Made by a program: the position numbers and the translations under genes
In this document: piece after piece, positions 1 to 46,053 of the stretch
Position numbering within the stretch: the stretch's first letter is position 1
How the letters are laid out: each line of letters opens with the position of its first letter
The notes under the pieces: model-generated
Seen by the model: the letters and a program-made list of their open reading frames with translations, nothing else
Told to the model about the DNA's origin: nothing
Databases searched by the model: none
DNA from: Betaproteobacteria bacterium RBG_16_66_20
GTDB taxonomy: Bacteria > Pseudomonadota > Gammaproteobacteria > Burkholderiales > SG8-39
Assembly: GCA_001770285.1 (NCBI GenBank)
Contig: MEQQ01000140.1
Span: 5,589-51,641, forward strand
DNA: 46,053 bases
Direction of reading: 5' to 3'

Positions 1-2
1 GG

Positions 3-3000
3 ATGGCCGATTACGCGATCGAAGAGCCGCCGCTGCGATCGGAGCTGTTCAGCGCCGATCAGATGGAGCAGCACGGCAAGGCGCTGGCGGCCTCGCATTC
101 GCTGGGGGCCAAACGCGCCCGCGACCTGCTGCTCACCCGCCTCGCAGAGAACGGAGGCGTGCTGCTCAGGGCCTGCGAACTGCTGACAGCGGCGATCCAG
201 GACAAGCGCCCGGGCACGCCTGCCGGGGAATGGCTGCTCGATAACTTCCACCTCATCGAAGAGGAAATTCGCACCGCCAGAAGGCACCTGCCCAAGGACT
301 ACAGTCGCGAACTGCCGCGCCTGGGCAACGGCCCGTCGGCCGGGCTGCCGCGGGTCTACGACATCGCGCTGGAAACCATATCCCACGGCGACGGACAGGT
401 GGACCCGGAGAGTTTCGGCCGTTTCATCGCGGCCTACCAGACCGTCACCACGTTGACCCTCGGCGAACTGTGGGCCGTTCCGATCATGCTGCGTCTGGCG
501 CTGATCGAGAATCTGCGCCGCGTGGGAACGCGCCTCATCGCCCATCGCACGGGCCGGGATCTGGCCGATTTCTGGGCGGACGAGATGACGGAGACCGCCC
601 AGAATGACCCCAAGAGCCTGATCCTGGTGGTCGCGGACATGGCACGGTCCAACCCGCCCATGAGCAGTTCCTTCGTGGCGGAACTTGCGCGGCGGCTGCA
701 AGGGCAGAGCGCGGCGCTGGCGATGCCGCTCAACTGGATCGAGCAGCGGCTTTCGGAACTCGGCCTGTCGATCGAGCAACTGGTGCAGTCGGAAAACCAG
801 CAGCAGGCCGCCGACCAGGTCTCCATCAGCAACAGCATCGGCAGTCTGCGCCTGCTGGCCGCGACCGACTGGCACGCGTTCGTCGAAACGATGAGCGTCG
901 CCGAACGCACTTTGCGCGAGGACCCCGGCGGCGTGTACGGCCGGATGGACTTTGCCACCCGCGACCACTATCGCCACGTGCTGGAAAAGATCGCCAGGCG
1001 CAGCGGGCTCGCCGAGGACCAGGTGGCGCGCAGCTGCCTGCAACTGGCGCGCGAGGCCGCGGCGCGGAACGATGGCGACGATCGCGCCGCGCATGTCGGT
1101 TTCTACCTCGTCGGCCGAGGCTTGCCGCAGCTGGAAGCCGTGACCCGAATGCGGGTTCCCGCTTCCCTGGCGTTGCAGCGCATCTCCGGCCGCTACATTT
1201 ATCTCGGGCCGATCGCACTGCTGACGGCGGCATTCGCGGGGGGCCTGCTCGCGCAAGCCCATGCCAGCGGGGCGCGCGGCTGGCTTCTGGTGCTGTGCGG
1301 CATCCTGGCGATACTCGGCACCAGTCAACTTGCCGTAGCCCTGGTGAACTGGCTGGCAACCCTGATGGTGACGCCGCGGCCGCTGCCACGCATGGATTTT
1401 GCCAAAGGCATTGCGCCGGAATCGCAGACTCTGGTCGTGGTTCCGACGTTCATTCACAGTGCACAGAATGTCGAGGACCTGGTCGAGGCGCTCGAAGTCC
1501 GCTTCCTGGGCAATCGGGACGCGCACCTGCAATTCGGTCTGCTCACCGATTTTGCGGATGCGCGCGAAGAAACGCTGCCACAGGACGAGCCGCTGCTGCA
1601 ACTGGCCGAACAGCGCATCGCGGCGCTGAATGAAAAATACCGCGGTACCGAAGGCGCCGGGGACGACGATGTCTTTTTCCTGTTACATCGTCCGCGTCGC
1701 TGGAATCCCCGCGAGCGGGTCTGGATGGGCTACGAGCGCAAGCGCGGCAAGCTGGGCGACCTGAATGCCTTGCTGCGCGGCGGCGCGCTCGATCGGTTCT
1801 CGCGCATCGTCGGCCGGATCGCCATCCTGTCCAGCGTCCGCTACGTGATCACGCTGGACACCGATACGCAACTGCCGCGCGACGCGGCGCGGCAACTGGC
1901 CGGCACCATGGCGCATCCGCTGAATCGCGCGCGCTACGACGACGCCAGCGGGCGCGTGACGGAAGGCCACGCCATCCTGCAGCCGCGCATGGCGGTGAGC
2001 CTGACCGACGCGAACCGCACGCGCTATGCCCGGCTGCATGGCGAGGAGGCCGGCATCGACCCGTATACGCGCATGGTCTCCGACGTCTACCAGGATCTGT
2101 TCGGCGAAGGTTCGTTCATCGGCAAGGGCATCTACGAGGTCGATGCGTTCGAGCGCGCGCTGAAAGGCCGCTTTCCGGAGAACCGCATCCTGAGTCACGA
2201 TCTGCTGGAAGGGTGCTATGCGCGCGCCGGGTTGGCCAGCGACGTGCAGCTCTACGAGCAGTATCCCGCGCGCTACAGCGAAGATGTCAGCCGGCGGCAC
2301 CGCTGGATGCGCGGCGACTGGCAGCTGGTGGGCTGGCTGCGCCGGCGCGTTCCCAGGAGCGACGCAGGCTCGGAAAAGAATCCGCTCTCGGGCCTCGCCC
2401 AGTGGAAGATCTTCGACAACCTGCGCCGCAGCCTGGTCGCCCCGGCATTGACCGTGCTGCTGCTGCTCGGATGGACCATCCTGTCGCCGGCGTGGTTCTG
2501 GACCGTGGCGGTGCTGGCAGTGATGCTGCTTCCTGCCTTGAGCGGATCGATCGTGGAGCTGTTTCGCAAACCGGACGACGCCGTGCTGCGCTCGCACCTT
2601 GCCGGCGTCCTGCGCTCGGCCGGAGGGCGCCTCGCGCAGGCGGCATTTAGCCTTGCCTGCCTGCCCTTCGAGGCCTGCTTCAGCCTGGACGCGATCCTGC
2701 GCAGCGCGGTGCGGCTGGTCACGCGCCGGCGCCTTCTGGAGTGGACGCCTTCCGGCCAGCTCGATGGCAACAGCAGTACGGGCCTTCTGGATTCCTTCCG
2801 TTGGATGTGGATCGCGCCGTTCCTGGCGATCACCACGATGTTGTATCTGTTGCAGGCACGGCCTGGAGCGCTGGCGGTGGCCGCGCCGATCCTGCTCCTG
2901 TGGCTGGCGTCCCCGCTGGTGGTGTGGTGGCTCGGCCGGCCGCTGGCGCGTCCGCAGGCGAGGCTCTCGCCCGGGCAGACCGCGTTTCTGCGCCTGGTAT

Positions 3001-6000
3001 CGCGCAAGACCTGGGCCTTCTTCGAGACCTTGGTCGGGCCAGACGACCATTGGCTACCGCCGGACAACCTGCAGGAGGGCCCCGCCGCGGTGCTCGCCCG
3101 ACGCACCTCGCCGACCAACATGGGACTCGCGCTGCTGGCGAACCTTTCAGCGTACGACTTCGGCTATCTGACGGCAGGGCAACTCCTCCAGCGCACGCGC
3201 AATGCGTTCGCCACGATGCACAGGCTGGAACGCTACCGCGGGCACTTCTACAATTGGTACGACACGCAGTCGTTGCAGCCGCTGCTGCCGATGTATGTTT
3301 CCACGGTCGACAGCGGCAACCTCGCCGGTCATCTGCTGACGCTGCGGCCGGGCCTCGCCGCCCTGGCTGAGCGGCCGATTCTCGCCGCGCGATGGCTCGA
3401 GGGGCTCGAGGACACGTTGCGGGCCTTGCGCGAGGCCGCTCCGCAGATTGCGTCGCGCGCCCTGCTCCGGTTCCGGCAGGATCTCGCGTCGGCCCTGGCG
3501 GACCGACCGGCGACGCTCCCGGCCGCGCGCCAGGTCCTGCAACGGCTGGCGGCAAACGCCGCGCAGGTCCTGCGCGATCTCGACGAGGAATCGCGCATTG
3601 AAGCCGACTCCGAACCTGCAGCCTGGGCGCGTGCCCTCGACCGGCAATGCCGGGATGTCCTGGATGAATTGACGTTTCTCGCGCCATCGCCGGCAATGCC
3701 GGACATGAACGCAATGCCGACACTGCGTGAGCTGGCGGTGCAAGGCGTTGCGCATGCCAAAGACCGCATGGAGGAGATCGCGCGGCTCGCATTGCAGGCG
3801 GGCCAAATGGCGCACATGGACTATGACTTCCTGTACGACGAGGTGCGGCATCTGCTGGTGATCGGATATAGCGTGACCGAGCGCAGGCGCGGACACAACG
3901 TGACCGAACACAGGCGCGACGCCAGCTACTACGACCTGCTCGCATCGGAGGCCCGCCTCGCCGTTTTCGTCGCGATCGCGCAGGATCAGCTGCCGCAGCA
4001 GAGCTGGTTCGCGCTGGGACGATTGCTCATCGACGCGGGCAGCGGAGCGACGCTGCTTTCCTGGAGCGGTTCGATGTTCGAATACCTGATGCCGCTGATC
4101 GTGATGCCGGCCTACGACAACACGCTGCTCGACGAAAGCTGCCGCGCCGCGGTCAGACGCCAGATCGAATACGGCGCCGAGCGCGGCGTGCCGTGGGGCA
4201 TGTCGGAGTCCGGGTACAACACCGTCGATGCGGCGCTCACCTATCAGTACCGCGCATTCGGCGTGCCGGGCCTCGGTCTGAAACGCGGCTTGAGCGAGGA
4301 TCTGGTGATTGCGCCGTATGCCACGGCGCTCGCGCTGATGGTGGAGCCCGAGGCGGCCTGCGAGAACCTGCAACGGCTCGCAGCCGACGGCATCCTCGGC
4401 AGATTCGGTTTTTACGAAGCGGTCGACTACACCCCGGCGCGTTTGCGCCGCGGCGAAACCAGCGCCGTGGTGCGTTCGTACATGGCCCACCACCAGGCCA
4501 TGAGCCTGCTGTCGCTGGCTCACCTGCTGCTCGACCGGCCGATGCAGCGGCGCTTCGCGTCGGACCCGCTGTTCCAGGCGACCCTGCTGCTGCTGCAGGA
4601 ACGGATACCACGCGCCAAGGTGCGCTATTCGAGCGATACGGAGCGCGTGGATTCGCGGGCGGCCGCCGAGACGCTCGAGATGCCGATGCGCGTCTTCAGT
4701 ACGCCCGATACGAGGATACCGGGCGTGCAGCTGCTGTCCAACGGCCGTTACAACGTGATGATCACGAACGCGGGCGGCGGCTACAGCTGCTGGAAAGACA
4801 TCGCCGTCACCCGCTGGCGCGAGGACGGCACCAGCGATCAGTGGGGCACGTTCTGCTACCTGCGCGACCTGAGCAACGGCAAGGCGTGGTCATCGGCTTT
4901 TCAGCCGACGCTGCAGCGCCCCGATCATTACGAAGCGGTCTTCACCGAACAGCGGGTCGAATTCCGCCGGCATGGCCCGGACTTCGACACGCATACCGAG
5001 ATCGTGGTGTCGCCCGAGGACGACATCGAACTGCGCCGGCTGCGCATTACCAACCGCTCGCGCAGCCGCAGGACGATCGAGGTGACCAGCTATGCCGAAG
5101 TGGTGCTCGCCTCCGCTGCCGCGGACGCCCTGCATCCGGCGTTCGGCAACCTGTTCGTGCAGACCGAGATCGTCAACGCGCGGCAGACCATCCTGTGCAC
5201 GCGCCGGCCGCGCTCGCGCGGCGAGCAGGCGCCGTGGATGCTGCATCTGATGGCGGTGCATGGCGCGGAGGTGGAATCGGTTTCGTACGAGACCGACCGC
5301 GCGCGATTCATCGGCCGCGGCAATAGCGTGGCCGCGCCGCAGGCGCTGCGCGATTCCTCCCCGCTCTCGGGCAGCCAGGGCTCGGTGCTGGACCCCATCG
5401 TCGCCATCCGGCAGCGCATTACCCTCGATCCGGCGCAGACGGCCACGCTCGATCTGGTCACCGGCATCGGCGACGGCCGCGCCGCCTGCCTGCAGCTGGC
5501 CGAGAAATACCAGGATCGGCGCCTCGCCGATCGCGCGTTCGAGATGGCCTGGACGCACAGCCAGGTGGCGCTGCGCCAGATCAACGTCACCGAGGCCGAA
5601 GCGCAGCTCTACGGGCGCCTGGCCGGCTCGATCATCTACGCCAATGCCACGCTGCGCGCGGAGGCGAGCGTCATCGCCAAGAACCGGCGCGGGCAATCCG
5701 GTTTGTGGGGATACGCGATCTCCGGGGATCTGCCCATCGTGCTGGTGCAGCTGAAGGATCCGGCCAACATCGAGCTGGTGCGCCAGCTGGTCCAGGCCCA
5801 CGCCTACTGGCGCCTGAAGGGCCTGGCGGTCGACCTGGTGATCTGGAATGAAGAGCGCGGCGGTTACCGGCAACTGCTTCACGACCAGATCATGGGTCTG
5901 ATCGCCGCCGGCGTGGAAGCCCATGTCATCGACCGGCCGGGCGGCATTTTCGTGCGCTCCGCCGATCAGATTTCGAACGAGGACCGGATACTGCTGCAGG

Positions 6001-8591
6001 CGGTCGCACGCGCCGTATTCACCGACAGCCAGGGAACCCTCAAGGATCAGGTCAAGCGGCACCCCCCGGGCGAACCGGCCATCCCGCGCTTCGCCGCGAC
6101 CCGTGTGCGCGGCGCCGCACCGGCACAGGAGCGCGAAACGCCGTCGCGCGATCTGGTCCTTGACAACGGACTCGGCGGTTTCACCCCCGACGGGCGCGAG
6201 TACGTGATCACGACAACCCCCGGGCAGGCAACCCCCGCGCCCTGGGTGAACGTGCTGGCCAATCCGCACTTCGGATGCGTGATCTCCGATAGCGGAGCAG
6301 CCTATACCTGGCATCAGAACGCCCACGAGTTCCGCCTCACCCCCTGGCACAACGACTCCGTCGGCGATGCCAGCGGCGAGGCCTATTACCTGCGCGACGA
6401 AGAAAGCGGTCACTACTGGTCACCGTCCGCGCTTCCTTGCCGCGGCACGGGCGCTTACGTCAGCCGTCACGGATTCGGCTACAGCGTGTTCGAGCACAGC
6501 GAGGACGGCATCGAAACCGAACTCACGGTCTACGTGGCCCACGACCTGCCGGTAAAGTTCGCGGTCCTGAAGGTGCGCAACGCCTCGGGCCGGTCGCGCC
6601 GGCTGTCTGCGACCGGCTACGTGGAATGGGTGCTGGGCGCATTGCGGCCGAAATCGAGCATGCACGTAGTCACCGAAATCGATCCCAACAGCGGGGCGCT
6701 GCTCGCGCGCAACGCCTATAACCCCGAGTTCGCCGAGCAGGTCGCCTTCTTCGACGTCGACGACGTGACCCGCACCATCAGCGGCGACCGCACCGAGTTC
6801 ATCGGGCGCAACGGCACGCTCGCCAATCCGGCCGCGCTGGCGCGGGCACGGCTTTCGGGCAAGGTGGGCGCGGCCATGGACCCCTGCGCCGCGATCCAGG
6901 TCCCGTTCGACCTCGCCGACGGATCGTCGCGCGAGATCATCTTCCGCATGGGCGTCGGACGCGGCACCGACGACGCGAGCCGCCTGGTGCAGCGCCTGCG
7001 CAAATCGAGCACCGCCAGCGCGGCGCTCGAAGCGGCAAAGCAGCATTGGAAGCGGGTTCTGGGCGCCGTGCAGATCGAAACCCCCGACGTATCGCTCAAC
7101 GTGCTGTGCAATGGCTGGCTGCTCTACCAGACGATGGCCGCCCGGCTCTGGGGCCGCAGCGGCCATTACCAGTCGGGCGGCGCCTTCGGATTTCGCGATC
7201 AGCTGCAGGATGTCATGGCGCTGGTTCATGCCGATGCGCAGCTGGTGCGCGAGCACCTGCTGCTGTGCGCGTCGCGCCAGTTCCTGGAGGGCGATGTGCA
7301 GCATTGGTGGCATCCGCCTTCCGGGCGCGGGGTGCGCACCCGCTGCTCGGACGATTATCTCTGGTTGCCGCTGGCGACCTGCCGCTATGTGCTTTGCACC
7401 GGGGACCGCGCGGTCCTGAGGGAGCAGGTTCAGTTCCTGGACGGCCGTGCCGTGAATCCCGAGGAGGACTCGTATTACGACCTGCCGCTGCGCTCGCTGG
7501 AAGCCGCGAGCCTGTACCAGCACTGCGTGCGGGCGATACTCATGGGGCTGAGATTCGGCGCGCACGGACTGCCGCTGATGGGGTCGGGCGACTGGAACGA
7601 CGGCATGAACCTGGTGGGCGCGCAGGGCAAGGGCGAGAGCGTGTGGCTCGCCTTTTTCCTGCACGACGTCCTGACGCAGTTCGCCCCTATCGCGCGCGGC
7701 GAAAACGATGCGGCCTTCGCCGATCGCTGTGAGGCTGAAGCGGCCCGGCTGCGCGGGAAAATCGACCAGCATGGCTGGGACGGCGAGTGGTATCGCCGCG
7801 CCTACTTCGACAACGGCATGCCGCTCGGCTCGTCGGGCAACGCCGAATGCCGGATCGATTCGATTGCGCAAAGCTGGTCGGTGCTGTCCGGAGCGGGCGC
7901 CCCCGAGCGTTCGCGGCAGGCGATGGAGGCGCTGGATCGGCGCCTGGTGCGCCGGGACCACGCGCTGGTCCAGCTATTGGATCCGCCGTTCGACACCTCC
8001 GACCTTGATCCGGGCTATATCCGCGGCTACGTGCCCGGCGTGCGGGAGAACGGCGGGCAGTACACGCATGCGGCGATCTGGGCGGCAATGGCATTTGCCG
8101 CGCTGGGCGAGACTGCGCGGGCCTGGGAACTGCTCGGCATGATCAATCCATTGCACCACGGCGAGTCGCCCGAGAGGACCGCCGTCTACAAGGTGGAACC
8201 CTACGTCGTCGCGGCCGACGTCTATGCAGTCGCGCCGCATACCGGCCGCGGCGGCTGGACCTGGTACACGGGCTCCGCCGGCTGGCTGTACCGCTTGATC
8301 ATGGAATCGCTGCTGGGATTGAGATTGACGGCGGACCGGCTGCAATTCGCGCCTTGCCTGCCGGCCGACTGGCAGGGATTCCAGCTGCACTACCGCTACC
8401 GGGAAACCCTCTACCACATCACGGTCCGCCAAGTCTCCGACGACAACGGGATCGCCGTCAGCGTGGACGGCGTAGTGCAGTCGGAGCCTGCGATACCGCT
8501 CGCCGATGATCGCCTCGACCATCAGGTGGAAGTGACCGTGCAGAAGCAGACTATTCCGAATGTAGTTCGACCCCGAAGACGCGCTTCTTGA
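3..8591 (+). CDS. ndvB: Cyclic beta-1,2-glucan synthase (NdvB/ChvB/Cgs family): GT84 domain, membrane segments, glycoamylase-like domain and C-terminal GH94 phosphorylase-like region
   Basis: 2862-aa ORF with family motifs [114 protein letters not shown]. The ATG is at the window edge, so the true start could lie upstream. Confidence 0.9.
3864..3917 (+). repeat. 27-bp imperfect in-frame tandem duplication inside ndvB
   Basis: GGATATAGCGTGACCGAGCGCAGGCGC followed directly by GGACACAACGTGACCGAACACAGGCGC (22/27 identical), encoding GYSVTERRR / GHNVTEHRR. Confidence 0.85.
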
Positions 8592-10581
8592 GCTCGGCGA
8601 GCTGGTCGCGCGCCTGCGCCGCCTTTTCGAATTCGAGGTTCCTGGCGCAGTCCAGCATCTGCTTCTCCAGCGCGCGGATCTCGCGCGCGAGCTGCTTCTC
8701 GCTCATCGCCTCGTAGCGCGCGCCGGCCTGCGCCGCCTTCAGCTCCTGCCGCGCCCCGTCGGCGTCGTAGACACCGTCGATCAGGTCCTTGATGCGCTTC
8801 TGCACGCCGATCGGCGTGATGTTGTGCTTCGCGTTGTAGGCGATCTGCTTGTTGCGCCGCCGGTCGGTCTCGGCGATGGCGCGCTTCATGGAATCCGTCA
8901 TCCGGTCGGCGTACAGGATCGCGGCGCCGTTGATATGGCGCGCCGCGCGGCCGACGGTCTGGATCAATGAACGCTCCGAGCGCAGGAAGCCCTCCTTGTC
9001 GGCATCCAGGATCGCCACCAGCGACACCTCGGGCAGGTCCAGGCCCTCCCTGAGCAGGTTGATGCCGACCAGCACGTCGAATTCGCCGAGCCGCAGGTCG
9101 CGGATGATCTCCACCCTTTCCACGGTCTCGATCTCGGAATGCAGGTACCGGACCTTGACGCCGTGCTCGCCGAGGTAATCGGTCAGCTGTTCGGCCATGC
9201 GCTTGGTCAGGGTGGTGACCAGGACGCGCTCCTTCTTCGCGACCCGCAGGCTGATTTCCGACAGCAGGTCGTCCACCTGCGTCGCCGCCGGCCGCAGCTG
9301 CACCGGCGGATCGATCAGCCCGGTCGGGCGCACCACCTGCTCCACGATCTGCGCGGATTTGCCCGCCTCGTAGTCGGCCGGCGTCGCCGAGACGAAGATC
9401 GTCTGCCGCACCACCGCTTCGAACTCGTCGAAGCGCAGCGGCCGGTTGTCGAGCGCCGAGGGCAGTCGAAAGCCGTAATCGACCAGGTTCTCCTTGCGCG
9501 AGCGGTCGCCCTTGTACATGCCGCCGAGCTGTCCGATGGTGACGTGGCTCTCGTCGATGATCATCAGCGCGTCGGGCGCCAGGTAGTCGATCAGCGTCGG
9601 CGGCGGCTCGCCCGGCTTGCGTCCGGAGAGGTGGCGCGAATAGTTCTCGATGCCCTTGCAGAAGCCCAGTTCGACCAGCATTTCGAGGTCGAAGCGCGTG
9701 CGCTGCTCGATGCGCTGCGCCTCGACCAGCTTGAGCGCTTTCTGGAAGAAATCGATGCGCTCGCGCAGCTCGAGCTTGATCGCCTCGATCGCGCGCAGCG
9801 TGGTGGCGCGCGGCGTCACGTAATGGCTCGAGGGATAGACCGTGAAGCGCGCCATCGGGTGCTGCACCCGGCCCGTGAGCGGATCAAATACTTCCAGTTT
9901 TTCCACCGCATCATCGGACAATGAGATTCGAATTGCATGCTCGGCATGCTCGGCCGGGAAGACGTCGATCACGTCGCCGCGCACCCGGAAAGTGCCGCGG
10001 CGGAAGTCGAGCTCGTTGCGGTCGTACTGCATCGCCACCAGCCGCGCGATCACCTCGCGCTGCTGCAATTTCTCGCCTTGGCGCAGGTGCAGGATCATGC
10101 CGTGGTACTCGGAAGGATCGCCGATGCCGTAGATCGCCGACACCGTGGCGACGATCACCACGTCGCGCCGCTCCAGCAGCGACTTGGTGGCCGACAGGCG
10201 CATCTGCTCGATGTGCTCGTTGATCGACGAGTCCTTCTCGATGTAGAGATCGCGCGACGGGACGTAGGCCTCGGGCTGGTAGTAGTCGTAGTAGGAAACG
10301 AAGTACTCGACCGCGTTGTCGGGGAAAAACTCGCGGAATTCCGAATAAAGCTGCGCCGCGAGCGTCTTGTTGGGCGCCAGCACCAGCGCCGGGCGGCCGA
10401 GCCGCGCGATCGCGTTGGCCATGGTGAAGGTCTTGCCCGAGCCGGTCACGCCGAGCAGCGTCTGGAACGCGAGGCCGTCCCCGATCCCCTCGACGATCTT
10501 GGCGATCGCCTCCGGCTGATCGCCCGCCGGCGGATACGGCTGGTGCAGTTTGAACGGGCTATTGGGGAAAGCGAGATCCAC
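8551..10581 (-). CDS. uvrB: Excinuclease ABC subunit B
   Basis: Walker [53 protein letters not shown] and a C-terminal UVR coiled coil. The probable start is GTG at 10581; the ORF-track extension to 11640 is antisense to the aminotransferase. Confidence 0.97.
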
Positions 10582-10589
10582 GGGTAAAC

Positions 10590-10604
10590 TATTGCAGCGC
10601 AATA
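10590..10604. promoter_or_regulatory. Palindrome TATTGC-AGC-GCAATA in the uvrB/aminotransferase divergent spacer (candidate operator)
   Basis: Perfect 6-bp inverted repeat within a 45-bp intergenic region. Confidence 0.3.
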
Positions 10605-10626
10605 ACCAACATTCCAGTCTAGCAGA

Positions 10627-11844
10627 ATGAACGCACCGCACGCACCCTCCCCGCTCGCCGCGGTCGATATGGCGCCCAAGGACCCGATCCTTGGCGTCAC
10701 CGAGGCGTACGTCGCCGACCAGAACCCGAAAAAGGTCAATCTCGGCGTCGGCGTCTATACCGACGACAACGGCAAGGTGCCGCTGCTCGAGTGCGTGCGC
10801 CGCGCCGAGGACAGCCGCGTCAGGAGCGGCGCGCCCAAGTCTTACCTGCCCATCGACGGCATTGCCGCTTATGACAAAGCTGTCCGGGAACTCGTTTTCG
10901 GTTCTTCTTGTAGTGCTTTGAATGAAAACCGGGTCGTAACCATTCAGGCCCTGGGCGGCACCGGCGGCCTGAAGATCGGCGCCGACTTCCTCAAGCAGAT
11001 CAGTCCCGCCGCGACGGTCTGGATCAGCGAGCCGAGTTGGGAGAACCATCGCGCCCTGTTCGAAGGCGCGGGTTTCGCGGTCAGGGAATACCCGTACTAC
11101 GACCCGAAGACGCACGGCCTGAACTTCGAAGGCATGCTGGGCGGGCTGAAAAAGCTGCCGGCGGGTGCGATCGCGGTGCTGCATTCCTGCTGCCACAACC
11201 CTACCGGCGTCGACCTGACCGAGGACCAGTGGAAGCAGGTGCTGGAAGTCGTCCGGGCGCGCGCGATCGTGCCGTTCCTCGACCTCGCCTACCAGGGCTT
11301 TGCCGAGGGCGCCGACGCCGACGCCTACGCCCCGCGCCTGTTCGCGCAAGCGACGCAGCCCGTGTTCCTGTCGAGTTCCTTCTCCAAGTCCTTCTCGCTC
11401 TACGGCGAGCGCGTCGGCGCCTTCAGCCTGGTCGCCGGCAGCAGCGACGAAGCCGCGCGCGTCCTCTCGCACCTCAAGCGGATCGTGCGCGCCAACTACT
11501 CCAACCCGCCGACGCACGGCAGCGACATCGTCGCGCGGGTGCTCACGAACCCGGAACTGCGCGCGCTCTGGGATCGGGAACTGGGCGCGATGCGGGACCG
11601 CATCAAGACGATGCGCAAGGCCCTCGTCGACGGCATCCATGCGCGCGTCGCCGGCGCCGACTTTTCCTTCGTCATGCAGCAGCGCGGCATGTTCTCCTAT
11701 TCCGGCCTCACCCGGGAGCAGGTCCTGCGTCTGCGCAGCGAATATTCGATCTACACCATCGAGACCGGGCGCATCTGCGTCGCCGCGCTGACGACGAAGA
11801 ACATCGACTACGTCGCCGAGGCCATCGCCCGAGTGCTCAAGTAG
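10627..11844 (+). CDS. tyrB: Aromatic/aspartate aminotransferase (class I PLP)
   Basis: [47 protein letters not shown] (PLP lysine), [12 protein letters not shown]. Conserved uvrB-aminotransferase-tRNA-Asn layout. Confidence 0.92.
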
Positions 11845-11864
11845 GTCTGCGGCCTTTTTTTCTA

Positions 11865-11877
11865 TATAATTCCGGCC
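11865..11877 (+). promoter_or_regulatory. -10 box TATAAT with GC-rich discriminator, tRNA promoter
   Basis: Perfect TATAAT at 11865-11870 followed by TCCGGCC, 18 nt before the tRNA; typical stable-RNA promoter layout. The -35 element is unclear. Confidence 0.65.
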
Positions 11878-11888
11878 CTTCGCACGAT

Positions 11889-11964
11889 TCCTCGATAGCT
11901 CAGTTGGTAGAGCGTCGGACTGTTAATCCGCAGGTCCCTGGTTCGAGTCCAGGTCGAGGAGCCA
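11889..11964 (+). tRNA. tRNA-Asn(GTT)
   Basis: Acceptor stem TCCTCGA/TCGAGGA, D arm GCTC-AGTTGGTA-GAGC, anticodon loop CTGTTAA, T arm CCTGG-TTCGAGT-CCAGG, encoded CCA; 76 nt. Confidence 0.97.
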
Positions 11965-12007
11965 GACCCCAGTGCGACCCTCAAACCTCACTGCCCGGGT
12001 TCAATCG

Positions 12008-12184
12008 ATGGAAATGTCAGCCGAAGAAATCAAGCAATTCTGGCGCGGCTTCTGCCAGCGCCGCAAGATCAGCGCGGACGTCGTCGCCAAGGGCGAGGCG
12101 ATCATCGACAAGGACCCGGAATACTGGGCCGACCAGACCATGGGCGACCTGCTCGATTCGATTTCCGGCAAGAAGCCGAGTTGA
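12008..12184 (+). CDS. Small hypothetical protein (58 aa)
   Basis: MEMSAEEIKQFWRGFCQRRKISADVVAKGEAIIDKDPEYWADQTMGDLLDSISGKKPS; host-like GC3-rich codons, protein-like composition, fills the gap between the tRNA and the ABC operon. Confidence 0.7.
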   Translation: MEMSAEEIKQFWRGFCQRRKISADVVAKGEAIIDKDPEYWADQTMGDLLDSISGKKPS

Positions 12185-12241
12185 GCGGGCCGCAGCGCTG
12201 CCGCCGCTTCCCGGTCATTCGGCCTTGAAGCCGATGGGGGA

Positions 12242-13027
12242 GTGATCGAAGCGACGGCAAGCGGGGCGTTGCTGCGCGTGCTGAACGTCGGTGTGCGCTT
12301 TGGCGGCATCGTTGCGCTCGACGATGTCTCCTTCGACGTGCCCTCGGGAAGCATCGTCGGCCTGATCGGGCCGAACGGCGCGGGCAAGACCACGCTGTTC
12401 AACTGCCTCTCGCGCCTCTACCAGTGCGGCAGCGGCGACATCGTTTTCGACGGCAGTTCGCTGCTCAGCGTCCCGCGCCACCGCGTTGCGGTGATCGGCA
12501 TCGGCCGCACTTTCCAGAACCTCGCGCTGTTCCGCACCATGACGGTGCTCGAAAACATCATGGTCGGCCGTCATTGCCGCACGCACAGCGGCTTCTTCGT
12601 CAACGCGCTGCGCCTGCCCGCCGTCGCAAGGGAAGAGCACGCCACGCACGACAGTGCCCGCGCGCTGCTCCGGCTTCTCGATCTGGAATCACTCGCCGGC
12701 ACGCGGGTCGCCGAATTGCCCCTCGGCACGCAGAAGCGCGTCGAGCTGGCGCGCGCGCTCGCCTCCGAGCCGAAGCTGCTGTTGCTCGACGAACCGGCGA
12801 GCGGTTTGAACCACGAGGAAGTCGGCGCGCTCGGCAAACTGATCTGCGATATCCGCGAGCGCCTCGCCCTCACGGTGCTGTTGGTCGAGCATCACATGAG
12901 CCTGGTGATGAGCATCTCGGACCGCGTCGTGGCGCTGAATTTCGGCAGGAAGATCGCCGAGGGCACGCCCGCCGAGGTGCAGCAGCATCCGGAACTATTA
13001 CAGGCATACCTCGGGAGCACAGGCTAA
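12242..13027 (+). CDS. Liv-type ABC transporter ATP-binding protein (LivG-like)
   Basis: GPNGAGKTT, RTFQN, LLLLDEPASG, VEHHM. Confidence 0.92.
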   Translation: MIEATASGALLRVLNVGVRFGGIVALDDVSFDVPSGSIVGLIGPNGAGKTTLFNCLSRLYQCGSGDIVFDGSSLLSVPRHRVAVIGIGRTFQNLALFRTMTVLENIMVGRHCRTHSGFFVNALRLPAVAREEHATHDSARALLRLLDLESLAGTRVAELPLGTQKRVELARALASEPKLLLLDEPASGLNHEEVGALGKLICDIRERLALTVLLVEHHMSLVMSISDRVVALNFGRKIAEGTPAEVQQHPELLQAYLGSTG

Positions 13028-13737
13028 TGGCGTTGCTTGAGACCGCCAACCTGCACGCGGCCTACGGCCAGACCCGGGTGCTGCACGGCATCAGCTTTTC
13101 GATGGAGGAAGGCACGATTACCACGCTGCTCGGCGCCAACGGCGCCGGCAAGACGACCACCTTGCGCGCGCTCTGCGGCATGGTCCGGACCGAAGGCGAA
13201 GTGCGCTTCGGCGGCCAGCGCATCGACGGGCGCGCCACCGAGGACATCGTGCGGCTGGGAATCGCGCATGTGCCGGACGGCCGCGGGACTTTCGTCAACC
13301 TCACCACCGAAGAGAACCTTCGGCTGGGCGCCTACACCCGCAAGGACCGCGCCGCGATCGACGCCGATCTTGAACGCGTCTATGGCTACTTCCCGCGGCT
13401 CGGGGAACGGCGCGCCCAGCAGGCGGGCACGCTCTCCGGCGGCGAGCAGCAGATGCTGGCGGTATCGCGCGCCCTGATGCTGCGGCCCAGGCTGATGCTG
13501 CTGGACGAGCCCTCCTTCGGACTTGCGCCGCTCATCGTGCGGGAACTGTTCGGCATCCTGCGCGCGCTGAACCAGAAGGAGCACGTCAGCATGCTGCTGG
13601 TGGAGCAGAACGCGGCGATGGCGCTCGACCTCGCCGACCACGCCTACCTGATCGAAACCGGCCGCGTGGTGCTGTCCGGCACCAGCGGCGAGATCAAGAG
13701 CAACGACGCCGTTCGGCGTTCGTATCTGGGCTACTAG
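13027..13737 (+). CDS. Liv-type ABC transporter ATP-binding protein (LivF-like)
   Basis: ATG overlaps the upstream TAA (TAATG); GANGAGKTT, LSGGEQQM, LDEPSFGLAP, VEQN. Confidence 0.92.
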   Translation: MALLETANLHAAYGQTRVLHGISFSMEEGTITTLLGANGAGKTTTLRALCGMVRTEGEVRFGGQRIDGRATEDIVRLGIAHVPDGRGTFVNLTTEENLRLGAYTRKDRAAIDADLERVYGYFPRLGERRAQQAGTLSGGEQQMLAVSRALMLRPRLMLLDEPSFGLAPLIVRELFGILRALNQKEHVSMLLVEQNAAMALDLADHAYLIETGRVVLSGTSGEIKSNDAVRRSYLGY

Positions 13738-13745
13738 GCGCGCAC

Positions 13746-14618
13746 GTGGAACCATTCATCCACCAGGTCCTTGCCGGGCTCGCCACCGGCGGCATCTACG
13801 CGAGCGTCGCGCTGGCGCTGGTGATGATCTACCAGGCCACCCATCTGGTGAATTTCGCGCAGGGCGAACTGGCCATGTTCTCGACCTATATCGCCTGGAG
13901 CCTGATCAACGCCGGCATGCCGTACTGGGGCGCTTTTTTCCTGACCGTGGGCTTGTCGTTCGTGCTCGGCGTCGTGATCGAACGCGTCGTGATCCGACCG
14001 GTCGAGAACTCCCCGGTGCTGGCGGTGGTGGTCGTGTTCATCGCACTGCTGGTGATACTCAACAGCGTCACGGGCTGGATCTACACCTTCACCATCAAGA
14101 CCTTCCCCAGCCCGTTCCCGGGGCAGCCCCTGTTCGGCAACAAGTACATGTCGTCGCACGAAATCGGCGCCATCGGCGTCACCCTGGTGGTGCTCCTGCT
14201 GCTGTACGTGTTCTTCCGCTTCACGCCGCTCGGGCTCGCGATGCGGGCCGCCGCGCAGAATCCGGAATCGAGCCGCCTGGTCGGGATCCGCGTCGGCTGG
14301 ATGCTTGCGCTCGGCTGGGGTCTTGCGGCCGCGATCGGCTCGGTGGCAGGCATGATGGTGGCGCCGATTGTCTTTCTCGATCCCAACATGATGGGCGGCG
14401 TGCTGCTCTACGCGTTCGCGGCCGCGCTCGTGGGAGGCATAGACAATCCGGCCGGCGCGGTATTCGGCGGTTTCCTCGTCGGGGTGCTGGAGAACGTGCT
14501 CGGCGCATTCGTCATCGGCAACGAACTCAAGCTCGCAGTGGCGCTGGTGCTGATCATCGGCGTGCTGACGGTGCGGCCTTCGGGCTTGTTCGGCAAAGTC
14601 CACGTGACGCGGGTATGA
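13746..14618 (+). CDS. Liv-type ABC permease (LivH-like)
   Basis: VNFAQGE, GLAMRAAAQN, RPSGLFG; multiple hydrophobic segments. Confidence 0.92.
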   Translation: MEPFIHQVLAGLATGGIYASVALALVMIYQATHLVNFAQGELAMFSTYIAWSLINAGMPYWGAFFLTVGLSFVLGVVIERVVIRPVENSPVLAVVVVFIALLVILNSVTGWIYTFTIKTFPSPFPGQPLFGNKYMSSHEIGAIGVTLVVLLLLYVFFRFTPLGLAMRAAAQNPESSRLVGIRVGWMLALGWGLAAAIGSVAGMMVAPIVFLDPNMMGGVLLYAFAAALVGGIDNPAGAVFGGFLVGVLENVLGAFVIGNELKLAVALVLIIGVLTVRPSGLFGKVHVTRV

Positions 14619-15589
14619 GCAGACGCAGCCTGGCCGGATTCGCGATCCTTCTGCTGCTTGCCTGCGCGCTGCCGTTCATGGTCAGCGAGTACCGCAGCTT
14701 CCAGTTCACGCTGGTCCTGGTCTATGCGATCGCGCTGCTCGGGCTGAACATCCTCACCGGTTACAACGGCCAGATCTCGCTCGGCCATGGCGCCTTTTAT
14801 GCGATCGGCGCCTACTGCGCCGCGATCCTGATGGACAAGTACGGCGTTCCCTACTGGGCCACGATCCCGGTTGCCGGCGCCGTATGCCTCGCGGCGGGGT
14901 TCCTGTTCGGCCTGCCCGCGCTGCGGCTCGAAGGCCTGTATCTTGCGCTCGCCACGTTCGCGCTCGGCGTTTCGCTGCCGCAGCTCCTGAAATACCACCA
15001 CCTGGAGGAATGGACCGGAGGCGTGCAGGGCATCACCATTCAGAAACCGGACGCGCCCGCCTTTTTCGCCGAGTTCGGCCTTGCGCTGGACCAGGATCAG
15101 TGGCTGTACTTGTTCACCCTGGCGGTTGCAGTCGTCATGTTCGTGCTTGGCTGGAATCTGCTGCGTGGCCGCATCGGCCGGGCGATGGTCGCGATACGCG
15201 ACAACCACGTTGCCGCCGAGGCGATGGGTGTGAATAATGCGCTCATAAAATCGCTCGCCTTCGGCGTCTCGGCCATGTACACGGGGATCGCGGGCGCCCT
15301 CGGCGCGATCGCGGTGCAGTTCGTCGCACCCGACAGCTTCAACTTCTTCCTTTCGATCACCTTGCTGGTCGGAATCGTCATCGGCGGACTGGCATCGATC
15401 CCGGGCGCCCTGTACGGTGCGCTGTTCATCCAGTTCGTGCCGAATATCGCCGATGAGATCTCGAAGGCCGCGCCGTGGGCGATTTTTGGCCTGTTCCTGA
15501 TCGGCTTTGTGTACCTGATGCCCGCCGGCGTCGCAGGAGCCGTGCGCATGGCCGTAGCACGGCTGGGTCGGAAAAGGCAAAATACCTGA
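14615..15589 (+). CDS. Liv-type ABC permease (LivM-like)
   Basis: GYNGQISLGHGAF, LRLEGLYLALAT, GRAMVAIRDN, IGGLAS; ATGA overlap with the upstream gene. Confidence 0.92.
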   Translation: MSRRSLAGFAILLLLACALPFMVSEYRSFQFTLVLVYAIALLGLNILTGYNGQISLGHGAFYAIGAYCAAILMDKYGVPYWATIPVAGAVCLAAGFLFGLPALRLEGLYLALATFALGVSLPQLLKYHHLEEWTGGVQGITIQKPDAPAFFAEFGLALDQDQWLYLFTLAVAVVMFVLGWNLLRGRIGRAMVAIRDNHVAAEAMGVNNALIKSLAFGVSAMYTGIAGALGAIAVQFVAPDSFNFFLSITLLVGIVIGGLASIPGALYGALFIQFVPNIADEISKAAPWAIFGLFLIGFVYLMPAGVAGAVRMAVARLGRKRQNT

Positions 15590-15614
15590 TGTTCCATCGA
15601 AGGCGGAGACCGTC

Positions 15615-16820
15615 ATGAAGCTGAAGCTGATGCCCGTTGCGGCCCTGCTCGCCGCCGCGCTCGCGAGTCCGGCGGCGCTGGCGCAGAAGAAGTACGACCC
15701 GGGCGCCTCCGACAAGGAGGTTCTGCTTGGCCACATCAATCCGTATAGCGGGCCGGCATCCGCCTACGGAACGATCGGCAGGGTCATCGCCGCGTACTTC
15801 AAGAAAGTGAACCAGGAAGGCGGCGTCAACGGCCGCATGCTCAACATGATCAGCTACGACGACGGCTACAGCCCGCCGAAGACGGTCGAGATGGCGCGCA
15901 AGTTGGTCGAGCAGGACAAGGTGCTGCTGATCTTCCAGCCGCTCGGCACGCCGCCGAATTCGGCGATCCACAAGTACATGAACGCGAAGAAAGTGCCGCA
16001 GCTGTTCGTCGCCACCGGCGCCACCAAGTGGAACGATCCGAAGAAATTTCCCTGGACCATGGGCTGGCAGCCGAACTACCAGACCGAGGGCAAAATCTAC
16101 GCGCAGCACATCCTGAAGACCAGGCCCAATGCCAGGATCGCCGTGCTCTACCAGAACGACGATTATGGCAAGGACTACCTCAAGGGCTTCCACGACGGGC
16201 TGGGCGCCAGGGCGAAGGCGATGATCGTCAGGGAGGCCTCCTACGAGGTCAGCGACCCGACGGTCGATTCGCAGATGGCGCAGCTGCAGGCTTCGGGCGC
16301 GGACACCTTCTTCAACATCACGACGCCGAAGTTCGCCGCACAGGCAATCCGCAAGGCCTGGGATAGCGGCTGGAAGCCGGTGCACTACCTGAACAACGTT
16401 TCGGTCGGCGTCGGCGCGGTGCTCAAGCCCGCGGGGCTGGAGAAAGCGGTCGGCCTGATCACCACCAACTACATCAAGGACCCGACCGATCCGCAATGGA
16501 AGGACGACGCGGCGATGAAGGGCTGGACGGATTTCATGCAGAAGTACTACCCGGAGGGCGACCTGACCGACAATACCAACGTTTACGGTTATGCCGTCGC
16601 CAAGACCCTGGCGCAGACGATCAAGCAGGCCGGAAACGACCTGACGCGCGCCAACGTCATGCAGCAGGCGGCAAGCCTGAAGAACTTCGAGGTCGATGTC
16701 CTGCTGCCGGGCATCAAGATCAACACCAGTGCGAGCGACTTCGCGCCGATCGAATCGGTGCAGCTGGCGAGGTTCGACGGCAAGACCTGGGTGCGCTTCG
16801 GCGAAGTCATGGGCAATTAG
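15615..16820 (+). CDS. Liv-type ABC substrate-binding protein (periplasmic binding protein type 1)
   Basis: Signal peptide ending ALA-Q, SGPASAYG, GGVNGR, DDGYSPPKT, YQNDDYGKD; SD GGAGA. Confidence 0.9.
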   Translation: MKLKLMPVAALLAAALASPAALAQKKYDPGASDKEVLLGHINPYSGPASAYGTIGRVIAAYFKKVNQEGGVNGRMLNMISYDDGYSPPKTVEMARKLVEQDKVLLIFQPLGTPPNSAIHKYMNAKKVPQLFVATGATKWNDPKKFPWTMGWQPNYQTEGKIYAQHILKTRPNARIAVLYQNDDYGKDYLKGFHDGLGARAKAMIVREASYEVSDPTVDSQMAQLQASGADTFFNITTPKFAAQAIRKAWDSGWKPVHYLNNVSVGVGAVLKPAGLEKAVGLITTNYIKDPTDPQWKDDAAMKGWTDFMQKYYPEGDLTDNTNVYGYAVAKTLAQTIKQAGNDLTRANVMQQAASLKNFEVDVLLPGIKINTSASDFAPIESVQLARFDGKTWVRFGEVMGN

Positions 16821-16834
16821 GGGAAAGGAAATAC

Positions 16835-17236
16835 ATGGACAAGAGAAACCACAAGGAGCGCCACGAGGCCGGCCTGAAGACGCGCCGCGAGGTGCTGGGC
16901 GCGGAGTACGTCGACAGGTCGCAGGCGGCGGCGGACGACTTCAACCGGCCGTTCACCGAACTGCTCAACACCTACTGCTGGAACGACGTCTGGAACCGGC
17001 CGGGACTGTCGCGCAAATCGCGCTCGATGCTGAATCTGGCGATGCTTTCCGCGCTCGGCCGGACGCATGAACTGAAGCTGCACGTGAACGGCGCGCTCAA
17101 CAACGGCCTGACCAAGGAGGAGATCCGCGAGGTGTTTCTCCAGGTGGCGATCTACTGCGGCGTGCCCGCCGCCGTGGAGAGCTTCCGCTGCGCGAAAGAA
17201 GTCTTCAAGGAGCGCGGTCCTTCGCCTAAGGCATGA
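16835..17236 (+). CDS. Carboxymuconolactone decarboxylase family protein (PcaC-like)
   Basis: GLKTRREVLGAEYV, VWNRPGLSRKSRSM, ELKLH, EIREVFLQVAIYCGVPA; SD AGGA; ATG at 16835. Confidence 0.85.
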   Translation: MDKRNHKERHEAGLKTRREVLGAEYVDRSQAAADDFNRPFTELLNTYCWNDVWNRPGLSRKSRSMLNLAMLSALGRTHELKLHVNGALNNGLTKEEIREVFLQVAIYCGVPAAVESFRCAKEVFKERGPSPKA

Positions 17237-17867
17237 TCCAGCCGTGCTGGTAGCCCTGGATCACGGGCGCGCAGCCGATCTTGGCAAAGAACTCCGCGAC
17301 ATAACCGCCCTTGCCCGCGACGCCGTAGTCGTGGACGATCATCTCCCGGCCCTTGAACTGCACCAGGGCCTGATTCCTCGCTGTATCGTCGACCACAATC
17401 AGGGTGCCGCTGGCGAGCAGCGGCATGATCGCGCACAACTCGTGCAGGTGATGCAGGGCGGCAGGATGCGGGTTGCGCCAGTCCAGGTCGAAGGAATCCA
17501 GGTAAAGGAGGTCGATGCCGGATTCGTCGGACCGGGTCAACTCCCTCAGATAGGCGACGCTGTCCGAACAGGTGACGGTGACCTTGCTGCTCACCCTGCC
17601 GCGAAGCCAGGTACAGGCGTCCTGGCTGATGTCGACCGTCCGCACGCTGCCGCCCCAGTGGTTGACGAAGCGATCGAACAGCAGCGTGCTCTGGCCGTCG
17701 CCATACCAGTTGCCCTCCGCCCTGGCGCAGCCGGTTTCCACGATCGTGTAGCTGGATTTCTCCATCGCCTCGAGGATCGCGAATGCCTGGCGAAAGGTTT
17801 CGCCGCGCAAGCCCAGCTTCTCGGCGTACTCGGCGTCGTATATCGGGAGAAAGGAAGTTCCGGCCAC
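17226..17867 (-). CDS. Class I SAM-dependent methyltransferase-like protein (Methyltransf_24-like)
   Basis: IVETGC motif I, SVRTVDI, DSVAYL, IDLLYLDS, GTLIVVDD. Probable GTG start at 17867 with GAGG upstream; the ORF track starts at 17930. Confidence 0.7.
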   Translation of the reverse strand: MAGTSFLPIYDAEYAEKLGLRGETFRQAFAILEAMEKSSYTIVETGCARAEGNWYGDGQSTLLFDRFVNHWGGSVRTVDISQDACTWLRGRVSSKVTVTCSDSVAYLRELTRSDESGIDLLYLDSFDLDWRNPHPAALHHLHELCAIMPLLASGTLIVVDDTARNQALVQFKGREMIVHDYGVAGKGGYVAEFFAKIGCAPVIQGYQHGWIMP

Positions 17868-17880
17868 CGGTTCTGCGACC

Positions 17881-19242
17881 TCAGGTGGCCGAGCGCTGCT
17901 GCTGCAGGCCGAAGGTCTGCTCCATTTCACGGCGCAATTTCACCGCGGGCAGGCTGGCCTCGAAGGCGACGTCGCCCCAGCTGAGCGCCTGACCGGCGGC
18001 GACCGGCCGCAACAGCTTCCAGCCGTGCGCGAGGCCGAGCGGCAGGCAGCCCTGCGCCAGCGAAGCCTGCGCGGGCATCAGGCGCCCGACCACGGTGTAC
18101 CCACCCTCACCATCGAGAATTTCGCTTTCATTCAAATCTTTTTTTGCAACTGCAACAGCGTCCGCACGCCATCCTGTCGCGCAGCCGGTCGGCTCGCCGC
18201 GCAAGCCCACGGAGGCGACCGAAATGCCGACCTCCAGCCCGATCAGGTGCCAGCGCTTGTACATGCAGGCGTAACGCCCCGACGGGTCGGTCTGCACGCC
18301 GTACTCGGAAAAGCAGCGCCGGATGTACTCCGATTCGCCCTCGAACACCACCCAGACGCCGAAGCGGATGTCGTAGGGAATGACCCTGCCGTCGCGCTCC
18401 AAAGACGACACCACCTCGACCTGTCCCTTGTGGTGCAGTTGCCCGCCTTCCTCCCGGGGCCGCATCACGCTTGGCAGCTGATCAATGGAACAAGCTGGAA
18501 AAGAAAGGCCAGCGGGCGCCGGCGTCAAACCGGTGGCGTTGCACACCGCGCTCGCTTCGATCGCCGGCTTGGAGCCATCGAGAAAGGAATTGAACATCTT
18601 CGGATTGAGGCCGCCGACGCTGGCCTGCTCCGGCGTGAGCCCGTAGTAGCCCCACACCGTCTCGGGCGTGGATTGCGCATAGTGCGGCAGCCACTTGTGG
18701 CCGCGACCTGCCGCAACGACCGGAAAACCCGCCGCGCGCGCCCAGTCCACCAGATCGCAGATGAGCGCCGGCTGGTCGCCGTAAGCGAGGCTGTAGACGA
18801 CCCCGGCCTGCCTGGCGCGCTGCGCCAGCATCGGCCCGCAGAACGCATCGGCTTCGACCGTCACGTTGACGACATGCTTGCCGTTCCGGAACGCGTCCAG
18901 GATGTGCTCGACCGCAGCCACCGGGTTGCCGGTCGCCTCGATCACGATGTCGATCGAAGGATGCGAGACCAGCGCCTGCCAGTCTTCAGAAATGTGGGTA
19001 ATACGGTTCTTGAGCGCGTGTTCAATTGAAGTTCCAGAATAATTTCCGGGACTCCAGCCAACGCGGCCTAGATTCGTCTTCGCATTCTCCGGAGAAAGGT
19101 CTGCGATCGAGACCAGATGCACGCCCGGGGTGCGCGGCACCTGCGCGAGATACATCGCCGCGAATTTTCCCGCGCCGATCAAGCCGATGCGGATCGGTTT
19201 ACCCTGGTTTTCTCTTTCCTGCAGTTTTGCGTAGAGGTTCAT
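17881..19242 (-). CDS. NAD(P)-dependent oxidoreductase with C-terminal SAF domain (COG4091-like, predicted homoserine dehydrogenase-like)
   Basis: IGLIGAGKFA Rossmann motif, IEATG, AYGDQP, MFNSFLDGSK, SAF region AKKDL...LDGEGGYTV...LPLGLA. ATG at 19242 overlaps the upstream stop (ATGA). Confidence 0.85.
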   Translation of the reverse strand: MNLYAKLQERENQGKPIRIGLIGAGKFAAMYLAQVPRTPGVHLVSIADLSPENAKTNLGRVGWSPGNYSGTSIEHALKNRITHISEDWQALVSHPSIDIVIEATGNPVAAVEHILDAFRNGKHVVNVTVEADAFCGPMLAQRARQAGVVYSLAYGDQPALICDLVDWARAAGFPVVAAGRGHKWLPHYAQSTPETVWGYYGLTPEQASVGGLNPKMFNSFLDGSKPAIEASAVCNATGLTPAPAGLSFPACSIDQLPSVMRPREEGGQLHHKGQVEVVSSLERDGRVIPYDIRFGVWVVFEGESEYIRRCFSEYGVQTDPSGRYACMYKRWHLIGLEVGISVASVGLRGEPTGCATGWRADAVAVAKKDLNESEILDGEGGYTVVGRLMPAQASLAQGCLPLGLAHGWKLLRPVAAGQALSWGDVAFEASLPAVKLRREMEQTFGLQQQRSAT

Positions 19243-20084
19243 GCCGCCTCCAGCGCTCCCTGCAGTTCTTCGGCCGGCGTGCCGTCCTTCCAGGGCAGCG
19301 GCACGTCGTAGGGCTTGCGCAGGCAGTCGTCCGGCAGGCACCGGATCGGCGCGAAATCGCGGTGCGCGATGTAGCCGGGCCGCTTGAAGCGCCGGATGTG
19401 GTTCGACACCGCGCACAGCGACAGATACACGCTGACCCGGTTCCAGGGCGACAGGTTCGAGCCCGAGGCATGCACCAGGCAGCCATGGAACAGGATCATC
19501 GAGCCGGCCGGCCCTTTCGGCGCCACGATGCCGCCGTGTTCGACCAGTTTCCCTATGCTTTCGTTATTTATGGTCCAAAGCGGATAACTCGTCGTGCTGG
19601 TGTCGTGCTGCGCCTCCAGCACGCCGAGTGTGTGGCTGCCGGGGATCAACATCAGCGGCCCGTTGAATTCGTTCACTTGGTCGAGGAAGATCGCCACGTT
19701 CATGGCGCGCGCCTCGGGCATCTGGTCGTCGTTGCGCCAGGTGCCGTAGTCCTGGTGCCACTGCCAGAGGTCGCCGTCGAACGCCTGCTTGCCGTTGATC
19801 TTGAACTGGTGCATGTAGACGTCTTCGCCGAACACCTGCTGCACCGGCTCGACCATGCGCGGGTGGCGCGCCAGCCGCGCGAAAGGCGCGCTGTACATGT
19901 GCGCCGCGAAATTGGTGCGCACGACATCGCCGGTCTTCTCGCGCACGTTCTCGGGCCGGCGCTGGGCGTAGAGCGCGGGCACCTCGTCGGTCAGAACCTT
20001 GATTTCCTCCGGCGTGAACAGACCGGGAAAGAACAGGTAACCGTCGCTGTCGAAGGTGTCGAGCTGGGCTTGCGTCAGTTTCAT
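19239..20084 (-). CDS. Fe(II)/2-oxoglutarate dioxygenase, PhyH family (EctD/proline hydroxylase-like)
   Basis: QFKINGK, WQWHQDYGTW (H-x-D), NGPLMLIPGSH, GPAGS..FH...VHAS..N...R; SD GGAGAGG before ATG at 20084. Confidence 0.88.
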   Translation of the reverse strand: MKLTQAQLDTFDSDGYLFFPGLFTPEEIKVLTDEVPALYAQRRPENVREKTGDVVRTNFAAHMYSAPFARLARHPRMVEPVQQVFGEDVYMHQFKINGKQAFDGDLWQWHQDYGTWRNDDQMPEARAMNVAIFLDQVNEFNGPLMLIPGSHTLGVLEAQHDTSTTSYPLWTINNESIGKLVEHGGIVAPKGPAGSMILFHGCLVHASGSNLSPWNRVSVYLSLCAVSNHIRRFKRPGYIAHRDFAPIRCLPDDCLRKPYDVPLPWKDGTPAEELQGALEAA

Positions 20085-20102
20085 GGGCAACCTCTCCAAG
20101 CT

Positions 20103-20117
20103 TGTGTATTATAGATT
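20103..20117. promoter_or_regulatory. Overlapping divergent -10 elements (TATAAT on minus at 20108-20113; TATTAT or TAGATT on plus)
   Basis: The only AT-rich core in the 51-bp spacer between divergent genes, both of which have strong SD sequences. Confidence 0.55.
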
Positions 20118-20135
20118 TTCCTGAGGAGGAGACCG

Positions 20136-21710
20136 ATGCAGCTCAAGCGATTCCTGGCGGCCGCGCTCGCCGCCGCCGCGCTGTGCGCCGCCCCGGCACA
20201 CGCCGTCACGCTCAAGTGGGCGGCGCAGAACGACGTCATCACGCTCGACCCGCATTCCCAGAACCACGCCACCACCAACGGCATCATGCAGCACGTCTAC
20301 GAGGGGCTGGTGCGCTACAGCAAGAAATTCCAGGTCGAGCCCTCGCTCGCCACCGGCTGGAAGGAAGTTGCGCCGAACCAATGGCGCTTCACGCTGCGCA
20401 AGAACGTCAAATTCCACGATGGCAGCCCGTTCACCGCCGACGACGTCGTCTTCTCCTACGGCCGCATCATGCAGCCGCAAGGCACCATGCAGATCTACGT
20501 TGCCGGCGTGAAGGAAGTCAGGAAGGTCGATGATTTCACCGTCGACCTGATTCTGTCGGGCCCGAACCCGGTGCTGCTGCGCAACCTCGTTGATTTCCGC
20601 GTCATGAGCAAGGCCTGGTCCGCGAAGAACCGGTCCGAGAACGTACAGGACTACAAAGGCAAGGAAGACACGTACGCCTCGCGCAACACGAACGGCACGG
20701 GGCCGTATGTTCTCAAGCTGTGGGAGCCCGAGAAGCGCATCCTGATGCAGGCCAACGCCGCCTGGTGGGACAAGATCGAAGGCAACGTTACCGAGGTGAT
20801 CTATACGCCGATCCGCTCGGATGCGACGCGCGTCGCCGCCCTGCTGTCGGGCGACGTCGACCTGCTCACCGACATGCCGACGCAGGACGTGGCGCGGATG
20901 CGCAACGACCCCAAACTCAAGGTGCTCGACGGCCATGAGGTTCGCACGATCTTCATCGGCATGGACCAGTTCAGTCCGGAACTGAAGTATTCGAACATCA
21001 AGGGCAAGAATCCGTTCAAGGACATCCGGGTGCGCAAGGCGCTCAACCTGGCGGTGGACCGCGAGGCGATCCGGCGCGTCACCATGCGCGGCCTGTCGCT
21101 GCCTGCCGCGATCATGGTCGCACCGGGCGTGCATGGCCACTCCCCCGAGCTCGACAAGGTGCTTGCGGCGGACGTCGAGGGCGCGCGCAAGCTGCTCGCG
21201 GAAGCGGGCTATCCGAACGGTTTTGAATTCACGCTCGACTGCCCGAACAACCGCTACGTGAACGACGAGGAGATCTGCCAGGCGCTGGTCGGGATGTGGG
21301 CCAAGGCCGGCCTCAAGGTAAAACTGCTCGCGGCGCCGATGGCGACCTTCATCGCCAAGATCCAGAACTTCGACCACAGTGCCTACATGCTGGGCTGGGG
21401 CGTGGCGAATTTCGACGCCAATTACACCCTGTTCTCGCTGGTGCATACCAAGTCCACGGGCGCGGCCGGCAGCTTCAATCTCGGCCGCATCAACGACGCG
21501 AAGCTCGATGCGATCATCGCCGGGATCAATACCGAGACCGACACCAGGAAGCGCGACGCGATGCTGCGCGAAGCGCTGACCATCACGCGGGACCAGTACT
21601 ATTACGTGCCCCTGCACCACCAGCTGCGGCCCTGGGCGATGAAGAAGAACGTCACCACGGTCCACAAGGCCGACGACCGGCCCGAATCCCGCTTTGCGCG
21701 GGTGGATTAG
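20136..21710 (+). CDS. ABC transporter substrate-binding protein, family 5 (DppA/OppA-like)
   Basis: Signal peptide AHA-V, TLDPH, VYEGLV, FTLRKNVKFHDGSPFTADDV, GTGPY, DIRVRKAL; SD GAGGAGG. Confidence 0.92.
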   Translation: MQLKRFLAAALAAAALCAAPAHAVTLKWAAQNDVITLDPHSQNHATTNGIMQHVYEGLVRYSKKFQVEPSLATGWKEVAPNQWRFTLRKNVKFHDGSPFTADDVVFSYGRIMQPQGTMQIYVAGVKEVRKVDDFTVDLILSGPNPVLLRNLVDFRVMSKAWSAKNRSENVQDYKGKEDTYASRNTNGTGPYVLKLWEPEKRILMQANAAWWDKIEGNVTEVIYTPIRSDATRVAALLSGDVDLLTDMPTQDVARMRNDPKLKVLDGHEVRTIFIGMDQFSPELKYSNIKGKNPFKDIRVRKALNLAVDREAIRRVTMRGLSLPAAIMVAPGVHGHSPELDKVLAADVEGARKLLAEAGYPNGFEFTLDCPNNRYVNDEEICQALVGMWAKAGLKVKLLAAPMATFIAKIQNFDHSAYMLGWGVANFDANYTLFSLVHTKSTGAAGSFNLGRINDAKLDAIIAGINTETDTRKRDAMLREALTITRDQYYYVPLHHQLRPWAMKKNVTTVHKADDRPESRFARVD

Positions 21711-21719
21711 AAGGAGCCG

Positions 21720-21743
21720 GAAATCGGGCCCTGACCCCGATTT

Positions 21744-21744
<1 letters not shown>
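21720..21744. repeat. Inverted repeat GAAATCGGG-CCCTGAC-CCCGATTTC between convergent genes (REP-like element or bidirectional terminator)
   Basis: Perfect 9-bp stem; the 13-mer CTGACCCCGATTT recurs at 30316-30328. Confidence 0.65.
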
Positions 21745-25844
<4,100 letters not shown>

Positions 25845-25894
25845 CAGGAACCGCGCCCGCCTCACAAATCCGGATCGCTCCCGCGCAATGCCGG

Positions 25895-27814
25895 TCAGGC
25901 CTGCGAAAGCTCCAGCCGGCCGCGGAACTGCTCCAGGGCTTCGGGATTGGCGAGCGCCTCGAGATTTTTCACCTGCCGGCCGTGCACCACGTCGCGCACC
26001 GCGAGCTCGACGATCTTGCCGCTCTTGGTGCGCGGGATGTCGGCCACCTGGATGATCTTGCCGGGCACGTGCCGCGGCGTGGTGTTGTCGCGGATCTTCT
26101 GCTTCACCCGGGAAATGAGCTGGTCATCCAGGGAAAGCCCTTCCTGAAGTTTCACGAACAGCACCACCCTCACGTCCCCGTCCCAGTCCTGCCCGATGAC
26201 CAGCGCTTCGACCACTTCGTCGAGCTGCTCGACCTGGCGGTAGATCTCCGCCGTGCCGATCCGCACCCCGCCCGGATTGAGCACCGCGTCCGAGCGTCCG
26301 TAGATGACCATGCCGCCATGCCCGGTCAGTTCGCACCAGTCGCCGTGGCGCCAGACGTTGGGAAATCTCTCGAAGTATGCGGCCCGGTACCTGGCATCAC
26401 CGGGATCGTTCCAGAAACCGACCGGCATGGATGGGAAGGGTCTGGTACAAACCAGTTCTCCTTTTGCTTGCTTGAGAGAAAAACCGTTCTCATCAAAAAC
26501 CTCGATCGCCATGCCGAGGCCCTTGGCCTGGATTTCGCCGCGCCACACCGGTCCCATCGGGTTGCCGAGCACGAAGCAGGAGACGATGTCGGTGCCGCCC
26601 GAGATCGAGGACAGGCAGAGGTCGCCCTTGATGTTCGCGTAAACGTAGTCGAAGCTCTCCGGCACCAACGGCGAGCCGGTGGACAGCACCGCACGGAGCT
26701 TCTCCAGCCTGTGGGTCTCGGCCGGCTTGAGCCTGATCTTGGCGATGGCGTCGATGAATTTTGCGGACGTCCCGAAGTGCGTCATGCCCTCGGCATCCGC
26801 GAAATCGAACAGGATCCTGCCGCGTCCGGCGAACGGCGAGCCGTCGTAGAGCAGCAGGGTCGCCCCGGCAGCCAGGCCGGAGGCGAGCCAGTTCCACATC
26901 ATCCAGCCAAGCGTGGTGAAGTAGAACACCCGGTCGCCCGGCTTCACGTCGGAATGCAGGACGTGTTCCTTCAGGTGCTGCAGCAGCGTGCCGCCGGCGC
27001 CATGCACGATGCACTTGGGGACGCCCGTGGTCCCGGACGAATACAGGATATAGAGCGGATGATTGAACTCGACCTGCTCAAAATGAATTTCCTTCGGGGA
27101 AAAAGACGAGACAAAATTTTCCAATGAAACTCCAACCTTTAATTCCGCCCCGATATACGGCACCACGACGCACTGCCTGACGCAGGGCAGCTTCGCCAGG
27201 ATCTCTGCGGCCTTCTCTTGCGCGTCGAATTCCTTGCCGCCGTAGAGGTAGCCGTCGGCGCAGAACAGCACCTTCGGCTCGATCTGGCCGAAGCGGTCGA
27301 GCACGCCCTGGACCCCGAAATCCGGCGAGCAGGAGGACCAGATCGCCCCCAGGCTGGCTGTCGCGAGCATTGCAGCGACGGCTTCGGGAAGATTCGGCAG
27401 ATAAGCTGCGACGCGGTCGCCCTTCCTGATTCCGGCGGCGGCCAGCGCCTGCTGCAGGCGGGAGACGAGATCATGGAGCTGCTTGCGGCTCAGGCGCCGC
27501 TTGATCCGGTCCTCGCCCCAGAAAACGATCGCATCGGAATCGTCGCGCCCGCGCAGCAGGTTTTCCGCAAAGTTGACGCGTCCGTCGGGAAACCATTTCG
27601 CCCCCGGCATCCTGCCGCCGTCCACCAGCGTGCGCGCGCCCTTCATGCCGCGCACGGCGCAGAAATCCCACAGTAGGTTCCAGAACTCCTCGCTGTGCTC
27701 GACCGACCAGCGGTGTAGCGCTGCGTAGGAACCCGGCGTACCCGCGCGCGCCATGAACCGCGCCATGTTGGTCTGCGCTGCGCGTTCCGGCGACGGCCTC
27801 CAGAGCGGATTCAC
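25895..27814 (-). CDS. Acetoacetyl-CoA synthetase (acetoacetate-CoA ligase)
   Basis: [73 protein letters not shown]; GTG start. Confidence 0.93.
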
Positions 27815-27820
27815 AGCGCC

Positions 27821-27830
27821 ATTCTATAAT
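27821..27830. promoter_or_regulatory. Bidirectional promoter core ATTCTATAAT
   Basis: TATAAT (+, 27825-27830) lies 7 nt before the ETF-QO ATG; TAGAAT (-, 27821-27826) lies 6 nt before the synthetase GTG; the spacer is only 23 bp. Confidence 0.7.
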
Positions 27831-27837
27831 CCCCGGC

Positions 27838-29466
27838 ATGACGCGCGAATCGATGCGATACGACATCGTGATCGTGGGCGGCGGCCCGGCGGGCCTCGCC
27901 GCGGCGATCCGGCTCAAGCAACTGTCGCCCGATTGCTCGGTCTGCGCAATCGAGAAAGGCTCCGAAATCGGCGCCCACATCCTTTCCGGCGCGGTGATGG
28001 ATCCCCGCGCGATGGACGAACTGTTCCCCGACTGGAAGGCCAAGGGCGCGCCGCTGAATGTTGCCGTTGCCGAGGACAGATTTTTATTCTTGAGAGAGAA
28101 AACGGCATTCAGGACACCGAACTTCCTGCTTCCCGCCTGCTTCCAGAATCACGGCAACTACGTGATCAGCCTCGGCAGCGTCGCGCGCTGGCTCGGGCAG
28201 CAGGCCGAAGCGCTGGGGGTCGAGATCTTCCCCGGTTTCGCGGCCGCGGAGGTCCTTTACGATGAAAAGGGCGCGGTAAAGGGCGTCGCCACGGGCGACA
28301 TGGGCGTCAACCGCAGGGGCGAGCGCACCGACGCGTTCCAGCCCGGCATCGAACTGCACGCCAAATACACCTTCTTCGCCGAAGGCTGCCGCGGCAACCT
28401 GGGCAAGCAGCTCGAGACAAAATTCGACCTGCGCAGGGGATCCGATCCGCAGGTCTACGGCATCGGCCTCAAGGAACTATGGGACCTGAAACCGGATAAG
28501 CATCAGCCGGGACTGGTGGTGCACACCGCCGGTTGGCCGCTCGAGAGCGACACCTATGGCGGTTCGTTCCTTTACCACCTGGAGAACAACCAGGCCGCGG
28601 TCGGTTTCGTGGTCGGGCTCGCCTATACCAACCCATACCTCAGCCCCTACGAGGAATTCCAGCGCTACAAGACGCATCCCGCGATCCGCAGTTTCCTCGA
28701 GGGCGGAAAACGCGTCGCCTACGGCGCCAGGGCGATCGCCGCGGGCGGCCTGCAATCGCTGCCCGAGCTGGCCTTCCCGGGCGGCTGCCTGATCGGCGAC
28801 GATGCGGGCTTCCTGAACGCTTCCCGCATCAAGGGCAGCCACTGCGCGATCAAGTCCGGCATGCTCGCGGCCGAAGCCGCGCACGCTGCGCTTGCCGCCG
28901 GCCGCGCAGGCGATACGCTGGCGTCCTACCCGGAAGCCTTCAGGCAAAGCTGGCTGTTCGACGAACTCTACCGGGCGCGCAACTTCAAGCCCTGGATGGC
29001 CAAGGGCCTGTACACCGGCTCGCTCATGTTCGGCGTCGACCAGATCGTGTTCGGTGGCAAGGCGCCCTGGACGCTGCACCACGGCCATGCCGACCACGAG
29101 ACCCTGAAGAAAAAGACCGAAGCCGAGCCGATCGCCTATCCCAAGCCCGACGGCGTGCTGAGTTTCGACCGGCTGACCAGCGTCTCGTTCTCGAGCACCA
29201 ACCACGGCGAGGACCAGCCGGCGCACCTGACGCTCAAGGACGCGTCGGTGCCGGTCAATGTCAATCTCGAGCTCTACGATGCGCCCGAGCAGCGCTACTG
29301 CCCGGCGGGCGTCTACGAGATCGTGCGCGAGGCCGCGGGGGCGCGGCTGCAGATCAACGCGCAGAACTGCGTCCACTGCAAGACCTGCGACATCAAGGAT
29401 CCGACGCAGAACATCGTCTGGGTCACGCCGGAAGGCGGCGGCGGACCCAACTACCCGAACATGTAG
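27838..29466 (+). CDS. Electron transfer flavoprotein-ubiquinone oxidoreductase (ETF-QO)
   Basis: IVGGGPAG FAD motif, EKGSEIGAHILSGA, AEGCRG, RIKGSH, Fe-S motifs CPAGVYE and CVHCKTC, WVTPEGGGGPNY. Confidence 0.96.
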   Translation: MTRESMRYDIVIVGGGPAGLAAAIRLKQLSPDCSVCAIEKGSEIGAHILSGAVMDPRAMDELFPDWKAKGAPLNVAVAEDRFLFLREKTAFRTPNFLLPACFQNHGNYVISLGSVARWLGQQAEALGVEIFPGFAAAEVLYDEKGAVKGVATGDMGVNRRGERTDAFQPGIELHAKYTFFAEGCRGNLGKQLETKFDLRRGSDPQVYGIGLKELWDLKPDKHQPGLVVHTAGWPLESDTYGGSFLYHLENNQAAVGFVVGLAYTNPYLSPYEEFQRYKTHPAIRSFLEGGKRVAYGARAIAAGGLQSLPELAFPGGCLIGDDAGFLNASRIKGSHCAIKSGMLAAEAAHAALAAGRAGDTLASYPEAFRQSWLFDELYRARNFKPWMAKGLYTGSLMFGVDQIVFGGKAPWTLHHGHADHETLKKKTEAEPIAYPKPDGVLSFDRLTSVSFSSTNHGEDQPAHLTLKDASVPVNVNLELYDAPEQRYCPAGVYEIVREAAGARLQINAQNCVHCKTCDIKDPTQNIVWVTPEGGGGPNYPNM

Positions 29467-29485
29467 TGCGGGATAATCTCCCACC

Positions 29486-30319
29486 ATGGACCGAAAATTG
29501 ACCGTTCTGGATCTCAAGGGGCGCAAGGGTGCGCGCCTCGTAATGCTCACCGCCTACGACGCGCCTACCGCGCGCCTGGCCGTCGCCGCCGGCGTCGACG
29601 TGCTCCTGGTAGGCGATTCGCTCGGCATGGCAGTCCTCGGTTACGACTCCACGGTGCCGGTCACGATGGAAGACATGCTCCATCACGCCAAGGCCGCCCG
29701 GCGCGGCGCGCCGGGCGCCTTCATCATCGCCGACATGCCGTTTCTGTCGTTTGCCACCGTGGAGCGGGCTCTGGACAATGCCGCGCGCTTCCTGAAGGAG
29801 GCCGGCGCCGATGCGGTAAAACTGGAAGGCGGCGTGGAAGTCGCGCCCGTCGTCGAGGCGCTGGTGCGGGCGGGCATCCCGGTGATGGGGCATCTCGGCC
29901 TCACCCCGCAGACCGCCTCCGCTCTGGGCGGTTTCAAGCTTCAGGCCAGGGACGAGGACGGCGGGCGCAAGCTCCTTGCCGACGCGCGCGCGCTCGAGCA
30001 GGCCGGCTGCTGGAGCATCGTGCTCGAACTGGTCCCCGCGCCCCTCGCCAAGCTCGTCACTTCGCGCGCGGGCATTCCGACGATCGGCATCGGCGCGGGC
30101 CCGGACTGCGACGGCCAGGTGCTCGTCTACCACGACCTCGTAGGGATCACCGCGCCGGAGTTCCGTCCGAAATTCCTCAAGCGTTACGCCGAGGCGGGCG
30201 AGGCAATGCGCGCAGCCATCGCACAGTACGCGGCGGAAGTGCGCGCCGGCCGCTATCCGGACGAAGCGCACAGTTTCGGCATGAATGCCGACGTCCTGCG
30301 CCGCATCGAAAGCGGCTGA
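29486..30319 (+). CDS. panB: 3-methyl-2-oxobutanoate hydroxymethyltransferase
   Basis: MLTAYD, LVGDSLGM, ADMPF, VKLEGG, GHLGLTPQ, TIGIGAG.DCDGQVLV. Confidence 0.96.
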   Translation: MDRKLTVLDLKGRKGARLVMLTAYDAPTARLAVAAGVDVLLVGDSLGMAVLGYDSTVPVTMEDMLHHAKAARRGAPGAFIIADMPFLSFATVERALDNAARFLKEAGADAVKLEGGVEVAPVVEALVRAGIPVMGHLGLTPQTASALGGFKLQARDEDGGRKLLADARALEQAGCWSIVLELVPAPLAKLVTSRAGIPTIGIGAGPDCDGQVLVYHDLVGITAPEFRPKFLKRYAEAGEAMRAAIAQYAAEVRAGRYPDEAHSFGMNADVLRRIESG

Positions 30320-30328
30320 CCCCGATTT
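30316..30328. repeat. Half copy of the REP-like motif CTGACCCCGATTT at the panB / acyl-CoA dehydrogenase convergent junction
   Basis: Exact 13-bp match to 21731-21743; it contains the panB stop codon TGA. Confidence 0.55.
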
Positions 30329-30329
30329 T

Positions 30330-32120
30330 CTAGGCGGCGAGGAACTGCTCGTCCGAGAGCGCCATCACCGCGGCCGAACCGCGGGTCACCGTGGCGGCGA
30401 GCCCCGGCGCCTGTGTCAGCACGTGGTCGGCGAAGAAACGCGCCGTCGCGATCTTGGCGGCGTAAAAACCCTGATCGCCTTCCTTTGTTGCCAGTTTCTT
30501 TTCCGCAATCAACGCCGCGCGCGCCATCTGCCAGCCGCCGGCGGTGATCCCCATCAGCTTGAGGAACGGCACCGCGCCCGCGAAGACCGCGTTGGGATCC
30601 TTGCTCGCGGTGGCGAGGATGAAATCGACGCTGTCGGAGACTGCCTGCACCGCGGCGGAAACACAGATACGTATAGCTTGAATATCCGGATTTCCCGAAC
30701 TGGAAAGTTCCGCATCGAAATTCCTCAAGCCAACAATCCATTCCCTGACGGTCGCACCCGCCTCGCGCGCGATCTTGCGCCCGACGAGGTCGCCCGCCTG
30801 GATGCCGGTGGTTCCCTCGTATATCGTGGTGATGCGCGCGTCGCGCAGGTGCTGCGCGGCGCCGGTCTCCTCGATGAACCCCATGCCGCCGTGCACCTGC
30901 ACGCCGAGCGAGGCGATTTCGATGCCGGTCTCGGTGCTCCAGCCCTTGACCACAGGAATCATCAGGTCGACGAAGGCCTGGTGTTTCCTTTGCTCTTCCG
31001 GATTCTTGGTCCTTAAAGAAAAATCCATCGAGGCCGCCACGACATAGGCGAGCGCGCGCGCCGCCTCGGTCTGCGACTTCATCAGCATCAGCATGCGGCG
31101 CACGTCCGGGTGGCGGATGATCGGGACCGTGTTGCCGCCCTGCACCAGGTCCTTGCCCTGCAGCCGCTCCTTGGCGTAGGCCAGCGCGCGCTGGAACGCG
31201 CGCTCGGCGATCGACACGCCCTCCAGCCCGACGCTGAAGCGCGCCGCGTTCATCATCACGAACATGTACGCGAGGCCCTTGTTCTCCTCGCCCACGAGGT
31301 GGCCGACTGCGTCCTCGAACACCATCACCGCCGTAGGGCTGGCGTGGATGCCGAGCTTGTGCTCGATCGACGCGCATTTCGCACGGTTGCGTTCGCCGGG
31401 CGTGCCGTCGGGTTTGAGCAGGAATTTCGGCACCACGAAAAGCGAAATGCCCTTCACGCCCTCGGGCGCGTCCGGCGTGCGCGCAAGCACCAGGTGCACG
31501 ATGTTGTCGGTGAGGTCGTGCTCGCCGTAGGTGATGAAAATCTTCTGCCCGGAGATCAGGTAATGATCCCCCTTGGGCACCGCCCGCGTGCGCACCAGCG
31601 CGAGGTCCGACCCCGCCTGCGGTTCGGTCAGGTTCATGGTGCCGGTCCAGTGGCCGGCGACCATCTTGTCCAGGTAGGCCTTCTTCAGCGCGTCCGAACC
31701 GCACAGGATCAGCGCGTGAATCGCGCCCTGCGTGAGCAGCGGGCAGAGCGAAAAGGACATGTTGCTCGAGGTGAGCATTTCCTCGACTGCGGTGGCAACC
31801 AGCTTGGGCAGGCCCTGCCCGCCGAACGCCTCCTCGAACGGCAGCGCGGGCCAGCCTGCCTCCACGTACTGCCGGTAGGCCTGCTTGAAGCCCTTGGGCG
31901 TTGTCACCGCGCCATCGCGCCATTGGGAGCCTTCCTGGTCTCCGGAGTAATTCAGGGGGTCCAGGATCTGCGTGGCGAACTTGGATGCTTCTTCCAGGAT
32001 CGCGTCCACGGTGTCCGGGCTCGCCTCGCCGAATCCCGGCAGCTTCGCGACTTCGGCAAGGCCGGCGAGCTCGTTCAGCACGAAGCGCATGTCCTTCAAA
32101 GGCGCGACATAAGAGCTCAT
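30330..32120 (-). CDS. Acyl-CoA dehydrogenase (long FadE/DmdC-like type)
   Basis: [73 protein letters not shown]. Confidence 0.92.
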
Positions 32121-33052
32121 TTCTTAAGTTCCTCGATCAATTCCGGGACCACCTTGAACAGATCGCCCACGATGCCGTAATCGGCCACCTGGAAGATCGG
32201 CGCTTCCTCGTCCTTGTTGATGGCGACGATCACCCGGCTGTCCTTCATCCCGGCCAGGTGCTGGATGGCGCCGGAGATGCCGACCGCGACGTAGAGCTCG
32301 GGCGCCACGATCTTTCCGGTCTGCCCTACCTGCCAGTCGTTCGGCACGAAGCCCGCATCCACTGCCGCGCGCGAAGCGCCCATGGCCGCGTTCAGCCTGT
32401 CCGCCAGCGGCTCGAGGATCTTGAAGTTCTCGCCCGAACCCATGCCGCGTCCGCCCGAGACGACGATCTTCGCGGCGGTGAGCTCCGGGCGCTCGGACTT
32501 GGAGATTTCGCGGCTGACGAAGCTCGAGAGGCCACTATCGGCAGGAGGATCCATTTTTTCGATAGCAGCATTTCCCCCGGCAGGCGCGACCGCATCAAAC
32601 CCGGTCGTGCGCACGGTAATGACCTTGATCGCGTCTTTCGACTTCACCGTGGCGAGCGCGTTGCCGGCGTAGATCGGCCGCACGAAAGTATCCGGCGACT
32701 CGACCGCGATGATCTCGGAGATCTGCTGCATGTCGAGCAGCGCGGCGATGCGCGGCGTCACGTCCTTGCCGTTCGAGGTCGCGGGCGCAAGGATGTGCGA
32801 ATAGCCCTTTGCGATCGAAACCACCAGGGCAGCGACGTTCTCCGCGAGAAACTCGGCGAGCTGCGGCGCTTCCGCGTTCAACACCTTCGCCACCCCCGGG
32901 ATCTGGGCGGCGGCCTTGGCCGCGCCGTCGGCATTGTGCCCGGCGACCAGGACGTGGACCTCGCCGCCGATCTTGTGCGCCGCGGCCACCGTATTGAGCG
33001 TCGCGCCCTTGAGCGTGCCGTGGTCGTGCTCCGCAATCACCAGGATGGCCAT
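32117..33052 (-). CDS. etfA: Electron transfer flavoprotein alpha subunit
   Basis: [48 protein letters not shown]. Confidence 0.97.
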
Positions 33053-33054
33053 GG

Positions 33055-33804
33055 TCAGATCACCTTGGCTTCGTTGCGCAGCTTGTCGACCAGCGCTTTC
33101 GCGTCGGGCACCCTGACCCCGGCCTTGCGCTTGGGCGGCTCGACCACTTTCAGGGTCGCGAGGCGCGGCGCGATGTCGACGCCGAGCGCATCGGGCTTGA
33201 GGTTCTCGAGCGGCTTTTTCTTCGCCTTCATGATGTTGGGCAGCGTGACGTAGCGCGGCTCGTTCAGGCGCAAGTCGCTGGTCACGATCGCGGGCAGCCT
33301 GACCGATACCGTCTCCAGGCCGCCGTCGACTTCGCGGGTGACTTGCGCCTTGTCATTTTCTATTTTTATTTTCGAAGCAAACGTGGCCTGGGGCCAGCCG
33401 AGCAGCGCGGCGAGCATCTGCCCGGTCTGGTTCGAATCGTCGTCGATCGCCTGCTTTCCCAATATGACCAGTCGGGGCGCTTCCTTTTGACAGACTGCTT
33501 TCAGGATCTTTGCAACCGCAAGAGGCTGCAACTCCTCGTTGCTCTCCACCAGGATTGCCCGATCCGCCCCGATCGCGAGCGCCGTGCGCAGGGTCTCCTG
33601 GCAGGCCGCGGCGCCGCAGGAAACGGCCACCACCTCGGTCGCGACGCCGGCTTCCTTCAGCCGCACCGCCTCCTCCAGCGCGATCTCGTCGAACGGGTTC
33701 ATCGACATTTTCACGTTGGCGGTCTCGACGCCGGTGCCGTCGGCCTTGACGCGCACCTTGACGTTGTAATCGACCACGCGCTTGACGCTGACCAGTACTT
33801 TCAT
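33055..33804 (-). CDS. etfB: Electron transfer flavoprotein beta subunit
   Basis: [37 protein letters not shown]. Confidence 0.97.
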
Positions 33805-33833
33805 GGGCTGAGGGCGGGATGCAATGGAGCGAA

Positions 33834-33903
33834 ATTATAGCCCGGCACTCTTTGGCTGCGGCCGTTTGAAACAGACCTTTCGCTTTGCCGCGCATGCGAC
33901 AAT
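33834..33903. promoter_or_regulatory. Divergent promoters: TATAAT (-, 33834-33839) for etfBA and extended -10 TG-C-GACAAT (+, 33895-33903) for the SDR gene
   Basis: Hexamers lie 29 nt upstream of the etfB ATG and 7 nt upstream of the SDR ATG at 33911. Confidence 0.5.
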
Positions 33904-33910
33904 CCGGCCA

Positions 33911-34816
33911 ATGGTCAAGGACAAAGTAGTCGTAGTGACCGGGGCGGGCGGCGGCATCGGTCGCGACTTCGCGCTCGCAATGGCGGCGCATGGCGCCAAA
34001 GTCGTGGTCAACGACATCGGCGCCTCGGTCGCCGGCGAAGGCAAGGACGCGGGGCCGGCGCAGAAGGTGGTCGAGGAGATCAGGGCCAAGGGCGGCACCG
34101 CGGTCGCGAATGCCGACAGCGTCGCCGAGTGGGAGTCGGCAAACCGGATCATCAAATGCGCCGTCGATTCATTTCAGCGAATCGACGTCGTGGTGAACAA
34201 CGCCGGCATCCTGCGCGACCGCTTCTTCTTCAACATGTCGGTCGAGGAATGGAAAGCCGTGATCGACGTGCACCTGAACGGCACGTTCTACGTCTCGCGC
34301 GCCGCGGCGCCCTATTTCAAGGGCCAGAATTCGGGCCGCTACATCAACATGACCTCGACCTCGGGCCTGATCGGCAACTTCGGGCAGGCCAACTACGCCG
34401 CGGCCAAGCTCGGCATCGCCGCGCTCTCGAAGTCCATGGCGCTGGACATGTCCAGGTACCAGGTGACCTCGAACTGCATCGCGCCCTTCGCCTGGAGCCG
34501 GATGATCGGCACGATTCCCGCGGAGACGCCCGACCAGAAGGCGCGGCTGGAGAAGCTGAAGCGCATGCAAACCGCCAAGATCGCGCCGCTCGCGGTCTAC
34601 CTCGCGAGCGACGCCGCGCAGGATGTGAGCGGGCAGATTTTTGCGGTGCGCGCCAACGAGCTGTTCCTGATGTCCCAGAACCGCCCGGTGCGCTCGGTGC
34701 ACCGGTCCGAGGGCTGGACGCCGGAAACGATCGCCGAGCAGGCGATCCCCGCCATGCGGGCGCACTTCTACGCACTGGACCGCTCGCAGGACGTTTTTTC
34801 CTGGGATCCGATCTGA
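33911..34816 (+). CDS. Short-chain dehydrogenase/reductase (3-hydroxyacyl-CoA dehydrogenase-like)
   Basis: TGAGGGIG, VVVNDIG, NNAGILRD, YAAAK catalytic motif; probable ATG at 33911. Confidence 0.9.
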   Translation: MVKDKVVVVTGAGGGIGRDFALAMAAHGAKVVVNDIGASVAGEGKDAGPAQKVVEEIRAKGGTAVANADSVAEWESANRIIKCAVDSFQRIDVVVNNAGILRDRFFFNMSVEEWKAVIDVHLNGTFYVSRAAAPYFKGQNSGRYINMTSTSGLIGNFGQANYAAAKLGIAALSKSMALDMSRYQVTSNCIAPFAWSRMIGTIPAETPDQKARLEKLKRMQTAKIAPLAVYLASDAAQDVSGQIFAVRANELFLMSQNRPVRSVHRSEGWTPETIAEQAIPAMRAHFYALDRSQDVFSWDPI

Positions 34817-34845
34817 GCCGAGCCTGAAGCGATCGAACGCGGCTC

Positions 34846-36678
34846 TTGCCCGCTGCGCCGAATTCCGCGAAGCTAGCGGCAGGGGAAACTGGTCTGGAAA
34901 AGAAGCAGTTCGGGCGTTACCTGATCGTCGCCGAGCTCGGCCGCGGGGCCATGGGCGCGGTGCACCGCGCCATCGATCCGCTGATCCAGCGGGACGTTGC
35001 GATAAAAACGCTGCTGCCGAACCTGCCCCCCGAAATCATGGACGAAGTCAGGGAGCGGTTCCTGCGCGAGGCGCGCTCCGCGGGCCGGCTCAATCACCCC
35101 AACATCGTCACCATCTACGACGTCGGCGAGCAGGACGGCATCGCCTACATGGCGATGGAGCTGCTCGAGGGCAAGTCGCTGCAGCAGATCCTGCGCGAAA
35201 CGCCGCGCCTGCCGGTCGCGACCATCGCGGACCTCGTGGCGCAGGTGGCCGACGGGCTCGATCTCGCGCAGCGCTTCCAGATCACGCATCGCGACATCAA
35301 GCCCGCGAACATCATGGTGTCGGCGGACTGGCGCGCCAAGCTCACCGACTTCGGCGTGGCGCACGTGGCGTCGTCTTCCATGACGCAGACCGGGTCGGCG
35401 CTCGGCTCGCCCAAGTACATGTCGCCCGAGCAGGTGACCGGGCAGACCGTCGATCCTCGCTCCGACATATTTTCGCTGGGCGTGGTGCTCTACGAAATGC
35501 TGGTGCGCCGCACCCCGTTCGAGCGCACGGGCGACAATACGGTGTTCGCGGTGATGCACCGGATCGCCGCCGAAGCCCACCTGCCCGTGGCCCGGATCGA
35601 CCCGCAGATCCCCACCGCGTTCGACCTGATTCTCGACCGCGCGCTGGCAAAGTCACCCGACAAGCGCTACCAGCGCGCCGGCGACATGGCGAACGACCTG
35701 CGCAACTACAAGGCGCTCGCGGGCGCCGCGCCTTCGGCCGAGCCGCAGTACGAAAAAACAATGCTGGTCGAGCGCACGCCCGGCCGGCCGCCGGCCGGCC
35801 CCGCGGGCACAGACCCGGCCACATCGACGCTGATCGAGGACCTGGACGCCTTCGCCAGGAGTTTCGAACAACGGCAGCAGGAGGCGCTGCGCGCCGAGGC
35901 CGAGGAGCGGCAACGCAAGGAAGACGCGATCCGGCGCTGGGCGGAGGCGGAGCAGAAGCGGCGGCAGGAGTTCGAGCGCGGACGCGACGCCAAGGCGGGT
36001 GCGACCCAGGGTGGGCAGCGGCGCAGCGCGGCGCTGGACCTGCTCAAGCAAAAGGCTGCCAGCCGCACCACGATCGCCGGCGCCGACCAGGTGAAAAAGG
36101 CGGAAAGCGTCGCACGCATCGACGAGCGGCTGCGCGCCGCATTCCGCTACCTTTCGGAGTTCACCAACGTGCTCAACGAGGCCCATCCGGTGTCGGACGG
36201 GCTGCAGGGCGTGATGTTCTTCGGCGACCGGGCGGGCATGATCCTGGGCGACGGCTTCACCGACATGCGCACCCGCGACCTGAACGGCAAGTCCTGCGCG
36301 GATTACGTCACATTCAGGTACAAGGTCCGCTTCCCGCAGCCGGTCAAGCTGGAAGTGACCGCGGCCGAGGCGCCGCGCATCCAGGAACGGCTCAAGGCGA
36401 TGGGCGTCAAGCACGAGCATTTCGCGAAGAAGAACGAACTGGGACAGGTGACCCACGCCACCTTCATGCTCGCCGGCCCCTTCCCCTGCCAGGCGCTGCT
36501 GCGCGGCGACTACGACGAACCGGGCATCGTGATCGAACTGACTAACGTGAGGCACCATGGCACCGCGAGAACGCGCCTCGCGGCCGAGGAACTCAACGAC
36601 GACGTGCTCGACGAATTCGGCACCTGGGTGCTGGGCGCCGACGAAGCGTTCGAACGATTCCTGAAGACCCGCGCATGA
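34846..36678 (+). CDS. Hanks-type Ser/Thr protein kinase with coiled-coil linker and uncharacterised C-terminal domain
   Basis: LGRGAMGAV, VAIK, HRDIKPAN, DFG, YMSPE, DIFSLG; E/R/Q-rich helix; no transmembrane segment. The start codon is uncertain. Confidence 0.9.
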   Translation: MPAAPNSAKLAAGETGLEKKQFGRYLIVAELGRGAMGAVHRAIDPLIQRDVAIKTLLPNLPPEIMDEVRERFLREARSAGRLNHPNIVTIYDVGEQDGIAYMAMELLEGKSLQQILRETPRLPVATIADLVAQVADGLDLAQRFQITHRDIKPANIMVSADWRAKLTDFGVAHVASSSMTQTGSALGSPKYMSPEQVTGQTVDPRSDIFSLGVVLYEMLVRRTPFERTGDNTVFAVMHRIAAEAHLPVARIDPQIPTAFDLILDRALAKSPDKRYQRAGDMANDLRNYKALAGAAPSAEPQYEKTMLVERTPGRPPAGPAGTDPATSTLIEDLDAFARSFEQRQQEALRAEAEERQRKEDAIRRWAEAEQKRRQEFERGRDAKAGATQGGQRRSAALDLLKQKAASRTTIAGADQVKKAESVARIDERLRAAFRYLSEFTNVLNEAHPVSDGLQGVMFFGDRAGMILGDGFTDMRTRDLNGKSCADYVTFRYKVRFPQPVKLEVTAAEAPRIQERLKAMGVKHEHFAKKNELGQVTHATFMLAGPFPCQALLRGDYDEPGIVIELTNVRHHGTARTRLAAEELNDDVLDEFGTWVLGADEAFERFLKTRA

Positions 36679-38393
36679 CGCTGCCAAGCGCGCGCGCGCC
36701 GGAGGGCGTGCCCGAATCCCGCGGCCTGAACCTGTTCGAGGCGGACCCCTCCTACCGGGGGCTGCTGGAGCTGCACCTCGAGCCGAAGCTCTGCGCCCAC
36801 CTGCTGCCTCATTTCGCGCAGTTAGGCGCGATGGCGGGCGGTGATCTTGATGAATTGGCGTTGGAAGCAGACAAGAATCCTCCGGTATTGAACGGCCAAA
36901 GGATAGAAAAAAGCCAGGCCTACAAAAAACTGGAGGAAGTCGCCTTCGCCAAATACGGCCTTGCCGCCATGTCGCACCGGGGCGGCGTGCTCGGCTGGCC
37001 GGAGCCGCTGCCGCCCGCGGTCAAATACGCGCTCACCTATGTTTACGTGCAGGCCGAATTCGGCGTCTGCTGCCCTCTGTCGATGACCGATGCGCTGACG
37101 CGCACCATCCGCAAATACGCCGATCCGGCGCTGGTGGCGCGCTATCTGCCCGGGCTGACATCACAGGACCTCGACGCGTTGACGCAGGGTGCGATGTTCA
37201 TCACCGAGCAGCAGGCCGGTTCGGACGTTGGACTGGTACAAACGCTTGCAACAAGAGAAAAAGATCATTGGCTGCTGTCCGGCGACAAATGGTTCTGCTC
37301 CAACGTCGATGCCGGTCTGGCCCTGGTCCTCGCGCGCCCCGAGGGTGCGCCCGGCGGAACCGCCGGCCTTTCCCTGTTTCTGCTGCCGCGCACGCTGCCG
37401 GACGGATCGCCCAACCGTTACCGCATCGTGCGCCTCAAGGACAAACTCGGCACGCGCGACATGCCGAGCGGCGAGATCAAGCTCGAGGGCGCGCTCGCCT
37501 GGCTGGTGGGCGACCCGCAGCAGGGCTTCAAACAGATGACCGACATGATCAACATGTCGCGCCTGTCCAACGGCATGCGTGCTGCCGGCATGATGCGCCG
37601 CGCGCTCACCGAGGCCCTGTTCGTCGCACGGCGGCGCATGGCGTTCGGCAAGCCGCTGATCGAGCTGCCGCTGATGCGCCGGCAGCTGCTCAAGCTGATG
37701 CTGCCAGCGGAGGCCGCGCGTTCCGTTCTATTCTTTATTTCAAAGGATTTGGAAAAAGCAGACGCGGGAGATGAGCTCGCGCGGCGCCGCGTCCGGCTTC
37801 TCACGCCGCTCATCAAGTTCCGCGCCTGCCGCGACGCGCGCCGCGTCACCGCAGACGCCATGGAGGTGCGCGGCGGGGCCGGTTACATCGAGGAATGGTC
37901 GGATCCCCGGCTGGTGCGCGACGCGCACCTGGGCTCGATCTGGGAAGGCACCTCCAACATCGTCGCGCTCGACGTGCTGCGCGCGATCCGGCGCGAGAAA
38001 TGCCTCGAAGCGCTGCTGCCGGAGCTGGACGAGCGCATCGCGCGCGCGCCGCGCCTGCTCGCCGGGCGCCTGGCCGCATCGCTCGACAAGGCCGCGGAGT
38101 TTGCGCACGAGACCGCGAGCACGCAAAGCGAGGCCCATGCGCGGCAGGCTGCGACCGGTCTTTACTACGCTTGCGCCGCGGCCCTGCTTGCCGACGAAGG
38201 TACGCGCCTCGGAGAACGCGGCGATGCGCGCCGCCAATTGCTCGCATTCCTCGCCTACGTGCACCGCCTCGCACCGCGCGATCCTCTGCGGCGCGTCACG
38301 ACCGGCTTCGAAGCCGAGTTCGCGCAAGCCTTGCTGCCCGAAACGCCCATTGCGCCGGATGCGGCCGAGCGCATTCTGACGCGCCTTGCCTGA
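36675..38393 (+). CDS. AidB-like acyl-CoA dehydrogenase
   Basis: QAEFGVCCPLSMT, AMFITEQQAGSDV, GDKWFCSN, RLKDKLGTR, AMEVRGGAGYIEE, IWEGTSNIVALD. Confidence 0.88.
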   Translation: MTLPSARAPEGVPESRGLNLFEADPSYRGLLELHLEPKLCAHLLPHFAQLGAMAGGDLDELALEADKNPPVLNGQRIEKSQAYKKLEEVAFAKYGLAAMSHRGGVLGWPEPLPPAVKYALTYVYVQAEFGVCCPLSMTDALTRTIRKYADPALVARYLPGLTSQDLDALTQGAMFITEQQAGSDVGLVQTLATREKDHWLLSGDKWFCSNVDAGLALVLARPEGAPGGTAGLSLFLLPRTLPDGSPNRYRIVRLKDKLGTRDMPSGEIKLEGALAWLVGDPQQGFKQMTDMINMSRLSNGMRAAGMMRRALTEALFVARRRMAFGKPLIELPLMRRQLLKLMLPAEAARSVLFFISKDLEKADAGDELARRRVRLLTPLIKFRACRDARRVTADAMEVRGGAGYIEEWSDPRLVRDAHLGSIWEGTSNIVALDVLRAIRREKCLEALLPELDERIARAPRLLAGRLAASLDKAAEFAHETASTQSEAHARQAATGLYYACAAALLADEGTRLGERGDARRQLLAFLAYVHRLAPRDPLRRVTTGFEAEFAQALLPETPIAPDAAERILTRLA

Positions 38394-38403
38394 AGGATCC
38401 GCC

Positions 38404-39627
38404 ATGGCCGGCCCTCTTTCGCACCTCCGCGTCCTCGACCTGTCGCGCGTGCTTGCCGGGCCGTGGGCGGCGCAGAACCTCGCCGATCTGGGCGCCGAGG
38501 TGATCAAGATCGAGCGCCCCGGCGCGGGCGACGATACGCGCGGCTGGGGCCCGCCCTGGATGAAGGACGCCCAGGGCAAGGACACCGGCGAATCCGCCTA
38601 TTTCCTCTCGGTCAACCGCAACAAGAAATCGGTGACGCTCGACATCGCCAAGCCCGAGGGGCAGCAGATCGCGCGCGAACTGGCGGACAGGTGCCAGGTA
38701 CTGATTGAAAATTACAAGGTCGGTACGTTGAAAAAATACGGCCTGGGTTATGAAGAATTAACGGCATCCAACCCGTCCCTCATCTACTGCTCGGTCACCG
38801 GCTTCGGGCAGGACGGCCCCTATGCGCCGCGCCCGGGCTATGACTTCGTCTTCCAGGGCATGGGCGGGCTGATGTCGATCACCGGCGAACGCGACGGGCA
38901 GCCGGGCGCCGGTCCGCAGAAAGTCGGCATCGCGATCACCGACGTGCTCACGGGGATGTACGCGAGCGTGGCGATCCTTGCCGCGATCACCCACCGCGAA
39001 CGCACCGGCCAGGGGCAGTACATCGATGCGGCCCTGCTGGACACCATGGTCGCCTTCAACGCCAACCAGATCGTGTCCTACTTCTGCTCGGGGAAGATTC
39101 CGGTCCGCTGGGGCAACGCGCATCCGCAGGTCGTTCCCTACGAGGTATTCCCGACCGCCGACGGCCACATCATCCTCGCCATCGGCAACGACGGCCAGTT
39201 CGAGCGCTTCTGCGAGGTCGCCGGCGCCGCCGCGCTGGCGCAGGAACCGCGCTTCAAGACCATGTCGCAGCGGATCATCCACCGCGGCGAGCTGATCCCG
39301 CTGATCGCCGAAATAATGCGCACGCGCAGCAAGCGCGAATGGATCGGGCAGCTCGAGGCGGCCACCGTTCCCTGCGGCCCGATCAACAACATGAAGGAAG
39401 TGTTCGAGGACCCCCAGGTGCGGCACCGCAAGCTGCGCGTCGACATGCCGCACCCGCTGGGCGGCGTCGCGCCGGTCGTGGCGAGCCCGCTGCGGCTTTC
39501 GGAGACGCCGGTTGAATACCGCATTGCGCCGCCGACGCTCGGTCAACACAACGAGGAAATCCTCCAGGGCCTGCTCGGCAGAAGCGCCGCCGACCTGAAA
39601 CGCCTCAAGGACGCGGGAATCGTCTAG
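38404..39627 (+). CDS. CaiB/BaiF (family III) CoA transferase
   Basis: RVLDLSRVLAGP, GDDTRGWGPP, NRNKKS, ENYKVG, TGFGQDGPY, GYDF, PPTLGQH; SD AAGGA before ATG at 38404. Confidence 0.93.
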   Translation: MAGPLSHLRVLDLSRVLAGPWAAQNLADLGAEVIKIERPGAGDDTRGWGPPWMKDAQGKDTGESAYFLSVNRNKKSVTLDIAKPEGQQIARELADRCQVLIENYKVGTLKKYGLGYEELTASNPSLIYCSVTGFGQDGPYAPRPGYDFVFQGMGGLMSITGERDGQPGAGPQKVGIAITDVLTGMYASVAILAAITHRERTGQGQYIDAALLDTMVAFNANQIVSYFCSGKIPVRWGNAHPQVVPYEVFPTADGHIILAIGNDGQFERFCEVAGAAALAQEPRFKTMSQRIIHRGELIPLIAEIMRTRSKREWIGQLEAATVPCGPINNMKEVFEDPQVRHRKLRVDMPHPLGGVAPVVASPLRLSETPVEYRIAPPTLGQHNEEILQGLLGRSAADLKRLKDAGIV

Positions 39628-39649
39628 GATTTGAGCTACGGAGGATCCA

Positions 39650-40612
39650 ATGAAGAAAATGCTGCTGGTTTCCGTTCTTTTGACTCTTGCCTCGGCGGTG
39701 CAGGCGCAGAGCTACCCCAACAAGCCGATCCGCTGGGTGATTCCGTACCCGCCGGGCGGGATCACCGACAACGTGACGCGGATGGTGACGCTGAAGATGC
39801 AGGAGTCGCTTGGCCAGCCGATCGTGATCGAGAACAAGCCGGGCGCCAACTCCATCATCGGCGCCGACCTCGTGGCCAAGGCGGCGCCCGACGGCTACAG
39901 CATCGTCACCGTGATCGCCGCGCACGCCGCAAATGCGACGCTCTACCAGGGCAAGCTGCCGTTCGACCCGGTGAAGAGTTTTGCGCCGGTGTCCCTGGCG
40001 GTGGTCGCGCCGCTGATCCTGACCGCGAACAACAACTTCCCGCCGAAGTCGGCGAAAGAGCTGGTCGAATACGCGAAGAAGAACCCGGGCAAGATTTCCT
40101 TCGGCTCCTCCGGCATCGGCGCGGCGGCGCACCTCACGACCGAGCTTTTCAAGCAGACCACCGGCGTGGACATGGTGCACATTCCGTACAAGGGCACCGC
40201 GCCGGCCCTGCAAGGGCTGATGGGCGGCGACATCCAGATCCTGGTGGACGTGCCGAGCACCTTGATGCCCCAGGTGCGCGGCGGCAAGATCAAGGCGCTC
40301 GCGATGTTCTCCGCGCAACGGGTGCCGGGCGCGCAGGAAGTCCCGACCATGGCCGAGGCCGGCGGCCCGCCGATCGAATCCTCCACCTGGCTGATGTTCC
40401 TCGCGCCCGCCGGCACGCCGCGCGAAATCGTCAACCGCCTGTCGCAGGAGGCGGACAAGGTCGTCAAGTCCAGCGAGATGAGGGCGCGTTTCGACCAGCT
40501 GGGCATCTTCCCCGGCGGCGGCACGCCCGAGCAGGCGGCGAAATTCCTCGCCGACGAGATCACCAAGTGGGCGCGCGTCATCTCCACTGCGGGCGTAAAG
40601 GCGACCGATTAG
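39650..40612 (+). CDS. Bug/TctC tripartite tricarboxylate transporter receptor
   Basis: Signal peptide AQS-YPNKPI, PYPPGG.TD, ENKPGA, APDGY, HIPYKG, VPTMAEAG; SD GGAGG. Confidence 0.92.
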   Translation: MKKMLLVSVLLTLASAVQAQSYPNKPIRWVIPYPPGGITDNVTRMVTLKMQESLGQPIVIENKPGANSIIGADLVAKAAPDGYSIVTVIAAHAANATLYQGKLPFDPVKSFAPVSLAVVAPLILTANNNFPPKSAKELVEYAKKNPGKISFGSSGIGAAAHLTTELFKQTTGVDMVHIPYKGTAPALQGLMGGDIQILVDVPSTLMPQVRGGKIKALAMFSAQRVPGAQEVPTMAEAGGPPIESSTWLMFLAPAGTPREIVNRLSQEADKVVKSSEMRARFDQLGIFPGGGTPEQAAKFLADEITKWARVISTAGVKATD

Positions 40613-41761
40613 ATGGAGGCCGAAGAGTCCCACGCAGAACTGCGCGACGCCGTCCGCGCGCTCTGCAATACCTTCGATTCCGCCTACTGGCAGAAGGTCG
40701 ACGCGGCGCGCGCCTACCCCGAAGCCTTCGTCGACGCGCTCACCAAGGCGGGCTGGATGTCGGCGCTGATCCCCGAGGAATACGGCGGCTCCGGCCTGTC
40801 GCTCACCGAAGCCTCGGTAATCATGGAAGAGGTCACCCGCACGGGCGGCAATGCCGGCTGCTGCCACGGCCAGATGTACAACATGAACACGCTGCTGCGG
40901 CACGGCTCGGCCGAGCAGAAGACGAAGTACCTGCCGAGGATCGCCACCGGCGAGCTGCGGCTGCAGTCGATGGGGGTGACCGAGCCGACCGCCGGCACCG
41001 ACACCACCAGCATCAAGACGGTGGCCGTAAGGAAGGGCGACCGCTACGTGGCCAACGGCCAGAAGGTCTGGACCTCGCGCCTGCAGCACTCCGAGCTCAT
41101 GATCCTGCTCGCGCGCACCACGCCGATTTCCGAAGTCGCGAAGAAATCCGAAGGGATGTCTATTTTTCTTGTAGAAACAAAAAGTAAAGGCTTGGAGATC
41201 AAACCCATCCGGAATATGGTGAACCACGAGACCAACGAGGTGTTCATCGACAACCTCGAGATCCCGGCCGAGAACCTGATCGGCGAGGAAGGCAAGGGCT
41301 TCAGATACATCCTCGACGGCCTGAACGCCGAGCGCATCCTGATCGCCGCCGAGTGCATCGGCGACGGCTACTGGTTCATCGAACGCGCCGCCAAGTATTC
41401 CAAGGAACGCGTGGTGTTCGGCCGGCCGATCGGCCAGAACCAGGGCATCCAGTTCCCGATCGCCGAGTCGTACATGGAAATCGAGGCCGCCAACCTGATG
41501 CGCTACAAGGCGGCGGCGCTGTTCGACGAAGAAAAGCACTGCGGGGCGGAGGCCAACATGGCCAAGCACCTTTGCGCCAAGGCCTCCTGGGAAGCGGCCA
41601 ACGTCTGCATCCAGACCTACGGCGGCTTCGGTTTCGCCGCGGAGTACGACGTGGAGCGCAAATTCCGCGAGTCCCGGCTCTACCTGGTCGCGCCGATCTC
41701 CACCAACCTGATCCTCGCCTACGTCGCCGAGCACGTGCTCGGCCTGCCTAGGTCCTTCTGA
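40613..41761 (+). CDS. Acyl-CoA dehydrogenase (short type)
   Basis: IPEEYGGSG, HGQMYNM, QSMGVTEP, NGQKVW, GLNAERILIA, GGFGFAAEYDVERKFRE. Confidence 0.92.
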   Translation: MEAEESHAELRDAVRALCNTFDSAYWQKVDAARAYPEAFVDALTKAGWMSALIPEEYGGSGLSLTEASVIMEEVTRTGGNAGCCHGQMYNMNTLLRHGSAEQKTKYLPRIATGELRLQSMGVTEPTAGTDTTSIKTVAVRKGDRYVANGQKVWTSRLQHSELMILLARTTPISEVAKKSEGMSIFLVETKSKGLEIKPIRNMVNHETNEVFIDNLEIPAENLIGEEGKGFRYILDGLNAERILIAAECIGDGYWFIERAAKYSKERVVFGRPIGQNQGIQFPIAESYMEIEAANLMRYKAAALFDEEKHCGAEANMAKHLCAKASWEAANVCIQTYGGFGFAAEYDVERKFRESRLYLVAPISTNLILAYVAEHVLGLPRSF

Positions 41762-43031
41762 GCTCCGCGAAGATGTTCCGGCAGCGCGTCTCGCGCAGCC
41801 GGAACGCGGCCACGACGCCGATCAGCGCGATGACCGCGAGCAGCGCCGCGGCGCTCCGATAGCCGACCAGCGGACCGCCCGCGCCGGCCCGGTCGAGCAC
41901 CCATCCCACCAGCGGCTGGAACAGCGCGGTGCCGAGAAAGCCGCCGGTATTCACCAGACTGGTGGCGGTTCCCGAAAGCGCGGGAGGATTGAGTTCCTTG
42001 GCCAGTGCCCAGGCCAGCGTCGCCCCGGCGATTCCGACCCCCATCAGGATGAACAGGGCGAGCGAAGCCGCCACCGCAAGCTGCCACCCCATGACCCACG
42101 GCAGCCAGCTCACGAGGTACAACAGCGACAACGCGCGCAGCAGCGGCAGGCGCCGCCCCATGCGATCCGAAATCGCACCGACGGCAAACGAACCGAACGC
42201 GAACGCGACAATCATCGCGGTGACGTGCAGCGTCGCGCTCGCGCGCGTCAATCCGAGGCCGTCGGTCAGATACGGCACCGCCCACAGGCCCGAGAACGTG
42301 AGGTACGAACCGATCATCCCGAGATGCATGAAGAATCCGGGCCAGGTATCGCGGTTGGCCGCCACCCGTGCGAACCCGTCCCACCATCCCGAGTGCGTCT
42401 GCGATGCCTCGTCCTTGCCTTCGAGGGCGCGCGCCGAAGGCAGTCCGGCGTCGCGCGGATCGTCGCGCACCCAAAGCCAGATGCACAGCGCGAGCGCGAG
42501 CGACAGCACGCCGGTCACCACGAACACCGTGCGCCAGGAAGCGTACTGGATCACCCAGCCGAGCGGATACGCAGCCAGCACCGCGCCCAGGTTTCCGAGC
42601 AGCATCAGCACGCCGACCCAGGTGCCGAACTCGCGTTCGCTGTACCAGGAAGCGATCAGCTTGAGCACCGATACGAAGACCACCGCCACGCCCAGCCCGA
42701 CCAGCGCACGGCCCGCGAGCAGCCAGTCGACGCTCGGCGCGAACGCGAACAACAGCGAACCGATCCCGGCGACCACGGACCCGGCGGTGAACAGGCGGCG
42801 CGGCCCGATCGAGTCGGCGAGTACCCCGGAGGGCAATTGCATCGCGGCGTAGGGATAGAAGTACAGCGCCGCAATGAACCCGAGCGTGGTTGCGCTGGTG
42901 TCGAAGGCCGCGCGCAGGTCGGCGGCGATCGCGCCCGGCGCCACGCGATGGAAGAAGGCGAGGATGAACGCCGCCGCGCCGAGCGCGTAGGCGAGCCCGC
43001 GCAGCTGCCTATAGCGGTCGGATTGACGCAA
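41748..43031 (-). CDS. MFS transporter
   Basis: About 12 hydrophobic helices, GVLADSIGPRR and GAISDRMGRR motif-A copies; the TTG start abuts the upstream stop. Confidence 0.88.
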   Translation of the reverse strand: MRQSDRYRQLRGLAYALGAAAFILAFFHRVAPGAIAADLRAAFDTSATTLGFIAALYFYPYAAMQLPSGVLADSIGPRRLFTAGSVVAGIGSLLFAFAPSVDWLLAGRALVGLGVAVVFVSVLKLIASWYSEREFGTWVGVLMLLGNLGAVLAAYPLGWVIQYASWRTVFVVTGVLSLALALCIWLWVRDDPRDAGLPSARALEGKDEASQTHSGWWDGFARVAANRDTWPGFFMHLGMIGSYLTFSGLWAVPYLTDGLGLTRASATLHVTAMIVAFAFGSFAVGAISDRMGRRLPLLRALSLLYLVSWLPWVMGWQLAVAASLALFILMGVGIAGATLAWALAKELNPPALSGTATSLVNTGGFLGTALFQPLVGWVLDRAGAGGPLVGYRSAAALLAVIALIGVVAAFRLRETRCRNIFAELRRT

Positions 43032-43955
43032 TCAGAGCGGCTTCTTGAGCCAGTTGCCGAGCTCGCCGACCACGCCGCGGCGGAAGGTCAGCACGCAGAT
43101 CACGAAGATCGCGCCCTGCACCACGGTCACCCAGGCGCCGAGCTGCGCCAGGTAGTTTTCCATCGTAATGATGATGAAGGCGCCAACCACGGGGCCGAAC
43201 ACGGTTCCGAGCCCCCCCAGCAGGGTCATCAGCACCACCTCCCCCGACATGCTCCAGTGCACATCCGTCAACGAGGCGAGCTGGAACACCAGCGCCTTGG
43301 TGGCGCCGGCGAGGCCGGCCAGGGTCGCCGACAGCAGGTACGCGAGCAGCTTGTAGCGGGTGACGTCGTAGCCGAGCGAAATCGCGCGCTGCTCGTTTTC
43401 CCGGATCGCCTTCAGCACCTGGCCGAACGGCGAATGGATCACCCGGTAGATCAGCAGGAAACCGGCGAAGAAAACCGCCATCACCGTGCCATACATCGCC
43501 CAGATATTCGCCAGATCGATCACCCCGAACAGCATGCCGCGCGGCACCGCCTGGATCCCGTCCTCGCCGTAGGTGAACGGCGCCTGCAGGTAGTAGAAAT
43601 AGATCATCTGCGCGAGCGCCAGCGTGATCATCGCGAAATAGATGCCCTGGCGGCGGATCGCAAGCAGCCCTGTCACCAGACCGAGCAGCGCGGCGGCGGC
43701 GGTGCCGAACAGGATCGCGAACTCGGGCGCGAATCCCCATACCTTGGCCGCGTGTGCGGTGGCGTAGCCGGCGGTGCCGAGGAACATCGCGTGGCCGAAC
43801 GACAGCAGGCCGCCGAAGCCGATCAGCAGGTTGAAGGCGCAGGCGAACAGGGCAAAGCACATCGCCTTCATCAGGAACACCGGGTACACCGCGAGCGGCG
43901 CGGCGAGGAAGAACGCGAACATCACCCCGAGCGCGATTTTCTGTGAACGCGGCAT
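43032..43955 (-). CDS. Liv-type ABC permease (LivM-like)
   Basis: GFGGLLSFGHA, IRRQGIYFAMITLA, SPFGQVLKAIRENE, LGGLGT. Confidence 0.92.
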   Translation of the reverse strand: MPRSQKIALGVMFAFFLAAPLAVYPVFLMKAMCFALFACAFNLLIGFGGLLSFGHAMFLGTAGYATAHAAKVWGFAPEFAILFGTAAAALLGLVTGLLAIRRQGIYFAMITLALAQMIYFYYLQAPFTYGEDGIQAVPRGMLFGVIDLANIWAMYGTVMAVFFAGFLLIYRVIHSPFGQVLKAIRENEQRAISLGYDVTRYKLLAYLLSATLAGLAGATKALVFQLASLTDVHWSMSGEVVLMTLLGGLGTVFGPVVGAFIIITMENYLAQLGAWVTVVQGAIFVICVLTFRRGVVGELGNWLKKPL

Positions 43956-43967
43956 GCGTGGCTTGCC

Positions 43968-44855
43968 CTACTTTTGCGACCCGAACAGGCCAGCCGGCTT
44001 GAACATCAGGACGATCGCCATGATGATGAAGATCACCGTATTGGATGCTTCCGGGTAGAACACCTTGGTCAGCCCCTCGATCAGGCCGAGCGCGAAGCCG
44101 GTCACGATCGAGCCCATGATCGAACCCATGCCGCCGATCACCACCACCGCGAATACCACGATGATCAGGTCGGCGCCCATCTGCGGGCTCACCTGGTAGA
44201 TCGGCGCCGCCATCACGCCGGCGAACGCGGCCAGCGCCACGCCGAAGCCGTAGGTGAGCGTGATCATGCGCGGCACGTTGATGCCGAAGGCCTGCACCAG
44301 CGCGGGGTTCTCGGTGGCCGCGCGCAGGTAGGAACCGAGCTTGGTCTTCTCGATCACGAACCAGGTGCCGATGCAGACCCCCAGGGAGGCCACGATGACC
44401 CAGGCGCGGTAGTTCGGCAGGAACATGAAGCCGAGGTTGCGGCCGCCGGCCAGTTCCGCCGGCATCGCGTACGGCAGGCCGGAGGTGCCGTATTCGTTGC
44501 GAAACAGCCCCTGGATGATCAGCGCGAGGCCGAAGGTGAGCAGCAATCCGTACAGGTGGTCGAGCCGGTAGAGCTTCGAGAGCATCAGGCGCTCGATGAC
44601 CACGCCGGTGAAGCCCACCACGAGCGGCACCAGGGCAAGCGACCACCAGTAACCGAGACCCGCCTTGCTGGCCAGCAGGTAGGCGACGAAGGCGCCCATC
44701 ATGTACTGGGCGCCGTGCGTGAAATTGATGATGTTGAGCAGGCCGAATATCACCGCCAGCCCGAGCGACAGCAGCGCGTAGAACGAGCCGTTGATCAGGC
44801 CGATCAGCAGCTGGCCGAACAACGCCTGTACCGGAACGCCGAAGATGGAGTCCAT
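43968..44855 (-). CDS. Liv-type ABC permease (LivH-like)
   Basis: INFTHG, LGSYLRAATEN, IGGMGSI, KPAGLFG; probable ATG at 44855. Confidence 0.92.
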   Translation of the reverse strand: MDSIFGVPVQALFGQLLIGLINGSFYALLSLGLAVIFGLLNIINFTHGAQYMMGAFVAYLLASKAGLGYWWSLALVPLVVGFTGVVIERLMLSKLYRLDHLYGLLLTFGLALIIQGLFRNEYGTSGLPYAMPAELAGGRNLGFMFLPNYRAWVIVASLGVCIGTWFVIEKTKLGSYLRAATENPALVQAFGINVPRMITLTYGFGVALAAFAGVMAAPIYQVSPQMGADLIIVVFAVVVIGGMGSIMGSIVTGFALGLIEGLTKVFYPEASNTVIFIIMAIVLMFKPAGLFGSQK

Positions 44856-44866
44856 TGCGGTGGTGC

Positions 44867-44890
44867 GGAAGGGGGCTCGCACCCCCTTCC
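44867..44890 (-). terminator. Intercistronic stem-loop after the binding-protein gene (GGAAGGGGGU-GCGA-GCCCCCUUCC), probable partial terminator or mRNA stabiliser
   Basis: 10-bp stem (one G-U pair) with a GNRA tetraloop; no U tract. Confidence 0.65.
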
Positions 44891-44902
44891 CTCACATCCT
44901 GT

Positions 44903-46053
44903 TTACTTCACCAGGGAACAGCCGCCGTCCTTCTCCGGGCGGAATGCCTGCTCGGCCGGGATGGTGGCGCGGATCTTGTAGTAGTCCCAGGGCGCCTTCG
45001 ACTCGGAGGGCTTCTTTACCTCGACCAGCAAGGCCGGATGGACTTTGCGGCCGTCGGCGCGGATGCGGCCCTTGCCGAACAGCGGATCGTCGGTGGGCGT
45101 GTCCTTCATCTTGGCGATGACCTTGGTGCCGTCGTCGCTCTTCAGCGCCTCGACCGCCTTGAGGTAATGCAGCACGCCCGCGTACACGCCGGCGTGGATC
45201 ATGGTCGGGTGGATACCGCGATTGGCCGTCGCGAAGCGCTTGCCGAAGGCGCGCGTCTGCGCGTTCTGGTCCCAGTAGAAGGTCTCGGTGAAGATCAGGC
45301 CCTGCGCCTTTTCCAGCCCGAGCCCGTGCACGTCCGTCAGGAACACCAGCAGCCCGGCGAGGCTCTGCCCGCCCTTGACGATGCCGAATTCGGACGCCTG
45401 CTTGATCGCGTTGGTGGTGTCGCCGCCCGCGTTCGCCAGCCCGACGATCTTGGCCTTGGAGGCCTGCGCCTGCAGCAGGAAGGAAGAGAAATCCTGCGTG
45501 TTGAGCGGATGGCGCACCTTGCCGAGCACCTTGCCGCCGGACTTCAGCACCACCGCCTCGGTGTCGCGCTCCAGCGCATGGCCGAAGGCGTAGTCGGCGG
45601 TGAGGAAGAACCACGAGTCGCCGCCGGTCTTGACGATGGCGTTGCCGGTGCCGTTGGCGAGCATCCAGGTGTCGTAGGTCCAGTGGATGGTGTTCGGCGA
45701 GCACGCTTTGCCGGTCAGATCCGAGGTCGCCGCCCCCGATACCACGAAGGCCTTGCCCTTGTCGCGCGTGATCTGACTCACTGCCAGCGCAACGCCCGAG
45801 TTCGGCACATCGAAGATCGCATCTACCTTGTCCACGTCGTACCACTGGCGCGCGACGGCCGAGCCGACGTCGGCCTTGTTCTGGTGGTCGGCGTACAGCA
45901 CCTCGACCTTCATGCCCTTCTTCGCCGCGCCGAAGTCCTCGATCGCCATGCGCGCGGCCACCACCGAACCCTGGCCGGTCAGGTCCGCGTACAGGCTCGA
46001 GCCGTCGTTCAGGACGCCGATCTTGATGACGCCGTCCGACACCTGGGCGCTGG
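44903..46053 (-). CDS. Liv-type ABC substrate-binding protein, 5' end outside the window
   Basis: IKIGVLND, ADHQNKAD, WFFLTADYAFG, LANAGGD; the frame stays open to the window edge (AQVSDG...) and the signal peptide is missing. Confidence 0.9.
   Translation of the reverse strand, partial: SAQVSDGVIKIGVLNDGSSLYADLTGQGSVVAARMAIEDFGAAKKGMKVEVLYADHQNKADVGSAVARQWYDVDKVDAIFDVPNSGVALAVSQITRDKGKAFVVSGAATSDLTGKACSPNTIHWTYDTWMLANGTGNAIVKTGGDSWFFLTADYAFGHALERDTEAVVLKSGGKVLGKVRHPLNTQDFSSFLLQAQASKAKIVGLANAGGDTTNAIKQASEFGIVKGGQSLAGLLVFLTDVHGLGLEKAQGLIFTETFYWDQNAQTRAFGKRFATANRGIHPTMIHAGVYAGVLHYLKAVEALKSDDGTKVIAKMKDTPTDDPLFGKGRIRADGRKVHPALLVEVKKPSESKAPWDYYKIRATIPAEQAFRPEKDGGCSLVK

Follow-up and report, generated by a model that had tools for sequence, protein, structure and literature searches.

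Short in-frame stretches of AT-rich, rare-codon DNA interrupt the GC-rich genes of a soil bacterium and its close relatives, and these patches are real; they look like a local by-product of how base composition evolves, and neither like a hidden code nor like a coded signal. The window, meaning the whole analysed stretch of 46,053 nucleotides, has a GC content of 0.653, and the genome that carries it (G000; labels such as G001 denote the relatives' genomes compared) one of 0.659. A 40-bp scan found 32 segments with GC <= 40%, all in 9883-41218 and none in window positions 1-9880. By ORF and Pfam reading 24 of these are intragenic, and the remaining eight lie at gene junctions or spacers (10585, 11831, 11999, 16809, 20077, 23276, 32103 and 39642). 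An earlier note on this DNA had described 31 intervals as in-frame AT-rich micro-islands in GC-rich genes, and the description holds: all are AT-rich (GC 0.24-0.56), their reading frames are intact, and 38-92% of their codons end in A or T, against ~14% in the genes of the contig (GC3 0.857). Three intervals fall below 50%, namely 23648-23770 (19/40), 25100-25160 (9/20) and 34140-34182 (5/13, the lowest share). With a cluster defined as >= 8 of 12 codons A/T-ending and a strong patch as >= 10 of 12, the genes of the contig (C140) contain 25 clusters (>= 8 of 12), compared with 1.4 +- 1.2 in within-gene synonymous shuffles. Genome-wide the codon-shuffle check confirmed the excess over chance, with 745 clusters vs 63.4 +- 5.6 (shuffle maximum 74; 20 shuffles, 1979 ORFs), counts that are approximate because the ORF caller was crude, taking the longest ORFs, covering 70.6% of the genome and admitting some antisense ORFs. 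The patches have a median length of 10 codons (95% are <= 27 codons) and a GC3 of 0.19 as called; at the DNA level, the median AT-rich segment is 55 bp long.

Since the assembly of G000 is of the metagenome type and fragmented (155 contigs, 19,733 N, 87.7% complete), the patches could in principle be artefacts of assembly, binning or polishing. However, Logan contigs from four separate soil or sediment runs, which are different samples, perhaps of a single campaign and perhaps with the source sample among them, join patches to their GC-rich flanks with 0-3 differences. Over 30110-30579 there are two differences each in runs X1 and X2, and the X8 contig, covering 30247-30579, also has two. Two patches of the AidB-like gene (36843..36938 and 37228..37276) are spanned with their flanks by contigs of X1, X2 and X8 with 1-3 differences; per-run examples are spans of 36606-37304 (one difference) and 36592-37513 (three). 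In addition, distinct species-level genomes share patches with normal divergence. To the extent that contigs can tell, an artefact of assembly is thus excluded, and we consider this reading hardly credible.

From uvrB to pyrG, the patches lie on the minus strand except where the plus strand is given. The one in uvrB (9883..9937, codons 219-236; GC 0.40, 12/18 A/T-ending; UvrB domains) occupies a site that is AT-rich also in G013 and G008, and not in G001. G000 shares with G013 and G008 the patch of its class I/II aminotransferase gene (10861..10945, plus strand, codons 79-106; 17/28; Pfam Aminotran_1_2). The DRL/SAF oxidoreductase gene has three: 18102..18166 (11/13 A/T-ending in 18117-18156), where species form a graded synonymous series G013 > G014 > G003 > G000 with the protein nearly unchanged; 18481..18507 (8/9); and the broad, weak 18988..19100 (20/37, GC 0.49), with a core at 19005-19047 of GC 0.42. 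The PhyH dioxygenase gene carries a patch at 19539..19593 (GC 0.44; 9/18, hand-read in the minus frame), and because this gene spans 19239-20099 on the minus strand, the interval 19200-19230 falls where the DRL/SAF gene probably starts. Of the two eno patches, 22479..22560 (codons 248-271, 14/24) is common to G000 and G003 and has a strongly altered peptide, and 22701..22759 (codons 184-195, 7/12) is AT-rich in G000, G003, G014, G005 and G008 and GC-rich in G001, G002 and G011. In kdsA, the patch at 23639..23770 (codons 127-166, 19/40) is common to G000, G003 and G014, which have one codon more there than the other genomes, and the strongest lies at 23869..23948 (codons 70-87, 15/18, GC 0.31). 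The pyrG gene has a patch over a conserved motif (24392..24462, codons 451-473, 16/23), mostly synonymous and graded between species, and a weak one at 25100..25162 (codons 218-237, 9/20), where the minimum GC is 38% in G000 vs 52-58% in five relatives. Two further sites are of another kind. The minus-strand junction 23276..23340 comprises the end of kdsA, a ribosome-binding region and the start of eno, and the earlier interval 23300-23335 within it covers the last 11 codons of kdsA (7/11 A/T-ending), just upstream of eno; it is ordinary AT-richness and lies outside the phenomenon. The 5' end of pyrG (25740..25800, minus strand, codons 5-24; 11/20, GC 0.56) is ordinary start-proximal AT enrichment, and is present in nearly all relatives.

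Patches continue, with the same strand convention, from the AMP-binding (acyl-CoA synthetase-like; Pfam AMP-binding) gene onwards. This gene has a patch at 26443..26507 (13/19), common to G000 and G008, and a long one at 27048..27157 (18/33), where minimum GC is 30% vs 52% in G008 and 66% in G001. The patch in the ETF-ubiquinone oxidoreductase gene (28070..28121, plus strand; 6/11; Pfam ETF-QO domains) is stronger in G003 (16% GC). In the long acyl-CoA dehydrogenase gene, the weak patch at 30463..30512 (5/10) coincides with a far stronger one in G013 (22% GC), and those at 30659..30745 (18/28) and 30982..31029 (8/14) are both shared with G003 and G014. A small patch lies in etfA (32550..32575, 6/8; Pfam ETF and ETF_alpha) and another in etfB (33331..33394; 8/10 and GC 0.24 in 33350-33382). 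The remainder are on the plus strand: the AidB-like acyl-CoA dehydrogenase gene, with the two patches already located (15/30 and 10/12, respectively) and a third at 37715..37774 (9/12) in common with G013 (27% GC in both); the family III CoA-transferase gene (38694..38771, 12/22), AT-rich in G000, G003, G013 and G008; and the short acyl-CoA dehydrogenase gene (41133..41220, 12/20), with a minimum GC of 18% both in G000 and in G003 and a graded series leading to G001.

Patchiness varies strongly among genomes. In G000, where every fourth of the 1979 ORFs was taken, we counted 42 strong internal clusters (>= 10 of 12) in 137,738 codons, or 30.5 per 100,000; G013 has eight in 22,977 codons. Such clusters are absent from a Ralstonia megaplasmid (28,801 codons), from G001, the highest-GC congener (24,415), and from two genomes of other families, G021 (13,133) and G024 (12,974); at the G000 rate the Poisson probability of zero is 1.5e-4, 5.8e-4, 0.018 and 0.019, respectively. 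Ralstonia has a milder form, with 12 clusters of >= 8 of 12 vs 3.0 in shuffles. Patches hold 6.2% of codons in G000, 5.3% in G003, 4.8% in G014, 3.3% in G013, 1.7% in G008 and 0.1% in G001, and 50% of the GC3 deficit of G000 relative to its highest-GC congener is held by 6.1% of codons. Among congeners, patch positions overlap 5 to 40 times above the circular-shift prediction, and fourfold sites within shared patches have same:different ratios resembling background. Positions are largely inherited inside the genus, and the conservation in relatives that had been raised as a check stops there: six genomes of other families have no A/T-ending rise at the eno, kdsA and pyrG patch columns (differences -0.074 to +0.021).

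Sharing of positions far above chance within the genus is what one would expect if patches were selected elements, placed where the protein tolerates them. They could be rare-codon clusters that slow ribosomes for co-translational folding, or AT-rich DNA or RNA tracts serving as a site for an AT-preferring nucleoid protein, an mRNA-decay entry or an antisense-transcript terminator. We regard this as possible, though rather unlikely: G001 is nearly patch-free yet has the same genes, and the flat patch columns of the six other-family genomes also argue against it.

Composition and substitution patterns bear on both function and cause. All three codon positions are AT-shifted in patches. GC at codon positions 1 and 2 is 0.47-0.50 in patches vs 0.59-0.64 for the matching columns of G001, a shift of -0.11 to -0.175 compared with -0.02 to -0.03 elsewhere, which translational pausing does not predict. 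At amino-acid-invariant columns the A/T-ending fraction is 0.531 inside patches and 0.102 outside, and the enrichment is a regional and not a per-site effect. Patches preferentially, though not exclusively, occupy variable protein segments: 55% of their columns are variable vs 33.5% outside, and the share of amino acids that differ from G001 is 0.35-0.40 within them, compared with 0.20-0.23 elsewhere. When patches were defined by two species and changes scored in a third, W>S changes were fewer in patches (61/177 = 0.345 vs 365/736 = 0.496 outside, P = 3e-4) and S>W changes more frequent (20/88 = 0.227 vs 1157/12746 = 0.091, P = 1e-4), rates that are rough because parsimony on skewed composition overcounts common-to-rare changes. 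A local shift of the mutation/fixation balance towards AT is seen directly in these substitution counts, in partial support of the earlier note, whose bound-protein footprint would be a candidate cause; the better retention and faster gain of A/T in patches would also suit selected elements. Across the genome, local AT at codon positions 1 and 2 is uncorrelated with A/T-ending codons (r = -0.023), so a simple feedback in which AT begets AT is unsupported. Among 34 genomes of the genus, MutS is found in 31 and MutY in all, and family-1 Ung in none; the pattern is alike in patch-rich and patch-poor species, leaving the clade effect without a repair-gene explanation.

Patches might instead be short recombination or gene-conversion tracts, from homologues of AT-rich organisms or from AT-richer congeneric alleles. 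Sharp boundaries and protein-preserving changes fit this idea, as does a burst of ~20 changes within 39 bases along a single terminal branch; in G014, a run of 13 consecutive A/T-ending codons across a conserved motif of acyl-CoA dehydrogenase arose on one terminal branch with only two amino-acid changes. In their eno patch peptide, G000 and G003 are also far from their kin, and eno residues are shared mosaic-fashion by non-sister species (G018 with G000/G003; G000 with G008). However, a search with the eno patch (22479..22560), the sole patch searched, yielded no donor among the 80 loci kept of at least 599 matched stretches, 543 of which were relatives, in a collection from which own-genus records may be missing; the best match to its 15-residue core among those 80 loci was 8/15. 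Searching the own genome with 23 window patches gave no non-self match and no second copy. Codon usage does not resemble that of the 39%-GC relative G019 either: among W-ending codons in patches, CTT makes up 66% and TTA 19% of Leu, CGA 33% of Arg and ATA 42% of Ile, whereas in G019 TTA makes up 42% of W-ending Leu codons. Over all patch codons, third positions are 41% A and 41% T. At several patches, alignments reveal graded synonymous series between species, and amelioration runs below the background rate, with A/T gained faster inside. The strongest kdsA patch is missing from the nearest kin G003, G007 and G014, and G010 has a kdsA patch with different codons on a different protein background (G000-G010 identity 63% in the patch, 71% outside); the kdsA patch originated twice independently, in G000 and in G010. 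One position struck twice would equally suit selected elements. Finally, the presence of MutS should leave the barrier to recombining diverged DNA in place. Given these signs of in-place origin, we consider recombination or gene-conversion tracts improbable.

The earlier note had favoured a second information layer patterning the chromosome about every kb, a spacing that is right locally but fails genome-wide, where segments number one per 2.26 kb and are clustered, not regular (gap coefficient of variation 1.28). As the note itself had said, the patches share no motif (best 6-mer 30 occurrences vs 11.2 expected). Patch numbers in individual genes show over-dispersion, with no patch in 1567 of 1979 ORFs and at least four in 21, and a 2862-residue glucan-synthase-like gene is patch-free. 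The lack of a motif and this irregularity speak against a patterning layer and against selected elements in general. H-NS or Lsr2 as the binding protein fares no better, since G000 has no Histone_HNS or Lsr2 match; three of 34 genus genomes have a Histone_HNS, and one of them, G002, has no patch in the locus examined. Promoters at patches find no support, sigma-70-like sites showing no excess (3 vs 1.9 +- 1.3). Terminator-like sites number 24 vs 15.6 +- 4.0 in shuffles, 17 of the 24 being antisense to the gene and several at patches, an excess in the direction of selected elements that is weak because the shuffles destroy AT clustering. Also in their favour are the extreme, nearly pure synonymous runs over conserved motifs, and the enrichment of ATA, AGA and TTA, the rarest codons, among W-ending codons in patches relative to scattered W-ending codons outside.

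The explanation we favour, with about even confidence, is that patches are in-situ clusters of rare codons and AT at places where the force that favours GC is weak, in a clade losing GC. They arise in place through ordinary point substitutions, and fixed changes within them are tilted to A/T at all three codon positions. The most likely cause would be a local weakening of selection on codons or GC content, or of GC-biased conversion; locally AT-biased mutation input is the alternative, and in both cases the setting would be a sub-clade of the genus with falling GC. Published work describes bacterial mutation as AT-biased, and selection or biased conversion as what upholds GC (PMC2936535, PMC2936529, PMC4450053). 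Several observations sit uneasily with this explanation. Some patches, such as the G014 13-codon run, go beyond what simple relaxation would produce. The rough substitution rates imply an equilibrium A/T-ending fraction of ~0.34-0.45 in patches, which the strongest (0.8-1.0) exceed. New third-position S>W changes show no more than mild clustering along terminal branches (variance/mean 1.17-1.35 vs 1.26-1.48 for S>S), in a likewise rough parsimony count that was restricted to sites with agreement between two reference species and thereby dropped variable stretches. In Burkholderia cenocepacia, of the same order, the mutation-drift equilibrium GC is reported as 0.539 (10.1101/011841); if the value is similar in this genus, a patch GC3 of 0.19 needs an active AT pull and not mere release.

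We infer that the patches lack a function; their expected consequence would be short, slowly decoded and weakly structured stretches of mRNA. Rare-codon clustering has been found in many genomes (PMC2565806), and clusters with conserved positions are described in published work (PMC2565806, PMC5438181), a precedent that selected elements can also claim. The patches are a strong variant of this known rare-codon clustering.

The 2.95-Mb assembly of Betaproteobacteria bacterium RBG_16_66_20 (G000; 155 contigs, GC 0.659) carries patches in its GC-rich genes, by which we mean short in-frame clusters of rare, A/T-ending codons. An earlier note on this DNA had listed 31 such micro-islands, and the observation is confirmed: the listed intervals have a GC of 0.24–0.56, with 38–92% A/T-ending codons vs. 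~14% across the genes of the contig. A 40-bp scan of the window identified 32 segments of GC ≤40%, all between 9883 and 41218 and none in the first 9.9 kb. When protein sequence and per-gene codon usage are kept fixed in shuffles, clusters of at least 8/12 A/T-ending codons number 25 in the contig genes vs. 1.4 ± 1.2 expected, and 745 in the whole genome vs. 63.4 ± 5.6. At a threshold of at least 10/12, 42 internal clusters were found in 137,738 codons (every fourth ORF; 30.5 per 100,000) vs. 0.1 in shuffles. The genome-wide counts are approximate, as they rest on crude ORF calls, of which the curated window genes and codon alignments are independent.

ORF and Pfam evidence upholds, in substance, the gene names first given to this stretch: UvrB, a class I/II aminotransferase, a branched-chain permease, a DRL/SAF oxidoreductase, a PhyH dioxygenase (19239–20099, minus strand), the enolase locus, KdsA (DAHP_synth_1), the CTP synthase locus, an AMP-binding enzyme, ETF-QO, two acyl-CoA dehydrogenases, EtfA/B, an SDR, an AidB-like protein, and a CoA-transferase III, with the identities of eno and pyrG resting on the original label together with alignments. 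The uvrB gene lies in a 1029-residue ORF (8551–11640, minus strand) that reaches too far in the 5′ direction: its UvrB domains start near residue 374, the upstream part overlaps the opposite-strand aminotransferase gene, and the true start is probably near 10590. Long antisense ORFs with high GC3, like this upstream part, are common in G000. A 2862-residue ORF resembling cyclic beta-1,2-glucan synthase (3–8591, plus strand; GT2, glucoamylase-like, and GH94 domains) has no AT patch, where ~2.6 would be expected at the genome-wide rate (chance of none, 0.07).

Gene starts and junctions are often AT-rich and rich in rare codons, as described in the excerpts of PMC2833160 and PMC3964316. Similarly, 8 of the 32 AT-rich window segments lie at starts, stops, or spacers when read from gene coordinates (for example 23276–23340 and 32103–32148). 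Unlike these, the other 24 segments sit deep within genes, over 50 codons from both ends, as do 28 of the 31 intervals in the earlier list. Only three (23300–23335, 25740–25800, and probably 19200–19230) lie just ahead of a start codon or no more than ~25 codons from one, and their AT-richness is ordinary; start-proximal or junction enrichment is thus rejected as a general explanation. AT-rich spacers (11831–11873 and 11999–12042) also flank the tRNA gene at 11889–11961 (plus strand). In a 9.3-kb contig of ribosomal-protein genes, all five AT segments are at or near gene junctions by gene coordinates. Internal codon clusters are absent from that contig and from rpoC, which were looked at as highly expressed genes, but the genome rate predicts only ~2 and 1.3 there.

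A chimeric assembly could in principle create such abrupt changes in composition. Separately assembled contigs in four of 14 DNA metagenome runs cross patches together with their GC-rich flanks with 0–3 differences (for example 36606–37304 and 30110–30579), although the runs may stem from a single campaign, and the source sample may be among them. Only spanning contigs were used, as the comparison of run contigs at 90% likeness was dominated by related soil organisms. Independent support comes from congeners at the species level (80–87% DNA identity), which share many of the patches, and in which patch divergence is about that of the flanks. As far as contigs can tell, the patches are not an assembly artefact. 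The locus is also widely sampled: the 14 DNA metagenome runs contain 0.48–0.71 of the sampled words of window 22000–26000, 12 of them half or more, and the runs containing this stretch are soil and sediment metagenomes of 2016. RNA runs contain just 0.07–0.08 of the same words.

The change in the patches is not confined to synonymous sites. Over the whole genome, GC1/GC2/GC3 is 0.638/0.452/0.19 in called patches vs. 0.676/0.464/0.872 outside, and the residues K, E, S, R, H, and N are over-represented in the patches. Relative to the same columns of G001, a congener with a GC of 0.70, GC at positions 1 and 2 is down by 0.11–0.175 in patches and by 0.02–0.03 elsewhere, which means that the drive toward A/T operates at the level of DNA and not on codon choice alone. 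Amino-acid difference to G001 is 0.35–0.40 in patches vs. 0.20–0.23 elsewhere, and 55% of protein columns are variable in patches vs. 33.5% outside, so the patches favour protein segments that tolerate change. Even at columns where the amino acid is invariant, 53% of codons end in A/T inside patches vs. 10% outside, and the AT shift is a regional effect. A per-site effect of translational accuracy is rejected, since outside the patches invariant and variable columns are nearly alike in their A/T-ending fraction (0.102 vs. 0.128). Seeding of patches by an AT-rich amino-acid context is rejected as well: the genome-wide correlation is −0.023, and G001 is GC-richer than average at positions 1 and 2 of patch columns (0.59–0.64 vs. 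0.55–0.56). Strand-coordinated hypermutation of the deaminase type does not fit, as C>T, G>A, G>T, and C>A changes occur together on a single strand of the inspected patches, and third positions in patches have A = T = 41%. Loss of a repair gene does not account for the difference between clades, as the pattern for MutS, MutY, and family-1 Ung is alike in every species, whether rich or poor in patches. Across 34 genomes of the genus (G000–G045; 16 of high quality), family-1 uracil-DNA glycosylase (TIGR00628) matches in none, MutY in all 34, and MutS in 31.

Codon alignments of 24 genes of the window, each covering at most six species, show how unevenly the patches are distributed among congeners. 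Patches take up 6.2% of the codons in G000, 5.3% in G003, 4.8% in G014, 3.3% in G013, 1.7% in G008, and 0.1% in G001, and 50% of the GC3 deficit of G000 relative to G001 is concentrated in 6.1% of codons. Patch positions overlap between species 5 to 40 times more than expected from circular shifts. At fourfold sites in shared patches, identical and different A/T letters stand at 26:9, 20:5, 21:2, and 12:4, ratios similar to the roughly 3:1 of G/C letters outside, which indicates that most patches are inherited. Others are young or have arisen more than once. In G014, a run of 13 consecutive A/T-ending codons covers a conserved acyl-CoA dehydrogenase motif with only two amino-acid changes, and the same motif is GC-rich in five relatives. 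The kdsA patch at 23869–23948 is absent from G003, G014, and a further congener, G007, and has an independent counterpart in the congener G010, where both the codons and the surrounding protein sequence differ. At the patch columns of eno, kdsA, and pyrG, A/T-ending codons do not rise in six genomes from other families, in which such codons need not be rare.

In an eno–kdsA–pyrG protein tree (loci L001–L012 and L196–L205), six outgroup genomes join beside the patch-rich clade (G014,(G000,G003)) with a support of 1.0; either this clade is basal in the genus, or its AT-shifted amino acids attract the lower-GC outgroups, and because of this possible compositional attraction the rooting was not used to date the patches. 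Within eno codons 176–200 and 244–274, species that are not sisters (among G000, G008, G018, and G004) share derived residues inside patches, such as G000 with G008, and G018 with G000/G003. Such sharing may reflect either convergent acquisition of a small number of conservative changes or the exchange of short stretches among species.

Another reading is that the patches are short recombination tracts from an AT-rich donor. Several lines of evidence speak against import. Synonymous series are graded across species in the DRL/SAF gene and in pyrG, and patch codon usage is dominated by one-step derivatives (CTT >> TTA, CGA common, and ATA at 42% of the Ile codons ending in A or T), which together point to a stepwise origin in place. 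Patch codon usage also differs from that of G019, a relative with 39% GC. For the eno patch, the only one searched for a donor (185,579 species, one genome each), a 60-residue query around the patch gave ordinary enolases alone among the 80 loci retained from at least 599 candidates, and the best match to its 15-residue core among these was 8/15. A template elsewhere in the genome, as in DGR-like systems or conversion by paralogues, is likewise rejected, since 23 patches gave no non-self matches in G000.

The substitution rates are the most informative in this respect. With patches defined by two species and a third read, third-position A/T to G/C changes occurred at 61 of 177 sites inside (0.345) vs. 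365 of 736 outside (0.496; P = 3e-4), and G/C to A/T changes at 20 of 88 inside (0.227) vs. 1157 of 12,746 outside (0.091; P = 1e-4). Had the patches come from a single event and then ameliorated normally, the rates inside and outside would be equal; their inequality shows that the balance of substitutions is persistently shifted in these places, and foreign imports that ameliorate at the host rate are therefore rejected. Of the explanations first proposed, a local shift of mutation or fixation toward AT is supported, and recombination from an AT-rich donor is not. New G/C to A/T changes on terminal branches are only mildly clustered. From the inside-patch rates, the equilibrium A/T-ending fraction is computed at about 0.34–0.45, which the most extreme patches exceed. 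In Burkholderia cenocepacia, of the same order, the mutational equilibrium lies near GC 0.54 (10.1101/011841, in excerpt). Taken together with the extreme patches, this means that an active pull toward A/T, through selection or a biased process, may also be at work.

To address how special the patches are, internal clusters of at least 10/12 were counted with the same pipeline in control genomes, each sampled at 53–150 kb (five others, G019, G022, G023, G025, and G027, were unusable because of low GC). Eight were found in the 22,977 codons of the congener G013, and none in the Ralstonia GMI1000 megaplasmid (GC 0.661; 28,801 codons), in G001 (24,415 codons), or in two genomes of other families, G021 (13,133 codons) and G024 (12,974 codons). 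At the rate of G000, the Poisson chance of zero clusters ranges from 1.5e-4 to 0.019 across these four. The earlier note had taken the same patchiness in any GC-matched betaproteobacterium as grounds against its proposal. Ralstonia does have a mild form, with 12 clusters at the looser threshold of 8/12 vs. 3.0 in shuffles, but lacks the strong one; mild clustering thus appears general and the strong form clade-specific. Separately, contig C5 of G020 (L096–L097), from another family of the order, has six clusters of at least 8/12 vs. 1.2 shuffled and one of at least 10/12 in 8,791 codons, so the strong form may extend beyond one genus.

The patches were originally proposed to be a second information layer superimposed on coding DNA, for example sites of a nucleoid protein patterning the chromosome about every kb. 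Neither idea is supported: the patches show no shared motif and no one-per-gene pattern, and the spacing of 1300 AT segments genome-wide is irregular (one per 2.26 kb; gaps average 1812 bases, with a median of 1017 and a coefficient of variation of 1.28), with short gaps exceeding the exponential expectation. The H-NS (PF00816) and Lsr2 (PF11774) families have no match in G000, which is 87.7% complete, and H-NS matches in 3 of 34 genomes of the genus. Over 22000–41300, sigma-70 −35/−10 consensus sites are not in excess (3 vs. 1.9 ± 1.3 in shuffles), and Rfam gives nothing in the window besides the tRNA. Terminator-like sites, hairpins followed by T-runs, number 24 over the same interval vs. 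15.6 ± 4.0 in shuffles; 17 of the 24 are antisense to the local gene by hand count, and for several of them, such as those at 30960, 33333, 26442, 28119, 38777, and 41206, the T-run falls within a patch. As the shuffles remove AT clustering, this excess is a lead only.

It seems to us improbable that selection acts on the AT tracts as elements of the DNA or RNA, set into change-tolerant segments of core proteins within a single sub-clade of this uncultured betaproteobacterial soil genus. Such elements might nucleate the binding of an as yet unrecognised chromosome protein that prefers AT or, in a transcriptome of very high GC, might serve as points of entry or termination through which mRNA decay and antisense transcription are controlled. 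Selection of this kind is compatible with A/T being better retained and faster gained in patches, with the double origin in kdsA, and with the nearly synonymous 13-codon run of G014. If true, the patches would add a new class to the signals that coding sequences carry. If they are instead by-products, formed in situ where the force favouring GC is locally weak in a clade that is losing GC, the genus would be a clean natural comparison for the old question of how bacterial genomes stay rich in GC, since close species span 0.1% to 6.2% of codons in patches and half of the GC3 loss of one species lies in 6% of its codons. With at least 14 DNA metagenome runs containing about half or more of the sampled words of the 4-kb stretch, allele-frequency tests of selection vs. 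biased conversion inside and outside patches are feasible. For annotation, sharp AT spikes within GC-rich core genes need not be foreign DNA, chimeric assembly, or regulatory sites.

Xenogeneic silencers (H-NS, MvaT, and Lsr2) target acquired DNA. Like their sites in GC-rich genomes, the patches are short AT-rich tracts on both strands with no strict motif; unlike them, they are found in core genes rather than acquired islands, in a genome with no match to the H-NS or Lsr2 families. In the framework of GC-content balance, AT-biased mutation is opposed by selection or GC-biased conversion (PMC2936535, PMC2936529, and PMC4450053, in excerpt). The patches resemble this in several respects: bulk genes stay at a GC3 of ~0.87–0.92 while patches drift to equal A and T at third positions, patch codons are typical of no codon selection, and scattered A/T third positions revert at 0.50 per branch. 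However, the framework, as far as those excerpts go, covers genomes, genes, or recombining regions, and the switch seen here is heritable and spans 30–100 bases within genes. Excerpts of the open-access literature yielded no description of a base-composition switch at this scale inside genes, and we know of none.

The nearest described kind, judging from the excerpts of Clarke and Clark 2008 (PMC2565806) and Chaney et al. 2017 (PMC5438181), is the rare-codon cluster, the position of which is conserved among homologues of diverse species in the latter. As in such clusters, the runs are far more frequent than protein sequence and gene-wide codon usage would lead one to expect, are found within genes that are ordinary, essential, and conserved, and occupy positions common to homologues, here within the genus. 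Unlike them, the patches also shift codon positions 1 and 2 to A/T, their positions in eno, kdsA, and pyrG are kept within the genus and not in the six genomes of other families, and their strength differs steeply between close species. Three features set the patches apart from the rare-codon clusters of these excerpts: nonsynonymous positions also shift to AT, closely related species differ steeply, and the measured substitution regime is bound to place.
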